NCBI GenBank assembly: GCA_965221455.1
Contig: OZ244890.1
Coordinates: 283,031 to 347,030 of the forward strand
Reading direction: 5' to 3'
Length of the DNA: 64,000 bases
Origin: Gammaproteobacteria bacterium
Lineage (GTDB): Bacteria > Pseudomonadota > Gammaproteobacteria > Eutrophobiales > Eutrophobiaceae
In this document: in pieces, positions 1 through 64,000 of the stretch
Layout of the letters: the number at the start of each line of letters is the position of its first letter
Numbering within the stretch: position 1 is the stretch's first letter
Position numbers and translations under genes: made by a program
Notes under the pieces: generated by a model
The model's database searches: none
What the model was told of the DNA's origin: nothing
Seen by the model: the letters and a program-made list of their open reading frames with translations, nothing else

Positions 1-1543
1 ACTGACCGCGGCCACCAGACTGACGAACGAACTTACCCTCAACTTTTTCAACAGTTTTTCGAATTGTTTCACGATAGGCAACTTGAGGTTTTCCTACATT
101 TGCTCCAACACCAAATTCGCGTCTCATTCGATCAACAACGATTTCCAAATGCAACTCACCCATGCCAGCAATAATGGTTTGACCAGACTCCTCGTCAGTC
201 GAAACTCGAAAAGAGGGATCTTCATGGGCCAGCTTCCCCAAAGCCGCGCTCATCTTTTCTTCATCTGATTTGCTCTTGGGTTCCACAGCAACAGCGATTA
301 CAGGCTCTGGAAAATCCATGCGCTCTAATGTGATCACTTTGTCCATATCGCATAGCGTATCACCTGTGGTTACATCTTTGAGACCAACAGCGGCGGCGAT
401 ATCACCTGCTCTGACTTCTTTAATCTCAACACGACTATTTGCATGCATTTGTAATAAACGACCTACACGATCTTTTTTACTCTTTACCGGGTTGTACACG
501 GTATCTCCAGAACTTAAAACTCCGGAATACACTCTGAAAAATGTCAGGTTTCCCACGAAAGGATCTGTCGCTATTTTAAAAGCCAGTGCGGCAAACGGAG
601 CATCATCTTTTGAGGAACATTCAGCTTCCGTATTTTTACCATCATCCAGAATTCCTTTTATCGCCAGCACGTCAATTGGAGACGGCATATAATCAATGAC
701 GGCATCCAATAACGCCTGAACACCTTTGTTTTTAAAAGCTGAGCCGCAAAAGGCCGGGACAACTTCATTCGCTAATGTTCTGCTACGAATACCTTCTTTA
801 ATATCTGCTTCCGACAAATCAACGCCTTCAAGGTATTTTTCCATCAATTCTTCATTAGCCTCTGCTGCGGATTCAACAAGATTCTCGCGCCATTCATCGC
901 ACAAAATTTGCAGATCCGTTGGAATATCGCGCTCCTCACAATTTGAGCCCATATCGGCCTCTCCCCAATAGATGGCTTTCATCCTAATAAGATCAACAAC
1001 ACCTTCAAAGTTTTCTTCATTGCCAATCGCAACCTGCATCGGGACTGCGTTACCACCGAGTTTATGATTAATTTGTTCAACAACTCTGAGAAAATCAGCG
1101 CCTGCGCGATCCATCTTATTGACGAAAGCCACGCGCGGCACTTTATATTTATTTGCCTGCCTCCAAACTGTTTCGGACTGTGGCTCAACACCACCAACAG
1201 CACAAAATATGGCACATGCGCCATCCAGGATGCGTAAGGAGCGTTCAACTTCAATCGTAAAATCAACGTGTCCCGGCGTATCAATGACATTGATACGATG
1301 CTCATCATATTGGCCTGACATACCTTTCCAAAAACATGTCGTGGCAGCTGACGTGATTGTGATACCTCGTTCCTGCTCTTGTTCCATCCAGTCCATAGTC
1401 GCGGTGCCATCGTGAACTTCACCAATTTTATGCGACACGCCTGTATAAAACAGAATGCGTTCTGTTGCTGTCGTTTTGCCTGCGTCAATATGAGCCATAA
1501 TACCGATATTGCGATAGCGTTCTATTGGTGTTGTTCTTGGCAC
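1..1543 (-). CDS. fusA: Elongation factor G, N-terminal ~514 codons; gene continues beyond window start
   Basis: Minus-strand translation from a GTG at 1541-1543 gives [46 protein letters not shown]...[26 protein letters not shown], the EF-G G-domain. It is not in the ORF track because there is no stop inside the window. It lies downstream of rpsL-rpsG as in str operons. Confidence 0.9.
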
Positions 1544-1589
1544 TTGAATTTATTATCTACAATTTAGAATTTCAGTAACTACTAAAACC

Positions 1590-2060
1590 TTACCAGCGAA
1601 AATGCGAGAATGCTTTATTTGCTTCCGCCATCTTGTGTGTATCTTCACGCTTTTTAATCGCTGATCCCTTATTCTCCAGGGCATCCAGCAATTCACCTGC
1701 CAGACGTAAGCCCATATTTTTCTCGCTTCTTTTTTTTGCCGCATCAACCAACCAACGCATCGCCAAAGTAATACTTCTTGCCTGACGTACTTCTACAGGT
1801 ACCTGATAAGTTGCACCGCCAACGCGTCTGGATTTAACTTCAACCGCTGGTTTGACATTCTTGAGTGCTCTGGTGAAAAGTTCTAATGGCTCGCCATTAC
1901 CCTTCTCACCCATGACACCAAGAGCATCGTAAACAATTTTTTCCGCAACCGATTTTTTACCGCTTTGCATAATCATGTTGATGAACTTGGCCAGTGTCTG
2001 ATCACCATATTTTGGATCAGGCAAGCTCTCTCTCTTCTCGGCAACTCTTCTTCTTGACAT
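1590..2060 (-). CDS. rpsG: 30S ribosomal protein S7
   Basis: The 156-aa [14 protein letters not shown]...[10 protein letters not shown]...[21 protein letters not shown] is typical uS7. It lies between rpsL and fusA. Confidence 0.95.
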
Positions 2061-2122
2061 AACTAGTAATCTATTTTAATGGATCCTAATATTTAATTTC
2101 TGCTGGCTTTTGCCTACTTAAA

Positions 2123-2494
2123 TTACTTAGGACGTTTAGTACCATACTTTGAACGGCCATTACGTCTATCACTCACGCCTGATGTGTCCAAGGTACCTCG
2201 AACAGTGTGATAGCGAACACCAGGTAAATCCTTAACACGACCGCCGCGAATCAAAATTACAGAGTGCTCTTGCAAGTTATGGCCTTCACCACCGATATAA
2301 GTCGACACTTCATATCCATTAGTTAACCTGACACGTGCTACCTTACGAAGGGCTGAGTTAGGTTTTTTCGGAGTTGTTGTATAAACTCGGGTACAAACAC
2401 CTCGTTTTTGTGGACAAGCCTCCAACGCACGCACATTACTTATTACACGTTGACGCTTTCGCGGTTTTCTAACTAATTGATTAATCGTCGTCAT
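2123..2494 (-). CDS. rpsL: 30S ribosomal protein S12
   Basis: The 123-aa [16 protein letters not shown]...[22 protein letters not shown]...[14 protein letters not shown] is canonical uS12. Confidence 0.95.
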
Positions 2495-2787
2495 ACTCGA
2501 TTTTGCTATTTCTCTGTATAGTAAATTAATGTCAATGGACCCATTAAAGAGTGGATCAAAAAGACCCCGTCCATAGTGCTAGAAAAATCTCTTACTAGAC
2601 CGCAGCTACTTATTTAACAGATAATGCCGAGCGACCCAGGCTCTAATATCAGGAGGCGAACAGACGCTTTTTCCAAACATTTTCAGGTCCCAAAACAAAC
2701 CGCCAGGCGCGAAATCCAATCGGGCCTGACGGGGAAGCCGGATCCTATGGCCTAGGAGAGCAACCGTCAAGCCAAAACCTCATGAAT

Positions 2788-5700
2788 TTACGCCGTTGGC
2801 GTTTCTTCTTCCTGATTTGAAGCTGCTGCATCTTTGGTTTCCGCAGCAATCAGCGGAATAGTTTCTGATGCTTGTTCCATTATCATTTCCTCTGCAGTCG
2901 CCTCATCTTGCCTCTCCGTGTGATATGAGAGTCCCGTACCCGCAGGAATCAGACGCCCAACAATCACATTTTCCTTCAATCCCCTGAGATCATCGACCTT
3001 ACCACAAACACTGGCTTCGGTCAGAACACGGGTGGTTTCCTGAAAAGAGGCGGCAGAAACAAATGATTCAGTCGATAGTGACGCCTTGGTAATACCCAGA
3101 AGCACAGGTTCCCACCCAGCTGGCTGCACACCTTCAACAATCATCTTCTCATTTTCGTCAAGACACCTGGACTTTTCAATCTGCTCGCCAGGAAGGAATT
3201 TTGTGTCACCGGGATCAGTAATTTCCACTTTGCGTAACATCTGCCTGACAATGACTTCAATATGCTTGTCATTAATCTTCACACCTTGCAACCTGTAGAC
3301 TTCCTGAATCTCAGTCACAATATAATCCGCCAGTGCATGCACACCTTTTAAACGTAATATATCATGGGGCGTCGGCGGACCATCCGCAATACTCTCGCCT
3401 TGTTCTACGTGTTCACCATCAAACGCAGTGATATGTCGCCACTTAGGTATCAGGGTCTCATAATGCGCATCAGTACCAGTGATCACCAAACGTCGCTTGC
3501 CTTTGGTTTCCTTTCCAAAACTAACAGTACCGGTAATTTCAGCCATGATGGCAGGCTCTTTCGGCTTCCTGGCCTCGAAAAGATCAGCGACACGCGGCAA
3601 ACCACCTGTAATATCACGCGTTTTCGCTGATTCTTGGGGCAAACGGGCAATGACATCGCCCACTTTAATCTCTGCACCATCCTCAATGTTGACCACTGCA
3701 TTTGAGGGCAATGGATAATGTGCGGGAATCTCGGTACCCGGAATCATCAATTCTGCGCCCTTACTATCGATCAGTTTTATGATAGGACGTAAATCCTTTG
3801 CTGCTGTGCTCCTTTGCTTTGAATCGATAATCACCATGCTCACTAAACCGGTAATATCGTCAACCTGTCGTTCAACAGTGACTCCTTCAAGCATATCGGA
3901 AAATTGTACTCGGCCCGCTACCTCAGATATCACCGGGTGAGTGTGTGGATCCCAGTCAGCAACGACTTGACCTGGCTGGACTTCTCCACCTTCATCCACA
4001 GTTAAGATCGCACCGTAGGGGATCTTGTAGCGCTCACGTTCGCGCCCATCTTCGTCCTGGATAACAACTTCACCTGAGCGAGAGATAACCACCTGGTGTC
4101 CTTTTTCATGTTTCAACATTTTGACGTTTTGATGGCGTAATTTGCCGCCGTACTTAACTTCTATGTTGCTAACTGCTGCGGCTCTGGATGCGGCACCACC
4201 AATATGGAAAGTACGCATCGTTAACTGCGTGCCTGGTTCTCCAATTGATTGCGCTGCAACAACACCAACAGCCTCACCGATACCGACTAATTGTCCACGA
4301 CCCAGATCTCGACCGTAGCAAGCAGCACAAATACCGTAACGTGTCTCACAGGTAATCGCTGATCGCACTGTAACCTGATCGATACCATTCTGATCCAGAA
4401 TCTCAACCCAACGCTCATCCAACAATGTTCCGCGTTCAGCAACAACCTCGCCTGTTACAACTTTGATCGCATCCTTTGCCAATACTCGACCCAGCACACG
4501 ATCTTTCAGTGCTTCGACAACATCACCACCTTCAATGATTTGGCTGACGACATAACCCTCTTCTGTACCACAATCTTCTTCAACAACAACAAGATCCTGC
4601 GCTACATCAACCAAACGACGTGTCAGATAGCCTGAATTTGCCGTTTTCAGTGCGGTATCAGCCAAACCTTTACGGGCGCCATGCGTTGAAATGAAGTATT
4701 GCAATACATCAAGACCTTCGCGGAAGTTTGCTGTAATTGGCGTCTCAATAATGGAACCATCCGGCTTTGCCATCAATCCACGCATACCAGCTAACTGACG
4801 AATCTGCGCCGCCGAACCACGGGCGCCGGAATCAGCCATCATATAGATTGAGTTGAATGAATCCTGAGTGACGGTTTCACCTTTATGGTTTTCAACTGTC
4901 TCGGAACCTAACATATCCATCATGGCCTTGGCGACTTGATCATTAGTATGTGACCAGATGTCTACAACTTTATTATAGCGTTCACCATTAGTAATCAGAC
5001 CTGATGAATATTGTTCCTGGAATCCTTGCACCCTATCTTCTGCTTGCTTGATAATGCTATCTTTATTGCCAGGTATGACCATGTCATTAATACCGATAGA
5101 AACGCCTGAACAGGTGGAATAAGAAAACCCTGCATACATCAGTTGGTCTGCGAAAATAACTGTTGCCTTCAAGCCCAGCCTTCTGTAAACAGTGTCGATT
5201 AAACCTGAAACAACTTTTTTACTCAGCGTCTTGTTCATCAATGAAAATTCAAGACCTTCAGGCAAGATTTTAGACAACAACGCTCTACCTGTTGTGGTTT
5301 CGACACGACCGAATTTTTCTTCTTTGTCACCATTTTCACCGATGCTAATTTCACGAACTCTCACCGTGATTCTGGCTTTTAAATCCAGTACCCTAGATTC
5401 ATAAGCTCGATGCACTTCGTCAATATCGGCAAATATCATCCCCGTACCTTTAGCATCCGCTGATTCACGCGTCATGTAGTAGAGACCTAGCACAACGTCC
5501 TGAGTTGGCACGATAATCGGCTCACCATTGGCGGGAGAAAGTACATTGTTGGTAGACATCATCAAAGTACGTGCCTCGATTTGAGCTTCCACGGATAACG
5601 GGATATGCACCGCCATCTGATCACCATCAAAATCAGCATTAAACGCTGTACACACCAACGGGTGTAACTGGATTGCTTTGCCTTCAATCAAGATTGGCTC

Positions 5701-7011
5701 AAAAGCCTGAATACCTAGTCTATGCAGTGTTGGCGCACGGTTCAGCATGATTGGATGCTCACGAATCACTTCTTCCAGAATATCCCAAACCTCAGCACCT
5801 TCACGTTCAACCAACTTTTTAGCTGCTTTGATGGTGGTTGCCAAACCTCTAAATTCGAGTTTGCTGAAGATAAATGGCTTGAACAATTCCAGAGCCATCT
5901 TCTTTGGGATACCACATTGATGTAAACGTAATTTAGGACCCACAACAATGACAGTACGTCCCGAATAATCGACACGTTTACCCAGTAGATTCTGTCGGAA
6001 GCGACCTTGTTTACCTTTGATCATATCCGCCAATGATTTCAGCGGCAGTTTATTAGTGCCGGTAATTGCGCGTCCACGACGACCATTATCAAGTAACGCA
6101 TCAACAGACTCCTGCAACATACGCTTCTCATTACGCACAATGATATCCGGCGCACTTAAATCCAACAGACGCTTCAATCGATTATTACGGTTGATTACAC
6201 GACGATATAGATCATTCAGATCAGATGTTGCAAAACGACCACCATCCAGCGGCACCAACGGCCGTAGTTCCGGCGGTAAAATGGGTAATACTTTCAGAAC
6301 CATCCATTCCGGTTTATTACCCGAAGCCACGAATGCCTCAAGCAGTTTCAATCGTTTTGTCATTTTTTTGAGTTTTGTCTCAGACTTGGTTTCCGGAATC
6401 TCAGCGCGTAAAACGTCTATTTCGCTCGCAATGTTTGTAGAGATTAATAATTCTCGTATCGCCTCTGCGCCCATGCGCGCATCAAATTCATCACCATATT
6501 GCTCCATGGCTTCCAGATAAGTTTCCTCTGTCATCAACTGACCGCGCTCAAGTTCAGTCATGCCCGGCTCAATGACAACATAGGCTTCGAAATAGAGAAC
6601 ACGCTCAATTTCACGCAATTTCATATCCAGCATTAAACCCATCCTGGAAGGCAAGGATTTTAAATACCAAATGTGCGCTACTGGACTCGCTAGCTCAATG
6701 TGACCCATGCGTTCACGACGCACTTTCGAAAGTGTGACCTCAACACCACATTTTTCGCAGACAACGCCACGATGCTTTAATCTCTTATATTTTCCGCAAA
6801 GACATTCATAATCTTTTACCGGACCGAAGATCTTGGCACAAAAAAGACCGTCCCTTTCAGGTTTGAACGTACGATAATTGATGGTTTCAGGCTTCTTAAC
6901 TTCGCCAAATGACCATGAGCGAACTTTCTCGGGAGAGGCAAGACCGATCGATATGGCATCAAACTCCTCGACTTGTCCCTGCTGTTTCAAAAGTTTTAGT
7001 AAATCTTTCAA
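2788..7011 (-). CDS. rpoC: DNA-directed RNA polymerase subunit beta'
   Basis: The 1407-aa ORF starts [11 protein letters not shown]...[21 protein letters not shown] (zinc-binding) and contains [12 protein letters not shown] (catalytic Asp triad). Confidence 0.97.
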
Positions 7012-7115
7012 GGTTTGTTACCTCCACGAGAGAATGCTGTATTTATTGCGTGCATGGCACATCGGATTACTGATGAACCAACAATTGTTTAACTTCATTC
7101 TTGTCAGCACCATAA

Positions 7116-10100
7116 TCATTTTTGTTTCAATTCAATATTAATACCGAGCGAACGGATTTCCTTAACCAGTACATTAAATGACTCAGGCATACCTGGGTTT
7201 GTACGATGGTCACCATCAACAATACTCTTGTACATTTGGGTCCTGCCATTGACGTCATCAGACTTAACTGTGAGCATCTCCTGCAATGTAAAAGCCGCGC
7301 CATAGGCTTCCAGTGCCCAGACTTCCATCTCGCCAAAACGTTGTCCACCGAATTGTGCCTTACCACCCAGGGGTTGCTGTGTCACCAGGCTATAGGGTCC
7401 TGTTGAACGTGCGTGCATTTTATCATCGACCAGATGGTTGAGTTTTAACATGTACATATAACCCACAGTCACTGGCCTATCGAAAGCGTCACCGGTACGT
7501 CCGTCATAAAGCGTGATTTGACCACTTTCAGGTAACCCCGCAAGTTCCAACATACTTTTAATCTCCGACTCTTCAGCACCATCAAAAACAGGGGTTGCCA
7601 TGGGCACACCATCTCGCAAATTTCGAGAAAGATCTAAAATTTCTTCATCACTCAGGTTATTCAGGTCTTCCTGCTTACCACTGGTGTTGTAAACTTCACC
7701 CAGAAACTTGCGCAATGCGCCTATACTGGCCTGCACATCCATCATATCGGATATCTTTTTGCCCAATCCTTTCGCCGCCCAGCCTAGATGAGTTTCCAAA
7801 ACCTGCCCTACATTCATACGAGAAGGAACGCCCAGAGGATTAAGTACAACATCCACTTGCTCACCATCTTTGGTATGCGGCATATCCTCGACGGGAACAA
7901 TCGTGGATATCACACCTTTATTTCCATGACGTCCGGCCATCTTGTCGCCTGGCTGAATAATCCTTTTTACCGCAAGATAGACCTTAACCATCTTCAGTAC
8001 ACCGGGAGCAAGATCGTCACCCGAAGTCAGCTTGGCTCTTTTCTTCTCAAACAATTTATCAAAATCAGCACCTAAACGACCATGTTGCTCAACCATTTGT
8101 TCGAGCTGATGATTTGCTGCTTCATTTCTAAGCCGAATGTCTCGCCATTTTTCTCGAGGCGTTTCTGCCAAGTAGGCTTTGGTAATTTTGGTTTCAGGCT
8201 TTAATTCACCTGGCCCGCCTTCTGCCACCTTACCCAGTAACAAGGTCTCTATACGCTGATAAATCCCTTCTTCCATGATGCGCATTTGATCCCCAAGATC
8301 TTTACGTACACTCTTCAGTTCAGATTCTTCAATCTCCAGCGCACGTGCATCTTTCTCAACACCGTCACGGGTAAATACCTGAACATCAATAACCGTACCA
8401 TTAGTACCTGATGACACGCGTAATGAAGTGTCTTTCACATCAGAGGCTTTTTCACCAAAGATGGCCCTCAACAACTTTTCTTCAGGTGTCAACTGGGTCT
8501 CGCCTCTCGGCGTTACCTTGCCGACAAGGATATCACCGGCATTGACTTCGGCACCGATAAATACAATCCCCGATTCATCAAGCTTATTCAACGCATGTTC
8601 ACTGACATTTGGAATATCCGCAGAAATTTCCTCCTGACCCAGCTTCGTATCACGTGCCACACAGGTAAGTTCTTCAATGTGAATCGAAGTAAAACGTTCT
8701 TCCTTCACCAGGCGTTCTGATATGAGAATTGAATCCTCAAAGTTGTAGCCATTCCATGGCATAAATGCGACCTTCATGTTTTGTCCAAGCGCTAACTCAC
8801 CCAGATCGGTCGAAGGTCCATCAGCCAGAACATCTTTTGCTGCAATTACATCACCTGGTTTTACCAATGGCTTCTGGTTAATACAGGTATTCTGATTAGA
8901 GCGTGTGTATTTGGTCAAATTATAGATATCAACACCAGGGTCGCCCACTGTGACTTCATCATTATTCACACGAACGACAATGCGACTTGCATCAACAGAG
9001 TCAACAACACCACCACGAATAGCGATCACCGTGACACCCGAATCTGACGCCACCGTTCTTTCTATACCCGTTCCAACCAGTGGTTTCTCTGCACGCAACG
9101 TCGGCACAGCCTGGCGTTGCATGTTTGATCCCATCAACGCTCTGTTGGCATCATCATGCTCAAGAAATGGAATTAACGCCGCTGCCACGGAGACAATCTG
9201 CCTCGGAGAAACATCCACGTATTCAATCTTGTCAGGCGTTTGCAAAGTGAACTCGTTCAAATGGCGACTGGAAACTAAATTGTCCGTTAAACGACCTCTG
9301 TTATCTGTCGTTGCGCTGGCCTGGCCAATGACATAATCACTTTCTTCAATCGCGGACAAATATTCGATCTTGTCCGTCATCTTGCCTTTGACGACCTTGC
9401 GATAAGGAGTTTCAAGAAAACCATACTCGTTAGTCCGGGCATAGATCGCCAGCGAATTAATCAAGCCAATATTCGGTCCCTCAGGGGTCTCAATCGGGCA
9501 TACTCGGCCATAGTGCGTCGGATGCACATCACGCACTTCAAAACCGGCACGTTCACGTGTCAGTCCACCAGAACCAAGCGCTGAAATACGTCGTTTGTGT
9601 GTAATTTCAGATAAAGGATTATTCTGATCCATAAACTGTGATAACTGACTTGAACCAAAAAATTCCTTAACCACCGCCGAAACCGGTTTAGCATTGATGA
9701 TTTCCTGAGGCATCAATCCTTCAGAATCAGCCAAGCCAAGACGTTCTTTAACTGCCCGCTCAACGCGTACCAGACCAATACGGAATTGATTCTCCGCCAT
9801 TTCACCGACACTTCTGACGCGTCTGTTACCCAGGTGGTCGATGTCGTCAACAATACCCTTACCATTCTTGATATCGATCAGCAGTTTCAGCACGGCAGTA
9901 ATATCATCTTTGGACAGAACGCCTTCACCTGTGATTTCTTTACTGCCGATCCTTCTGTTAAATTTCATCCGACCAACAGCAGACAAGTCATAACGATCCG
10001 GACTGAAAAACAGATTCTTGAAAAGATTTTCAGCAGAATCCCTTGTCGGCGGCTCGCCTGGTCGCATCATTCGATAAATCTCAACCTGTGCTTCGAGTGG

Positions 10101-11195
10101 CGTGGTCGAGGTATCTATCTTTAATGTATCCGCAATATAGGGGCCACGATCCAGATCATTGGTATGAAGTGTTTTGATCGTTAATCCTTTATATTCGAGT
10201 AGCTGTTCAATGAGTTCTTCTGTGAGTTCCGTATTCGCCGCCGCAACCAGTTCACCTGTTTCCACATCAATAATATCTTTTGCCAATACCTGCCCATACA
10301 AATATTCACTCGGTACTATCAGTTGTTTAAGCCCGGCTTTTTCAATTTCCCTGATATGACGCGCAGTAATTCGACGTTCCCGCTCTACAATTACCTTAGC
10401 TTTTTTATCTTTAATATCAAAAGTTGCAGTCTGGCCACGTAAACGATCCGGGATCAGGCTCAATGCAATACCCTTTTTGCTGATCTTGAATTCGTTAGTA
10501 TCAAAAAAGATATCCAGTATTTCCTGGGTATCATAACCTAGCGCACGCAATAAAGTAGTAGCCGGTATTTTCCTACGACGATCAATACGACAATAAACAA
10601 AATCTTTTGGATCAAACTCAAAATCAAGCCAGGAACCACGATATGGAATCACGCGTGCCGAGAACAGCAACTTTCCTGAAGAGTGAATTTTACCCTTGTC
10701 ATGTTCAAAAAAGACACCCGGAGAACGATGTAACTGAGAAACGATAACACGTTCTGTGCCGTTAATGACAAAGGCGCCAGTCGTTGTCATTAACGGGATT
10801 TCACCCATGTAGACTTCTTGTTCCTTGACATCTTTAACAACTTTTTTATTCGAACCCGCATCTTTGTCATAGATCACCAGACGAACCGTGACCCGCAATG
10901 ATGAAGCGTAAGTAATACCTCTGAGTTGACACTCCTTAACATCAAACACGGGATCGAATAATCGATAGCTGACATATTCAAGCATGGCGCTACCCGAGAA
11001 ACCGACGACGGGAAACACAGATTTAAACGCAGCCTGCAGACCGACATCCACCCGTTCTTCAGGCTTGACATCCAATTGTAAGAATTTACGATACGAATCA
11101 AGCTGCACCGCCAACAAAGCAGGTACATCCATGATCTTTGGATGTTTCCCAAAATCCTTGCGTATGCGTTTCTTTTCAGTGTAGGAATAGCTCAT
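7116..11195 (-). CDS. rpoB: DNA-directed RNA polymerase subunit beta
   Basis: The 1359-aa ORF starts [17 protein letters not shown] and contains [19 protein letters not shown] and [26 protein letters not shown] (the Rif cluster region). Confidence 0.97.
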
Positions 11196-11354
11196 TACAG
11201 TTCCTCAAATGTATGCTCTTAAACTACAAAAATACTGAAAACCCTATGACAGGCTTCCCATTGCGCTTTGCCCACCAAAGCAAACCAGGATAGACCGATG
11301 GCAATAACTCACCGGATCTGTACAGCTTGCCGTTGGTAATTTCGTCAAACAGAC

Positions 11355-11732
11355 TTATTTGACTTCGACAGTTGCACCGGCCTCTTCCAACTGTTTCTTG
11401 ACATCATCCGCTTCATCTTTGGTCGCACCTTCCTTGATTGGTGAAGGTATCCCCTCGACGAGATCTTTTGCTTCTTTCAGACCCAGACCAGTGATACCGC
11501 GAACAACTTTGATCACAGTAACCTTGTTATCACCAAAGCTGGTCAAAACAACATCAAATTCTGTTTGCTCTTCAGCCATCGTGCCGACGGCGACAGGTGC
11601 AACAGCAGGTGCCGCGGCTGCAACAGCAGCCGACACTCCAAATTTTTCTTCCATTGCTTCAACCAGCTCGACAACTTCGAGTACAGTCATGTTAGAAATG
11701 GTTTCCAAAAGTTCTTCCTTATTCACAGCCAT
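11355..11732 (-). CDS. rplL: 50S ribosomal protein L7/L12
   Basis: The 125-aa ORF has the Ala-rich hinge [12 protein letters not shown] and the C-terminal domain [20 protein letters not shown]. Confidence 0.95.
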
Positions 11733-11792
11733 TGTTTAGTACTCCCAATTAAATTTTACCAAGTTAGATTTATATAAATTACGCATAATAAA

Positions 11793-12320
11793 TTACACAG
11801 CTTGCTTTTGCTCAGCCAACGCTTTAACCGTAAGTACCAATCTTGCGTGTGGTTCAGTCAACGTTCTCGCCAGGGTTGTGACAGGAGCCATCATGATGCC
11901 TATGAGCATACTTATCGCCTGATCCTTGCTCGGCAAACTTGCCAACATATTAATGTCAGAGGGCTGTAATAACTTACCTTCCAATACCACCAACTTGACG
12001 ACAAGCTTGTCATTTTTCTTTGCAAAATCACACACCACTTTTGCTGCAGCACCCGGCTCATCCCTGGAAAAGGCGAGGATAAGCTGTCCAACCAGTCCCT
12101 CACGCATGCAGTCAAAACTTGTACCTTGGAAAGCACGTCGCGCAAGTGTATTTCTGACAACACGCAAATAAATGCCCGCATCACGTGCAGAGCGACGTAA
12201 CTCAGTCATGTCATGCACGCTCAAGCCTCTATATTCTGCCGCCACCGCAAACAGTGAGTTGTCAGCAACTTCAGCTACTTCTTCAACTATCGCTTTTTTC
12301 GCTTCAAGGTTTAAGCCCAC
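11793..12320 (-). CDS. rplJ: 50S ribosomal protein L10
   Basis: L10-like sequence GLNLEAKKAIVEEVAEVA...IYLRVVRNTL. The ORF track extends it to 12371. A GTG at 12318-12320 preceded by GGGAGA (rc of 12329-12334) gives the usual ~175-aa L10, so the 5' end is uncertain by 51 nt. Confidence 0.85.
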   Translation of the reverse strand: MGLNLEAKKAIVEEVAEVADNSLFAVAAEYRGLSVHDMTELRRSARDAGIYLRVVRNTLARRAFQGTSFDCMREGLVGQLILAFSRDEPGAAAKVVCDFAKKNDKLVVKLVVLEGKLLQPSDINMLASLPSKDQAISMLIGIMMAPVTTLARTLTEPHARLVLTVKALAEQKQAV

Positions 12321-12672
12321 ACCCCTATCTCCCAAGTTATTCAGGCTCACAAATGACTTCGGCGACACCATAAAGACAATGTCACTGCAAGCCCCGGATT
12401 ACGCTAATGGCCTTACACCCAAAGAAACAATTGAGTGTAAAACCAACCATTACGGCAATCCTTAAAACAGGAATGAACTGTTTTGGGATATCACCGTCTG
12501 CGCAGGCAAACTTTCATTGTATTAAGCTTGTCGCATATAAAAAACCAAGGTTCCATATTTAACAAACACCTGCGGTCTTTGACGTCTAACGGACACGCCG
12601 CCAGTACAAAGCCATCAAAATACGTAATGAAACTGCCAATTACGCTCAAATAAATATTCAATACTCGATAAT
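12321..12672 (-). promoter_or_regulatory. rplJ leader region, the expected site of the L10(L12)4 autoregulatory mRNA element
   Basis: A ~350-nt non-coding gap lies between the rplA stop and the rplJ start. Its position matches the well-known long L10 leader. No structure was computed. Confidence 0.35.
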
Positions 12673-13365
12673 TCAGGCAGGCAGGCTGCTCTGATCCACC
12701 ACAATACCTGGCCCCATCGTCGTCGAAACACTGACTTTCTTGATATAAATGCCCTTCGCCGAAGTCGGCTTTGTCTTGTTCAGGTCAAGCAACAGGGACT
12801 GAAGATTCTCTTTTAATGCATCGACTTCAAACGAGACTTTGCCAATCGCGCAATGGATGATGCCGTTTTTATCTGTTCTATAACGCACCTGGCCAGCTTT
12901 TGCATTGACCACAGCTTGCGCGGCATCTGTGCTCACGGTGCCAACCTTGGGATTAGGCATTAAGCCACGCGGACCCAAAATTTTACCTAGCTTGCTGACG
13001 ACAGGCATAGCATCCGGTGTCGCAATAACCACTTCAAAATCCATCTCGCCAGCCTGCATGCGCTCTACCAAATCTTTAAAACCAACAGCATCGGCACCCG
13101 CAGCTTTTGCAGCTTCGGCTTGCTCACCCTGCGCAAATACCGCGACGCGTACCGTTTTACCTGTGCCTTTAGGAAGAACCGTTGCTCCTCTGACCGCCTG
13201 ATCAGATTTTCTGGCATCAACACCAAGATTAACAGCAACTTCTACCGACTCATCAAATTTGACGGTCGAACATTCTTTCAAAAGTTGTAAAGCATCCGTC
13301 AGAGGATAGAATTTTTCTGAATCTATTTTATCTGTCCAGGATTTAACACGTTTAGATATTGCCAT
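12673..13365 (-). CDS. rplA: 50S ribosomal protein L1
   Basis: MAISKRVK...[28 protein letters not shown]...[15 protein letters not shown]. The ATG at 13363-13365 lies 2 nt after the rplK stop. The track's TTG-extended start at 13371 is less likely. Confidence 0.93.
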
Positions 13366-13367
13366 AA

Positions 13368-13799
13368 TCAAACCCCTTCCGTATCAAGACCCATACTGCG
13401 TGCAGTACCAGCGATAGTGCGCACAGCCGCATCCATATCAGCAGCAGTTAAATCAGGCTCTTTTGCTTTGGCGATCTCTTCCATCTGTTGGCGATTAACC
13501 TTGCCAACTTTATTTGTATTGGGGACACCGCTGCCCTTGACAATACCTGCAGCTTTCAATAATAAAAACGAAGCGGGAGGAGTTTTGAGAACGAAGGTAA
13601 AACTTTTATCACTGTACACGGTAATGACAACGGGCATAGGAAGATTAGCTTCCATTTTCTGTGTCTGCGCATTAAATGCCTTACAGAAATCCATAATATT
13701 CAGGCCATGTTGGCCCAGTGCCGGACCAACGGGTGGACTGGGATTCGCCGCACCCGCAGGCACTTGCAACTTTATGTAAGTATCTATTTTCTTTGCCAC
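13368..13799 (-). CDS. rplK: 50S ribosomal protein L11
   Basis: The 143-aa [47 protein letters not shown] is canonical uL11. Confidence 0.95.
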
Positions 13800-13940
13800 A
13801 ATCTTCTCCCTGGGTAGTAACGCTTCTCAGCTCCCCACTACAAAAACCTTAAACCTGGTAAATTAAAACGGATATATTAAAGATTTCTTGTTTCATAAAA
13901 TTTCTGAAAACGACTAACGCTAATTTGACCTGCTGCTGAA
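13800..13940 (-). promoter_or_regulatory. rplKA promoter/leader, the expected L1 autoregulatory site
   Basis: A 140-nt AT-rich gap lies between nusG and rplK. The call is positional only. Confidence 0.3.
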
Positions 13941-24931: not shown

Positions 24932-27144
24932 AACAACCCGGGATAAAACAACCGGGTACGTTCATCCTCTATAGCGGGCTTTTTCTGTTCGCCTGTATGC
25001 TGACCTCATTACTGATGATGAGTGATGCGCTGAGGGATTCATCACAGTTTGGTCAACTGTATTCCGGGTTATTAATTTTCACCACTCTGGGTCTTTTTGC
25101 ATTAGTAACGCTCATTTTCCTGAATTTAAAACATCTCATTCACCAACACCGTGAGCGTATTCCCGGCACACGAATGATTGTAAGAATGATCGCTATGCTT
25201 ACCGCATTATCGGTCACACCTGTATTCGTTGTTTATCTTTTCTCAATAGATTTTTTACATAGAGGTATTGACAGTTGGTTTGATCTACGCATTGAACAAG
25301 CGCTGGATGACTCGCTCAAGTTAAGTCGACTTTCTCTTGATATCCGTATGCGAGAGTTATTAAAACAAACAGAACAAATGGCGGAAGAAATCTCCGAAAT
25401 ATCAGATGCCGAAATACCTTTCGAAATTGATGAGTTGCGGTCACGAACGAATGCCAAAGCAGTCACACTGCTCAATCGAAATGGTGGTATTATTACCTCA
25501 AGTTCCGAAGACACCACGAGCGTTATTCCTGATAGACCGGGTAATGCCATTATACTGCAACTTCAACAGGGCGGCAGCTACACAGGTCTTGATAATACGA
25601 TTAGTACAGGTCTGCAAATCCGCGTCGTTGTAAACGTTCCCGACACAGGTTTGAACAATAATTCCAGAATTATTCAAGCGCTGTACCCTATCTCTGACGA
25701 AGTAAACAATTTAACAAACAGTATCCAGACTTCTTATATCAAATACACCGAGCTTTCATATCTGCGCGAACAGCTTAAACTGAGTTTTGTCCTGATCCTG
25801 ACACTAGTTCTCTTATTCAGCATTTTCGCCACAGTCTGGACTGCTTTTTATTTTTCTAAAAAACATGTCGCCCCCATAAGAGATATGGCAGAAGGCACTC
25901 GTGCTATCGCCGAAGGTGATTATCACACGCAAATACCGGTCACAAGTAATGATGAACTTGGATTTCTGGTGGCTTCGTTTAATGAAATGACACAGAAAAT
26001 CGCCCAGGCACGTGATGCTGCCAGTCGCAGTCAAACTGAGGCGGAAACCCAGCAAGCTTATCTTGAAGCCGTACTTGGCAGACTTTCTTCGGGTGTATTG
26101 GTATTTGATCAAAATAAAATATTGCGTACATCGAATCTTAGTGCGGGACAAATACTTGGCATGCCCATCAATTCTCTGACCGGCGAATCTATAAATAAAA
26201 TTTGTCTACAATACAACTATCTTGAGCCTTTACGTGAAACCATCCAGAAGTATGACAACACGGTTCAGGATTGGCGCGAACAAATCACGCTTTTCGGGAA
26301 TCGCGGACGACAGATTCTAATGTGTAGTGGGACAACCTATTCGTTAACGAAGAATGAGGACGAAAGTTACATCATCGTCTTTGATGACATCACGGAACTG
26401 ATTCAGGGGCAAAAGAATGCAGCATGGAGTGAAATGGCACGCAGACTCGCACATGAAATTAAAAACCCCTTAACACCGATACAACTTGCCACTGAACGAT
26501 TGCGCCATAAATATCTGCACAGTATGGATCCATCAGATGCAAATATTCTTGACCGCCTGACAAATACCATTGTGCAACAAGTGGACACCATGAAGGATAT
26601 GGTCAATACCTTCTCGGACTATGCAAGGACTTCCGAGATAAAAGTACAGGCGATGGATATCAATGTATTAATTAACGAAGTCATGGATCTTTTTACCAGC
26701 CTGGACCAGAAAGTCGAGATCAAAATGGATCTTGAACCCGACTTACCCCTGGTCAATGCCGATGTCGGCAGACTGAGACAGGTATTTAATAACTTACTGA
26801 AAAATGCATTCGACGCCTGCGAAAACAATCACGACTCAGTATTAAATATCGCATCTCAACGCATTTCCAGGGCGGGCACTGAATATGTGGAAATACTCAT
26901 AAAAGATTCCGGAAATGGAATAGAAAGCGATATCATGGCACATATCTTCGAACCCTACGTGACCACCAAAACAAAAGGCACAGGGCTTGGGCTTGCCATC
27001 GTAAAGAGAATTGTTGAAGAACATAACGGTGTCGTCTGGCTCGAAAACAACCATGACAATCCAGGTGTAAGTGTGATAATCAGACTACCCATCATACAGG
27101 AAGAAAATAAACGCCTGAATAATGAAACTGGAATGACTTCATGA
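24913..27144 (+). CDS. ntrY: NtrY-type sensor histidine kinase (TM-HAMP-PAS-HisKA-HATPase)
   Basis: The 743-aa ORF has N-terminal TM helices. Its H-box is RRLAHEIKNPLTPIQLATERL, as in NtrY. The N/G boxes are NLLKNAFDA ... DSGNGIESDI ... GTGLGLAIVKRIVEEH. Confidence 0.8.
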   Translation: MDDTTMKQPGIKQPGTFILYSGLFLFACMLTSLLMMSDALRDSSQFGQLYSGLLIFTTLGLFALVTLIFLNLKHLIHQHRERIPGTRMIVRMIAMLTALSVTPVFVVYLFSIDFLHRGIDSWFDLRIEQALDDSLKLSRLSLDIRMRELLKQTEQMAEEISEISDAEIPFEIDELRSRTNAKAVTLLNRNGGIITSSSEDTTSVIPDRPGNAIILQLQQGGSYTGLDNTISTGLQIRVVVNVPDTGLNNNSRIIQALYPISDEVNNLTNSIQTSYIKYTELSYLREQLKLSFVLILTLVLLFSIFATVWTAFYFSKKHVAPIRDMAEGTRAIAEGDYHTQIPVTSNDELGFLVASFNEMTQKIAQARDAASRSQTEAETQQAYLEAVLGRLSSGVLVFDQNKILRTSNLSAGQILGMPINSLTGESINKICLQYNYLEPLRETIQKYDNTVQDWREQITLFGNRGRQILMCSGTTYSLTKNEDESYIIVFDDITELIQGQKNAAWSEMARRLAHEIKNPLTPIQLATERLRHKYLHSMDPSDANILDRLTNTIVQQVDTMKDMVNTFSDYARTSEIKVQAMDINVLINEVMDLFTSLDQKVEIKMDLEPDLPLVNADVGRLRQVFNNLLKNAFDACENNHDSVLNIASQRISRAGTEYVEILIKDSGNGIESDIMAHIFEPYVTTKTKGTGLGLAIVKRIVEEHNGVVWLENNHDNPGVSVIIRLPIIQEENKRLNNETGMTS

Positions 27145-28511
27145 TAACTGGAAAAATTCTGATAGTGGATGATGAACCGGATATCAGAAATCTGATTAAG
27201 GAAATACTTGAGGATGAGGCTTTTGAAGTTGCAGTCGCAGAAGATGCAACTCAAGCAAACAACATTCGTGAAGAGTTCGGTCCGAATCTAATTTTGCTTG
27301 ACATCTGGATGCCAGGTATCGACGGTATTACCCTGCTCAAGCAATGGAATGAGTCGGATCAGATGGATATCCCCGTGGTCATGATCTCGGGTCATGGTAC
27401 GGTTGAAACCGCCGTCGAAGCGACCCGCCTCGGTGCTTACGACTTTATAGAGAAGCCGCCTTCTCTCGCCAAATTAATATTAACGGTCAAACATGCCCTG
27501 GAAAAAACATCTCTACAAAAGGAAAATGTACGCCTTAAAGGATATATCCAACAAACCGATACACCGATTGGTAAAAGCAGGGTCATGCAGAATCTAAGAG
27601 AACAAATTTTGCAGATCGTCGACCACAACACACCAATCCTAATCAGTGGAGAATCAGGTACAGATAAAGAACTTTTCGCACGTTTTCTACACAATCAAAG
27701 TGCCAGATCTGAAAAAGCATTTATCAGTGTTGGTATCTCGGCTTTATCAGCAGATAATTTTCTCATGGAGTTTTTTGGCAGTGGGGAGCCGGATAAAGAC
27801 AGAACCGGTTTTTTTGAACAAGCGGATGGTGGCACCTTATTTCTCAAGGATATTGCTGATATGGATCCATTGCTACAGGCCAAGCTGCAAAATACATTGG
27901 ACAATCAATATTTTACACGCGTCGGCAATACCCGGTCACAGACGTTTGATATACATATTGTTGCAGCGACCAGTCGTAACATCATTGAACTTGTGGATAA
28001 AGGACTATTCAGGGATGACCTTTATTATCAACTTAACGTCCTGCCTGTTTATATCCCGGCACTGCGCGAGCACGCCGAAGACATCCCGGAATTACTGGAA
28101 TTTTATGTTAATTACTTCGCAGAAAGAGAAGGCCTGTCTTACCGTCACTTTAGTGTGGCCGCACAAAATTATTTGCGCAACTATCCATGGCCGGGGAATA
28201 TCAGGGAGTTAAAAAATTTGGTGCAAAGGTTGCTTATCCTCGGCAAGGAAGAAAATATTGAGATTAAAGAACTGGAGTTGACAAGAGAAAAAATAATGAC
28301 ATCAGCCGAAGAACAAAGTTTTATACCCAATTTTGACATGCCGTTACGTGCAGCAAGAGAACAATTCGAAAAAGAATATTTACAACACAAACTTAACCTT
28401 GCAGGAGGTAGTGTCAGTAAAGTCGCGGAAGCCGTTGGTATGGAAAGGACACATTTATACCGCAAATTAAAATCACTCGGAATCCTGATCAAAAATCAGG
28501 ATCCAAAATAA
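27141..28511 (+). CDS. ntrX: NtrX-type sigma-54 family response regulator (REC-AAA+-HTH)
   Basis: The 456-aa ORF has a REC domain, KILIVDDEPDIRNL...LLDIWMPGIDG, and an AAA+ core ending in an HTH, VSKVAEAVGMERTHLYRKLK. The Walker A reads GESGTDKE, not GESGTGKE, and there is no GAFTGA motif. Confidence 0.85.
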   Translation: MITGKILIVDDEPDIRNLIKEILEDEAFEVAVAEDATQANNIREEFGPNLILLDIWMPGIDGITLLKQWNESDQMDIPVVMISGHGTVETAVEATRLGAYDFIEKPPSLAKLILTVKHALEKTSLQKENVRLKGYIQQTDTPIGKSRVMQNLREQILQIVDHNTPILISGESGTDKELFARFLHNQSARSEKAFISVGISALSADNFLMEFFGSGEPDKDRTGFFEQADGGTLFLKDIADMDPLLQAKLQNTLDNQYFTRVGNTRSQTFDIHIVAATSRNIIELVDKGLFRDDLYYQLNVLPVYIPALREHAEDIPELLEFYVNYFAEREGLSYRHFSVAAQNYLRNYPWPGNIRELKNLVQRLLILGKEENIEIKELELTREKIMTSAEEQSFIPNFDMPLRAAREQFEKEYLQHKLNLAGGSVSKVAEAVGMERTHLYRKLKSLGILIKNQDPK

Positions 28512-28646
28512 ATTGGGCGATGCGAGAAGTCCGGCTATAGTGCGCCGAGCTTGTGTAATTGAGGTATCTTGAATCATCAAGCATTTATATAGGCTGAACA
28601 TACAACTCAAAACCGGAATAATGACCACTACTACAGAAATCGAACA

Positions 28647-30020
28647 ATGAAAATTATCATCCTGGGTGCAGGTCAGGTCGGAGCCTCTGTAGCGGAAAAT
28701 CTTGCTAATGAGGCGAATGATATTACTGTGGTTGACACAAACCCTGCGTGCCTCAGCAATCTGAGTGAAAAATATGATCTGGGGACAGTCCTCGGTATCG
28801 CATCACACCCTTCCGTGCTGGAACAGGCTGGTGCAGAAGATGCTGATATGATACTTGCAGTAACCAATAGTGATGAAACCAATATGATCGCTTGCCAGGT
28901 TGCCTACACCCTATTCCACACGCCCACGAAAATTGCGCGTGTCAGAGAGCCGGAATACCTGGCGAAGACCGCTTTATTTGCGCAAGAGGCACTACCCATA
29001 GACGTACTCATCAGTCCTGAGCAATTAGTGACTGAACATATTGAACGCCTGATAAGTTATCCACGCGCACTACAAGTTCTGGAATTCGCCGGTGGCAAAA
29101 TACACATGGTCGCTGTACGTGTCAGTTACAGCGGCGCCCTGGTTGGACATCAAGCAAGAGATGTTGGCAAATATTTACCGGAACTTGATTATCGGATAGT
29201 CATCCTGTTTCGACATGGTGAACCGGTTATCCCGGATGGAAAAACCGTCATAGAACCCAATGACGAACTTTTTTTCATTGGCTCACCAAAACATATGCAC
29301 GCCCTGTTGCAAAGTCTACGTAGCACAAGGAGGCAAACCAAACGCATCATACTCGCGGGCGGCGGCAACATTGGCATGCGTTTGGCCATGAAACTGGAAC
29401 GACATTTCCAGGTGAAACTGATAGAGATAGATTTACAACGTGCACAATACGCCGCCGAACAACTGCAGGGCACCATCGTGTCACATGGTGATGCAACAAA
29501 TGAAGAACTGCTGGTTGAGGAAAATATTGATGACACTGATATCTTCTGTGCACTAACCAATGCAGATGAAGCAAATATTCTCTCATCCATGCTGGCAAAG
29601 CGGCTTGGTACACGCCGGGTGATGGCGTTAATCAATCGAGCCGGTTATGTTGATCTAATACAGAATAATGTGATCGATATCGCCATCTCCCCCCAACAGG
29701 CAACAATAGGCACGCTATTGGCCCACATCAGAAAAGGTGATGTAGTTGCCGTGCATTCCTTACGCAGAGGAGCTGCTGAAGCTATAGAAGCGATTGCTCA
29801 CGGTAACAAAGATTCGTCCAGAGTTGTCGGTCGATCAATTGAGGAAATTGCCTTACCTGCCGGGACGAGTATCGGCGCACTGGTTCGTGAAGAAAGGGTT
29901 CTGCTTGCGCATCATGATACTGTCATTGAAGCTGAAGATCATGTCATATTGCTGGTGGCAGACAAGCAACAGGTACCTGAAGTTGAACGTTTGTTTCAGG
30001 TGGGTATCACTTTTATATAA
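28647..30020 (+). CDS. trkA: Trk system potassium uptake protein TrkA
   Basis: The 457-aa ORF has two NAD-binding GxGxxG regions, MKIIILGAGQVGASVAENL and IILAGGGNIGMRLA. Confidence 0.93.
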   Translation: MKIIILGAGQVGASVAENLANEANDITVVDTNPACLSNLSEKYDLGTVLGIASHPSVLEQAGAEDADMILAVTNSDETNMIACQVAYTLFHTPTKIARVREPEYLAKTALFAQEALPIDVLISPEQLVTEHIERLISYPRALQVLEFAGGKIHMVAVRVSYSGALVGHQARDVGKYLPELDYRIVILFRHGEPVIPDGKTVIEPNDELFFIGSPKHMHALLQSLRSTRRQTKRIILAGGGNIGMRLAMKLERHFQVKLIEIDLQRAQYAAEQLQGTIVSHGDATNEELLVEENIDDTDIFCALTNADEANILSSMLAKRLGTRRVMALINRAGYVDLIQNNVIDIAISPQQATIGTLLAHIRKGDVVAVHSLRRGAAEAIEAIAHGNKDSSRVVGRSIEEIALPAGTSIGALVREERVLLAHHDTVIEAEDHVILLVADKQQVPEVERLFQVGITFI

Positions 30021-30038
30021 TTTTTCGACCAACGCACT

Positions 30039-31490
30039 ATGCAGTATGCAGTCGCTCAACGAATACTTGGAATTTTACTCAGTCTGTTTAGTCTGACCTT
30101 GTTGCCGCCCGTCATAATTGCCTGGTGGAGTCATGACGACAGTGTACAAGGGTTTCTCTCTGCATTTATTCTCATCATTATCATCGGTATATCCCTCTGG
30201 TTTCCTGTCCGAAATATTCGCAATGAATTAAAACTCAGAGACGGTTTTATTGTCGTTGTATTGTTCTGGCTAGGTCTGGGGCTCACCGGCGCAATTCCCT
30301 TTATTTTATCAGAAACGCCTCATTTAACTTTTACCGATGCAGTCTTCGAATCCCTGTCCGGCCTAACCACCACCGGCGCCACGATCCTGACCGATATTGA
30401 TGATCTTCCAAAATCGATATTATTTTACCGTCAGGAATTACAATGGTTAGGTGGCATGGGCATTATTGTTCTTGCCGTTGCCGTATTACCCATACTGGGC
30501 GTTGGTGGTATGCAGTTGTACCGGGCGGAAACACCTGGTCCAATGAAAGATTCAAAATTAACACCGAGAATCACAGAGACAGCAAAGGCACTCTGGTATA
30601 TTTATCTTGGTCTGACCATTGTCTGCTGTTTACTTTACTGGGCGGCGGGCATGACTTTTTTTGATGCCATCAGTCATAGTTTTTCAACAGTATCTATCGG
30701 CGGATTCTCCACGCATGATCAGAGTATTGGTTATTACAACAGTGTCTGGATCCAGACAATAGCCATTCTTTTTATGCTGCTTTCAGGGATCAATTTCACC
30801 TTGCATTTTTTCGCATGGCGCAACCAAAGCATCCGACCCTACTGGCATGATACCGAGCTTAGGGCTTACCTCGGCATTTTAGGATCTATTTGTCTGGTCT
30901 CCTGTATCTACATGTTGGTAAAAACCGATTATGCGGATACATCAACAATGCTCATGGAAGCACTCTTTCAATCCATATCAATTGCAACCACAACAGGCTT
31001 CACAACGACACAATATCAAAACTGGCCGAGCTTTTTGCCCATGTTATTGCTTTTCGCGAGCTTTCTCGGTGCCTGCGCGGGTTCCACCGGAGGAGGTATA
31101 AAAGTCGTTCGGATATTACTGCTTTTCAAACAGGGCATGAGAGAGATCAAACGATTGATACATCCCAATGCCATATTTGTCATCAAACTAAATAACAAGC
31201 CCGTTCAGGAACGCGTGATTAATGCGATATGGGGTTTCTTTGCAGCCTATATCTTCGTATTCATATTCCTGCAACTGATCTTGATGTCCACAGGTCTTGA
31301 TGCAATCACCGCTTTTTCCGCGATGGCCGCGTGTATGAACAATATGGGACCGGGACTGGGGGGGGTCAGCGCAAATTATGGCAACATTAATGACGTCGCA
31401 AAATGGGTACTCTGCATCGCCATGCTCATGGGGCGGCTGGAAATATTTACACTGCTCGTATTATTCTCCCCGATCTTCTGGCGTAGATAA
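30039..31490 (+). CDS. trkH: Trk system potassium uptake protein TrkH
   Basis: The 483-aa polytopic membrane protein has the selectivity-like TTTGAT and TTTGFTT motifs. Confidence 0.9.
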   Translation: MQYAVAQRILGILLSLFSLTLLPPVIIAWWSHDDSVQGFLSAFILIIIIGISLWFPVRNIRNELKLRDGFIVVVLFWLGLGLTGAIPFILSETPHLTFTDAVFESLSGLTTTGATILTDIDDLPKSILFYRQELQWLGGMGIIVLAVAVLPILGVGGMQLYRAETPGPMKDSKLTPRITETAKALWYIYLGLTIVCCLLYWAAGMTFFDAISHSFSTVSIGGFSTHDQSIGYYNSVWIQTIAILFMLLSGINFTLHFFAWRNQSIRPYWHDTELRAYLGILGSICLVSCIYMLVKTDYADTSTMLMEALFQSISIATTTGFTTTQYQNWPSFLPMLLLFASFLGACAGSTGGGIKVVRILLLFKQGMREIKRLIHPNAIFVIKLNNKPVQERVINAIWGFFAAYIFVFIFLQLILMSTGLDAITAFSAMAACMNNMGPGLGGVSANYGNINDVAKWVLCIAMLMGRLEIFTLLVLFSPIFWRR

Positions 31491-32107
31491 TGTCTGCAAG
31501 CGATAAAGATAAATGGGACAAGATTTATCAAGCAAGGCAACAAGCATCAGAAAAAAAAGACTTGTCGCCCGCATACATACTCCGTGAATTTCATCATCTA
31601 CTCCCCGATCAAGGTGCAGCCCTGGATCTTGCCTGTGGACTCGGTGCAAACGCCCTGTTTCTGGCACGACACAATTTACACACTCGTGCGTGGGATATCT
31701 CATCAATCGCCATTGAAAGTTTAAATCAATCCGCGAAATCGCTAAAACTTGAAATTAATACAGAAGTGAGAGACATCATTACCCGTCCACCCGATGAAAA
31801 ATCTTTTGACGTCATTGTCATCAGCCATTTTCTGGAACCCGGGATCATGCCGAATATTATCTCGGCACTGCGTGACAGAGGACTACTTTTCTACCAAACA
31901 TTCACCCAGGCACGCATAGACGATAGCGGCCCGAGTAACAGGAAATACCGCCTAAGCAGAAATGAATTGCTGCACTTATGCGCAGGATTGGATATTGTTG
32001 TTTATAGAGAAGAAGACATTATTGGTGATACATCATCGGGTTTTCGAAATCAGGCACTCTGTATCGGCCAACGTAACATGAGGACAGACTCACCCGGTGA
32101 GCAATGA
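31490..32107 (+). CDS. Class I SAM-dependent methyltransferase, TehB/TPMT-like
   Basis: The 205-aa ORF contains ALDLACGLGANALFLARH (motif I) and FDVIVISHFL (motif II). Confidence 0.65.
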   Translation: MSASDKDKWDKIYQARQQASEKKDLSPAYILREFHHLLPDQGAALDLACGLGANALFLARHNLHTRAWDISSIAIESLNQSAKSLKLEINTEVRDIITRPPDEKSFDVIVISHFLEPGIMPNIISALRDRGLLFYQTFTQARIDDSGPSNRKYRLSRNELLHLCAGLDIVVYREEDIIGDTSSGFRNQALCIGQRNMRTDSPGEQ

Positions 32108-32411
32108 AATCATAAATAACCTGCACGCAATGTTGAAACAAGGCAAGGATAACGCCCTGTTGCGTTTCAGTTTAGGTAACGAATACCTCAAGTCAGAAGA
32201 ATATGAAACGGCCATTGAACATCTGCATCACGCATTAAAACAGGATCCGGACTACTCCGCCGCCTGGAAACTCTATGGCAAGGCATTGATCGGCGCTGAT
32301 AAAAATCTTGAGGCTATCGCCGCCTATAAACTGGGCATTGAGAAAGCAGAAAAAAAAGGCGATATCCAGGCCGCCAAAGAAATGAAAATCTTTCTTAAAC
32401 GATTATTGTGA
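32097..32411 (+). CDS. Small tetratricopeptide-repeat protein
   Basis: The 104-aa ORF has a TPR-like helical repeat pattern, ALLRFSLGNEYLKSEEYETAIEHLHHALKQDPDYSAAWKLYGKAL. It overlaps the previous gene by 11 nt. Confidence 0.55.
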   Translation: MSNEIINNLHAMLKQGKDNALLRFSLGNEYLKSEEYETAIEHLHHALKQDPDYSAAWKLYGKALIGADKNLEAIAAYKLGIEKAEKKGDIQAAKEMKIFLKRLL

Positions 32412-32666
32412 ACGTCCGCTCTCAATGCCGGCAGTACATTCACAATAACGTGTATATCGTGGACAGATAGCAGCGCAGCGCGTGTCCTTGATGCTGCATT
32501 GCCGACACGCCTGCCGACAGCAGGTCTGACCTGAACGGCAATGACCTGGTTCACACTCGGCGACGGTCGTCGCAACGGGCGAGCCATCTCGTCATCCGTA
32601 ACAGTCATGGTTACGGCAGAGGATGCGCCAGCCACCCATGAAAACAAACTTCTATCTATTGACCCA

Positions 32667-35600
32667 CTACCGCAAGAGTGCCTCGATATTCGTCCTTACC
32701 TCATTGAACGATGGATTGCCCGGAATGGTATCGAGCAGGCCCACCGTGTCGCGAATACCAAACAGATAGCGGCCCAGCAAGAGTCCGTCACTCTGGTTAG
32801 GATCACCACCGCTGCCATCCACGTCAAGACGACCGCTGGCGAAAGCTCCCGCAATATTCGTCGTGACCGCATTGAACGAGGGACTCCCCGGAATCGTATC
32901 AAGCAAGCCCGCCGCATCACGAATACCAAACAGGTAGCGGCCCAGCAAGAGTCCGTCACTCTGGTTAGGATCACCACCGCTGCCATCGACATCAAGACTC
33001 ACCGCCGCCATCTCCGTCACCGTCACCGTTACGGTGGCCGCCGTGACGGTACGATAGTTGGTGTCGGTACTGGTCACCGTATGCGTGAGTTGCACGGTCT
33101 CGTCGTCTGTATCAGCGTCTTCCACTCCCGTCACGGTGATGGTTTTGGCGGTATTCCAGTCGGTGGTGCCAAACATCAGTGAGGTGGGACTCACCGTCAC
33201 AGCAGCGGCATTGGATTGGGTCACGCTAATCGTCACTGCTTCCGTCGGTGGGGTATTCAAGCGCAGCGTATACATGCCGGTACCTCCACGTTCATGGACT
33301 GTCAGCGTCGTGGAACTCACAGCCACGCCCGGCGTGTCGTTATCATTCAAGGTCACAGCGACGGGATCTATCGTCACGCCACTGGCATAGTCGGCATCTG
33401 TGCTTGTCGCCGTATGCGTGAGTTGCACGGTCTCGTGGTCTGTATCCGTATCCTCAACACCACTCACGGTCACCGTTTGGGCACTGTTCCAGTTGTCTGT
33501 GGTAAACGTCAGTGAGGTGGCACTGAGGGTCACTGCAGTGGTATCGGGATTGGTCACCATAATCGTCACCGGTACGGTCGGTCGCTTGGTCAACGCCAGT
33601 GTATAGGTGCCACTGCCAGCTTCGTCGACCGCCAGCGTGGTCGGACTCACGGTCACGCCCGCCGTCTCATCATCATCCACCGTCACCGCCACCGCACTTA
33701 TCGTCACGGTACCCCCATTGTAGCCAGGGTCGGTACTGGTCGCCGTATGCGTGAGTTGCACGGTCTCGTCGTTCGCATCCGTGTCCTCAACACCACTCAC
33801 GGTCACCGTCTGGACACTGTTCCAGTTGTCTGTGGTAAAGGTCAGTGAGGTGGCACTGAGTGTCACCGCCGTGTCATCGGGATTGCTCACGCTAATCGTC
33901 ACCGGCGCCGTCGGTAGGGTAGACAGGCTTAAACCATACTCGCCGGTCTCACCCTCATTGACCGCCAGCACGTTCAGACTCACGGTCACGCCCGCCGTGT
34001 CGTTATCCGTGACATTCACGGTCACGGCGGGCGGGGTCAGCGCGGCATAGGTCGCATCGCTGCTGCGCACCGCATGGGTCAGTTGCACGCTCTCGTGGTT
34101 CGTATCAGCGTCCTCAATAGCCATTACCGTCACCCTCTGCGGCATATTCCAGTTGCTCGTGCTAAAGTCCAGGCTGGACGGGGTCGCCGGACTCACCGTC
34201 GCCACATCGGCATTGAACGTTTGCGGCAGAATGCTCACGGTCGCCGATGGTCGGCTACCCAGTCGGATGGTATAGGTCGCCGTGAGTCCCTCAGTCACAG
34301 TCAACGTGGTCGGACTCAGCGTAACACCCACCATATCGTTATCTGTTATGGTGATGGCTGGACCGGGAAACACAACCGAGTCGTAAGCTCCGTCGCCGCT
34401 GCCGACATCCGGAAAATTCAGCACCACCGTCTCATCATCTACATCGTCATCCTCAACAGCGGTCACCGTTACCGTCTGCGGGATGTTCCATTGGCGGGTG
34501 GTAAAGGTCAGGCTGATCGGACTCACGGTCGCAGCATTTCTATTGCTGCTTCCTATAGAGAAAATTTCCACCGACCCTGTCGGTTCAGTCGCCAACCTTA
34601 CCGTAAACCCGACAGTCTCGCCCTCATTGAGCACCAGCGCGGGCGGACTCACGACGATACCCGCCGCGCCGTTATCCGTGACACTCACGGTCACGGCGAG
34701 CGGCGTCACCCCGGCATAGCCCGTATCAGCGCTGCTCAGCGCATGACTCAGTTGCACGCTTTCGCTGGTCGTATTCGCGTCCTCAACAGCCGTCACGGTC
34801 ACGGTTTGGGCGGCATTCCAATTGACTGTGGTAAAGGTCAGTGGTGAGGTCACGGTCACCGCAGCATTGTCACTGGTCACGCTAATCGTGACCGCGTGCG
34901 TCGGTAGGGTATTCAAGCGCAGCGTATACTCGCCGGTCCCGCCTTCAAAGACCGCCAGCGTGGTCGTACTCATGGTCACGCCCGGCGCGTCGTTATCCGT
35001 GACATTCACGGTCACAGGGGGCGAGTTCACCCCGGCATAGCGCGTATCGCTGCTGCTCAGCGCATGGCTCAGTTGCACACCGCTCTCGCTGGTCCTGTTA
35101 TTGTCCTCGGCACCCATCACCGTCACCGTCTGCGCCTGGTTCCAGTTATTCCTGGTAAAGGTCAGCGACGCAGTGGCGGTGACGGCGGGATTGTCACTGC
35201 TCACGCTAATCGTGACCGCGTGCGTCGGTAGGGTATTCAGGCGCAGCGTATACTCGTTGGTCTCGCCCTCATTGACCGCCAGCGTGGTCGTACTCACAAT
35301 CACGTTGGCATCGTTATCCGCGACATTCACGGTCACGGGGGGCGGCGTCAGCGCAGCATAGTTCGCATCACCGCCGCTCACCGTATGGGTCAGTTGTACG
35401 CCGCGTTCGTTGGTCGCATTCGCGTCCGCAGCACCCGTCACGCTCACGGTTTGGGCGGCATTCCAGTTGATTGTGCTAAAGGTCAGGGTCGCTGGGCTCA
35501 CGGTCACCGCAGCATTGTCACTGCTCACGGCAATCGTCACCGCCACCGTCGGTCGGCTGCCCAGCACCAGCCCATAGCCGGTGCTGCTGCCCTCGGTCAC

Positions 35601-38231
35601 ATTCAGCGCGGTCGGCGACACCCGCACACCCGCCACCGGGCCTACCGGGTCGGACGTCAGGCTATCGCCTCCCGCATTCGGATAACTCGCCATCACGCGC
35701 AACCAACTGCCTATCTGTGATTGGTCTGATGCAATGGTGTACGTGGCGGTATTGTTCGTCCCCGGTGCGGCGGTAAACGGTCCCGCCGAGGCGGTCGCTG
35801 TCTGCCATTGATATGTAATGGTGCCGACATCGGTATTGGGTGAGGCGTCCGCGTCGGTGACCGACCCCGCCGTCAGTGTGACGCCGACTCGGGCAGTGCC
35901 GGTGAGTGTGCCGATGGCACCGCGACGGTCAGCCCGCACGATATTGGAGAACAGGGTGTCGTTGAAATCCCCGCTCTGGGTGACCCGCACCCGCAGCCAG
36001 TTGCCCTGGTCCGCCGCTTGTACCGTGTAGGTCGCCGCCGTGCCGCCCGGGCTGATAGCTGTTGCACTGCTACAGTTTTGAGTGGTGCAGCGTTGCCATT
36101 GCCGGGCGCTGATATTGACGGTCAACCCGGGATGGCTCAGCGCACCGGCGGTCAGGATATCGCCGACATTGGCCGGGGTGTTGGGGGTACTGTCCTGGAT
36201 GGCGCCTAATGACACGAGCGTCGCATCATGAATATGGTTGTCGGTGGCACTCAGTGCACCGATGGCTTGTTTGGTGATAGCTGCGGCACCGGCCCCGATA
36301 TTGCACAGCGACGAGCTGGTTTGTACGGTTTGTTCGGTGTCGGTCGTGGTCCCTGAGCGCACTCCTAAATCACCGCTGGCGTTACATAAAGTGTCCAATA
36401 AGACCACGCCGTTGTTGGCGGACGGTCGGTAAAACAAGACGCCCGGCCCCGGGATAGCGGTCCATGAGGGGTTCGGACGGGACAGGCCGGACTTCAGGCT
36501 TATACTCTCGAAGAGTGTGCCGGTGCTCGGGGTCGCCTGCCCGGTTGTGATGTGATTATTGATACTTACAGTATCTGCTCTACCGGGGTATTGAACTACC
36601 GTGAGTTGCAACCGACCATCGTTCTCGCGGACGAGTATCGCGCCTGTGATGTCAGCCCCGTTTCTCTCCGTCGCATTGGTATACCCGGCCGGGCCGTTGA
36701 CGAGATAGTTCCTCCAAAAGATCAGATTCGGACGGGTCTCGGTGCCCCCGTGGTTGGTGGTGTCGGTGTCGTAGGCATTGGCACAATGGCTGCCCGCCCC
36801 GGCATTACAGGTGCGTGTCTGGTTCTTGTCGGTGATATTGCCCGCACTCCAGGCGCCCCAGCCGTCGTCGTGGTTTATACCAGAATCTGCCGCCGCTATA
36901 GACTGCTTGGTGAGGTCGTAGGGAGTGGATAGACACAGGTCTCGCAGACCTGGGTGTGTTGTTGTTGTTACTTGTGTCGTGGCGGACTCACGCAACATTA
37001 CGTTGACGGACGTACAAGAAATTTGCGTGATTACTTCACCGTTACTGGCTATAGACAGCCTGCCTGATCCTGGAATAGCGGCGAAGCCGCTGTTAAACGG
37101 ATTGTGCCAGTCGTTGTCGCCTGCATTCCAGGCGGCGAGGAAGTTGGCGAAGGCCGGGAACGCCCTGAGTAGGGTGGTTCGGAAAGGGACCGACAAGTTG
37201 AGGGGTCCTGACTGCCGGTCATACCACGCCTCCAGCGTGGTCGGGCTGATAATCGCCGACATGTCTAGCGGCCTCCACCCGCCGGTCGGATGCCCGGACT
37301 CCGGGTATAGGACCGGATTGGTGCCTTCCGGGCAGGGGGTGTTCGGGCCGGGAGTGCCGACGACGTTGACACTGCACCTCCGCCGGGTCGTCACGGTCTC
37401 ATTATTGATTGACCCGGTGTAGGTGTACGATGCCGTATCCGGTGCTTCTGCGTACATCGGGGTATTGAAATCACGATGTAGTAGTGATGTGCCGATACTG
37501 CCTGCGTTGTATGTATTGACCACCGCTTGCGGGGTATGGCAGCGGGCGTCTCTTTGCACTGTTGTTCTCTCCGGGCGGAGCAGGCTGCCAGTGCCGCCTC
37601 CCTCAATATAGGACTGCGGGTGGCTGTTGTTTCTGCGGCAGCGGACGGTGAATGCTTGCCCGTCTGCGTCATAGACGGTGACCGTGACGTTCAGTCTTGG
37701 GTTGCGCACTCGTCGGGCGATGTTAATAGGACCAATAGAGGTCGTACCATTCACCATAGTAGCATTGCAAAACTCGCTTACGATATCGTCAGTAATCTCG
37801 CCATCTGTGCTGCAATTGTCGTGGGTACCAGAAAAGCCCCAGTTGTCGCCCGCAGGGGTATGACCTAGATTCCCCGCAGTACCACTATGATCGTCGTGGA
37901 CAGCGCTGCTACGTATGAACCAGGGCACGACGACCACATTGTTGCCGACCTGGACGTTGTATCGCCCGTTCAGGAAGGCAAAATTGGAGATGCCGTCACC
38001 ATCTGCGGAGCGGCTTGTGAGACCGCCGCCCAGATTATACCTGTGGCCGCTACCGCCTGTATCCGGGATGATGTAATTGGCGTCGGGTACCCCCGCCACC
38101 CGAAAACTGTCCGCAAGCGGAGCCGTCGCCAGTGCCGCCGGGCTTACCCATGCCGTCATTAGGGCGACGGCGGCTATCATCCCGCGCCAAGACCCCGACC
38201 GTTCGGCGGTTGACCGCAGTTGCCTCGTCAT
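32667..38231 (-). CDS. Giant secreted multi-repeat protein A. Order: signal peptide, ~750-aa Cys-containing N-terminal region, 2 Ig-like modules, ~10 Calx-beta/cadherin-like repeats, tandem dockerin-type C-terminal pair
   Basis: The open frame runs 32667..38624 (1985 aa). A signal peptide MTRQLRSTAERSGSWRGMIAAVALMTAWVSPAALA begins at M132 (ATG 38229-38231). Upstream of that the frame reads HHAPRTT repeats encoded by a heptamer SSR, so it is likely untranslated. The repeats have the form VTVSPTTLxVxEG..TYTLxL...PTxxVTIxV...TFTTxNWNxAQTVTVxGVEDxDxxDE.VQLTH with acidic linkers such as VTDNDTPG and VTVDDDETAG. The C-terminus is LDVDGSGGDPNQSDGLLLGRYLFGIRD twice, a dockerin-like calcium-binding loop plus helix. 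GC3 is very high compared with flanking genes. Confidence 0.8.
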   Translation of the reverse strand: MTRQLRSTAERSGSWRGMIAAVALMTAWVSPAALATAPLADSFRVAGVPDANYIIPDTGGSGHRYNLGGGLTSRSADGDGISNFAFLNGRYNVQVGNNVVVVPWFIRSSAVHDDHSGTAGNLGHTPAGDNWGFSGTHDNCSTDGEITDDIVSEFCNATMVNGTTSIGPINIARRVRNPRLNVTVTVYDADGQAFTVRCRRNNSHPQSYIEGGGTGSLLRPERTTVQRDARCHTPQAVVNTYNAGSIGTSLLHRDFNTPMYAEAPDTASYTYTGSINNETVTTRRRCSVNVVGTPGPNTPCPEGTNPVLYPESGHPTGGWRPLDMSAIISPTTLEAWYDRQSGPLNLSVPFRTTLLRAFPAFANFLAAWNAGDNDWHNPFNSGFAAIPGSGRLSIASNGEVITQISCTSVNVMLRESATTQVTTTTHPGLRDLCLSTPYDLTKQSIAAADSGINHDDGWGAWSAGNITDKNQTRTCNAGAGSHCANAYDTDTTNHGGTETRPNLIFWRNYLVNGPAGYTNATERNGADITGAILVRENDGRLQLTVVQYPGRADTVSINNHITTGQATPSTGTLFESISLKSGLSRPNPSWTAIPGPGVLFYRPSANNGVVLLDTLCNASGDLGVRSGTTTDTEQTVQTSSSLCNIGAGAAAITKQAIGALSATDNHIHDATLVSLGAIQDSTPNTPANVGDILTAGALSHPGLTVNISARQWQRCTTQNCSSATAISPGGTAATYTVQAADQGNWLRVRVTQSGDFNDTLFSNIVRADRRGAIGTLTGTARVGVTLTAGSVTDADASPNTDVGTITYQWQTATASAGPFTAAPGTNNTATYTIASDQSQIGSWLRVMASYPNAGGDSLTSDPVGPVAGVRVSPTALNVTEGSSTGYGLVLGSRPTVAVTIAVSSDNAAVTVSPATLTFSTINWNAAQTVSVTGAADANATNERGVQLTHTVSGGDANYAALTPPPVTVNVADNDANVIVSTTTLAVNEGETNEYTLRLNTLPTHAVTISVSSDNPAVTATASLTFTRNNWNQAQTVTVMGAEDNNRTSESGVQLSHALSSSDTRYAGVNSPPVTVNVTDNDAPGVTMSTTTLAVFEGGTGEYTLRLNTLPTHAVTISVTSDNAAVTVTSPLTFTTVNWNAAQTVTVTAVEDANTTSESVQLSHALSSADTGYAGVTPLAVTVSVTDNGAAGIVVSPPALVLNEGETVGFTVRLATEPTGSVEIFSIGSSNRNAATVSPISLTFTTRQWNIPQTVTVTAVEDDDVDDETVVLNFPDVGSGDGAYDSVVFPGPAITITDNDMVGVTLSPTTLTVTEGLTATYTIRLGSRPSATVSILPQTFNADVATVSPATPSSLDFSTSNWNMPQRVTVMAIEDADTNHESVQLTHAVRSSDATYAALTPPAVTVNVTDNDTAGVTVSLNVLAVNEGETGEYGLSLSTLPTAPVTISVSNPDDTAVTLSATSLTFTTDNWNSVQTVTVSGVEDTDANDETVQLTHTATSTDPGYNGGTVTISAVAVTVDDDETAGVTVSPTTLAVDEAGSGTYTLALTKRPTVPVTIMVTNPDTTAVTLSATSLTFTTDNWNSAQTVTVSGVEDTDTDHETVQLTHTATSTDADYASGVTIDPVAVTLNDNDTPGVAVSSTTLTVHERGGTGMYTLRLNTPPTEAVTISVTQSNAAAVTVSPTSLMFGTTDWNTAKTITVTGVEDADTDDETVQLTHTVTSTDTNYRTVTAATVTVTVTEMAAVSLDVDGSGGDPNQSDGLLLGRYLFGIRDAAGLLDTIPGSPSFNAVTTNIAGAFASGRLDVDGSGGDPNQSDGLLLGRYLFGIRDTVGLLDTIPGNPSFNEVRTNIEALLR

Positions 38232-38541
38232 ACCCGTGAGCGTGTACGTTTTTGCCTCTTGATGCAGGCGGTGCTGTGGAGTATTGCGCGGGTCGCCGTC
38301 AACGCAGCGGGTGTTGCTTCTGTTGCGGTCCGCCAACGCTTCGCTCAAGCGGCGGTTCCAGCACGCTACCTTGCCGTGGATCTGTGGACGGCATCCATGC
38401 GTCAGAGGATGCAGAACCTTATGTCGGGCACTCCCTCCATCCACGGTCACGCATGCGGTGCGTTCGGTCATGGACCAGTTATGCCGGGGCCTGGTGGCGC
38501 AGCGGTCTGCGTGAGTATTGCGGTGGTGGCACCACTTCCAC

Positions 38542-38599
38542 GTGGTGCGTGGTGCGTGGTGCGTGGTGCGTGGTGCGTGGTGCGTGGTGCGTGGTGCGT
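38542..38599. repeat. Heptanucleotide simple sequence repeat (GTGGTGC)x8.3, perfect
   Basis: Read directly from the sequence: cgtGGTGCGTGGTGCGTGGTGCG...gtt. It lies ~310 nt upstream of the probable start of giant gene A, just downstream of a TTGACA-18nt-TAGACT promoter-like element. The unit length is not a multiple of 3. The equivalent site upstream of gene C (~51035-51050) has only an unexpanded gtggtggtg-like remnant. Confidence 0.9.
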
Positions 38600-38601
38600 T
38601 A

Positions 38602-38631
38602 AGTCTAAGTCGTTTTGTCAACATATGTCAA
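38602..38631 (-). promoter_or_regulatory. Putative sigma70-type promoter for giant gene A (-35 TTGACA, 18-nt spacer, -10 TAGACT)
   Basis: The minus-strand sequence is cTTGACAtatgttgacaaaacgacTTAGACTtaa, followed immediately by the heptamer SSR. The homologous stretch upstream of gene C has a degenerate -35 (ACGACA/CTGACA). This is pattern-based only. Confidence 0.3.
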
Positions 38632-39205
38632 GTTCTCTCTAGTCAGTCATCCAGATTGCTATGCTGTCAATTGTACCATTATCCGCGCAGTATTAAATAC
38701 ATCATATCGTGCACCACACCACATATGGCACTGTTTGTTGTGATTGATCATGTACTGTACAGGTCGTGAACAATCCCGGCTCTTTGTGAGAGGCGTATGC
38801 TGTTGTATTTGATTCGCCCATCCGCCGGTTTTTGGTTCAACCGATTGAGCGCTGCAAACCGTCAGTCTTCGTGAATGTCGAGAACGCCTCTGCTTCGGTA
38901 CTGTTGACCGGTAGGCCCACCCAACCTTGCGCACGGTGCGCTTTCCGGCGACTGTTACCGCTGTGGCTCAGGGGCGGCGGGCAAACCCTGTGTCTCCCGG
39001 AGTTGCAGCACACGCAGACGCTGTGCCGCCATTGCATTGTGCATCCCCGCTTGTATCGCTTGACACCCGAGACGATAAACACTCTCAAGCCGATAAACCG
39101 GGTGCCGAGATTACACCCGTCTTTATCCTGCAATGTTGTTGCCGAACTGATACCGCCAGGCCTCTGCAAAGCCTGTGCAATGAACGGTCTGTCTATTGAC
39201 CCACA

Positions 39206-42200
39206 CTATCGCAAGAGTGCCTCGATATTCGTCCTTACCTCGTTGAACGATGGATTGCCCGGAATGGTATCAAGCAGGCCTACCGTATCGCGAATACCAA
39301 ACAGGTAGCGGCCCAGCATGAGACCGTCACTCTGGTTAGGATCACCGCCGCTGCCATCCACGTCAAGACGACCGCTGGCGAAAGCTCCCGCAATATTCGT
39401 CGTGACCGCATTGAACGAGGGACTCCCGGGAATCGTATCAAGCAAGCCCGCCTCATCACGAATACCAAACAGGTAGCGGCCCAGCATGAGACCGTCACTC
39501 TGGTTAGGATTACCGCCGCTGCCATCCACATCAAGACTCACCGCCGCTGTCTCCGTGACCGTCACAACCAGGGCGGCCGTCACGGCACGATAGGCGGTGT
39601 CCATACTCGTCACGGCATGACTCAGTTGTACGCGCTCGTCGTCCGTATCAGCGTCCCGGACACCCATCACCGTCACCGTTTGGGCACTGTTCCAGTTGTC
39701 CTCGGTAAAGGTCAGCGTCGCCGTCACCGTCACCGCATCTGTATCAGGACTGCTCACCGCAACCGTCACCGCCGCACTCGGCCGACTGGTCAACACCAGC
39801 ATATAGGTGCCGGATCCGCCTTCTCCCACCGTCACCCGGCCCGGCGTCAGCGTCAACCCCGCCGTATCATCATCATTCACCGTCACAGACACCGCCGCCG
39901 CCGTCACGGCAGCATAAGCAGTGCCGGTACTCGTCACAACATGACTCAGCTGCACACCGCTGGCGTCATTCGCATCAGCATCCTCAACACCCATCACCGT
40001 CACCGTCTGCGCTGTGTTCCAGTTGTCCTCGGTAAAGGTCAGCGTCGCCGTCACCGTCACCGCCGCCGTATTAGCACTGCTCACCGCAATCATCACCGCC
40101 GCATCCGGCTGGCTGGTCAACGCCAGCATATAATTGCCGCTACCGCCTTCCAAAATCGTCAGCGCGGTCTGACTCACCGCCACGCCCGCTGTATCATCAT
40201 CTCTCACCGTCACATCAACAGCGGCTATCGTCACCGCACCAGCATTGTAGGCGCTATCCGCACTTGCCGACGTATGGCTCAGCCTGACACTTGCATTGTT
40301 CGTATCACCATCCTCAACACCCGTCAGCGTCACTGTCTGGCCCCGGTTCCAGTTGTCCGTGGTAAAGGTCAGGGTCGCCGGACTCGCGGTCGCCCCGGCG
40401 GTATTGCCATTGCTCACCGTCACCCTCACCTCGTCCGTCGGTCGGGTATTTAATACCACCATATAGCTGCCGGTACCGCCTTCATCAATCGTCGGGTTCG
40501 TCGGAGCCACGGTCACGCCCGCCACGTCGTTATCCGCCACGGTCACCGGGAGCGTCGTCGTCACCGCACTGCCGTTGTAGGTACTATCCATGCTGGTCGC
40601 CATATGCGTCAAAAGCACCGTCTCATTGATCCCGTTCGCATCCTCAACCGCCACCACCCTCACCGTCCGGGCCTGGCTCCAGTTGCTTGTCGTGAACATC
40701 AGCGGGGTGCTGCTCACGGTCGCCGCAGCGGTATTGTCACTCGTTACCATAATCGTCACATCGTTGCGCGGCCGGGTCGCCAGCGCCAGCGTATAGCTGC
40801 CCGTGTCGCCTTCACCCACCGTCAACCTGCCCGGCACCACGGTCATACCCGCGATATCATCATCCGTCACTGTCACATCGACAGTGCCTATCGTCAACGC
40901 ATTAGCATTATAGGCAGGATCCGCACTCACTGCCCTGTGACTCACTATGATGCTTGCATCGTTTGCATCAGGGTCCTGGACACCACGCACTGTCACTGTC
41001 CTGGCCGTGCGCCAGTCGCTGGTGGTAAAGGTCAGACTCGTCGGACTCGTGTTTACCACACCACTATTGGGGATCAACAAGTCCACCGTCACAACGGCGA
41101 CCGGTCGACTGGTTAGCGCCAGCATGTAGGTGCCACTACCGCCTTCAGGGACCCTCAGCGTAGACGGCATTACCGTCACACCCGCCGTCTGGATATCTTC
41201 CACAGTCACGGTGACAGCGTTTATCGTCACCGCAGGAGTACCTGCATAGGCAGGACCGCCGCCGTTAAACGTATGCGTCAGGGAGACGGTCTCGTCGTTC
41301 GCATCAGCATCCGCAACACCCATCACCGTCACCGTCTTGGCCGTGTTCCAGTCGTCCATGTCGAAGGTCAGCATCGCTGGACTCACCGACGCCGCTTCAG
41401 CGTCGTCAGTCATCACCGTAATCGTCATTGCCGCCGTCGGCCGGGTATCCAACACCAGCGTATAGGTGTTGTTGTTCGTGCCCTCATTGAACGTCAACGA
41501 GGTCTCACTCACCGTCACGCCCGCCGTCTCGTTATCATCCACAGTCACGCTGACATCGGCTATCGCCACAGCATTACCGTTATAGGTATTATCCGTGCTG
41601 CTCGCCGTATGCGTGAGTTGCACATCAACTTCGTTGTTCGCGTCAGCATCCTCCTCTCCCGTCACTGTAAACGTCTTACCCGTGTTCCAGTCGCTCGTGC
41701 TAAAGGTCAGTGTTGTCGGGCTGACCGACACCGCACCCATGTCACCACTCCCCACCGTAATCATCACGGCATGCGCCGGTTGGGTATTCAACATCAGCAT
41801 ATACTCGACGTTAGCACCTTCGGCGACCTCCAGCCTGGTGGGACTCACGCTCACACCCGGCGTATCGTTATCGCTCACGTTCACGCTGACCGCAGCCGGC
41901 ATCACCGCATTATAGGCGATGTCGCTACTGCTAACTGTATGAGTCAGGCTCGCACGCTCGTTGGTCGAGTTCGCATCTTCAGCACCCGACACGGTGACGA
42001 TTTGTGGTATATTCCAACGGTCTCTGGTAAACATCAGCGGCGTGGCACTGACTGTCGCAGCCTCGTTGTTGCTCGCTACGGTTATCATTACAGCAGTACT
42101 CGGCTGGCTGCCCAAAACCAGCATATAGGTACCGGTACCCCCTTCACTCACGGCCAAGGTGTCAGTACTTACGTTGACGCTTACCATTTCATCATCTGTC

Positions 42201-44938
42201 ACGGTCACCGTAATGCTCACCGCAAGAGCGAGATAACCGGGATCGGCACTGACGGTGCCCAGCCTCAGCGCCACCGTCTCATCGCTTGCATCAGCATCCC
42301 CGATGCCGGTCACCGTCAACGTTCGGGCGATATTCCAATTGGTTTCGTTAAAGGTCAGGCTCGGCGACGGGGTGACGGTCGCAATCGCGGTATCCGCGCT
42401 TTCGATGAGCACAACAACCGGGTGTGTCGGTCGGCTGTGGAGCCTCAGGGTCAACGTGCCCATCTCACCTTCTTTCACGTTGAGTTCAGTCACCACGTCA
42501 AGACCTGCCATGTCGTTATCCGTCAAGTTCACCATCACATCATCCGGCGTCAAGGTGCCATAGCGGGCGTCTGTACTGCTCACCCGATGACTCAGGCGCA
42601 CGCCGCTTTCACTCACCGCATCCACATCCTCAACTCCCATCACCGTCACCGTCTGCGGCATGCTCCAGTTGTCAGAGGTAAACATTAACGGCGACGTCGC
42701 GGTCGCGGCACTGATATCGTCACTACGCACCGTAATATTTACCGCAGCACTCGGCGGCGCATCCAGCACCACGGTATAGTCACCCGTGCCGCCTTCAGCC
42801 ACGGCCAGCGTGGTCAAACTCACCGTCACACCAGGAGACGGCACTTCGTCATCCGTCACCGTCACGGCGACGCTGCGGGCGACTCCATCATAGTTAAGGT
42901 CTGTACTCGCACTATTCAGCGTCAGGCTCACGCTCTCATCCCTGGCGTCAGCATCTTCAACCGCCATCACCGTCACCGTGCGTGGTTGATCCCAGTCGGC
43001 GCCGCTAAACACAAAGTCCGATGGACTGATGCTCACGGCGCCATCATCGGGATTCGAGATGACCATGGAGACAATATCCGTCGGCAGGCTATTCAGGACT
43101 ACCGTGAACGTGTTGTTGCCGCCTTCGGCAACGGTCAACGCGGTCGTGCTCAGCCTCACGCCCGCCGTATCGTTATCCGTCGTGTTGACCACCACAGGGA
43201 AGATGCTGACATCATTGTAATCGTTATCCATGCTGCTCACGGTGTGACTCAGGCGCACGCGCTCGTTGCTGGCATCGGTATCCTCCACGCCGGTCACGGT
43301 CACGGTGCGGGCGACATTCCAATTGGTCGTGGTAAACGTCAACGAGGAAGTCACCGTGACGGCGTCCTGCGCGTCACTGGTCACCATCACGGTCACCGCG
43401 GCACTCGGCCGGGTATTCAATTCCAGCGTATACATACCGGTCGACCCTTCGGCCACCGTCAGCAGGGTCGCACTGACCGTCGCCCCTGCCACTTCGTTAT
43501 CCGTCACCGTCACCGTCACGGTGCCACTGTTATCATCACGGCCAGCATTCGTCACCGTCACCGCCACACGGTTATAGCTGCTATCCATGCTGGTGACCGT
43601 ATGACTCAGGCGCACGCTCTCATGGTCCGAGTCGGCATCCTCAACGCCCGTCACCATCACCGTCTGCACCGTATTCCAGTTATCTTCGGTAAACGTCAGC
43701 GAGGGGGTCGCGCTCACCGCTTCCGGATCGCCACTCGTCACCGCTACCGTCACATCAGCACTCGGCAGGGTATCCAGTACAATGCGATAGCCACCGGTGT
43801 TACTTTCGCCGACCGCCACAGTGGCCGGGGTCACCGTCACACCGACTGTCTCTCTATCCATCACGGTCACATTGACAGGCGAGAATGTCTTACCACTATA
43901 GTCGCCGTCTGTGCTCGCGGTCATATGACGCAGGCGTACTGTCTGGTCGCGTGCATCAGGATCTTGCGCACCGTTCACGGTCACCGTCTGCGCCCGATTC
44001 CAGTTATTCCTGCCAAAGGTCAGGCTCGTTGGACTCGCGGTCGCAATATTCGAATCGTCACTCACTACCATCACTGTTACAGCGTGACTCGGTTGGCTGC
44101 CTAAAGCTAACATGTAGGTGCTGTTGCTACCTTCGTCGACAGTCAAACTGGACGGCACCAGCGTCACACCCACCACTTCGTCATCCGTCACGGTCACAGT
44201 CACAGGATCCGGTGCGAAACCACGGTAGGTAGTATCTGTAGTGGTCACCGTATGGTTCAGGCGCACGGTCGCGTCATTCGCATCTCCATCATGGATACCC
44301 GTCACCATTACCGTCTGGACAGTGAACCAGTTGACGGAGGTAAACATCAGACTCGCCGGGGTCACCCTCGCGGCACCAGTATTGGTACTTGTCACGGCAA
44401 TATTGACATCCTCTGTCGGCGGGCTATTTAGCCTGACAGTATAGTTACCCGTGGCACCTTCATTAACAGTCGGCGTGCTGGAGCTGAACACCACACCAGG
44501 CTGCGCCTCGTCATCTATCACGACTGCGGTTATGTTCTGGTTTGCAGTCGAAGAACTGTTGAAGTTAGTGTTACTACCTTCTGTACGAAATCCCAGACTC
44601 ACCATCTCATGGTTCCCATCAGCATCCTCAATAGCGCGCACCGTCACCATTTGTGCTACATTGGTAGGAACATTGAACATCAGGCTCGCAGGAGTCACTG
44701 TCACGGCATTAGTGTTTCCACTCATCGGTAAAAAGTTTACAGTGCCTGTCGCACCACCAGAGTCTATGGAAACCTGGTAGGTGGCGGTTGCGCCTTCTGC
44801 AATAGTCAGCACACGATCAGCAGTGCTTTGGACGGTCACGCTAAGCTGCGCGAACACCGGAGTGGTAAAAAAACAGCTTAACGCTGCCAAGCGCAGCAAA
44901 TTCAGAACAGAGAGACGACCCGTCATGTTATTCAGCAT
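39206..44938 (-). CDS. Giant secreted multi-repeat protein B. Order: signal peptide, ~16 Calx-beta/cadherin-like repeats, tandem dockerin-type C-terminal pair; no large N-terminal domain
   Basis: The 1910-aa ORF starts MLNNMTGRLSVLNLLRLAALSCFFTTPVFAQ (signal peptide) and goes straight into ~110-aa repeats. Its C-terminal ~110 aa are almost identical to gene A, including ...DTIPGNPSFNEVRTNIEALLR*. It contains a block (41595..41915) nearly identical to part of gene C (47610..47930). Confidence 0.85.
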   Translation of the reverse strand: MLNNMTGRLSVLNLLRLAALSCFFTTPVFAQLSVTVQSTADRVLTIAEGATATYQVSIDSGGATGTVNFLPMSGNTNAVTVTPASLMFNVPTNVAQMVTVRAIEDADGNHEMVSLGFRTEGSNTNFNSSSTANQNITAVVIDDEAQPGVVFSSSTPTVNEGATGNYTVRLNSPPTEDVNIAVTSTNTGAARVTPASLMFTSVNWFTVQTVMVTGIHDGDANDATVRLNHTVTTTDTTYRGFAPDPVTVTVTDDEVVGVTLVPSSLTVDEGSNSTYMLALGSQPSHAVTVMVVSDDSNIATASPTSLTFGRNNWNRAQTVTVNGAQDPDARDQTVRLRHMTASTDGDYSGKTFSPVNVTVMDRETVGVTVTPATVAVGESNTGGYRIVLDTLPSADVTVAVTSGDPEAVSATPSLTFTEDNWNTVQTVMVTGVEDADSDHESVRLSHTVTSMDSSYNRVAVTVTNAGRDDNSGTVTVTVTDNEVAGATVSATLLTVAEGSTGMYTLELNTRPSAAVTVMVTSDAQDAVTVTSSLTFTTTNWNVARTVTVTGVEDTDASNERVRLSHTVSSMDNDYNDVSIFPVVVNTTDNDTAGVRLSTTALTVAEGGNNTFTVVLNSLPTDIVSMVISNPDDGAVSISPSDFVFSGADWDQPRTVTVMAVEDADARDESVSLTLNSASTDLNYDGVARSVAVTVTDDEVPSPGVTVSLTTLAVAEGGTGDYTVVLDAPPSAAVNITVRSDDISAATATSPLMFTSDNWSMPQTVTVMGVEDVDAVSESGVRLSHRVSSTDARYGTLTPDDVMVNLTDNDMAGLDVVTELNVKEGEMGTLTLRLHSRPTHPVVVLIESADTAIATVTPSPSLTFNETNWNIARTLTVTGIGDADASDETVALRLGTVSADPGYLALAVSITVTVTDDEMVSVNVSTDTLAVSEGGTGTYMLVLGSQPSTAVMITVASNNEAATVSATPLMFTRDRWNIPQIVTVSGAEDANSTNERASLTHTVSSSDIAYNAVMPAAVSVNVSDNDTPGVSVSPTRLEVAEGANVEYMLMLNTQPAHAVMITVGSGDMGAVSVSPTTLTFSTSDWNTGKTFTVTGEEDADANNEVDVQLTHTASSTDNTYNGNAVAIADVSVTVDDNETAGVTVSETSLTFNEGTNNNTYTLVLDTRPTAAMTITVMTDDAEAASVSPAMLTFDMDDWNTAKTVTVMGVADADANDETVSLTHTFNGGGPAYAGTPAVTINAVTVTVEDIQTAGVTVMPSTLRVPEGGSGTYMLALTSRPVAVVTVDLLIPNSGVVNTSPTSLTFTTSDWRTARTVTVRGVQDPDANDASIIVSHRAVSADPAYNANALTIGTVDVTVTDDDIAGMTVVPGRLTVGEGDTGSYTLALATRPRNDVTIMVTSDNTAAATVSSTPLMFTTSNWSQARTVRVVAVEDANGINETVLLTHMATSMDSTYNGSAVTTTLPVTVADNDVAGVTVAPTNPTIDEGGTGSYMVVLNTRPTDEVRVTVSNGNTAGATASPATLTFTTDNWNRGQTVTLTGVEDGDTNNASVRLSHTSASADSAYNAGAVTIAAVDVTVRDDDTAGVAVSQTALTILEGGSGNYMLALTSQPDAAVMIAVSSANTAAVTVTATLTFTEDNWNTAQTVTVMGVEDADANDASGVQLSHVVTSTGTAYAAVTAAAVSVTVNDDDTAGLTLTPGRVTVGEGGSGTYMLVLTSRPSAAVTVAVSSPDTDAVTVTATLTFTEDNWNSAQTVTVMGVRDADTDDERVQLSHAVTSMDTAYRAVTAALVVTVTETAAVSLDVDGSGGNPNQSDGLMLGRYLFGIRDEAGLLDTIPGSPSFNAVTTNIAGAFASGRLDVDGSGGDPNQSDGLMLGRYLFGIRDTVGLLDTIPGNPSFNEVRTNIEALLR

Positions 44939-45505
44939 CAGTTATTCCACCATCAGTTCTACAACGATTGATAATATCCCACATTAATTAACGTCATGCG
45001 CTCCCACTGGCAAACCTACCGTTTACCATGTTCATCACCTTCACATCCACGCTGTTTGATATTCGACCAGCGACCGCTGATCGTTGCACGACCGACTACA
45101 GACTGCTGAGCGTACCAGAAAAACACACAATAACTCAAGACCTAATCAATGCTTCTCCGAACGTTTCACGTTTTCACCCATCCCTGATTGATGTCAAGAC
45201 ACTTCTTTTGAAGTCGATGACCTGCAAACCTGCAGCTCAGGATTCCGCCTCCGAGAGGTCATCATTTTTGGCAACGTACACCCGTCTGCAATCGGCGATA
45301 TTTTTTCCTTATTCCCTTGATATTTACAGAAAGCACTACCGGGTTGCTATTATCGTCCGCCAGTCGGTCTATAGCCCAGGAAAGGATACGCGCTGTTAAT
45401 TCGGTACATGTTGCTTGAAATTTTCAATCGGCATGGCCGTACTCACAGCAATAAAAAACAATGAGTCAGCCACCCATGAAAAAACAACTTCCGGCTATTT
45501 CCCCA

Positions 45506-48500
45506 CTACCGCACACGCACAAGCGCTCCGATATTCCTCGTTACGTCGTTGAACGATGGATTGCCCGGGATAGTATCAAGCAAGCCCACAGTGTCACGAA
45601 TACCAAACAGATAACGACCTATCATCAGACCATCACCTTGATTCGCAGCACCGCCGCTGCCATCCACATCAAGACGACCGCTGGCGACAGCCCTTGCAAT
45701 ATTCGCCGTGACCACACTGAACGATGGACTCCCCGGGATAGTATCAAGCAAGCCCACCATATCACGAATACCGAACAGGTAGCGGCCTATCATAAGCCCG
45801 TCACCCTGGTTAGGTGCACCGCCGCTATTATCCACATCAAGACTAATCGCCAGCTCCGTGACAGTCACAAGCACGGCGTCTGGCGTCACCGCAGCATAGC
45901 CTGTATCAGTGCTGCTCACCGTATGCGTTAGCCTGACGCTCTCATTGTCCACATCAACGTCCTCAACACCCGTCACCGTCACCGTCTGGACCCTGTTCCA
46001 CTCGTCTATGGCAAAGGTCAGAGTCGCAGGACTCACCGTCGCCTCAGTCGCATCAGCACTCGTCACCGCAATCCTCACCTCCGCACGCGGCTGGCTGGTC
46101 AACACCAGCGTATAGGTCCTGGTATCATTTTCGGTAACGCTCAGTGTGGTAGGAGTCACCATCACGCCTGCCGTCTCGTCATCATTCACCGTCACGGTGA
46201 CAGCGTCTATCGTCACCGCAGGGTTAGCATCTGCATAGGCAGGTCCGCCGCCGCTAAACGTGTGCGTCAGAGAGACGCTCTCGTTGTTCGCATCAAGATC
46301 CTGCTCACCCGTCACCGTCACCATCTTTGGCGTATTCCAGTCGTCCATGGCAAAGGGCAGTGTCGCTGGACTCACCGACACCGCTCCATCATCGTCAGAC
46401 ATCACCGTAATCACCATCGCCGCCGACGGCTGGGCATCCAGCACCAGCGTATAGGTGGTGGTGTTCGTGCCCTCATCGAACATCAGCTCGGTCTCACTCA
46501 AAGTCACGCCCGCCGTCTCGTCATCATCCACCGTCACAGTGACCCCGGCTATCGTCAAAGCAGGGTTAGCATCTGCATAGGCAGGACCGCCGCCGCTAAA
46601 CGTGTGCGTCAGAGAGACGCTCTCGTTGTTCGCATCAGCATCCGCAATACCTGTCACCGTCACCGGCTTCGGCGCGTTCCAGTCGGCCATGGTAAAGGTC
46701 AGCGTCGCTGGACTCACCGATGCCGCTCCCTCGTCGTCAGACATCACCGTAATCACCATCGCCGCCGTCGGCTGGGTATCCAACACCAGCGTATAGGTGG
46801 TGTTGGCCGTGCCTTCATTGAACATCAGCTCGGTCTCACTCAAAGTCACGCCCGCCGTCTCGTCATCATCCACCGTCACGGTGACCCCGGCTATCGTCAA
46901 AGCAGGGGTGGCATTTGCATAGGCAGGTCCGCCGCCGCTAAACGTGTGCGTCAGAGAGACAGTCTCGTTATTCGCATCAGCATCCTCAACACCCGTCACC
47001 GTAAACACCTTGGGCGTATCCCAGTCGCCCATGGTAAAGCTCAGTGTCGATGGACTCACCGACGCCGCTTCAGCGTCGTTACTCATCACCGAAATCGTCA
47101 TATCCGCCGACGGCTGGACATCCAGCACCAGCGAATAGGTGGTGTTGGTCGTGCCCTCATCGAACGTCAGGTTGGTCTCACTCACCGTCACGCCCGCCGT
47201 CTCGTCATCATCCACCGTCACGGCGACCCCGGCTATCGTCAAAGCAGGGGTGGCATCGGCATAGGCAGGTCCGCCGCCGCTAAACGTGTGCGTCAGAGAG
47301 ACAGTCTCGTTGTTCGCATCAGCATCCTCAACACCCGTCACCGTAAACGTCTTGGGCGTATCCCAGTCGCCCATGGTAAAGCTCAGTGTCGATGGACTCA
47401 CCGACGCCGCTTCAGCGTCGTTACTCATCACCGAAATCGTCATATCCGCCGACGGCTGGACATCCAGCACCAGCGTATAGGTGTTGTTGTTCGTGCCCTC
47501 ATTGAACATCAACTCGGTCTCACTCACCGTCACGCCCGCCGTCTCGTCATCATCCACCGTCACGGAGACAGCGGTTATCGCCACCGCATTACCATTATAG
47601 GTATTATCCGTGCTGCTCGCCGTATGCGTGAGCTGCACATTGACTTCGTTGTCCGCGTCAGCATCCTGCTCTCCCGTCACCGTCACCGTCTTACCCGTGT
47701 TCCAGTCGGCCGTAGTAAAGGTCAGTGTTGTCGGGCTGACCGACGCCGCACCCATGTCGCCACTCGCCACCGTAATCATCACGTCCGCCGCCGGTTGGGT
47801 ATTCAGCATCAGCATATACTCGACGTTAGCACCTTCGGCGGGCTCCAGCCTGGTGGGACTCACGCTCACACCCGGCGTGTCGTTATCCCTCACGGTAACG
47901 GCCACAGTAGTCAGCATCAACGGTCGATAGAGCACATCGCTGCTATTATCCACTGTATGCGCCAGGCTGACGTTTCCGTCGGTCGCATTACTATCCTCAA
48001 CACCCATCACCGTCACCGTCTTGGCCGTGTTCCAGTCAACATTGGTAAAGGTCAGTGATGTCGGGCTGACCGTCGCCGCTCCCGTGTCGCCAGTCGCCAC
48101 CACCATAATCGTCACATCCGTCATCGGCCGAGTCTCCAGCATCAGCGTATAGCCGCCGCTACCGCCCTCACTGACCTCCAGCGTGGACGCATTCAAAGTC
48201 ACGCCCGCCGTGTCGTTATCATCCACATTAACGGTGACACCAGCTATCGTCACCGCATTACCATTGTAGGTCGCATCCGTGCTCTCCGCCGTATGCGTGA
48301 GCCGCACACTGACTTCGTTGTTCGCGTCATCATCCTGCTCACCCGTCACCGTCACCATCCGGGCCACGTTCCAGTTAGCACCGGTAAAGGTTAGTGTTCC
48401 CGGGTTGACCGACGCCGCATCCGCGTCGCCACTCGCCACCGTAATCACCACGTCATTCGCTGGCTGGCTGGTCAACATCAGCGTATAGATGCCGGTCTCT

Positions 48501-50770
48501 CCTTCATTCATGTCCAGTGTGGTAGGAGTCACAGTCACGCCCGCCATATCGTTATCCGTGACACCCACAGTCACGGCGGGCGGCGTCAGCCCAGCATAGC
48601 CCGCATCACTGCTGCTCACCGCATGACTCAGTTGCACACCGCTTTCGTTGGTCGCATTAGCGTCCTCAGCACCCGTCACCATCACGGTTTGGGCGACATT
48701 CCAATTGACTGTGCTAAAGATCAGGGGCGAGGTTGCGGTCACTGCGGGATTGTCACTGGTGACGCTAATCGTCACAGCGTCGGTCGGTTGGCTGCCCAGC
48801 GCCAGGTTATAGCTGGTGGTGGTGCCCCCTTCGGTGACATTCAGCGCGGTCTGCGACACCCGCACACCCGCGACCACTACCGCGCCGGACGTCAGGCTAT
48901 CGCCCCCCGCATTCGGATAACTCGCCATCACACGCAACCAACTGCCTATTTGTGATTGGTCTGAGGCAATGGTGTACGTGGCGGTATTATTGGTCCCCGG
49001 TGCGGCGGTAAACGGTCCCGCCGAGGCGGTCGCTGTCTGCCATTGCCAGGTAATGGTCCCGACATCGGTATTCGGTGAGGCGTCCGGGTCGGTGACCGCG
49101 CCCGCCGTCAGCGTGCCGCCGACTCGGGCAGCGCCAGTGAGTGTGCCGATGGCACCGCGACGGTCAGCCCGCACGATATTGGAGAACAGGGTGTCGTTGA
49201 AATCCCCGCTCTGGGTGACCTGCACCCGCAGCCAGTTGCCCTGGTCCGCCGCTTGTACCGTGTAGGTCCCCGCCGTGCCGCCCGGGCTGATAGCTGTTGC
49301 ACTGCTACAGTTTTGAGTGGTGCAGCGTTGCCATTGCCAGGCACTGGCATTGACGGTCAACCTGAGATGAGTCAGCGCACCGGAGATCAAGATATCGCCG
49401 ACATTGGCCGGGGTGTTGGGGGTACTGTCCTGGATGGCGCCTAATGACACGAGCGCCGCATCATAAATAAAGTTGTCGGTAGCACTCAGCTCACCGATGA
49501 CTTGCTTGGTGATATCCGAGGCACTCGCCCCGATATTGCACAGCGACAGCGACAGCGGCGAATTAGCTTGTGCGGTTTGTTCGGTGTCGGTCGTGGTCCC
49601 CGAGCGAACCCTTAAATCACCGCTGGCGGTACATGAACTGTCTAACAAGACCACGCCGTTGTTGGCGGACGGTCGGTAAAACACGACACCCGGCCCCGGG
49701 ATAGCTGTCCATGAGAGGTTCGGACGGGACAGGCCGGGCTTCAGGCTTATACTCTCGAAGAGTGTGCCGGTGCTCGGGGTCGCCTGCCCGGTGGTGATGT
49801 GTGCAGTCACCGAGTTCGTGCCGCCGGTGGTACGGACACTCTGGAGTTGCAGCCGACCATCATTGTTGTTGCGGGAGAGTGTTACGCTTATGACGTCAGC
49901 ACCGTTTCTTGCCGTTGCATTGGTATGCCCGGCCGGGCCGTTGACGAGATAGTTCATCCAAAAGGTCTCACTCGGACGGGTCTCGGTTTGCCCGTGGTTG
50001 GTGGTGCCGACACTGTAATCATTGGTACAACGACCGCCCGTCCCGGCATTACAGGTGTGCGTCTGGTTCTTGTCGACGATGTTGGCCGCACTCCAGGCAC
50101 TCCAGCCATTGTCGTAGCCTAACTCAGAAGCTGCCGCAGCCACAGACTGCTTGGTGATATTGTAAGGGGTGGATTGACAAAGCCTAAGCAGACCCGAATT
50201 TATGTTAGCGGAATAATCTATGGCCAAGAGACCTGTGGAGTCGCCGAACTCACGAAATCGTGCTTGTGCGCTCTCCATAGCGGTAGCCGGAAGACACTGC
50301 ATCTCAACTATTTGATCGAAACGAGTCCCAGTCCCACCGCCTGCTGCAAATAACCTGCCGAGTCCCGGAATAGTGGCGTAGACTTCAAACGGGTTGTGCC
50401 AGTTGTTGTCGCCCGCAGTCCAGGCGGTCATGAAGCTGGCAAAGTTCGGGAACGCCCCACGTAGGGCAGTTCTAAAATTTCCTGTCTGCCGGTCATACCA
50501 CGCCTCCAGCGTAGTCGGGCTGTCATTGTCCGGCGTGACCAGTTGACTCCACCCGCCAGTCGGGTACACGACCGGACCGGGACCTTCCGGGCAGGGGTTG
50601 TTCGGGCCGGGAGTGCCGACGACGTTGACACTGCACGTCCGCCGGGTCGTCACCGTCTCACTATCGATTGACCCGGTGTAGGTGTACGATGCCGTATCAT
50701 TAGTCTGCGCCCGTGCCGCCGGGCTTGCCCATGCCGCCATCAGGGCAACGGCGACCATGACTGCTGTCAT
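45506..50770 (-). CDS. Giant secreted multi-repeat protein C, with the same architecture as A, plus an array of near-identical 114-aa repeats
   Basis: The open frame runs 45506..51139 (1877 aa). The probable start is M124 (ATG 50768-50770), which begins the signal peptide MTAVMVAVALMAAWASPAARA. Its N-terminal ~750 aa are co-linear and highly similar to gene A (e.g. ASYTYTGSIDSETVTTRRTCSVNVVGTPGPN). The C-terminus has a dockerin-like pair, LDVDNSGGAPNQGDGLMIGRYLFGIRD and LDVDGSGGAANQGDGLMIGRYLFGIRD. Confidence 0.8.
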   Translation of the reverse strand: MTAVMVAVALMAAWASPAARAQTNDTASYTYTGSIDSETVTTRRTCSVNVVGTPGPNNPCPEGPGPVVYPTGGWSQLVTPDNDSPTTLEAWYDRQTGNFRTALRGAFPNFASFMTAWTAGDNNWHNPFEVYATIPGLGRLFAAGGGTGTRFDQIVEMQCLPATAMESAQARFREFGDSTGLLAIDYSANINSGLLRLCQSTPYNITKQSVAAAASELGYDNGWSAWSAANIVDKNQTHTCNAGTGGRCTNDYSVGTTNHGQTETRPSETFWMNYLVNGPAGHTNATARNGADVISVTLSRNNNDGRLQLQSVRTTGGTNSVTAHITTGQATPSTGTLFESISLKPGLSRPNLSWTAIPGPGVVFYRPSANNGVVLLDSSCTASGDLRVRSGTTTDTEQTAQANSPLSLSLCNIGASASDITKQVIGELSATDNFIYDAALVSLGAIQDSTPNTPANVGDILISGALTHLRLTVNASAWQWQRCTTQNCSSATAISPGGTAGTYTVQAADQGNWLRVQVTQSGDFNDTLFSNIVRADRRGAIGTLTGAARVGGTLTAGAVTDPDASPNTDVGTITWQWQTATASAGPFTAAPGTNNTATYTIASDQSQIGSWLRVMASYPNAGGDSLTSGAVVVAGVRVSQTALNVTEGGTTTSYNLALGSQPTDAVTISVTSDNPAVTATSPLIFSTVNWNVAQTVMVTGAEDANATNESGVQLSHAVSSSDAGYAGLTPPAVTVGVTDNDMAGVTVTPTTLDMNEGETGIYTLMLTSQPANDVVITVASGDADAASVNPGTLTFTGANWNVARMVTVTGEQDDDANNEVSVRLTHTAESTDATYNGNAVTIAGVTVNVDDNDTAGVTLNASTLEVSEGGSGGYTLMLETRPMTDVTIMVVATGDTGAATVSPTSLTFTNVDWNTAKTVTVMGVEDSNATDGNVSLAHTVDNSSDVLYRPLMLTTVAVTVRDNDTPGVSVSPTRLEPAEGANVEYMLMLNTQPAADVMITVASGDMGAASVSPTTLTFTTADWNTGKTVTVTGEQDADADNEVNVQLTHTASSTDNTYNGNAVAITAVSVTVDDDETAGVTVSETELMFNEGTNNNTYTLVLDVQPSADMTISVMSNDAEAASVSPSTLSFTMGDWDTPKTFTVTGVEDADANNETVSLTHTFSGGGPAYADATPALTIAGVAVTVDDDETAGVTVSETNLTFDEGTTNTTYSLVLDVQPSADMTISVMSNDAEAASVSPSTLSFTMGDWDTPKVFTVTGVEDADANNETVSLTHTFSGGGPAYANATPALTIAGVTVTVDDDETAGVTLSETELMFNEGTANTTYTLVLDTQPTAAMVITVMSDDEGAASVSPATLTFTMADWNAPKPVTVTGIADADANNESVSLTHTFSGGGPAYADANPALTIAGVTVTVDDDETAGVTLSETELMFDEGTNTTTYTLVLDAQPSAAMVITVMSDDDGAVSVSPATLPFAMDDWNTPKMVTVTGEQDLDANNESVSLTHTFSGGGPAYADANPAVTIDAVTVTVNDDETAGVMVTPTTLSVTENDTRTYTLVLTSQPRAEVRIAVTSADATEATVSPATLTFAIDEWNRVQTVTVTGVEDVDVDNESVRLTHTVSSTDTGYAAVTPDAVLVTVTELAISLDVDNSGGAPNQGDGLMIGRYLFGIRDMVGLLDTIPGSPSFSVVTANIARAVASGRLDVDGSGGAANQGDGLMIGRYLFGIRDTVGLLDTIPGNPSFNDVTRNIGALVRVR
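46260..47627. repeat. Tandem array of at least 4 near-identical 342-bp (114-aa) coding repeats inside giant gene C
   Basis: The antisense ORFs at 46260, 46602, 46944 and 47286 are spaced exactly 342 bp apart and encode almost identical peptides. The sense protein repeats GVTVSETELMFNEGTNNNTYTLVLDVQPSADMTISVMSNDAEAASVSPSTLSFTMGDWDTPK.FTVTGVEDADANNETVSLTHTFSGGGPAYA with minimal variation. Confidence 0.85.
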
Positions 50771-51500
50771 CTCGCGCCGAACTCCTGGCCCGCTGGCAAG
50801 TTCGGCGGTCGACCGCAGTTTCCCCGTGATGCCCGCAAAAGTGTACGCTTTTGCATAGTGATAGCGCATGTGCAGTGAGGTGTTGCGCCTATCGCCGTCA
50901 ACGCAGCGGGCGATGCCACGGTGCTTGCGCGTCAGACGATGCAGAATACCGTGTTGTGTACACAACACGTCCGCAGCAACGTGCGCTTCACATTCGGTCA
51001 TGACAATGTTAAGCCTGTGTCTGGTGGAGGTGTGGTGGTGGTGCTTGTCGCACGACACCAGCGTGGTGGTAAGGCGTTTACGTAATTTTGTCAGCATATG
51101 TCGTGTTCTCTCTCGTAAGTAGTCCAGATTTACCCCCACATACCCATCCCGCCCGTGACTGTTTCCAGTCCCCGCTGTGGACAGTTAGTTGAAGTGGATG
51201 CTATTATAGCCAACAGATACCTCGATTGATACCACTATCCGATACCCATGCGCCCAGGCGCCCAGGCGCGGTGGTGAGGGCAAAATCGGATACAGATACG
51301 AATGATGGGTACTTGAGTCTGAGCTATCGTGTCCAGTGAAGACCTTGAACGGCAACAATATCACCATTCCCTGCTGTCGCCGTCGTGCTATCACGAAATC
51401 GGAACGGCGGGCAGGAATCCGAAAATTTCGCCAGCAACGCCACCGCACGTAATATTCCGGCAGTATCTTTTTTTCAAGATGCCGTGTCGCATGGACCGGG

Positions 51501-52370
51501 TTAAATCAGGATCCCTGCTATCGTCATGAGCCCCAGCACGGTTAACCACACTATCAAGGTTCTGTTGATCAATGCTTGCGATGCCCTGATCCAATCACTT
51601 TTGTCTTTGCTGTCTTCCTGCTTTTCCGTCTCCGGGCGATAATGCAATGCGCCGAATGCTGATGTAATGAGGACAGTTTCGCTGACGCAAAAAGAACCAT
51701 TTTCGTTATCTCTCCATGCGTCTATCGCTTCTATCAAGTTTCCCGCCAATGCATTACCCAATGCAAACAAACGCGTGGAAGGCCAGTTCAAAATATGATT
51801 CAGGTGTCTGGCGGCATCTGCATAAGTGCCATGTATGTCTTTATTTCCGGATTTTAGAATGCTTGATAATCTGTACAGCAGCGCACCGAACGGGCCAAGC
51901 ACAATAAACCAAAAGATGACTGCGTAAAGACGTTCATTGGCTGCAACGAATATACAGCCGATAATATCTCGTTCGTCTGCCCCGGGATCGGGTGCCGCCA
52001 GCGCGTGATAAAACTCCTTTGCGTAATGTCCGGCTTGTACATCGTCTTCTGCATCCAGAGCATCCACGTATGCAGTCAAGGACCGGTTCAGAAAAACCGG
52101 ACCCATTGAATAGAGTAACACCGCCAAAGCCAACAGATAGCTCAATGGTGAAAACAGATTTGCCAGAACGCAATCCAGCAACAACAGAAGCAGTAATGGA
52201 CTTGCCAGCAGCACAATAATTCCACCGGCACCGTCCAAATAAATCGACTGGACGCATTTGTTTTCAAACCAATCGCTGTATCGACTAAACCATCCGAAAC
52301 ATCGCACATCATCCAACACGCCCCAAAAGTATTCCGTGCCCAATGCGCACAAAAGAATCATCAAGGTCAT
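51501..52370 (-). CDS. ampE: AmpE-family inner-membrane protein
   Basis: The 289-aa polytopic protein lies immediately downstream of ampD, the classic ampD-ampE operon. Its hydrophobic profile and length match AmpE. Confidence 0.7.
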   Translation of the reverse strand: MTLMILLCALGTEYFWGVLDDVRCFGWFSRYSDWFENKCVQSIYLDGAGGIIVLLASPLLLLLLLDCVLANLFSPLSYLLALAVLLYSMGPVFLNRSLTAYVDALDAEDDVQAGHYAKEFYHALAAPDPGADERDIIGCIFVAANERLYAVIFWFIVLGPFGALLYRLSSILKSGNKDIHGTYADAARHLNHILNWPSTRLFALGNALAGNLIEAIDAWRDNENGSFCVSETVLITSAFGALHYRPETEKQEDSKDKSDWIRASQALINRTLIVWLTVLGLMTIAGILI

Positions 52371-52424
52371 GCCGGAAACTTCCCGTTGTTCAGCAACATT
52401 TTTGGACCTCCTGATGTTTGCATA

Positions 52425-52979
52425 TTATAACGACGCATAATAATCATCCCAATTAAACGTCGGTCCCGGATCGGTTTTTCTGTCGGGTGCAATGTGACAA
52501 TGTCCGACAATCCTGTCCTTTGTAATGTTAGGCCAATATTGCATGATTGCATGTGTTATATCTGTGAGTATTTTATATTGTGCCCGGGTAAAATCTTTGC
52601 TATCGCACCCCTCCAGTTCAATACCTATCGCATAATCATTGCAGTTTTTTCTACCTGCAAATGAAGAACTCCCCGCATGCCATGCACGCCGGGTAAACGG
52701 AACATATTGAGTCGGCACACCTTGTCGATTAATCAACATATGTGCCGAGACTTTAGGCGACACGATTTCTTTAAAGCATGGATGCGCATTCGGATCCAGT
52801 GCATTGGTAAATAATTGATCGATATAATCACCGCCAAACTCATCAGGAGGCAAGCTGATGCTATGAATCACCAATAGGTCTATTTCCGTATTTGCAGGGC
52901 GTTGATCAGCATTCGGCGAGATTATCCTGCACACACCTTGCAACCACTCACCCTGAGGATCCACTTGCAAATCAGTCAT
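52425..52979 (-). CDS. ampD: 1,6-anhydro-N-acetylmuramyl-L-alanine amidase AmpD
   Basis: GEWLQGVCRIISPNADQRP...IDLLVIHSISLPPDEFGGDYIDQLFTNALDPNAHPCFKEI...YAIGIELEG matches AmpD (amidase_2 zinc amidase). The track ORF starts at 53036, but the homologous start is M20 (MTDLQVD...). Confidence 0.85.
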   Translation of the reverse strand: MTDLQVDPQGEWLQGVCRIISPNADQRPANTEIDLLVIHSISLPPDEFGGDYIDQLFTNALDPNAHPCFKEIVSPKVSAHMLINRQGVPTQYVPFTRRAWHAGSSSFAGRKNCNDYAIGIELEGCDSKDFTRAQYKILTDITHAIMQYWPNITKDRIVGHCHIAPDRKTDPGPTFNWDDYYASL

Positions 52980-53058
52980 TGTCTTTCGTGCCTGTAGCCA
53001 TCGTGCTAGGCTAAACGAAATCGTTCGCACTGACAAAAGATAATATTCATGATGATGT

Positions 53059-53832
53059 ATGTGTCGCCTCGCCGCTTATTTAGGCCCTGAGATATCACTC
53101 GGCAAGTTTCTGATGGAGCCCGGGCACAGCCTTTATCGCCAGTCCTGGGAGCCAAGGGAAATGGACGGAGCCGTGCTTAATGCCGATGGCTTTGGAATCG
53201 GCTGGGTTAATGCGTCGCGACGGACCGCTATTTATACCAACACGCAACCGATATGGTCGGATACCAATCTGACAGGCCTGTCAGATTCACTGTACAGCAG
53301 CTATTGGTTGGCAAATGTACGCAGTGCGACACCAGGTCAACAAATCACACAGACCAATACGCACCCTTTCAGAGTCAACCAATGGTTATTCACCCACAAC
53401 GGCTATATTGAGAATTTTGACCTGAAAATCCGGACAATCCTGCATGATGTTTTAGATGCTTCAATACAGGCGGGTATTCAGGGTAATACAGATTCGGAGT
53501 ACTTGTTTGCATTACTGCGACAGCAGTTATCCCGGACTTCAGATGTCGCTCAGGCTTTTCGAGGCATGCTGTCCACACTCTCTGAAATCATTACGGATGA
53601 AACGGTATTATTAAATATCATCATTGGTGATGGATCGCAGTTTCACGTTCTCCGACATGCAATCAACGGCAAGTGTCCCACGCTTTATTTCAGCATCAGT
53701 GAAGATGATTTTCCGGAGGCTGTTATTATCGCTTCCGAAGCCTTAAGCAACTCCGGGAAATGGCAGTCCGCTCCCGAACACAGTTACTGCACGATATGTA
53801 AAAATATCACACCCGATTTCATTGCACTGTGA
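53059..53832 (+). CDS. Class II (Ntn) glutamine amidotransferase, EgtC-like
   Basis: The 257-aa ORF begins MCRLAAYLG, with Cys2 as the nucleophile as in EgtC/YafJ-type GATases. Its stop overlaps the next gene's GTG start (GTGA), which suggests translational coupling. Confidence 0.65.
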   Translation: MCRLAAYLGPEISLGKFLMEPGHSLYRQSWEPREMDGAVLNADGFGIGWVNASRRTAIYTNTQPIWSDTNLTGLSDSLYSSYWLANVRSATPGQQITQTNTHPFRVNQWLFTHNGYIENFDLKIRTILHDVLDASIQAGIQGNTDSEYLFALLRQQLSRTSDVAQAFRGMLSTLSEIITDETVLLNIIIGDGSQFHVLRHAINGKCPTLYFSISEDDFPEAVIIASEALSNSGKWQSAPEHSYCTICKNITPDFIAL

Positions 53833-55007
53833 ATTCACTATCCTTGATCACTCAATTTTCTGCATACCAACAGAAAGTTTTAGCACTGTGTGAAAAAAAT
53901 CCCGGGGATCACTATTGTCAATATCATCCCGATCTAAGTCCATTGGGATGGCATGTGGGTCATTGCGTCTACACTGAAATTTACTGGATCAGAGAACAAC
54001 TTCTGGGTTTGCCGATATCGGATCAGACACTGAAATCGCACTATATTCCTGAACTGACGAAGAAATCAAATCGAGGCAAAACCTTACCCGGGCATCAGGA
54101 TCTTTGCCAATGGAGCAGAGTGAACCAACAAGAAAATCTGACGCTAATGAGCCAAACTCAAAATTCAAATTCAGATAAGCACTCGCTGATGAATCACGAT
54201 TTCCTACTGTATTTCCTGATTCAGCATTACGCACAACATTTTGAAATCATGCATATGATTCTTGTACAGAGAGCGTTAAGGAATGCAGCGGCTCACAGTG
54301 TTCAACAACCACTGACAAGTAGTGAAATAAATACTTCAGCAACCGTGTTGGATGCCGACAATTATGTGATTGGATCACAAACAAATTTTTTGCCCTATGA
54401 TAATGAATATCCTCCTCATGAGTTTGCAATCAATGCCGTTAATATCGCAGATAATCCCATTAGCAATAGTGAGTTCCTGTTATTCATGGAAGAATCAGGC
54501 TACCGCAAGCCGGAATTCTGGAGTCAGACAGGCTGGCGCTGGAGAGAGAAATATGATATTTCCTGTCCTGCATTCTGGCTGCAGGACAGTCGAAACAACT
54601 GGTTTGCCGTCGATATTGATGGGACACATGATCTCAACCCTGAACAGGCCGTTTGGGGAATTAATTATTTTGAGGCTGAAGCCTTTGCTAACTGGGTCAC
54701 GGCTCATGCGCCCGTCAAAAACGCCCGACTGCCACACGAATATGAGTGGGAAGCCGCGAAACAAAAAAATTGTCTGCGAAATACGGGCCAGGTTTGGGAG
54801 TGGTGTGAAAATATTTTTCATCCTTATCGTAAGTTCAGGGCTTTCCCTTATGATGGTTATTCGGCGCCGTATTTTGATGAGGCGCACTTTGTCATGCGGG
54901 GGAACAGTCGCTACACACCTCATGTCATTCAGCGCGACAGTTTTAGAAATTATTATCAAGCCGATAAACGACATCAGTTTGTCGGGTGCCGCCTGATATT
55001 TGAATAA
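53829..55007 (+). CDS. EgtB-family sulfoxide synthase-like non-heme iron enzyme (DinB_2 N-domain + FGE-sulfatase C-domain)
   Basis: The 392-aa ORF has an N-terminal WHVGHCVYTEIYWIREQL, a DinB/EgtB-like His motif. Its C-terminus GQVWEWCENIFHPYRKF...GGSxxT..YCRxxYRxxxxP.....GFRL is typical of the FGE-sulfatase fold. No egtD-like histidine methyltransferase is nearby. Confidence 0.65.
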   Translation: MNSLSLITQFSAYQQKVLALCEKNPGDHYCQYHPDLSPLGWHVGHCVYTEIYWIREQLLGLPISDQTLKSHYIPELTKKSNRGKTLPGHQDLCQWSRVNQQENLTLMSQTQNSNSDKHSLMNHDFLLYFLIQHYAQHFEIMHMILVQRALRNAAAHSVQQPLTSSEINTSATVLDADNYVIGSQTNFLPYDNEYPPHEFAINAVNIADNPISNSEFLLFMEESGYRKPEFWSQTGWRWREKYDISCPAFWLQDSRNNWFAVDIDGTHDLNPEQAVWGINYFEAEAFANWVTAHAPVKNARLPHEYEWEAAKQKNCLRNTGQVWEWCENIFHPYRKFRAFPYDGYSAPYFDEAHFVMRGNSRYTPHVIQRDSFRNYYQADKRHQFVGCRLIFE

Positions 55008-55079
55008 AACTACACTACGGGTTGATTTATCCTGTGCATTTCCTGCATCCTGGATAAAAACAACGTCAGAGGATCTCTC

Positions 55080-57282
<2,203 letters not shown>

Positions 57283-57842
57283 ATAGAACACCGAAATAAG
57301 TTAAATCTGTGCAAAAGTACGGGACTTAACGACCGCGGAAAATTTTAAATTGATTCCTCTTTTGCCATTGCATAGACCTTTTCAATAAAATACCGTGAAC
57401 CAAAGAACAAGACGTTCTACAGAGCAGTCAGCGAACCCCGCTGAATTCAGGAATATGCACTTTAACTCATGGTAAGGATCGTCCGGCCACTCATTCAGAT
57501 GCCATGTGTGGTGATCAAAATCGTAAAGACAAAATCAATCAAATATGGTGTTATTCAGCCTGAATAATTATCATCAAACGAACGACCCTTCCGCCTGGAC
57601 TCCGATACGGATCTACCGGTTTTGGTACAGTTATTGCCCGTGATGGTGTCGCAAATTGTACCCTGGCCAGTTCCTGTGAACGAGGTGTACGACTGTCTTG
57701 ACAAATGGACAATTCACTGTACAAACATTGAAAAGCTATTTGGGCGTGGCAGTCAAACTTCTGATGCTAAAAGAGATTTTCTCTTTGCCTGAAGAAATGG
57801 CATAATCCACCGCATTCGATTCAGAGGAACCTGTTTAACTCC

Positions 57843-59480
57843 GTGACGCCCATGGCAGACTCGTGTCTAGATTTTAAAATGAAGTTGAGTAGAAATTCCT
57901 TTTTATTTTCCACGCTGTGTCTATTAACTTCACTCTTTTGTCATGGTATCTGGTGTCATGATGTTCGGGCTGCAAGCTATGAGGAAGGTAAGCAGGCCTA
58001 CCTTGCAAAGGATTATGAATTGGCCCTGGCCATTCTTAAACCACTTGCTGAAAACGGCGACTCCCAGGCACAGATCACACTCGGAGTAATGCATGATTTT
58101 GGCTATGGCGTGGACAAAGATGCAACAGAAGCCATGCGGTGGTATATCAAGGCGGCAGAGCAAGGCATTCCCGTGATCCAACATGATGTCGGCGTTAAAT
58201 ATTTTGAGGGTCAGGGAGTCAAACAGGATTATTCAAGGGCGGCGTATTGGTGGGAACAGTCCGCCAGCTCCGGCCTGGTCGATTCTCAGTTTAATCTTGG
58301 ACTATTGTATTACCGAGGTATCAACTTTGAGATCGATTACCAAAAGGCTTCCTCCCTTTTCACCTCCGCAGCGGAGCAAGAACACCCCCATGCTCAATAC
58401 AGCCTGGCTGTGATGCATGCGTTCGGCCAGGGTTTTGATAAAGACTATAAAAAAGCGCTGTACTGGTTCAGAAAATCGGCAGCACAAAATGTTGCACAGG
58501 CGCAATTTAACCTTGGCGTGTTTTACGAAAACGGCTATGGCCTTGAAAAAGATTTGGCATCGGCAAAAAAATGGTACGAACTTGCAGCCGCAAGCGGCTT
58601 GAGCGAAGCAGAATCAAAACTGGCTGAACTTGAGCGGATGAACAATAACGCCGAACAACATCCTGATGTCGCTCACATAAAAAACAGGCAACCGGTTAAG
58701 GTAGCCGCACAACCGCTCCGCAACAATCGCATCAGAAGAGAAGTCTGGGCCAAACAACAGTCCGGCAAATCCTACACGCTGCAACTTTCAAGTATGGTTG
58801 AGGAAAAAGACATCGTGGATTTCATCCAAAAACATCAACTCACCGCCAATGCAGCGTATGTTCAAGTTGTCATTAAAGGCGCAACAAGATTTAACGCCAT
58901 ATACGGAAGTTACGCGACCTATGCGGAAGCACAAAGGGCCGCGGCATCACTTCCTGGAAGCTTGGGTAACATCAAGCCATGGGTGAGAAACTTCGGCGTC
59001 CTGCAAAAATTAATTAAACAAAAAGGCCGCGAACCTGCATCCGCAGGCGGCTTGAGCGAAGCAAAATCAAAACCGGCTGAACTTGAACGGATGAACAATA
59101 ACGCCAAACACCATCCTGATGTCGCTCACATAAAAAACAGGCAACCGGACAAGGTGGCCGCACAACCGCCCCGCAACAATCGCATCAGAAGAGAAGTCTG
59201 GGCCAAACAACAGTCCGGCAAATCCTACACGCTGCAACTTTCAAGTATGGTTGAGGAAAAAGACATCGTGGATTTCATCCAAAAACATCAACTCACCGCC
59301 AATGCAGCGTATGTTCAAGTTGTCATTAAAGGCACAACAAGATTTAACGCCATATACGGAAGTTACGCGACCTATGCGGAAGCACAAAAGGCCGCAGCAT
59401 CACTTCCTGGAAGCTTGGGTAACATCAAGCCATGGGTGAGAAACTTCGGCGTCCTGCAAAAATTAATTAAACAAAGATGA
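57843..59480 (+). CDS. Sel1-repeat protein with two C-terminal SPOR (septal peptidoglycan-binding) domains
   Basis: The 545-aa ORF probably starts at M13, MKLSRNSFLFSTLCLLTSLFCHG (signal). It has 6-7 Sel1 repeats (AxxWYxKAAEQG...). Two ~150-aa copies end in ...SYTLQLSSMVEEKDIVDFIQKHQL...YVQVVIKG.TRFNAIYGSYATYAEAQ.AAASLP, a SPOR fold. Confidence 0.75.
   Translation: MTPMADSCLDFKMKLSRNSFLFSTLCLLTSLFCHGIWCHDVRAASYEEGKQAYLAKDYELALAILKPLAENGDSQAQITLGVMHDFGYGVDKDATEAMRWYIKAAEQGIPVIQHDVGVKYFEGQGVKQDYSRAAYWWEQSASSGLVDSQFNLGLLYYRGINFEIDYQKASSLFTSAAEQEHPHAQYSLAVMHAFGQGFDKDYKKALYWFRKSAAQNVAQAQFNLGVFYENGYGLEKDLASAKKWYELAAASGLSEAESKLAELERMNNNAEQHPDVAHIKNRQPVKVAAQPLRNNRIRREVWAKQQSGKSYTLQLSSMVEEKDIVDFIQKHQLTANAAYVQVVIKGATRFNAIYGSYATYAEAQRAAASLPGSLGNIKPWVRNFGVLQKLIKQKGREPASAGGLSEAKSKPAELERMNNNAKHHPDVAHIKNRQPDKVAAQPPRNNRIRREVWAKQQSGKSYTLQLSSMVEEKDIVDFIQKHQLTANAAYVQVVIKGTTRFNAIYGSYATYAEAQKAAASLPGSLGNIKPWVRNFGVLQKLIKQR
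58596..59480. repeat. Near-perfect 453-bp direct tandem duplication (2 copies) inside the Sel1/SPOR gene
   Basis: Copy 1 begins ggcttgagcgaagcagaatcaaaactggctgaacttgagcgg at 58596 and copy 2 begins ggcttgagcgaagcaaaatcaaaaccggctgaacttgaacgg at 59049. The out-of-frame ORFs 58798..58986 and 59251..59439 encode almost identical peptides. Confidence 0.85.
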
Positions 59481-59520
59481 TTGTTTTTGAATTACGCCCA
59501 TCAATCAGGAAGCCATTTTA

Positions 59521-60276
59521 ATGTCGGCATTTAACGATATTTTGACAGGTGAAGAGGAAGATCTGGTCAGAATATTCTATACCTTCAAAAAAAAAAATAA
59601 TCTTGATGGCAACAATATTATTGCTGCCGCTGCCAAAAAACTCAAACTACAGCCTGCACAGCTAACTATTGCACTTGGTTTTAACCGCAATGCCAAAGAA
59701 CTGGATGATGTTTCATCTGTACTTGGTTATGACGGTTTTGAGTCACTGGCTAAAGCAAGAAATGCAATCTACATCGGCGATATCTACGAAAACATATCTC
59801 TGGAAAATATCCTGATGCTGTACAACAGCGTAAAAGATAATCATGAAATATTGCAAGTCATGCAATACCTTCTGAAGAATAGACTGGCAAATATAGAATC
59901 CAGGATAGAAGCCACCGTAAATTCGCTTATAATCGAGAAATACAAGGCTGAAATGCGGACTGTCTACGCTGATAGAATTGCGGATATCGATTTCGTGGAG
60001 TACAGGCTCAATAATGTGGAAAATGGCTTTAGGGCTTTGTTGAACGAAGCTTGCCTCGTTATTGAGAGCAGGTTAATCCCCGCAGGAGACATCTTTTTCA
60101 GAAAAACCATTTTACCTGAGGAAAAACGAAAATTGTTAAGTAAAAACCTGATTCCTGTGGCATTGGTTGAGTCTCGTCTGCAAGACGATGATATCTCTCA
60201 ACAAGAGAAACAGATGCTAAATGATTTTCTCAGGATTCATCACAAAAATGATACCGGCGAAATGGCAAACCAATGA
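59521..60276 (+). CDS. Hypothetical protein, paralog 1 of a tandem pair of unknown family
   Basis: The 251-aa ORF has no recognisable catalytic motif. It shares N-terminal LV(R/K)IFY..K....I..I...A..L.L...QL..A(L/I)GFN(R/K)N...L.D...VLG(Y/F) and a C-terminal acidic helical region with the next ORF. Confidence 0.55.
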   Translation: MSAFNDILTGEEEDLVRIFYTFKKKNNLDGNNIIAAAAKKLKLQPAQLTIALGFNRNAKELDDVSSVLGYDGFESLAKARNAIYIGDIYENISLENILMLYNSVKDNHEILQVMQYLLKNRLANIESRIEATVNSLIIEKYKAEMRTVYADRIADIDFVEYRLNNVENGFRALLNEACLVIESRLIPAGDIFFRKTILPEEKRKLLSKNLIPVALVESRLQDDDISQQEKQMLNDFLRIHHKNDTGEMANQ

Positions 60277-60998
60277 AACGGAAATTATTTGGCTTTACAG
60301 AATTACTCACAGCCAGCGACACAAATCTTGTAAAAATATTTTACCAGGTGAAATCTGATCCATCAGCAGACTTTATAAAAAATATAAACAGTATCTCCGC
60401 AGCACTGGGGCTTAATCATTCACAACTTGTCTGTGCCATCGGTTTTAATAAAAATATTCGTGATCTGACCGATATTATCACGGTGCTCGGTTTCAAGTCA
60501 CACAAGGTTATGACGTATCGTCGTAATGAACTATTCACGACAGATACTTACCAACAACTTGATATAGACAATATTCTGGACATTTATTCAGCACGACTTG
60601 AAGATGTGGAGATTCTTGATACATTAAGAGAATGTCTTCAACCACGTCTTCAGCACATAGAAGCCGATATGGAAAGAACCGACGACCCCGGTCATACATT
60701 CAGTTATCGAATGGAAATTCACTCAATATATCAATCAGGAATCGCAGACAAACCATTTGCAGAAGAAAGGATAAATAGAGACATCGGGAAATATCGCCTG
60801 ATCGCGAGTGAACTCAATGAAATGATAAATGCCGACATATTCCCACCCAGCAATTTTTTCTTTATGGCAAACATTTCACCTGATGAAAAAAAAGAGTTAA
60901 TTGAACAGAAACATATTTCACTAAACATGATTAAGAATCGTTTACAAAACACAAAGATATCGGCTGATGAAAGAGAGATGCTGGAAGAGTTTGTGTAG
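60273..60998 (+). CDS. Hypothetical protein, paralog 2 of the tandem pair
   Basis: The 241-aa ORF overlaps paralog 1 by ATGA and has the same motif layout. Both are AT-rich and K/E/N/I-rich. Confidence 0.55.
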   Translation: MKRKLFGFTELLTASDTNLVKIFYQVKSDPSADFIKNINSISAALGLNHSQLVCAIGFNKNIRDLTDIITVLGFKSHKVMTYRRNELFTTDTYQQLDIDNILDIYSARLEDVEILDTLRECLQPRLQHIEADMERTDDPGHTFSYRMEIHSIYQSGIADKPFAEERINRDIGKYRLIASELNEMINADIFPPSNFFFMANISPDEKKELIEQKHISLNMIKNRLQNTKISADEREMLEEFV

Positions 60999-61057
60999 AG
61001 TAATTAGCCTGGGGGGGAATTTTTCCTGCCTGCAAGTTCAATTTTTCTATTCCTTTC

Positions 61058-61075
61058 GATAACGATTATGGTTAC
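61058..61075 (+). promoter_or_regulatory. Possible Fur box upstream of the TonB-dependent receptor
   Basis: GATAACGATTATGGTTAC matches about 13 of 19 positions of the GATAATGATAATCATTATC consensus. It lies ~110 nt upstream of the receptor ATG. Confidence 0.25.
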
Positions 61076-61183
61076 ACTCTCCCCCTCTCCCCGGCAGTAT
61101 ATTTAATTTGAGTTCGTTGCTAAATTTCCTGTTGTGATACGTTGGGTCGCGTGAATATCTATCTCTTGTTATAGGAGGAAAAA

Positions 61184-63538
61184 ATGAGAAATTATTATCC
61201 ATGCCGGTTTTTTTCCTTTTCCATTCTGGTGCCGCTTGTATTCAGTAGTATTAATGCCATCGCTGAAGAAACCGGGTTCATACGTGAGGAAACTATTGAA
61301 GTGATAGGTATCACACCGTCACATGGCACTGGTTTGCCCGAAGATATGATCCCCTATGCAATACAGTCGGCGATCTCGGAGGATATCGACCGTAGTAAAA
61401 GCCTTGCCCTGAGTGATTTCCTGAATCGTAATCTTGGCAGCGTGGTCATTAACGAAGCACAGAACAATCCCTTGCAACCAGATATTCACTATCGAGGTTT
61501 TACCGCCTCGCCCTTACTCGGTCTGCCTCAGGGTATCGCCGTTTTTCAAAATGGTGTTCGTGTCAATGAAGCCTTTGGTGATACCGTCAATTGGGATTTG
61601 ATACCGGAATCCTCTATCGCGAGCATCAACCTTATTGGTGGAGCGAATCCTGTGTTTGGCCTCAATACTTTGGGCGGTGCAATATCCGTCACCACGAAAA
61701 ACGGCTTTACCCATGGAGGACATAGCCTGGAGACCTATGGTGGCTCGTTTGGACGCATTGTCTCAACGATTGAAAGTGGTGGAAATGCAGGGGACTGGGC
61801 TTATTTTTTTACAGGGAGTTATCTTAATGAAGACGGCTGGCGTGACGCATCCCCGTCCAGGGCACTCAATTTATTCAGCGCGATCAGTTGGCAAAGAGAT
61901 GATAGTACGCTGGATCTTTCCATGAACCATGGTAATACCAGACTGGTTGGTAACGGTGCTATCCCGATTGAACTGGAAGCTGTCGACAGAGACGCGATTT
62001 TCACCTCGCCCGACATCACCGAAAATGACATGTTCCTGATTAACATGGAAGGCACACATTGGTTCAATGATAAAATACAACTTGCCGGTAATATCTTTTA
62101 CCGTAGTAATGACGCAGATTCATTTAACGGGGATGGGACTGAATTTGAAGAGTGTCAGCTTCCGGCGAATCGGGGGTTTTTGTGTGAGGATGAGGGTTTA
62201 GGTACTTCAGAAGAAGAGGTGATTACAGATCAAAATGGTAACCGGATACCGGAAGAGACAACAGCCGGCACCGAACTGAACGCTATAAACAATATCAGCG
62301 AACGTAATCAGGAAAGCTTCGGCATCAATATACAGACATCTTTCCTGGGTAATCTATTTGACCATCGGAATTCCCTTGTTATCGGAACCAGCTATATTCA
62401 GGCACTGACAGGTTTTAGTGCTATCGTTGAGGCCGCATCACTAAACAGGGATAGAAGTACTTCGGGGACGGGGTTATTTGCAATAGAGGACGGTACACAA
62501 ATCAAAACGCATACACGAACGTGGTCTCTCTATCTAACAGACACATTTTCCATCACAGATAAGTTAGCTCTGACTCTCTCCGGACGCTACAATAATACCA
62601 GTGTCAAGACCGGTGATCGCAGTCACCAAAATCCATTGGTCGACCCGGATGATCCAGACGAATTAAATGGAGAACATGATTATGAGCGATTCAATCCCGC
62701 TGTAGGTCTGAACTGGTCATTCCATCCCGACATCGTCGCTTATGGAAGTTACAGTGAGTCCGCCCGTGCGCCTACACCGGTAGAACTGGCCTGCGCCGAT
62801 CCTGATGCGCCATGTAATTTACCGAACGCCTTTCTGGCTGATCCACCGTTGGAACAAGTCGTCACAAAAAGTCTTGAATTCGGTTTCCGGGGAAAATTGA
62901 ACCCTGATGTCAGATGGCACCTGGGGACATTCCACAGTATTAATAATGACGACATTATTTTTATCAGTACCGGTGGCATCAGTTCGAATGAGGGTTTCTT
63001 TGATAACGTCGGCGATACCAAAAGGATCGGTGTCGAGCTTGGGCTGTCCGGCGCATGGGAAAAACTCGACTGGTTTATGAATTATGGTTACGTTGACGCA
63101 ACCTTTGACGACGGCTTTGTATCAAGTAGTCCAAACCATCCTCTTGCGGGTGCTAATGGTGCCGTAACTGTCAAGGAAGGCAACAATATCCCCAGTATCC
63201 CCAAACATAGTCTAAAAGTCGGCGGTGATTATCATGTCACACCGAAATTCAGTATTGGCTCGGATTTGGTTTATAACTCAGGTCAATATTTCCGCGGCGA
63301 TGAAGCGAACTTGCTGGACAAAATTGATGGCCACGTTGTTGTCAATGCCAGAGCGTCATATCAGTTGAATGAAAGTATTTCAGTCTTCGCTAATGTACAT
63401 AACCTGTTTGATGCGGACTACGAGACATTTGGATTACTTGGAGAACCCGATGAAATTTTCGATAATTTCGATAACCCGAGGTTTGTCGGTGCAGGAGCAC
63501 CAATCTCGGGGTTTGTCGGCGTAAAAATAGAATTTTAG
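61184..63538 (+). CDS. TonB-dependent outer-membrane receptor
   Basis: The 784-aa ORF has a signal peptide (FSFSILVPLVFSSINAIA) and a TonB-box-like ETIEVIGI. Its plug region is ...DIHYRGFTASP...GIAVFQNGVRVNEAFGDTVNWDLIP. The long barrel ends ...VGVKIEF with a terminal aromatic residue. Confidence 0.88.
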   Translation: MRNYYPCRFFSFSILVPLVFSSINAIAEETGFIREETIEVIGITPSHGTGLPEDMIPYAIQSAISEDIDRSKSLALSDFLNRNLGSVVINEAQNNPLQPDIHYRGFTASPLLGLPQGIAVFQNGVRVNEAFGDTVNWDLIPESSIASINLIGGANPVFGLNTLGGAISVTTKNGFTHGGHSLETYGGSFGRIVSTIESGGNAGDWAYFFTGSYLNEDGWRDASPSRALNLFSAISWQRDDSTLDLSMNHGNTRLVGNGAIPIELEAVDRDAIFTSPDITENDMFLINMEGTHWFNDKIQLAGNIFYRSNDADSFNGDGTEFEECQLPANRGFLCEDEGLGTSEEEVITDQNGNRIPEETTAGTELNAINNISERNQESFGINIQTSFLGNLFDHRNSLVIGTSYIQALTGFSAIVEAASLNRDRSTSGTGLFAIEDGTQIKTHTRTWSLYLTDTFSITDKLALTLSGRYNNTSVKTGDRSHQNPLVDPDDPDELNGEHDYERFNPAVGLNWSFHPDIVAYGSYSESARAPTPVELACADPDAPCNLPNAFLADPPLEQVVTKSLEFGFRGKLNPDVRWHLGTFHSINNDDIIFISTGGISSNEGFFDNVGDTKRIGVELGLSGAWEKLDWFMNYGYVDATFDDGFVSSSPNHPLAGANGAVTVKEGNNIPSIPKHSLKVGGDYHVTPKFSIGSDLVYNSGQYFRGDEANLLDKIDGHVVVNARASYQLNESISVFANVHNLFDADYETFGLLGEPDEIFDNFDNPRFVGAGAPISGFVGVKIEF

Positions 63539-63754
63539 AATGGTTAAGTATTATCCAATACCAACGCTTCACTCTCGACATCATACTGTCCTGCTTTTGG
63601 ACACATCCCCACATTAGCGGAGCGTCCGGATTTTGCGGGATTGCCTGGTGGTGTTAGTTAGTTATTTACCGCATCCCGTATTAAAACGAAAGCTATAAGA
63701 AATAGTCTTTTTCTCGAACCGTGCAAACTATCTCTCACTGCTGAAAAGACTTAC

Positions 63755-64000
63755 TTAAATTTGCTTCCGTTGACGCTGAGCCTCATATAAACAAATGCCG
63801 GCGGCAACTGAAATATTCAGACTTTCGACGGTACCTGTCATGGGAATACTTACCAGCCTGTCACAGTGTTTACGAGTGTTCTGTCGAAGTCCCTGACCTT
63901 CAGAACCCATTACCAAAGCAATCGCTGATGTAATATCTTGTTCATAAATAGTACTCTCAGCCTCATTATCGGTACCTAAAACCCAGATACCGGCATCTTG
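63755..64000 (-). CDS. rlmB: 23S rRNA (guanosine-2'-O)-methyltransferase RlmB (SpoU/TrmH family), C-terminal 81 codons; gene continues beyond window end
   Basis: Minus-strand translation gives ...QDAGIWVLGTDNEAESTIYEQDITSAIALVMGSEGQGLRQNTRKHCDRLVSIPMTGTVESLNISVAAGICLYEAQRQRKQI*, the SPOUT motif-III/IV region. Confidence 0.75.
   Translation of the reverse strand, partial: QDAGIWVLGTDNEAESTIYEQDITSAIALVMGSEGQGLRQNTRKHCDRLVSIPMTGTVESLNISVAAGICLYEAQRQRKQI

Follow-up and report, generated by a model that had tools for sequence, protein, structure and literature searches.

Three giant repeat-protein genes in a GC-rich block belong to a mosaic multigene family with a dockerin-like C-terminal module in a gammaproteobacterium

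The window, that is the whole 64,000-nucleotide stretch of DNA analysed, carries a GC-rich block of three giant genes that belong to a family of at least 38 members, which together occupy ~170 kb (~7% of the 2,504,188-bp chromosome) and are scattered, mosaic in structure and GC-rich wherever they are located. In the reading preferred here, whose chances we put at about even, the block genes are part of a recombining, possibly phase-variable family of surface-docked proteins, most likely a switchable coat or adhesin set. What the data show directly are the modular architecture, the size and mosaicism of the family, the hypervariable patch, the composition, the tracts and the profile-level homologies; that the proteins lie on the surface, bind Ca2+, dock there, are switched and serve as adhesin or coat is inferred.

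The block is bordered by trkA-trkH-methyltransferase-TPR on one side and by ampE-ampD on the other side. Its three paralogous minus-strand ORFs have exactly the lengths given in the initial annotation (1985, 1910 and 1877 aa), and the gaps of 581 and 567 bp agree with the ~570 bp stated there. Each protein had also been described as a signal peptide followed by 9-16 repeats, which holds for gene 2 only, as head modules come first in genes 1 and 3 and the repeats number 8, 16 (15 plus one degenerate) and 9 in genes 1, 2 and 3, respectively. The mature products carry net charges of -93 to -150 and are almost devoid of Lys. The features are as follows.

32412..51500, no strand: GC-rich block, from the TPR gene stop to ampE, with the three family genes and their own upstream regions
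32667..38624, minus strand: gene 1, maximal ORF of 1985 aa, probable CDS start at 38234 (MTRQ...) or 38180 (MIAAV...)
38625..39205, minus strand: gene 1 upstream region, GC 0.53, promoter-proximal ~250 nt conserved with the L007 paralog
38602..38631, minus strand: sigma-70-like site TTGACA-18-TAGACT, 10/12 matches, the island's best on this strand, overlapping the ATG of the gene 1 ORF
38541..38599, minus strand: heptanucleotide tract (GCACCAC) x 8.4, a candidate contingency tract (TRF, 100% matches)
38181..38540, minus strand: gene 1 leader, stop-free in the gene's frame only
38127..38180, minus strand: gene 1 putative Sec-type signal peptide MIAAVALMTAWVSPAALA, read from the translation rather than by a predictor
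36864..38126, minus strand: gene 1 orphan N-terminal modules, aa 167-587, common only to a few paralogs, e.g. P0020
36228..36863, minus strand: gene 1 GWG head module, aa 588-799, conserved scaffold plus hypervariable patch
35628..36227, minus strand: gene 1 pair of ~95-aa units with QWQRC / WQWQTATAS motifs, at DNA level 93% identical to the pair in gene 3
33003..35627, minus strand: gene 1 stalk, 8 Calx-beta-like repeats of ~107-113 aa
32670..33002, minus strand: gene 1 C-terminal dockerin-like two-F-hand module, 111 aa
39206..44938, minus strand: gene 2, 1910 aa, exact match to database protein P0058, with neither head modules nor a family-type leader
44849-44938, minus strand: gene 2 putative signal peptide, from the translation
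39542-44848, minus strand: gene 2 stalk, 16 repeats
39209-39541, minus strand: gene 2 C-terminal module
45506..51139, minus strand: gene 3, exact match to database protein P0001, maximal ORF of 1877 aa, probable CDS start at 50770
50708-50770, minus strand: gene 3 putative signal peptide, from the translation
50108-50707, minus strand: gene 3 orphan module
49463-50107, minus strand: gene 3 GWG module
48866-49462, minus strand: gene 3 QWQRC/WQWQ unit pair
45848-48865, minus strand: gene 3 stalk, 9 repeats
46162..47580, minus strand: young internal tandem amplification in gene 3, repeats 5-8, 342 nt x 4.1 copies at 90% identity
45509-45847, minus strand: gene 3 C-terminal module

The gene 1 ORF starts with MLTK, read from ATG-TTGACA, and because the promoter-like site overlaps these first codons the 5' extension is probably not the true N-terminus, in line with the earlier proposal of untranslated 5' extensions, which probably applies to genes 1 and 3. 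The sigma-70-like element is also conserved upstream of the L007 paralog, and the conservation of the promoter-proximal ~250 nt of gene 1 in this paralog indicates that the duplicated unit includes the promoter. The gene 1 tract lies 3 nt downstream of the -10-like hexamer and, as a perfect short tandem tract next to the promoter of a putative surface-protein gene, shows one of the marks of a contingency locus. Genes 2 and 3 have no tract. In paralogs elsewhere the tracts consist of 7- or 8-nt units in ~2 to 35 copies, unit and copy number varying from one paralog to another (~7 copies in L007, ~35 in L006, ~15 in P0018 and ~33 in P0021, a comparison between paralogs). Slippage would leave the promoter spacing unchanged, since the tracts sit downstream of the -10 element. 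No Rfam family was found in the leaders, and substitutions were flat across codon positions in the leader and equally in the coding control. The promoter-proximal simple-sequence tracts do not appear in the initial annotation.

The non-repeat N-terminal part preceding the stalk spans 833 aa in gene 1 (aa 167-999) and 614 aa in gene 3 (aa 145-758); a search with the latter, which shares module A with gene 1, found no relative outside this chromosome. The GWG module exists in 48 distinct copies, in which entropy is ~0 on the scaffold and rises to ~3 bits at positions 88-105 and 118-125. A search of its profile against PDB sequences gave no match, the QWQRC/WQWQ unit pair of gene 3 gave only noise against PDB sequences, and only noise was likewise returned by Pfam at E<=10 for the orphan modules of gene 1; the ~95-aa QWQRC/WQWQ units may, as a guess from sequence, be Ig-like. 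A diversity-generating retroelement was considered for the GWG hypervariable patch and rejected, as the copies differ in length there and the block holds no reverse-transcriptase-sized ORF. The head modules are a feature that the initial annotation had passed over.

The stalk repeats (~107-114 aa) share the core LTFTxxNWNxxQTVTVxGxEDxD and acidic DNDxxG-type linkers, and ~32 copies at 321-357-nt spacing confirm the ~110-aa core and acidic linkers described earlier. The former assignment as Calx-beta- or cadherin-like was upheld in part, as a relation to Calx-beta is suggested at the profile level and the direct Pfam matches to Calx-beta and Cadherin are lacking at E<=10, isolated pieces included. 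Specifically, Calx-beta (PF03160) matched neither the whole proteins nor a two-repeat piece, none of the curated Pfam or NCBIfam models for Calx-beta, cadherin and dockerin matched the block proteins, and the sole Pfam signal on the repeats was fn3_6 at 28-44 bits, mostly summed. Alignment of 45 repeats with five Calx-beta domains by hhalign gave E 1.1e-4 with a probability of 56% over 82 collinear columns, and with an HMM of the window repeats two Calx-beta domains of P0028, both confirmed by Pfam, scored 45-47 bits and one domain of P0037 scored 22 bits. Against PDB sequences, the repeat profile had weak generic Ig-like matches only and the whole block proteins had none. The repeats thus appear related to Calx-beta at the profile level only. 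Like the Calx-beta repeats of NCX exchangers, integrin beta4, ADGRV1 and bacterial giant proteins, they are ~105-115-aa units in long tandem arrays with the motif LxF...xxxVxVxxxxDxxxExxE in the C-terminal half, but they have a short AVTVSPxSLTF in place of the DGTAxAGxDY segment of Calx-beta. The repeat sequences contain acidic motifs of the forms E-D-x-D-x-x-x-E and D-N-D. The linkers (VTDNDTPG, VNDNDTAG) do resemble the cadherin DxNDN junctions, as had been noted; membership of the cadherins did not hold, with no Pfam match to Cadherin (PF00028) and no LDRE-type motif in the repeat alignment.

All three proteins end in a tandem 2 x ~55-aa LDVDGSGG...GRYLFGIRD unit, earlier called a tandem dockerin-like pair. 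The tandem units and the dockerin relation were retained; in place of two dockerins, the AF2 model (pLDDT 94.8) predicts a pseudo-twofold six-helix domain, so that the tail is modelled as one bipartite 111-aa module with two dockerin-type F-hand loops. The model had no structural match to solved dockerins, the tail lacks their compact ~60-70-aa fold, and Dockerin_1 (PF00404) matched neither the whole proteins nor the isolated 111-119 aa tail at E<=10. Two tandem F-hand calcium-loop-helix segments are nevertheless predicted from its sequence, three of nine tail relatives tested pass Dockerin_1 (39.8, 32.5 and 25.2 bits, cut-off 22.9), and the top PDB matches of a profile of tail relatives are solved dockerins (1ohz_B and 2ccl_B, loop plus helix at E 1.6e-5; also 4fl4_A, 4uyp_B and 3ul4_B). 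Invariant or nearly so in 30 tail relatives are D4, G9, D16, G17 and R22, together with D60, D62, G65, D72, G73 and R78. The tail shares with non-cellulosomal dockerin-like modules (PF00404) the two F-hand segments, DxDxxG...D followed by LxxRYLxG, and the C-terminal position on diverse secreted passengers: in a widespread family with 1473 relatives it is C-terminal in 92 of the 134 examined, on unrelated passenger proteins, and on the same chromosome it is also carried by a trypsin-like protease and a Spondin_N protein. No cohesin-like gene was found in the window. A profile search with the tail alignment, in a collection of genome contigs excluding this genome, retrieved only five distant Burkholderiales-type loci, and a literature search on the tail motif and on similar families gave nothing relevant.

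The description of a giant adhesin- or scaffold-like surface family is supported in so far as the proteins appear secreted and have Ig-type repeats with acidic linkers, the surface being their presumable location. Scans of the block proteins with Pfam and NCBIfam revealed no RTX-type families, and, in keeping with the earlier observation on T1SS, T5SS and sortase, no T1SS, autotransporter barrel or sortase signal was seen in them; neither was an outer-membrane export system or anchoring signal in the window. In the proposed mechanism, the proteins would be Sec-exported, very acidic, Thr/Val/Ala-rich and modular products of a lineage-specific multigene family, with 0-9 head modules (conserved scaffold plus hypervariable patch) as the putative ligand-binding or exposed end and 0-24 Calx-beta-like beta-sandwich repeats with acidic linkers as a stalk, possibly stiffened by Ca2+. 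The near-invariant 111-aa tail would dock all members, the protease and the spondin-domain protein non-covalently to a common cell-surface receptor. Diversity would arise as paralogs recombine or undergo gene conversion and as repeats are gained and lost, and expression of individual genes would probably be switched via slippage of the promoter-adjacent 7/8-nt tracts.

The family count combines a first homology search (22 paralog clusters on one contig), which was not exhaustive and missed gene 2, with an exhaustive tail search. It comprises 35 tallied proteins (161 kb, 6.4% of the chromosome) plus P0069, P0070 and gene 1, hence at least 38; the tallied proteins have 0-9 GWG modules and 0-24 repeats, and 32 of them have the tail. 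The nearest paralog of gene 1 switches between successive 60-aa windows, and 20 of 45 pairs combine windows of >=98% identity with windows of <75%. Sister genomes, at 88-91% RpoB identity, may also carry the family. The relatives of the organism, for which no host is known, are MAGs of groundwater or sediment type.

The sharp change in composition reported at the TPR stop and at ampE is evident by every measure. For 32.4-51.5 kb, GC is 0.58-0.60, as opposed to 0.42-0.49 in the flanks. In 1-kb windows it is 0.58-0.63 from 33 to 51 kb versus 0.38-0.49 in the flanks; GC3 is 0.69, 0.67 and 0.68 in genes 1, 2 and 3, and 0.35-0.52 in 26 of 27 flanking ORFs (0.58 in the remaining short one). The high GC3 claimed for the codons was confirmed; GTC and GCC did not prove to be dominant, as GTG, ACG, ACC and GCG lead. 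The composition looks foreign, being unlike that of the host genome, and the same contrast is found at paralog loci elsewhere, GC3 being likewise ~0.71 in paralogs adjoining dnaX-recR or restriction genes. Of the earlier proposal of horizontal acquisition with amplification in situ, the foreign-looking composition stands, and amplification in place is too narrow for at least 38 scattered genes. There is no tRNA within 15 kb of the block, no integrase-sized ORF in it and no flanking direct repeat among the 20 largest repeat families shown, all of which are internal to the block; a search for an empty site in metagenomes with the flanking methyltransferase returned one contig only, 54% identical and non-syntenic.

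It could be argued that the GC richness is not foreign and was produced in place by GC-biased gene conversion among paralogs or by amino-acid composition, since the family recombines and GC2 is also raised in the block genes through their Thr/Ala/Gly/Val-rich composition. We consider this quite unlikely. At 4-fold degenerate sites GC is 0.76 in the block genes versus 0.48 in the flanks, for which amino-acid usage cannot account, the upstream non-coding regions are GC-raised too (0.53-0.56), and GC3 is lowest in the tail, where homogenisation is strongest (0.50-0.59, versus 0.65-0.77 in the diverging parts), the opposite of what simple conversion predicts; GC-biased gene conversion as the sole cause was rejected on the 4-fold and tail values. 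That the array is an assembly artefact or consists of decaying pseudogenes is highly improbable, for although repetitive genes are prone to mis-assembly and truncated copies occur in the metagenome assembly ERZ25072283, the three reading frames are intact at 5.6-6.0 kb, the products of genes 2 and 3 match exactly proteins predicted from one 2.5-Mb contig (NCBI and ENA), and related paralogs are found on independent contigs. The three genes have different architectures and 74-90% DNA identity in shared segments, which are shared as a mosaic, so that they are distinct rather than an assembly duplication, and the question raised earlier, whether three copies exist, is very probably answered in their favour.

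Two functional alternatives to a switchable coat or adhesin set were weighed. The proteins might be ordinary envelope, matrix or biofilm components (S-layer-like or a sheath), whose copies serve dosage or niche, with no switching and with tracts and mosaicism as by-products of repetitive DNA; the repetitive, acidic, Thr/Val-rich composition, the wide occurrence of similar repeat proteins in free-living bacteria of several phyla and tracts not placed to alter the -35/-10 spacing would suit this. It is nonetheless unlikely, given that hypervariability is limited to defined positions of a conserved head module, that strong homogenisation of the tail contrasts with divergence of the heads, and that many paralogs have a perfect 7/8-nt tract at the same place upstream, in widely differing numbers of copies. 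Less probable again is a cellulosome-like assembly, in which the tail would plug enzymes and binding proteins into a cohesin scaffold for polymer capture or degradation and the repeat proteins would be spacers or substrate binders. Scans of family members revealed no glycoside hydrolase, CBM or cohesin, the only hits of this kind being weak summed matches to beta-sandwich models, and of the 38 proteins that bear the tail or are related, ~35 are repeat proteins of non-enzymatic type whose heads are hypervariable. The dockerin relation of the tail, its presence on the protease and the Spondin_N protein and its relatives on many unrelated passengers speak for such an assembly; the tail is without the canonical dockerin size and fold, and a passage in PMC5244752, citing Peer et al. 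2009, gives the function of non-cellulosomal dockerins as unknown.

With LapA, MpIBP, SiiE and BapA, giant Ca2+-dependent repeat adhesins of Gram-negative bacteria, the block proteins would share megadalton-class Ig-like repeat rods, acidic Ca2+-type linkers and a distal ligand-binding region. Those adhesins depend on type I secretion, carry RTX repeats at the C-terminus and a retention module at the N-terminus and usually occur once per genome, whereas the block proteins begin with a putative Sec signal, lack RTX nonapeptides, end in a dockerin-like tail and belong to a set of at least 38 paralogs. Neisseria Opa, Mycoplasma Vsa/Vlp and Helicobacter outer-membrane proteins resemble the block family as multigene sets of mosaic paralogs with conserved ends, hypervariable internal patches and perfect short 5' tandem tracts whose copy number differs between copies. 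They belong to host-restricted pathogens, and their tracts are part of the coding sequence or separate the -35 from the -10 element; in contrast, the organism here is uncultured and probably environmental, its tracts follow directly on the -10 element and switching is a proposal.

If a switchable coat or adhesin set is the right reading, the family would be a natural example of a streamlined free-living bacterium building and varying its outer face from a single docking tail, a Ca2+-type stalk of adjustable length and hypervariable heads that are shuffled, and non-cellulosomal dockerin-like modules would gain a testable role as a shared surface-docking handle. A bolder version, which we regard as rather doubtful, is that a small-genome environmental gammaproteobacterium devotes ~7% of its chromosome to a recombining, contingency-tract-switched surface repertoire resembling antigenic variation but outside any host-pathogen setting so far known and presumably under pressure from phages or grazers, with GWG as an undescribed fold that has a thrombospondin-repeat-like start and the shared expanded dockerin-like tail as a new Gram-negative surface-docking route. 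With the 7/8-nt tracts next to the promoter, the idea of switching is open to a direct test. Two unnamed units are offered for family curation, the orphan GWG head module and the LTFTxxNWNxPQTVTV repeat, a type that has no curated model and is widespread, occurring in the sponge symbionts AqS1 and AqS3, in Polyangiaceae and in Acidimicrobiales.

The sharp compositional change for which the GC-rich block at 32412-51500 had been singled out in the initial annotation was borne out at three levels. Calculated in 1-kb windows, GC is 0.58-0.63 across 33-51 kb versus 0.38-0.49 on either side; GC3 reaches 0.69, 0.67 and 0.68 in genes 1, 2 and 3, and lies at 0.35-0.52 in 26 of the 27 flanking ORFs, one short ORF having 0.58; fourfold degenerate sites have a GC of 0.76 in the family genes versus 0.48 in the flanks, demonstrating that the step is not caused by amino-acid usage. 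The codons held to dominate the block (GTC, ACC, GCC, GAC and GGC) were reproduced only for ACC, as the commonest are GTG, ACG, ACC and GCG. The three same-strand ORFs were recovered at exactly the lengths proposed, with measured gaps of 581 and 567 bp in agreement with the estimated ~570 bp:

32667-38624, minus strand, gene 1 ORF, 1985 aa
39206-44938, minus strand, gene 2 ORF, 1910 aa
45506-51139, minus strand, gene 3 ORF, 1877 aa

The left flank carries trkA, trkH, a methyltransferase gene and a gene for a small TPR protein, and the right flank ampE and ampD. The small TPR gene (32097-32411) and gene 1 are convergent with their stop codons 255 bp apart; no terminator-like hairpin on the strand of gene 1 was found between the two stops, and the sole one nearby (32375-32358) falls within the TPR gene.

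The block had been regarded as an island amplified in situ, an idea that had to be abandoned, since it holds three members of a recombining family of at least 38 genes scattered over the chromosome. The initial homology search uncovered 22 paralog clusters on a single contig of 2,504,188 bp (NCBI and ENA), and cluster look-ups and a search with the C-terminal 111-aa module (the tail) added further members. In total, 35 proteins were tallied, covering 161 kb or 6.4% of the chromosome, and inclusion of P0069, P0070 and gene 1 brings the family to at least 38 genes, about 170 kb and roughly 7%. One paralog adjoins dnaX-ybaB-recR and another restriction genes; at these other loci the paralogs have a GC3 of 0.71 versus 0.42-0.55 in their neighbours. 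The high GC wherever paralogs sit makes the "island" a property of the gene family rather than of the site.

The alignments show the family to be mosaic. The paralog closest to gene 1 switches between successive 60-aa windows of the subfamily alignment, windows of at least 98% identity stand beside windows below 75% in 20 of 45 paralog pairs, and among the three window genes the DNA blocks in common (74-90% identical) differ from one pair to another. On a related metagenome contig (L007), a family paralog is closely followed on its downstream side by an rve-type integrase/transposase fragment (11795-12193); insertion sequences may help to spread the family.

A foreign origin of the family is favoured because of the composition of both coding and upstream DNA. 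GC richness made in place by GC-biased conversion alone is disfavoured: the tail is the most homogenised segment, yet its GC3 of 0.50-0.59 (32670-33002, 39209-39541 and 45509-45847) is the lowest in each gene versus 0.65-0.77 in the repeat array (the stalk), the opposite of what such conversion alone would leave. Island hallmarks were lacking at the block, where neither an integrase-sized ORF nor a tRNA target was found, nor a flanking direct repeat among the 20 largest families listed. As for the host, its RpoB is 94% identical to that of "Gammaproteobacteria bacterium" MAGs and 81-82% to that of Rifle groundwater gammaproteobacteria, and closed sister genomes of 2.41, 2.32, 2.13 and 1.72 Mb are available at 88-91% RpoB identity.

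All three proteins begin with Sec-type signal peptides, as read off the translations, and are extremely acidic (net charge -93 to -150), rich in Thr, Val and Ala, and nearly devoid of Lys. The proposed order of a signal peptide followed by repeats holds for gene 2, in which 16 repeats (15 of them clear, the other degenerate) follow directly, and fails for genes 1 and 3, where 833 and 614 aa of other modules precede 8 and 9 repeats, respectively. These N-terminal parts comprise a GWG module of ~217 aa opening with GWGxWSxxNITDKNQTRTCNAG, paired ~95-aa units with QWQRC and WQWQTATAS motifs, and one or two orphan modules. None of them matched a Pfam model even at E<=10, and database relatives of the N-terminal 614 aa of gene 3 were confined to the same chromosome. 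Over 48 distinct copies, the GWG scaffold is almost invariant and encloses two hypervariable stretches that differ in length and reach an entropy of about 3 bits. Architectures across the family are combinatorial, with 0-9 GWG modules and 0-24 repeats, and of the 35 proteins tallied, 32 carry the tail.

The stalks of the block comprise ~32 repeat copies at a spacing of 321-357 nt, and their length is actively changing, as indicated by a recent amplification within gene 3:

46162-47580, minus strand, young internal tandem amplification, unit of 342 nt, 4.1 copies, 90% identity

The repeats had been described as cadherin/Calx-beta-like, a description that found no backing in Pfam: the curated models of these two families left them unrecognised, the only signal being a weak, mostly summed fn3_6 match, and an NCBIfam scan of the window proteins returned nothing relevant. 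An HMM built from the window repeats alone scored 45-47 bits on two Pfam-confirmed Calx-beta domains of database protein P0028, and when 45 repeats were aligned with five Calx-beta domains in hhalign, a collinear match of 82 columns resulted (E 1.1e-4, probability 56%). On these comparisons we call the units Calx-beta-like, presumed beta-sandwich repeats, outside the Pfam Calx-beta family, rather than Calx-beta, because the link is suggested at the profile level and the curated models are silent. The acidic EDxDxxxE and DNDxxG motifs would have a role with Ca2+. At 28-39% identity, the LTFTxxNWNxPQTVTV repeat type also fills giant proteins of Polyangiaceae, of Acidimicrobiales and of AqS1 and AqS3, both symbionts of the sponge Amphimedon, as well as Bacteroidota-like proteins.

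The tail is nearly identical among paralogs (96-100% throughout the subfamily alignment). Searched exhaustively with HMMER, a set of 1.84 billion representatives yielded 1473 relatives, mostly two ~55-aa units at the C terminus of unrelated passenger proteins. The window copy had no Pfam match, and three of nine relatives tested passed the Dockerin_1 gathering score. With a profile of 30 relatives, solved dockerins ranked top (1ohz_B, E 1.6e-5, followed by 2ccl_B, 4fl4_A, 4uyp_B and 3ul4_B), the aligned part being the calcium loop plus helix (F-hand). The AlphaFold2 model has six helices with internal twofold symmetry (pLDDT 94.8, pTM 0.87), which counts against canonical dockerin membership; instead of the dockerin-like pair first described, the tail is thus one expanded dockerin-related two-F-hand module. 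An identical tail ends the trypsin-like protease P0068 and the Spondin_N protein P0064, encoded outside the window on the same 2.5-Mb chromosome, the pattern expected of a common handle for docking or targeting. Among MAG proteins of Burkholderiales type, some whose passenger domains are unrelated (L001 7343-10204, L002 9311-10369) end in one or two LDVDGSGG...DGLL.R calcium-loop units closed by a conserved Cys pair, illustrating how broadly the module is reused.

As curated Calx-beta, cadherin or dockerin members, the window proteins were rejected. Of the initial reading, what survives is a set of giant secreted surface proteins that are built from repeats, related to dockerins and foreign-looking in composition; curated family membership and in-situ amplification fall away. 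The likeliest function, at about even chances, is a variable repertoire of adhesins or coat proteins docked at the surface; its main rivals are an assembly resembling a cellulosome and a purely structural role.

Besides the hypervariable heads, the island picture missed the promoter-adjacent simple-sequence tracts of the family. Many paralogs have a conserved upstream cassette in common with genes 1 and 3. In gene 1 its sigma-70-like site, the best of the block on the coding strand, overlaps the first codons of the ORF, which explains the recurrent "MLTK" start in gene calls as ATG-TTGACA. A leader of ~350 nt from tract to signal-peptide ATG is stop-free in the frame of the gene only (gene 1, 38181-38540; gene 3, 50771-51100), with 5-8 stops in the other two frames and the upstream ATG within the promoter-like element; its substitutions have no codon-position bias, a coding control being equally flat, and Rfam returned no family match for either leader. 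The tandem units, just past the promoter-like site, are 7-nt GCACCAC or 8-nt GCACCGCA / GCACCACA depending on the gene:

38631-38602, minus strand, sigma-70-like site TTGACA-18-TAGACT, gene 1
38541-38599, minus strand, perfect (GCACCAC) x 8.4, immediately downstream of that site
L007 (contig with a family paralog) 6809-6855, GCACCAC tract, about 7 copies
L006 (contig with a family paralog) 6170-6450, 8-nt tract, about 35 copies

The region upstream of gene 3 has no tract. The 7/8-nt tracts look like candidate phase-variation (contingency) tracts, but would lie after the -10 element. Copy number ranges from about 2 to about 35 across paralogs, and back-translated "APQHHSTT" runs correspond to about 15 copies in family protein P0018 and 33 in P0021.

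Follow-up and report, generated by a model that had tools for sequence, protein, structure and literature searches.

A divergent dockerin-like module at the ends of three giant secreted proteins in a gammaproteobacterial genome

Translation of a 64,000-nucleotide stretch of gammaproteobacterial DNA (contig OZ244890.1, positions 283,031 to 347,030; hereafter the window) revealed three giant open reading frames on the minus strand, genes A, B and C, each encoding a secreted repeat protein that ends in an internally duplicated module of ~110 aa (2 x 56 aa, 112 residues). On balance, we lean towards reading this terminal module as a divergent, enlarged docking or anchoring module of the dockerin/EF-hand superfamily. 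The module belongs to an unnamed family, an extended double-F-hand module defined by two alignments (A1 and A5), which has no Pfam or NCBIfam model of its own.

Architecture of the three giant genes

The features of the three genes, with repeat arrays delimited by jackhmmer self-search, are as follows.

32667..38624, minus strand: gene A ORF, 1985 aa
35613..38231, minus strand: gene A N-terminal part, signal peptide MIAAVALMTAWVSPAALA and ~820-aa Cys-rich region
32997..35612, minus strand: gene A, 8 tandem ~106-aa Ig-like (Calx-beta-like) beta-sandwich repeats (aa 1005-1876)
32670..32996, minus strand: gene A C-terminal module (aa 1877-1985), unit 1 at 32829-32996 and unit 2 at 32670-32828
32925-32993 and 32757-32825, minus strand: gene A loop and helix segments DVDGSGGDPNQSDGLLLGRYLFG
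39206..44938, minus strand: gene B ORF, 1910 aa
39536..44938, minus strand: gene B signal peptide MLNNMTGRLSVLNLLRLAALSCFFTTPVFA, then 16 tandem Ig-like repeats (aa 42-1801)
39209..39535, minus strand: gene B C-terminal module (aa 1802-1910), unit 1 at 39368-39535 and unit 2 at 39209-39367
39464-39532 and 39296-39364, minus strand: gene B loop and helix segments
45506..51139, minus strand: gene C ORF, 1877 aa
45842..50770, minus strand: gene C from the Met at 50770, signal peptide MTAVMVAVALMAAWASPAARA, ~620-aa N-terminal region and Ig-like repeats
45842-48850, minus strand: gene C, 9 Ig-like repeats (aa 764-1766)
45509..45841, minus strand: gene C C-terminal module (aa 1767-1877), unit 1 at 45674-45841 and unit 2 at 45509-45673
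45770-45838 and 45602-45670, minus strand: gene C loop and helix segments DVDNSGGAPNQGDGLMIGRYLFG and DVDGSGGAANQGDGLMIGRYLFG

The true start of gene A is probably the Met at 38231 or 38180, and its putative Sec-type signal peptide was called by eye. A CACCACG repeat lies upstream of this gene. The ~820-aa Cys-rich region that follows gave no match in a Pfam scan, and the homolog search found its homologs confined to the same 2.5-Mb contig; the ~620-aa N-terminal region of gene C is homologous to it.

One Ig-like repeat of gene A was modeled by AF2 with seven strands (pLDDT 93.7), and the best TM-scores of this model were to the Calx-beta CBD domains of NCX1/CALX (2dpk, TMq 0.72; 3rb7_A, 0.71). 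Foldseek returned no match to the repeat model at E<=1e-3, and the Pfam scan of the giant proteins gave no significant Calx-beta match, only a summed sub-threshold fn3_6 signal. Cohesin was rejected as an identity for these repeats, which lack a Pfam Cohesin (PF00963) match and form a 105-aa seven-strand sandwich in contrast to the nine-strand cohesin jelly roll; the cohesin 6kgf_A reached a TMq of only 0.50 against the repeat model (E=7e-3) and ranked below the Calx-beta domains.

Sequence anatomy of the terminal module

Each 56-aa unit consists of a D-x-D-x-S-G loop, the stretch DGLLxGRYLFG and then ~30 residues. A six-frame scan of the whole window for DVD[GN]SGG...DGL[LM][LI]GRYLFG located exactly six instances, two per gene, and none outside the ends of genes A, B and C. 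Translation and motif scan together confirmed an earlier sequence-only reading, in which tandem D-x-D/N loop segments had been placed at the C-termini of all three giant proteins. What had then been taken for a ~30-aa linker is the second half of the 56-aa unit and recurs after the second segment. At the DNA level, Tandem Repeats Finder reported a period of 168 nt in 1.9 copies (88% matches) at 32686-32998 and 39225-39537.

The modules of A and B, described earlier as nearly identical with C as a diverged variant, do share 96% protein and 95% DNA identity, whereas the gene C module is ~80% identical to both (80% in nucleotides). Units 1 and 2 of the window modules are 78-83% identical to each other, as against ~50% in typical family members. 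The helix-entry Asp of the window copies lies at loop position 13, not 12, and the loops are atypical for the family, with Ser at position 5, Pro or Ala for Asp at position 9 and Gln for Leu at position 11; altogether they depart from the family pattern at positions 5, 9, 11 and 12. Ca2+ binding is therefore less certain in the window copies than family-wide.

Predicted fold and relation to dockerins

The AF2 model of the gene A module (pLDDT 91.4, pTM 0.84) is all-helical, with six helices over 112 aa that comprise two loop-helix units and extra helices. Coil at residues 1-14 leads into a helix at 15-25 and coil at 57-70 into a helix at 71-81, while no helix enters the first loop. Only two of the five models were confident (pLDDT 91.4, 90.5, 67.5, 58.3 and 47.5), and the input alignment comprised only 13 sequences, which weakens the case. 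Structure prediction, proposed beforehand as a check, returned the two loop-then-helix units in the gene A module. A Foldseek search of the PDB with the module model gave no significant match.

Profile searches of the PDB placed dockerins nearest to the family. The A1 profile retrieved 1ohz_B (E=1.3e-3), and the A5 profile retrieved 4uyq_B, 4uyp_B, 1ohz_B, 8x39_A and 2ccl_B at 5e-4 to 2e-3, with calmodulins as a second tier at ~0.3. Dockerin_1 was the sole recurrent Pfam match of the family (7/13, 9/48 and 4/63 members; best 8.3e-12), and the full-length member P0012 scored 36.8 bits on it against a gathering cutoff of 22.9; weak EF-hand_1 matches were found in 5/13 members. HMMER alignments of the family to dockerins require a one-residue gap.

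The window copies themselves were not matched by Dockerin_1 (PF00404) even at E<=10, one of the outcomes that had been named beforehand as speaking against a dockerin. The modules of A, B and C do contain two tandem F-hand segments, but the window copies lack the 12-residue loop with ligands at 1, 3, 5, 9 and 12, and the module is not a compact three-helix fold of ~60-70 aa. The proposal of a type I dockerin was accordingly upheld in its duplicated Ca-loop and helix units and in the nearest relatives being dockerins, but not in the Dockerin_1 match or the loop spacing, which is 13; nor was the resemblance to the dockerin consensus "residue for residue", as the loop is longer by one residue. 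The term type I dockerin overstates the evidence. Given the missing Dockerin_1 match, the 13-residue spacing and the failure to find a cohesin, a cohesin-dockerin assembly can at most be conjectured.

A widespread family of terminal modules

An HMM built from 10 metagenomic relatives, without any window sequence, matched the modules of A, B and C over their full length with 48, 48 and 45 bits (E ~1e-7 to 1e-6, scaled to 1.8 billion sequences); the similarity is not due to chance. The window copies also share with the family the two ~56-aa units, the 13-residue loop and the D-G-L-L-x-x-R-Y-L-F-G helix, and are C-terminal on proteins with Sec-type signal peptides. The family comprises 6,428, 4,381 and 968 clusters (50% identity) at E<=1e-3, 1e-10 and 1e-30, respectively. 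A loop spacing of 13 was observed in 391/423 and 121/133 family segments, and the A-L-T-D-G-L-L core is strongly conserved over many taxa. One member, P0010, combines a canonical 12-residue dockerin segment and a 13-residue family segment in a single module.

Carriers of the module are mainly secreted proteins, mostly from marine Gammaproteobacteria; the marine bacteria include SAR92/Porticoccaceae, Cellvibrionales, Thiotrichaceae and Methylococcales. Its passengers span more than 90 different Pfam families, among them S8, M12 and C13 peptidases, CotH, glucoamylase, GSDH, beta-lactamase-fold, FG-GAP, cadherin, CARDB and TSP3 domains, on proteins of 145-7086 aa. The module is terminal family-wide. 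Among metagenomic proteins, it ends <=15 residues from the C-terminus in 222/287 full-length copies. Of the genome ORFs, scanned with a three-sequence alignment as profile, about half have it at the very C-terminus and most others near the N-terminus.

Most family members have no Pfam or NCBIfam annotation in the module region, and direct scans of the A, B and C modules against Pfam and against NCBIfam, with its sorting domains, gave no match. In the searchable literature, neither the motif nor the 2 x 56-aa architecture with its 13-residue loop was found described.

Paralogs and the search for a partner

The search for further module-bearing ORFs, also suggested at the outset, proved productive: at least eight proteins of this genome carry the module, one of them without Ig repeats, and their modules are 76-97% identical. 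The word-indexed homolog search is non-exhaustive, and its first run missed near-identical paralogs that were later recovered. All eight paralogs have the atypical, lineage-specific loop variant. Between A and B, nucleotide identity is 95% in the module and 62% in the remainder of the protein; across the paralogs compared, it is 95% or 80% in the module, 60-68% in neighboring domains and ~50% past the stop codon. The high conservation of the module could reflect gene conversion instead of selection for a common partner. Related genomes likewise have several module copies each, often on adjacent genes, and the complete genome of Porticoccaceae nBUS_09 (CP179212.1) is among those rich in them.

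Pfam Cohesin was absent from A, B and C, from 20 neighboring proteins in the window and from the neighbors at 76 related loci (~1 Mb). When all ORFs of these 76 loci were clustered, no conserved partner gene emerged, and only syntenic housekeeping genes (SDR, acyl-CoA dehydrogenase, CIA30 and QueA) were recurrent. Cohesin is not among the Pfam families that recurrently co-occur with the module, and a single sub-threshold match (E=0.0037) was seen in member P0013.

Possible function and alternative explanations

A modular docking role is supported by the breadth of passenger families, the occurrence at either terminus, the multiple copies per genome, the conservation among paralogs and the symmetry of the two units. 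In each unit, an acidic 13-residue loop, D-x-D-x-[SND]-G, leads into the predicted DGLLxxRYLFG helix, with two more predicted helices after it. We propose that, following Sec export, the two loops may bind Ca2+ and thereby fold the module, which might then dock its passenger onto a common receptor on the cell surface or in a matrix. The passenger here would be a long Ig-like/Calx-beta-like stalk, with or without an N-terminal head, and docking could tether and organize all the proteins, eight or more, that bear the module in this genome. Such a receptor need not be a cohesin. A bolder version of this proposal, which we regard as unlikely, is that the module represents an unrecognized, widespread docking system of marine Gram-negatives, parallel to cohesin-dockerin, in which a non-cohesin receptor serves dozens of exoenzymes and adhesins; here the giant proteins themselves might supply the receptor through their Ig-like/Calx-beta-like repeats, such that A, B and C would serve both as self-assembling scaffolds and as cargo.

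Possible, if less probable than docking, is a Ca2+-dependent folding, stabilizing or matrix-binding domain that has no dedicated protein receptor and either contacts LPS or exopolysaccharide via Ca2+ bridges or simply folds only after leaving the cell. The acidic, EF-hand-like loops, the concentration of the family in marine, Ca-rich habitats and the lack of a conserved partner gene nearby are consistent with it. Whereas recognition residues of cellulosomal dockerins are species-specific, the A-L-T-D-G-L-L core is conserved over many taxa, as would suit a shared non-protein ligand or a purely structural role. However, a stabilizer would not be expected on >90 unrelated passenger families and at either terminus, and the loop variant common to all eight paralogs suggests co-adaptation with a lineage-specific factor.

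It is doubtful that the module is a canonical type I dockerin that binds a scaffoldin with cohesin domains, encoded at another site of the genome, as part of a cellulosome-like surface scaffold. The dockerin hits at the top of the PDB searches, the members that pass Dockerin_1, the faint Cohesin signal in P0013 and the high internal symmetry of the window module, which recalls dual-binding-mode dockerins, favor this idea; the unmatched window copies, the 13-residue loop, the larger fold (six helices over 112 aa, where a dockerin has three over ~65 aa) and the absence of Cohesin from the giant proteins, the window and the related loci examined, as well as from the recurrent co-occurring families, weigh against it.

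Far less credible is a role as a C-terminal signal for secretion or sorting (T1SS/RTX signal, T9SS CTD, exosortase or rhombosortase tag), which would account for the C-terminal location in most metagenomic copies and in all three window genes. About half of 104 complete genome ORFs have >100 residues, often >500, after the module, and the majority of these ORFs have it near the N-terminus; the module is therefore no terminal export tag. The window proteins also have N-terminal Sec-type signal peptides, show no transmembrane tail, RTX nonapeptides or match to an NCBIfam sorting domain, and are accompanied by no T1SS, T9SS or sortase genes within the window; the module is all-helical in AF2, whereas the T9SS CTD is a beta-sandwich. 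This candidate was therefore rejected. So was the reading as another type of calcium repeat, for instance thrombospondin type 3, or as a chance D-x-D-x-D-G match, which we consider highly improbable: several family proteins also contain TSP3 repeats and D-x-D-G motifs are common, but the module has no TSP_3 or TSP3_bac match, confident helices follow its loops where TSP3 forms a non-helical Ca-wire, and the entire 112 aa, not the loop alone, match the independent family profile at E~1e-7.

Should the module serve for docking, it would be a targeting handle common to thousands of secreted enzymes and adhesins, from proteases and glycosidases to CotH kinases and cadherin/Ig adhesins, in abundant marine bacteria. 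Its receptor would then explain how Gram-negative heterotrophs hold exoenzymes at the cell surface, and the two together would offer a new orthogonal binding-module pair for protein engineering. At a minimum, the family merits its own profile, since most members, the window copies included, escape the current models of Pfam and NCBIfam.

Comparison with known systems

The nearest solved relatives of the module are type I dockerins (PF00404), for example 1OHZ_B of C. thermocellum Xyn10B, 4UYQ_B of A. cellulolyticus ScaB and the double dockerin 8X39. In both, a Ca-type loop occurs in internal duplicate, each copy leading into a helix whose hydrophobic face reads L-x-R-Y-L-x-G, and both sit terminally on secreted modular proteins. 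The module differs in a loop longer by one residue, with the helix-entry Asp at 13, in two extra helices per unit, and in its hosts, which are aerobic or marine Gram-negative bacteria rather than cellulolytic Firmicutes. With EF-hand proteins such as calmodulin it shares the D-x-D-x-[DN]-G loop chemistry, but the bidentate Glu at 12 is missing, with Asp at 13 instead, no helix precedes the first loop and the setting is extracellular. The bodies of the giant proteins resemble Calx-beta/Ig-like adhesin repeats in their ~105-aa seven-strand beta-sandwich and in the acidic D-x-D...E clusters where domains join, and differ from Calx-beta in the Pfam result given above.

Non-cellulosomal dockerin-like modules, which Peer and co-workers reportedly surveyed in all three domains of life (FEMS Microbiol Lett, 2009), are similar in being dockerin-related and in residing on non-cellulolytic secreted or adhesin-like proteins whose partners are mostly unknown. 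Dockerin-like ORFs have been described in Saccharophagus degradans (PMC2386152) and cohesin/dockerin adhesins in ANME archaea and their SRB partners (PMC10553843), so that a precedent exists for non-cellulosomal cohesin/dockerin proteins in adhesion (PMC10553843, PMC2386152). The role proposed for such non-cellulosomal modules is surface attachment or cell-cell adhesion.

The C-terminal module of proteins A, B, and C

Three giant secreted proteins of the window, A, B, and C (1985, 1910, and 1877 aa), are encoded by long ORFs that all end in the same module:

32667..38624, minus strand, ORF A: long leader, Sec-type signal peptide, ~820-aa Cys-rich region, eight repeats of ~106 aa, module
39206..44938, minus strand, ORF B: Sec-type signal peptide, 16 repeats of ~106 aa, module
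45506..51139, minus strand, ORF C: Sec-type signal peptide, ~620-aa region homologous to that of A, nine repeats, module

The translations of each protein contain two copies of LDVD[GN]SGGxxNQ[SG]DGL[LM][LI]GRYLFGIRD, exactly as the sequence-only reading had described for these C-termini, and across the whole 64 kb a six-frame motif scan located the motif only at these six places. Tandem Repeats Finder identified a 168-nt unit in 1.9 copies with 88% matches. As the ~30 residues following the first segment recur after the second, the true repeat unit is 56 aa (loop-helix segment plus ~30 residues), and what had been taken for a linker is part of it. The module therefore consists of two acidic loop-helix units in tandem, with DNA identities of 95% between A and B and of 80% between C and each of them. 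An AF2 model (pLDDT 91.4, pTM 0.84), confident in two of five models and based on a shallow alignment, gave for each unit a loop and then three helices, the first of 11 residues, the second short, and the third of 13 residues. Foldseek found no PDB neighbour of this model.

The EF-Tu, L7/L12, TrkA, NtrX, TopA, and RpoB proteins of the window match exactly those of one 2,504,188-bp NCBI/ENA contig, on which five further proteins (P0263, P0265, P0266, P0267, and P0269) carry a terminal module of the window type. They contain 0–19 Ig-like repeats; the one that lacks them has a Spondin_N domain. Together with A, B, and C, the genome thus encodes at least eight module-bearing proteins, all of which share the lineage-specific loop variant GGxPNQSDG. 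The eight modules are 76–97% identical, while the repeats next to them in A, B, and C reach only 60–68% identity in DNA; the module is preferentially conserved among paralogs. On a metagenome contig (L001, 8040-9596), short adjacent ORFs include P0001, also recorded on the 2.5-Mb contig, in which the last part of an Ig-like repeat is joined to one and a half units of the module before the frame is lost; this stretch is a degraded member of the gene family.

Relationship to dockerins

Pfam and NCBIfam scans of the isolated modules of A, B, and C returned no match even at E<=10, including the Dockerin_1 (PF00404) match expected from their reading as type I-like dockerin repeats, and in a phmmer search of PDB sequences the top match was the C. 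thermocellum Xyn10B dockerin, at E=0.36. At the level of the family, the relationship is significant. In an alignment of 13 family modules (A1), D-x-D, D-G-L, and R-Y-x-F-G are invariant in both units, and an HMM built from 10 non-window members scored A, B, and C at 45–48 bits (E 1e-7 to 1e-6 at 1.8 billion sequences), so that their membership is secure. Against the PDB, the top four matches of the A1 profile were all dockerins (1ohz_B at 1.3e-3), and the profile of a broader alignment of 48 modules (A5) was led by seven dockerins (5e-4 to 0.13), with calmodulins coming next at ~0.3. Dockerin_1 was the only recurrent Pfam family among members (best E-value 8.3e-12), matching 7 of 13 members (E<=10), 9 of 48 (E<=0.01), and 4 of 63 full-length proteins (E<=1e-3), with one family member exceeding its gathering cutoff. 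This member, the metagenomic protein P0012 (671 aa), scored 36.8 bits and was the only one examined that lay clearly above the gathering score; its five matched stretches represent several modules in tandem. P0010, another relative, combines a canonical 12-residue dockerin segment and a family-type segment within one module, and bridges the two types. At the level of family profiles, these comparisons show the module to be homologous to dockerin F-hands.

The differences are equally consistent. In the family, the helix-entry Asp stands at position 13 from the first Asp (391/423 and 121/133 segments), and every HMMER alignment to dockerins required a one-residue gap. The predicted structure retains the two loop-helix units, whereas the compact three-helix fold is replaced by six helices in 112 aa. 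Among family members, the window copies are outliers: loop position 5 is Ser, as in 3% of segments, Asp at position 9 is replaced by Pro or Ala, and Leu at position 11 by Gln. Three of six defining features of type I dockerins (profile match, 12-residue loop, and compact three-helix fold) thus failed, and the module is therefore not filed as one. It is related to a dockerin and would work like one.

Distribution and portability of the family

An exhaustive profile search recovered 6,428 clusters (50% identity) at E<=1e-3, 968 of them at E<=1e-30, in proteins of 145 to 7,086 aa that mostly end a few residues after the module. Most members are named "hypothetical protein" and have no Pfam domain over the module, and no NCBIfam model covers it. 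The attached domains are highly varied, with 94 Pfam families among 63 long members. Domains attached in the family comprise TSP3, CARDB, Big_9/cadherin, and FG-GAP, peptidases S8, M12, and C13, and also CotH, glucoamylase, glucose/sorbosone dehydrogenase, alpha/beta-hydrolase, beta-lactamase fold, and beta-propeller, among others. In a marine Pseudomonadales MAG (L049, 9701-12283), an N-terminal eukaryote-type ubiquitin domain (PF00240, E=6.7e-26) precedes first the module and then cadherin domains, a combination unusual for a bacterial secreted protein.

At 76 mostly marine genome loci, 101 module ORFs were found, often as two or three adjacent genes, mainly in Porticoccaceae/SAR92, Cellvibrionales, Thiotrichaceae, and Methylococcales, and less often in Burkholderiales, Magnetococcales, Planctomycetota, and Desulfobacterota. 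No conserved non-housekeeping neighbour gene was found across these loci. In about half of the ORFs, more than 100 residues, and often over 500, come after the module, which then mostly lies close to the N-terminus. The module is thus portable, occurring at either terminus of exported proteins, a placement incompatible with a C-terminal export tag and consistent with an interaction module that can be moved between proteins.

Proteins and genomic setting

The ~106-aa repeat was modelled as a seven-strand beta-sandwich (pLDDT 93.7). Its best TM-scores were to Calx-beta CBD domains (0.71–0.72), compared with only 0.50 to cohesin; no structural match reached E<=1e-3, and Pfam gave only a weak fn3_6 signal on the giant proteins. 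The Cys-rich N-terminal regions of A (35613-38081) and C (48851-50707, both minus strand), 620–820 aa long, have no Pfam match, and their sole homologs are six proteins (63–78% identity), all on the 2.5-Mb contig; they form a lineage-restricted "head" domain. The longest ORFs of A (38232-38624) and C (50771-51139, both minus strand) start ~130 codons upstream of the signal peptide, and this His/Arg/Thr/Cys-rich leader (MLTK...MTERTACVTVDGG...) is conserved in the paralogs P0268 and P0269. This stretch is probably not translated and would be a long, conserved 5' leader of the transcript; it matches no Rfam family.

The three genes are flanked by housekeeping genes, namely def, fmt, DUF4390, an NtrY/NtrX-like pair, trkA, trkH, and a methyltransferase gene on one side, and ampE, ampD, and others on the other. 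GC content is 0.58–0.60 in the block (32500-51300) and 0.43–0.47 in the surrounding chromosome. GC3 is 0.67–0.68 in B and C, against 0.39–0.49 in the flanking housekeeping genes, so the codon usage of the block is foreign, which suggests horizontal acquisition between the trkH-methyltransferase gene pair and ampE-ampD.

A perfect heptanucleotide repeat, (CACCACG) x 8.4 on the coding strand (38541-38599, 100% matches), starts 3 nt past the -10 of the region's best sigma-70-like site, TTGACA-18-TAGACT (38631-38602, minus strand), ~310–360 nt upstream of the signal-peptide Met of gene A. This has the appearance of a contingency repeat subject to strand slippage, by which gene A expression could be switched or tuned. 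Antisense plus-strand ORFs of 257–598 aa within the giant genes (34074-34847, 41273-42688, 42986-44104, and 46262-48058) are most likely by-products of GC-rich repetitive coding sequence, not genes. At 53059-55007, a class-II glutamine amidotransferase gene precedes a DinB_2 plus FGE-sulfatase gene; the two, unrelated to the module, resemble an EgtC/EgtB-type (ergothioneine-like) pair.

Proposed mechanism

We propose that the module would fold in a Ca-dependent manner after Sec export, with Ca2+ held by D1, D3, S/N5, a backbone carbonyl, and D13, and would then dock to a shared receptor, so that the giant proteins with their Ig stalks, along with other cargo, are tethered at the surface. That it binds a non-protein ligand or plays a purely structural role is rather unlikely. 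The assembly with classical cohesins implied by the sequence-only reading is more doubtful still, as the flanking genes in the window include no cohesin; nor do they include a secretion system. A sorting signal is highly improbable, given the many residues past the module in about half of the genomic ORFs.

Non-cellulosomal dockerin-like modules were reportedly described by Peer et al. in 2009. Dockerin-like ORFs are found in Saccharophagus degradans (PMC2386152), and cohesin/dockerin adhesins in ANME-associated SRB (PMC10553843). As non-cellulosomal dockerin-like modules have already been reported, the general idea is not new. A literature search for the module motif gave no match, and the extended architecture is without a model in Pfam or NCBIfam; its 2 x 56-aa, 13-residue-loop organization and very wide distribution appear to be undescribed.

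Follow-up and report, generated by a model that had tools for sequence, protein, structure and literature searches.

What is the role of the long, cysteine-containing region, here called the head, that opens two of three neighboring giant bacterial genes and is missing from the third? The genes, termed A, B, and C, are minus-strand open reading frames (ORFs) listed in the 64,000-nucleotide stretch of DNA analyzed here (the window), and all coordinates given below for the genes and their parts refer to that strand. The window belongs to a 2,504,188-bp contig on which A, B, and C are on record and which encodes a protein 100% identical to the TrkH of the window.

Gene A spans positions 32667..38231 when counted from the ATG ahead of a canonical signal peptide (MTRQLRSTAERSGSWRGMIAAVALMTAWVSPAALA, with TAP following the cleavage site), and its reading frame remains open upstream to an ATG at 38624, where public gene calls begin (1985 aa); translation would start with MTRQ from the former ATG and with MLTK from the latter. 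The predicted Sec signal peptide (38130..38231, aa 1-34, with an A-L-A cleavage motif read by eye) is followed by three head modules, each with four conserved cysteines: Z (37452..38129, 226 aa, aa 35-260), Y (36879..37451, 191 aa, aa 261-451), and X (36225..36878, 218 aa, aa 452-669), the last being the family-defining module, in which the four cysteines are invariant. Next come Ig-like module 1 (Ig1, 35931..36191), which holds C715 and C720 together with a QWQRC motif, and Ig-like module 2 (Ig2, 35634..35915), with the motif VGTITYQWQ ... TATYTI ... WLRV. Eight stalk repeats of ~110 aa each (33003..35630) and two tandem copies of a ~56-aa C-terminal module (32667..33002; LDVDGSGGxxNQSDGLLLGRYLFG) complete the protein.

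Public gene calls place gene C at 45506..51097, with MLTK encoded from the ATG at 51097 and a length of 1863 aa. The ATG nearest upstream of its hydrophobic segment is at 50770, and the codon matching the 38231 start of A is ATC, with no ATG at that place. The gene carries module Y (50120..50710), module X (49460..50119), Ig-like modules 1 and 2 (49166..49426 and 48878..49150, together 48878..49426, as placed by a six-frame HMM scan), and nine stalk repeats (45845..48868), among them 4.1 copies of a 342-nt unit that are 90% identical (46162..47580). In gene B (39206..44938), the signal peptide runs directly into 16 stalk repeats, which are followed by the C-terminal tandem module common to A. 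All three genes encode a hydrophobic signal segment at the N terminus, with a site of the AxA type.

When the whole window was scanned with HMMs in six frames, matches to the head were confined to 36225..38126 in A and 49460..50725 in C, and those to the Ig modules to 35634..36191 in A and 48878..49426 in C; B contained neither. This agrees with a first-pass annotation of the window, in which B was said to pass straight from its signal peptide to repeats. The same annotation described a cysteine-containing region of ~750 aa common to A and C. The region is real, the peptides quoted from it are present, and in both genes a non-repetitive, cysteine-containing opening does precede two modules of ~100 aa; the common part, however, amounts to ~410 aa of head, since Z is missing from C.

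The cysteines are concentrated at the N-terminal end of the protein. Gene A has 14 of them in the head, arranged in local pairs, and none in its remaining ~950 aa, and B has a single one. All 12 cysteines of Z, Y, and X (12 of 12) are kept in every available copy, and the stalks are free of them. Following export to the periplasm, these residues would be expected to form local disulfides, in X presumably C475-C483 and C616-C643. Module X is built on the conserved frame GWGxWS..NIxDKNQTxTC ... LCNxGA..TxQ and is hypervariable at three stretches (X residues 70-83, 91-109, and 120-127). The C-terminal halves of Y and X are distantly related to one another (hhalign E 1.6e-5, probability 79%), and the internal comparison of modules detected no relationship of Z to either Y or X. 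An AlphaFold model of X is of moderate quality (mean pLDDT 61, with residues 45-130 at 79-93) and yielded no fold match; the three variable stretches sit in its best-modelled, strand-rich part. A model of the whole head was unusable (mean pLDDT 34.7, with the Ig region at 20-30).

By sequence, the head belongs to no family to which it can be assigned, which is the same outcome as in the first-pass annotation, now reached with far more sensitive tools. The whole head and each of Z, Y, and X found no meaningful match in Pfam, NCBIfam, PADLOC, or PHROGs, where the best scores were a B3 domain (E 0.04) and, for Ig2 only, ZirU. Nothing significant was found among PDB sequences with a single-sequence phmmer search or with a Z+Y+X profile, the best scores being eS4 (E 0.73) and azurin (E 0.085, at Z positions 26-112). 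Azurin was set aside as a lead at most, for its score is non-significant and the copper ligand His46 pairs with Asp when the motif is read. When 1.84 billion representative proteins were searched exhaustively by HMMER profile, six clusters came back, five of which are this head family. The remaining one is P0014, a secreted protein of 149 aa from a phage-like contig that resembles the first half of Z and is 37% identical to its first ~120 aa. Scans of species-representative genomes recovered the Ig modules only and no head, and none was found in JGI metagenomes or IMG/VR.

A thrombospondin type-1 repeat (TSR) was also considered for the start of X and rejected. The module opens with GWGxWS and then QTRTC, reminiscent of the TSR elements WSxWS and RxRxC, but the resemblance stays at the motif level and the CSVTCG cysteines are missing. 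In place of the six-cysteine pattern with CSxTCG, the start of X has two cysteines only, spaced as C-x7-C. There was no Pfam TSP_1 match even at E<=10, and an hhalign comparison with a TSR sequence gave a probability of 4% over 13 columns.

In contrast to the head, the two modules that follow it can be placed, and the earlier description of them as Ig/I-set-like is confirmed at the level of profile comparison. A profile (A5) built from Ig1 and Ig2 of the window and 23 relatives matches solved Ig-like chains with E values from 3.9e-14 to 1e-4, including 9c2d_S (3.9e-14), 9ncf_S (4.7e-13), 5lxk_A (1.3e-7), Hoc (5vf3_Z, 8e-6), and SCAB1 (4dix_A, 1e-4). Individually, the modules of the window fall below every curated family cut-off: Ig2 of A matches NCBIfam ZirU_fam weakly (E 1.1e-6, 29 bits against a cut-off of 100), the match to IG_AIR9 is weaker still (E 0.069, 13.4 bits against 27.5), and Ig2 scanned alone matched no Pfam family at E<=0.1. 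ZirU and ZirS of Salmonella are IgSF proteins (PMC4943183). Ig1 and Ig2 share one profile with modules of the Hoc, phage decoration protein, AIR9-A9, SCAB-Ig, and Ig_7 kinds found in many giant bacterial proteins. Here they are not the repeating unit but form a fixed pair that joins the head to the stalk.

How A and C came to have the same head bears on whether it has a function at all. The two genes are neighbors in the same orientation, and their alignment, which begins at aa 261 of A and aa 31 of C and extends over ~410 aa in the head and 200 aa in the Ig modules, is 76% identical in amino acids and 84% in nucleotides. A single recent tandem duplication, with the head as decaying filler that lacks function, would be one way to account for this, and the several truncated or frameshifted genes elsewhere in the family might be read likewise: P0001 and P0138 seem to belong to a single gene that has been broken, and P0002, at 485 aa, is a fragment. 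The nucleotide identity is very uneven, falling to 44% at A aa 393-425, ranging from 70 to 89% across most of Y and X, and reaching 94% at A aa 577-606 and 91-98% over Ig1-Ig2. Similarly, dS between A and C is lowest in Ig1 (0.04) and rises to 0.18 in Ig2, 0.27 in X, and 0.49 in Y, a ~12-fold spread that matches conversion tracts and not a single duplication. Values of dN/dS of 0.56-0.64 in Y and X indicate that these are not neutral pseudogenes; that of Ig1 is 1.3, from very few substitutions. Each of the two ORFs runs unbroken for more than 5.5 kb, and every cysteine is kept in all copies. Moreover, when A is examined in 60-aa windows, its nearest paralog switches every 40-100 residues and is rarely C; the closest sequences include P0002 (98%), P0001 and P0008 (96-98%), P0007 (100%), and P0012 (97%). 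The duplication-and-filler explanation is therefore already largely refuted by these sequence comparisons, and we regard it as highly improbable.

Together, the switching of the nearest paralog and the segment-dependent dS point to mosaic recombination or gene conversion, repeated across the family, and not to a simple duplication of A or C. The first-pass annotation had proposed a recent A-C duplication or conversion, citing antisense ORFs at 36018..36209 and 49253..49444. These ORFs do exist and are 93.75% identical in nucleotides, and conversion tracts are consistent with the dS range; A and C are, however, only two members of a larger family, and the nearest relatives of A are mostly paralogs elsewhere.

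The family consists of about a dozen genes, with at least 12 on the 2,504,188-bp contig, which encodes at least 10 of the members other than those in the window. Their common plan is a signal peptide, a head cassette, two Ig-like modules, a stalk of ~110-aa repeats that number from 2 to more than 20, and the doubled C-terminal module, and most look like complete genes with signal peptides of their own. The cassette may hold Z, Y, and one to three copies of X, in the layouts Z-Y-X, Y-X, X, X-X, and X-X-X. In one paralog, P0013, most of the head is replaced by Spondin_N (Pfam Spond_N, E 7.3e-40), a domain found in no other paralog and absent from A, B, and C. In animal F-spondin, Spondin_N accompanies TSRs.

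Surface multigene families diversified by segmental gene conversion include Anaplasma msp2, Treponema tprK, and the Mycoplasma adhesin families. Like these, the present family is rich in paralogs although the genome is small, its similarity is mosaic and its dS uneven, and its variation is focused in short stretches, as seen in X. It differs from them in two respects: there is no sign of a single expression site fed by silent cassettes, and whole modules, beyond short segments, have been gained, lost, or duplicated. A diversity-generating retroelement was considered as a source of the variation and dropped, because the variable stretches differ in length. Variation between paralogs is by itself no proof of diversifying selection.

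A second question is where the head would be located once the protein is made. Giant modular adhesins on long Ig-like stalks are known among type Va autotransporter passengers and among RTX adhesins such as MpIBP, LapA, and SiiE. The present family shares with these the plan of a very long protein with tens of beta-rich repeats of ~100 aa and a non-repetitive module at one end, but A, B, and C lack a beta-barrel, RTX repeats, and a type I secretion signal. Their N terminus is a Sec signal peptide and their C terminus the doubled 56-aa module, itself an orphan; furthermore, Z, Y, and X have no relatives in any known adhesin. A classical type Va autotransporter was rejected for the three proteins because the C-terminal Pfam Autotransporter domain is absent, and an RTX or type I adhesin because there were no RTX or hemolysin-type calcium-binding matches and N-terminal Sec signal segments are present. 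More generally, no domain for secretion across the outer membrane or for anchoring in it could be recognized in A, B, or C, and their neighborhood contains no secretion genes, so that their display on the surface is assumed.

A relative of this bacterium, with an 84%-identical TrkH, provides a guide to orientation. At the syntenic site it has a giant gene (L034) with the same stalk repeats, and this gene ends in a Pfam Autotransporter beta-domain (E 7.3e-12). Autotransporter display leaves the N terminus pointing outward, farthest from the cell. Because L034 pairs the same stalk with such a domain, we read the head as a probable N-terminal tip. In a close relative, what public annotation reports at the syntenic position are antisense ORFs, and protein databases therefore under-represent the family; as a practical point, giant genes of this kind are easily missed.

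A tip at the end of a stalk could act on its target or bind to it. Autotransporters often carry an enzyme as their N-terminal passenger domain, and with an autotransporter version of this stalk present in a relative, the head might be enzymatic or toxic, for example a module that degrades glycans or matrix or is cytotoxic, and act on the surface of a host or competitor. Compatible with a catalytic site is the strongly conserved polar set of X, which among the residues invariant in 17 copies includes D17, K18, N19, Q20, H43, E47, R49, D87, R134, D170, R174, and E182. Yet no similarity to any catalytic family was found in sequence or fold, and there are paralogs with two or three tandem X copies, an arrangement that is common among binding modules but uncommon among catalytic ones. 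The variation of X is gathered in three stretches on a fixed frame, and the Spondin_N that replaces most of the head in one paralog is a domain of the extracellular-matrix type. We thus consider an enzymatic or toxic head unlikely.

Binding is favored over catalysis by the architecture, the tandem X copies, and the hypervariable loops, and the reading we prefer, to which we give an even chance, is that the head is the variable binding tip of a lineage-restricted family of large, Sec-exported proteins. The organism is an uncultured gammaproteobacterium with a 2.5-Mb genome in which heads are shuffled among giant paralogs. The stalk would keep the head at a distance from the cell. The ligand bound by the head would be external, for instance the surface of a host, a particle, or a partner, and the number of X copies along with the loop variation would tune avidity and specificity.

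The opposite end of the proteins raises an alternative. The 3′ ends of A and B, including the C-terminal tandem module, are 91% identical in nucleotides, and many paralogs have the same module. B is headless yet intact, and therefore its stalk and C-terminal module must work alone. These observations would suit structural or self-associating components of a matrix, sheath, or S-layer-like assembly, in which the head would serve homophilic or protein-protein contacts, its partner being the C-terminal module or another member of the family, and would not bind a foreign ligand. The C-terminal motif, which by eye alone looks dockerin- or EF-loop-like (DxDGSGG..DGLLLxRYLFG), resembles a calcium loop and in that way also suggests assembly. 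A dockerin assignment was nonetheless dropped, as the module matches neither Pfam Dockerin_1 nor a solved dockerin: it had no Pfam match at E<=5 or E<=1, no NCBIfam match, and nothing better than E 1.1 against the PDB. A search of a 5.8-billion protein set with this module was uninformative, returning two matches only and missing obvious paralogs. The stalk itself scores 38-45 bits with fn3_6 over whole proteins (cut-off 26.4), with no single stretch passing in full-protein scans; the five stretches that do pass come from a 550-aa fragment of the stalk and require the threshold E<=5, and the best PDB match of a stalk profile is a Big_1 protein at E 0.12. Hypervariable stretches and head shuffling, however, are not expected at an interface that recognizes itself, and neither a cohesin-like nor an S-layer domain was detected in the window. 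Self-assembly as the function of the head consequently seems improbable to us, to about the same degree as an enzymatic one.

If the heads are indeed binding tips, they would represent three new extracellular domain families and a compact example of an uncultured, small-genome bacterium that diversifies its surface via head-module swaps. The finding alone opens no long-standing question. A bolder version holds that Z, Y, and X are unseen folds and that, together with the swappable Spondin_N head, the tandem and hypervariable X, gene conversion, and 5′ repeats, they amount to programmed surface variation in a probably host-associated bacterium that re-assorts its fiber tips. We offer this version tentatively and think it rather doubtful, if slightly less so than the enzymatic or self-assembling heads.

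The 5′ repeat in question lies at 38541..38599, either in the 5′ leader of A or in an extension of its ORF, and in the one assembly of this genome consists of 8.4 copies of the heptanucleotide CACCACG on the gene strand ((CGTGGTG) x8.4) with 100% matches. Gene A therefore has a perfect short tandem repeat in its 5′ region, the feature by which contingency loci are recognized when it occurs in a promoter, 5′ UTR, or 5′ coding region. The hmw1A and hmw2A genes of Haemophilus influenzae undergo phase variation through a heptanucleotide repeat (PMC8262952, PMC12721329). A is similar in that a perfect 7-nt repeat lies 5′ in a very large, adhesin-like gene, and differs in the repeat unit, which is CACCACG rather than ATCTTTC. 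This repeat may add on/off switching, or switching between levels, to gene A.

An ORF scan of the window places three neighbouring giant genes on the minus strand, A (32667..38624), B (39206..44938) and C (45506..51139), amid ordinary chromosomal genes: ntrY/ntrX-like genes, trkA, trkH and a methyltransferase on one flank, and ampE/ampD-like and other genes on the other. The translation of A, numbered from the ATG at 38231, comprises a signal peptide (aa 1-34), a non-repetitive head region (aa 35-666), two ~100-aa modules termed Ig1 and Ig2 (aa 667-866), a stalk of eight ~110-aa repeats and a C-terminal doubled ~56-aa module. Gene C has the same plan but carries nine stalk repeats, and B follows its signal peptide with sixteen stalk repeats and the C-terminal module common to A and C. 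The absence of head and Ig modules from B, proposed in the first-pass annotation, was borne out by HMMs of each, which match only A and C across six frames of the window.

The same annotation described a region of ~750 aa as common to A and C. The sharing is real (A aa 261-899 and C aa 31-677 are 76% identical in amino acids and 84% in nucleotides, by BLASTP and codon-threaded alignment), but it covers only ~410 aa of the head together with 200 aa of Ig modules. Because the alignment starts at A aa 261, A has ~226 extra N-terminal residues, module Z, that are missing from C. Nucleotide identity between the genes is patchy: most of the head lies at 70-89%, with one patch as low as 44% and a stretch of head module X reaching 94%, and the Ig modules are at 91-98%. 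The two antisense ORFs previously cited as a matching pair both exist and are 93.75% identical to each other. Synonymous divergence between A and C is lowest in Ig1 (0.04), followed by Ig2 (0.18), X (0.27) and head module Y (0.49). For Y and X, dN/dS is 0.56-0.64, which shows constraint on both modules.

Comparison with paralogs reveals a modular head. Module X (~215 aa, from GWGxWS..NIxDKNQTxTC to LSATDNY) occurs as one, two or three tandem copies depending on the gene; in some genes Y stands ahead of X, and in some Z stands ahead of Y. The head of A contains 14 cysteines arranged as local pairs, with none in the rest of the protein, and none of the 12 cysteines in Z, Y and X is lost in any available copy. 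Across 17 aligned copies X keeps a nearly invariant frame, interrupted by three stretches whose sequence and length both vary strongly (residues 70-83, 91-109 and 120-127 of X). An AlphaFold model of the whole head was unusable (mean pLDDT 34.7). Modeling X alone with the 17 copies as alignment gave a mean pLDDT of 61 and a pTM of 0.53, with a confident, mainly beta core at residues 45-130 (pLDDT 79-93) that bears the variable stretches. This model could be assigned to no fold and is too weak for a new-fold claim.

The TrkH protein of the window is 100% identical to one on a 2,504,188-bp contig, on which A, B and C are also recorded, read from an upstream MLTK start, together with the related proteins P0001-P0008 and P0138. 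Four others (P0009 and P0011-P0013) may derive from the window's genome or from a close relative. Family heads follow the layouts Z-Y-X, Y-X, X, X-X and X-X-X, and in a further layout an X tail leads into Ig modules and a Spondin_N domain. The latter domain replaces most of the head in P0013 (Pfam E 7.3e-40), which retains the X tail, the Ig modules and the C-terminal doubled module. The conserved local cysteine pairs, the tandem X copies, the variable stretches on a fixed frame and this Spondin_N exchange argue for a binding tip and against an enzyme. We consider it improbable that the head is an enzyme or toxin, and a head devoted to self-assembly is rated just as unlikely. The head is instead, at roughly even odds, a putative disulfide-stabilised binding tip.

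Some family members look broken. P0001 comprises a head and Ig modules (867 aa) and ends out of frame, and P0138 begins inside Ig2 and has a stalk at least 90% identical to that of A, so the two look like halves of one frameshifted A-like gene. This break and P0002, a 485-aa Z-Y fragment, indicate that decaying copies are present. P0012 joins a stalk like that of A (85-97% identity) to a head of X only. In sliding 60-aa windows along A, the nearest relative changes from P0002 (up to 98%) to P0001/P0008 (96-98%), P0007 (88%, later 100%), C (64-88%) and P0012 (97%). Such switching, with the uneven dS, is the signature of repeated recombination or gene conversion throughout the family. The earlier proposal of a recent A/C segmental duplication or gene conversion is thus supported in part, for family-wide recombination or gene conversion and not for a single A/C duplication. 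Heads exchanged among a dozen genes of one 2.5-Mb genome are unusual, yet surface-protein gene families offer parallels.

The suggestion that the head belongs to no assignable family withstood every search. Pfam, NCBIfam, PADLOC and PHROGs gave nothing significant, and neither did PDB sequences, queried by single sequence and by profile. An exhaustive HMMER search of 1.84 billion representative proteins with a 634-position Z+Y+X profile returned only six clusters, five of which are the A/C head family itself. The sixth is P0014, a secreted protein of 149 aa with 37% identity to the first ~110 residues of Z; it is the only head relative found outside the family. A phage-like contig of 95.6 kb carries its gene (8001..8450), which neighbours those for ribonucleotide reductase and primase-helicase, and, 2 kb downstream, a frameshifted second copy (10388..10685). 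DNA-level scans of GTDB species representatives, JGI metagenomes and IMG/VR yielded no further head. In a close relative (L034, described below), public gene calls over a giant ORF of this type are antisense ORFs lacking Pfam hits, which implies that protein databases under-sample such genes. By all tests run, the head modules fall outside every described family.

The Ig modules belong to a known superfamily, in agreement with their first description as Ig-like. Many bacteria, sponge-symbiont MAGs among them, have similar modules in their giant proteins, and a profile of 25 such modules, the window's two included, matches solved Ig-like domains (E 3.9e-14 to 1e-4) of phage tail and decoration proteins, T4 Hoc, RemA and plant SCAB1. 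Relatives within this alignment match Pfam IG_AIR9, SCAB-Ig and Ig_7. Ig2 of the window matches ZirU_fam at E 1.1e-6, under that family's cut-off; ZirU and ZirS are IgSF-type proteins (PMC4943183).

A giant stalk of repeats that bears a functional head is a well-known general plan. Autotransporter display places the C-terminus in the outer membrane and leaves the N-terminus facing outward. One relative (L034, ENA ERZ26166933 contig_4; TrkH 84% identical) carries a minus-strand giant ORF (13835..21451) that follows trkH, a methyltransferase gene and a TPR gene, with stalk repeats 40-43% identical to those of B and a Pfam Autotransporter beta-domain at its C-terminal end. A second relative (L032, TrkH 82%) has no giant gene at the trkH-linked site. 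The L034 gene resembles A, B and C in stalk and site, whereas it ends in a barrel and they end in the orphan doubled module, which has replaced the barrel. By analogy, the heads of A and C would form the distal, functional N-terminal end.

This doubled module (A 32667..33002, B 39206..39538, C 45506..45844) has the motif LDVDGSGGxxNQSDGLLLGRYLFGIRD... and is without a counterpart in Pfam, NCBIfam or PDB. At their 3' ends A and B are 91% identical in nucleotides, and either is 80% identical to C. P0136, a 180-aa secreted protein of another contig, contains two units resembling this module.

The giant genes (32667..51139) have a GC content of 0.58-0.64 and a GC3 of 0.65-0.73, versus 0.43-0.50 and 0.41-0.52 in nearby housekeeping genes. 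Since GC3 differs too, the shift sits in synonymous sites and not in amino-acid composition alone. The syntenic giant gene of L034 contrasts similarly with its surroundings (0.63 versus 0.435). The shift would fit either foreign origin or GC-biased gene conversion within the recombining family. Long plus-strand ORFs (257-598 aa) lie opposite the giant genes at 34074..34847, 41273..42688, 42986..44104 and 46262..48058, and look like by-products of the biased composition; the two looked up (41273..42688 and 46262..48058) are absent from the public protein collection.

Upstream of the signal segment the frames remain open for 131 codons in A (38232..38640) and 109 in C (50771..51115), with 0 in-frame stops versus 3-6 in other forward frames. 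The open frame starts at a conserved GAGAGAAC..GACATATG.TGACAAAA element, where public gene calls use the MLTK start. In A, this element can also be read as a sigma-70-like promoter (TTGACA, 18-nt spacer, TAGACT) immediately before a perfect heptanucleotide repeat (38541..38599; CGTGGTG on the plus strand, CACCACG on the gene strand; 8.4 copies, 100% matches) located ~310 nt upstream of the signal-peptide ATG. The repeat recalls the heptanucleotide tract that hmw adhesin genes of H. influenzae carry in their 5′ UTR (PMC12721329, PMC8262952). The corresponding position in paralogs P0003 and P0004 is occupied by an in-frame 24-nt repeat (APQHHSTT), with about 5 copies in the former and 11 in the latter. 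When A and C are compared over ~180 nt (the alignable 3′ part and adjoining signal-peptide codons), substitutions fall 12/7/12 by codon position, without third-position excess. This H/R/T/C-rich stretch may be translated or may be 5′ UTR.

The stalk of C includes a 342-nt unit in 4.1 copies at 90% identity (46162..47580), pointing to recent internal amplification of the stalk repeats, and like arrays of 321-333-nt units occur in A and B.

Follow-up and report, generated by a model that had tools for sequence, protein, structure and literature searches.

Intragenic simple sequence repeats (SSRs) such as CTCTT in the Neisseria opa genes and CAAT in Haemophilus influenzae lic1 are the classical examples of contingency sequences. 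Among bacterial SSRs, heptamers have been reported to be over-represented (PMC4692102; PMC4679880), and heptanucleotide precedents are already known for two functional mechanisms, one acting on the reading frame (neuO) and the other through the 5′ UTR (hmw1A). Specifically, neuO encodes an O-acetyltransferase of the E. coli K1 prophage CUS-3 and carries a heptanucleotide tract, (AAGACTC)n, in its 5′ coding region; the tract ranges from 3 to 53 units among 64 genomes and only every third copy number allows the complete protein to be translated (PMC13001214). In the hmw1A and hmw2A genes of non-typeable H. influenzae, (ATCTTTC)n is transcribed within the leader and larger numbers of units lower expression. 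For hmw1A the mechanism involves a long 5′-UTR hairpin, formed by about 10 repeats and a G-rich arm, that is cut by RNase III (PMC12721329). The hmw heptamer repeats are also treated in PMC8262952 and PMC2424069.

The stretch of DNA analysed here (termed the window) is 64 kb long and comes from an uncultured environmental gammaproteobacterium. It contains a heptanucleotide tract at the 5′ end of a very large gene, termed gene A, which an initial annotation had read as a candidate contingency locus acting through a promoter and transcript leader. The tract is a credible candidate for a slipped-strand on/off switch. Furthermore, the sequence features described below suggest that a shift of reading frame by the tract is at least as likely as an effect on the promoter or leader.

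The heptanucleotide tract and the giant genes

Eight perfect GCACCAC units occupy positions 38542–38597 on the minus strand, which is the gene strand. With partial units included, the array extends from 38541 to 38599, and Tandem Repeats Finder assigns it a period of 7, 8.4 copies, 100% matches, no indels and a score of 118, which confirms the perfect 7-bp repeat described in the initial annotation. Read on the minus strand, the tract is AC-(GCACCAC)x8-G, with its units running from 38597 to 38542 in the context ...TTGACAtATGTTGACAAAACGACTTAGACTTAAC(GCACCAC)x8 GTGGAAGTGGTGCC.... The two-unit 14-mer GCACCACGCACCAC has seven overlapping matches compared with 0.02 expected from shuffled sequences, and a regular-expression scan for every unit of 2–9 nt present in at least four copies identified this tract as the sole microsatellite of the window. 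Single GCACCAC heptamers also occur elsewhere in the window, for a total of 23 matches (10.4 expected), eight of which belong to the tract. An inverted heptamer (G-TGGAA-GTGGTGC; 38529–38541, minus strand) can pair with the final two units of the tract in a local hairpin, and the junction of the two elements reads as the palindrome CCACGTGG. The heptamer recurs in inverted orientation (GTGGTGC on the gene strand) at 38711–38717, 113 nt upstream of the tract. In another part of the window, a 453-bp unit is present twice with 96% identity (58577–59475) inside an ORF of 545 aa (57843–59480).

Gene A (32667–38624) is accompanied by giant genes B (39206–44938) and C (45506–51139), all three on the minus strand. 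These genes are the only contents of an island located between tehB-TPR and ampE. The A/B/C block (measured over 32600–51200) is 59% GC inside a 44% GC genome, and neither of the two nearest available genomes (L001 and L002) carries it downstream of tehB-TPR. The TrkH proteins of these two genomes are at least 90% identical to that of the window, and the adjacent gene shares approximately 84% nucleotide identity; the nearest RpoB is 94% identical. The tehB-like methyltransferase/TPR gene itself (31490–32411) is a 306-aa ORF in L001 and L002, and is split here into ORFs of 205 and 104 aa by one extra C near 32093 (CACCCGG versus CA-TCAG). This split could reflect a genuine frameshift or an indel in the long-read consensus, a question that bears on how far the frames of the assembly can be trusted. 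The source is probably a long-read metagenome-assembled genome.

When residues 1–420 of gene A were used for an exhaustive HMMER search against 1.84 billion representative proteins, the only true relatives found were P0013 (3182 aa) and P0014 (1250 aa), and a word-based protein search yielded a further relative, P0001 (485 aa). All three are paralogs from one genome, because the 2,504,188-bp contig that encodes them also encodes the TrkH, EgtB and RpoB of the window. The family has six or more members, all of them on one 2.5-Mb contig, and neither the word-based nor the exhaustive protein searches returned a relative of the giant proteins from outside this genome. At the DNA level, a scan of genome contigs gave 38 pattern matches to the leader alignment, none of which is a relative, and a scan of metagenome contigs for a 19-mer conserved between A and C gave 48 matches, all of them chance 19–29-mer matches. 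When the out-of-frame upstream ORF of P0001 was sought as a small protein, only low-complexity microsatellite translations were returned.

Along its length, P0013 matches best to A, then P0014, C, A again and finally B, with 81–97% identity. This segmental mosaicism suggests that recombination has occurred among the giant-gene paralogs. P0001 is a recent duplicate of gene A, with an annotated start that points to a different frame state. Searches of Pfam and NCBIfam gave no assignment of the giant proteins beyond weak fn3-like repeats, and no two-partner-secretion (TPS) domain was found in A, B or C. The secretion-related features predicted from an alignment of five paralogs are an invariant hydrophobic core and an AxA site. 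At their C-termini, A, B and C share a duplicated module of about 56 aa (LDVDGSGG.PNQSDGL.LGRYLFGIRD...), encoded at 32686–32998, at 39225–39537 and at the 3′ end of C, which weakly matches the type I dockerin of Clostridium thermocellum Xyn10B (1OHZ_B, E = 0.07) and has no Pfam hit.

The claim that only gene A has the tract holds inside the window; outside it, the comparison covered P0013, which lacks the tract. The features expected of an SSR contingency locus that are present here are a perfect, long array and a unit length not divisible by three, located in a 5′ region. The contingency-locus idea is therefore borne out in its anatomical part, since the pure SSR sits at the 5′ end of a giant, signal-peptide-bearing gene with mosaic paralogs, and on these grounds of sequence architecture we regard the idea as reasonable.

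Start codons and reading frames of the gene A leader

The initial annotation had dismissed a 131-codon upstream extension of the gene A ORF as almost certainly spurious, and had placed the start of the signal peptide at the ATG of MTRQLRS (38229–38231, minus strand). The distance of about 310 nt that it gave from the tract to this ATG is correct (310 nt from the tract end to 38231). Neither of the other two claims is supported by comparison with the paralogs. Public annotation begins gene A at MLTK, giving a product of 1985 aa, and does the same for gene C and P0013, both of which are tract-less. The ATG of this upstream ORF (MLTKRLRLN...; 38622–38624, minus strand) is conserved in gene C (51095–51097) and in P0013, whose N-terminus (MLTKRLKRNMTTTW...) represents an MLTK start without a tract. 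Thus, the upstream ORF is not a product of the tract, because paralogs without the tract have it too.

The leaders of A and C can be aligned from about 33 nt upstream of the shared ATG (38624 in A, 51097 in C) through the signal peptide, and the intergenic DNA farther upstream is unrelated. Such an edge of homology would be expected if a ribosome-binding site and a start codon bound the gene unit. This 5′ edge (38633–38657, minus strand) includes the conserved purine-rich sequence AGAGAGAA (38633–38640), located 8 nt before the ATG, which is a weak Shine-Dalgarno candidate for MLTK (−3.5 kcal/mol in A, −5.1 in C). The homologous leader of gene C (50710–51130, minus strand) lacks an expanded tract and retains a CACCAC remnant at about 51022–51047; the gaps in the A/C nucleotide alignment downstream of the MLTK ATG are 48, 9, 69, 9 and 9 nt. 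Farther upstream of gene C, approximately 150 nt before its MLTK ATG, an octamer repeat on the gene strand, (CGCCTGGG)x3.1 at 51245–51269, lies just upstream of a TATAAT-containing stretch.

In the alignment of A, C, P0001, P0013 and P0014, two methionines are invariant, namely that of Met-Thr-Glu (MTE; ATG at 38469–38471) and Met149, the first residue of the hydrophobic core, which precedes the AxA site (MIAAVALMTAWVSPAALA|TAP; 38127–38180, minus strand). All length differences are in frame, and the frame is open from MTE in five of five paralogs. In contrast, the Met of MTRQ is replaced by Ile in C and P0013 and is deleted in P0014. Since P0001 and P0014 are annotated from MTE, which corresponds to residue 52 of A, the segment between MLTK and MTE is known in frame in only three of the five paralogs, a count that alone is not significant.

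The composition of the leader was also examined. Frame 0 of the aligned A and C leaders contains no stop codon, compared with 2–10 in each of the other five frames, and it has the best codon-usage score for both genes. A first-order Markov simulation places the probability of an open MTE-Met149 frame arising by chance at approximately 0.10 for A and 0.16 for C. The GC fractions at codon positions 1, 2 and 3 are 0.44, 0.41 and 0.72 in the MLTK-MTE segment of gene C, and about 0.56, 0.52 and 0.68 in the gene bodies. No excess of third-position substitutions was found in the A/C leader, a result that carries no information, as the pattern is equally flat in the bodies of A and C, which are certainly coding (0.25/0.23/0.27 in one stretch, 0.08/0.10/0.12 in another); this test was therefore dropped as proof of a non-coding leader. 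At the amino-acid level, the leaders of A and C are identical to the same degree in all six frames, with no advantage for frame 0, and the leader peptide, which is rich in Arg, His, Thr and Cys, has no protein-family match. Shine-Dalgarno pairing is best at Met149 (−6.2 kcal/mol in A, −6.9 in C), weak at MLTK and absent at MTE, and no candidate start stands out from random 22-mers of the island (median −3.9, 10th percentile −7.0 kcal/mol).

Both frames other than that of the gene are closed at the MTE start codon. A TAA (38479–38481) and the TGA of an overlapping ATGA (38468–38470) lie within 38468–38481 on the minus strand in A, and the TAA, the ATGA and the MTE ATG are all kept at 50998–51011 in gene C. 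The placement of stops for both wrong frames at a start codon is a layout that would favour termination followed by re-initiation. Taken together, the alignments suggest that the leader is probably translated from MTE or from farther upstream, and the chance that MLTK specifically is used as the start appears to be about even. For annotation, this means that the long N-terminal extension of these giant genes should not be cut back as artefactual, because five paralogs keep it in frame and the MTRQ start is not conserved.

Several other candidate features of the extension were considered and set aside. A twin-arginine signal is not conserved (RR occurs in C only), a lipobox would require a Cys that does not follow the hydrophobic core, and a zinc-binding Cys/His domain is contradicted by the presence of just one invariant Cys (in CVDG). 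An ops/RfaH-like element, GGCGGTAG at about 38052–38059, is a single 8-mer within the coding region and occurs at about the frequency expected by chance.

Proposed frame switching and its alternatives

Because the claim of a spurious extension is not supported, the most likely mechanism moves from a promoter or leader effect to the switching of reading frames. When the tract was varied in silico from 2 to 14 units, the frame of MLTK ran on into gene A at 2, 5, 8, 11 and 14 units. At every other number it ended after 36–63 codons, at the TAA beginning 10 nt ahead of the MTE ATG or at the ATGA that overlaps this ATG. The present eight units, which are codons 10–28 of the MLTK frame and encode (APRTTHH)n, correspond to a read-through state. 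Our best explanation, which we hold tentatively and with somewhat less than even confidence, is that the tract serves as an intragenic translational frame switch resembling that of neuO.

According to this explanation, a heptanucleotide microsatellite born of slippage would lie inside the 5′ end of the extended frame of gene A. This frame would proceed from MLTK (38624) through the tract codons to MTE (38471), and then through the hydrophobic signal segment into a mature protein of 1,800 residues. With eight units, ribosomes starting at MLTK would read straight on into gene A. Slipped-strand mispairing that adds or removes one unit would place these ribosomes out of frame, and they would stop at the TAA or the ATGA. 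Protein would then be made only by re-initiation at MTE, or by independent initiation at MTE or Met149, and the outcome of frame loss would be an OFF or low state, possibly with another N-terminal extension. The observations that underlie this model are the tract, the frame arithmetic, the conservation of ATG and stop codons, and the maintenance of frame among paralogs; the use of MLTK, the change in tract length and the effect on expression are inferred. Weighing against the model are the weak Shine-Dalgarno pairing at MLTK, the annotation of P0001 and P0014 from MTE, and a leader peptide that shows neither higher identity in frame 0 nor a family match. In addition, an extension of 148–165 residues before the signal peptide exceeds the long signal peptides known to us, and the split tehB-TPR gene points to possible indel errors in the assembly.

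The promoter-proximal or 5′-UTR modulator favoured by the initial annotation, which would act in the manner of hmw1A, is a serious rival, although we consider it somewhat less likely than frame switching. Transcription from the sigma-70-like element TTGACA-18-TAGACT (38602–38631, minus strand; TTGACA at 38631–38626, an 18-nt spacer, and TAGACT at 38607–38602) would start at about 38595, inside the first unit. If these hexamers form a promoter, the transcript would not contain the MLTK ATG, whose codon and codons 2–6 the element overlaps, and the tract would be 5′ UTR ahead of MTE. It would then make up the first 55 nt or so of a leader that extends for about 125 nt before MTE or about 415 nt before Met149, and changes in the number of units would adjust expression by way of leader length, RNA structure or processing, or Rho loading. 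The promoter scan recovered the element that had been reported beside the tract, matching consensus at 10 of 12 positions; it is the only such site in 38000–39300, is on the correct strand, and has its −10-like hexamer 3 nt from the beginning of the tract. However, one site was found where shuffled sequences gave 0.7, so the motif by itself is no evidence of a promoter. Both hexamers are closer to consensus in A than in the aligned leader of gene C, which has ACGACA for TTGACA and TAAACG for TAGACT, and a 48-nt gap with a CACCAC remnant at the tract position, as the initial annotation had stated for the remnant and the degenerate −35. This same comparison counts against the modulator, because gene C has kept the ATG within the spacer but not the hexamers. 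In its favour, the Met that is invariant, and from which P0001 and P0014 are annotated, is that of MTE rather than that of MLTK, but MTE has no Shine-Dalgarno sequence. The composition of the tract is unusual: its 78-nt window has the top C/G ratio of the 18.5-kb island (3.36; 99th percentile 1.98), and the homologous spot in gene C is likewise extreme (2.31). We infer from this C-rich, G-poor composition alone that the tract would fit a Rho-loading site; that such a site is tuned by tract length (C/G 3.4) is more speculative. There is also precedent, in that (ATCTTTC)n of hmw1A is transcribed as 5′ UTR and sets the level of expression (PMC12721329). In contrast with hmw1A, the gene A leader forms only a local 12-bp hairpin and no long hairpin between the repeat and a G-rich arm. 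Minimum-free-energy and centroid folds leave most of the tract unpaired, with only the last two units pairing with the downstream GUGGAAGUGGUGC. A structured RNA or riboswitch was rejected, since a search of Rfam at E ≤ 1 gave no match for the leader, and its predicted folding is not better than that of shuffled sequences (z = +0.62 and −0.92). A G-quadruplex on the G-rich strand was judged weak from its sequence, which has only GG runs with 5-nt loops. The spacers between the giant genes are about 570–580 nt long (38625–39205 and 44939–45505). No intrinsic terminator on the gene strand was predicted in the part of these spacers that was scanned (38000–39300), so transcription could continue from gene B into gene A.

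A neutral microsatellite, expanded by replication slippage from a CAC/ACC-rich seed in a poorly constrained leader, is likewise a serious rival to frame switching, if a somewhat less likely one again. Gene A would in this case be expressed from Met149 or MTE whatever the number of units, with no regulatory consequence. GCACCAC is a generally slippage-prone motif, because the genome contig scan found the identical heptamer at four or more copies in at least 116 other bacterial species (loci L004–L119), in mixed coding and non-coding contexts and in up to 17 copies. Among the 122 tracts listed, 14 have at least eight units and about a third lie outside any long ORF; their hosts, among the matches listed, are mostly GC-rich Chloroflexota, Actinomycetota, Gemmatimonadota and Verrucomicrobiota. 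Several genomes carry multiple such loci, including an Acidimicrobiia MAG and a Chloroflexota MAG. Neutrality would also accord with the best ribosome-binding site being at the invariant Met149, with the lack of protein-level constraint on the leader sequence, and with the seeds ACCACCACG and CACCACCACCAC found in the tract-less gene C and P0013. Against it, the tract is the only SSR in 64 kb, is fully pure and is in a frame-compatible state, at the 5′ end of a diversifying family of surface-type genes. Moreover, the stops of the alternative frames sit exactly at a conserved ATG, and the maintenance of frame in five paralogs argues that the leader is read by ribosomes. Very improbable is an assembly artefact, in which the unit number or the tract itself was mis-assembled. 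The genome, from an uncultured lineage, consists of one 2.5-Mb contig, and the nearby tehB-TPR gene differs by one extra base from its two relatives, but the tract flanks align cleanly with gene C. Errors in long-read consensus sequences are mainly homopolymer indels, which is a poor match for eight new perfect heptamers.

Frame switching could also take a more elaborate form with two starts. Here the number of units would select between read-through, yielding a protein with a repeat-bearing extension, and a stop followed by re-initiation at MTE. We consider this form improbable. If it were true, slippage would alter both the amount and the N-terminus of one of six private, recombining, GC-foreign and giant dockerin-tailed proteins. 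Contingency or antigenic variation of the kind used by pathogens would then exist beyond host-adapted bacteria, in a free-living gammaproteobacterium, perhaps for evasion of phages or grazers.

Comparison with described repeat systems

To our knowledge, SSR contingency behaviour has been documented almost only in host-adapted pathogens with small genomes. If the gene A tract switches, this behaviour would extend to an uncultured environmental gammaproteobacterium, and would be linked there to a mosaic family of giant secreted proteins that is private to this genome.

Tandem heptanucleotide units are a feature that the tract has in common with the GGGAATC arrays of Xanthomonas, the GGGGAYT arrays of Nostoc, the STRR of Calothrix and the TAACTGA arrays of Beggiatoaceae. 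Those families comprise dozens to hundreds of arrays per genome, mostly intergenic and in some cases G-quadruplex-forming, whereas here there is a single array in the 64-kb window, with only GG runs on its G-rich strand. A different kind of parallel concerns the N-terminal extension. Very large exoproteins are known to have extended signal peptides, of about 71 aa in FhaB, 68 aa in HMW1 and 90 aa in GspB. Members of the gene A family resemble these giant secreted proteins in having a long basic extension before an ordinary hydrophobic core and AxA site. Their extensions differ in length, as they would comprise 77 aa in P0014, 98 aa in C and 115 aa in A if counted from MTE, and 166 aa in A if counted from MLTK, and they lack an ESPR-type motif or family match.

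Like opa and lic1, the gene A tract has a unit not divisible by three, lies in the putative signal-peptide or 5′ coding region of a member of a candidate surface-paralog family, and is accompanied by several alternative ATGs. In contrast, the units of opa and lic1 are 4–5 nt long and occur at many loci in host-adapted pathogens, while there is one 7-nt tract in 64 kb of this environmental genome. Like the repeats of hmw1A and hmw2A, the tract is an SSR of heptanucleotide units located at the 5′ end of a gene that has paralogs and encodes a very large, adhesin-like protein predicted to be secreted. The two arrangements part in other respects: gene A has neither a two-partner-secretion domain nor an adjoining transporter gene, no RNase III-type hairpin between the repeat and a G-rich arm is predicted in its leader, and its tract is in frame with the gene.

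The correspondence with neuO concerns the arrangement of the tract and not the product, because the protein and the organism are unrelated to those of gene A and the upstream start codon is putative here. Copy-number variation is documented for neuO, whereas the gene A tract is known from one genome. Furthermore, gene A has an invariant second ATG that bears the stops of both wrong frames and could rescue expression. Nevertheless, both genes have a perfect array of 7-nt units just downstream of a start codon, in which three units encode a heptapeptide, and both would be read through at every third copy number, gene A being in frame at 2, 5, 8 and 11 units.
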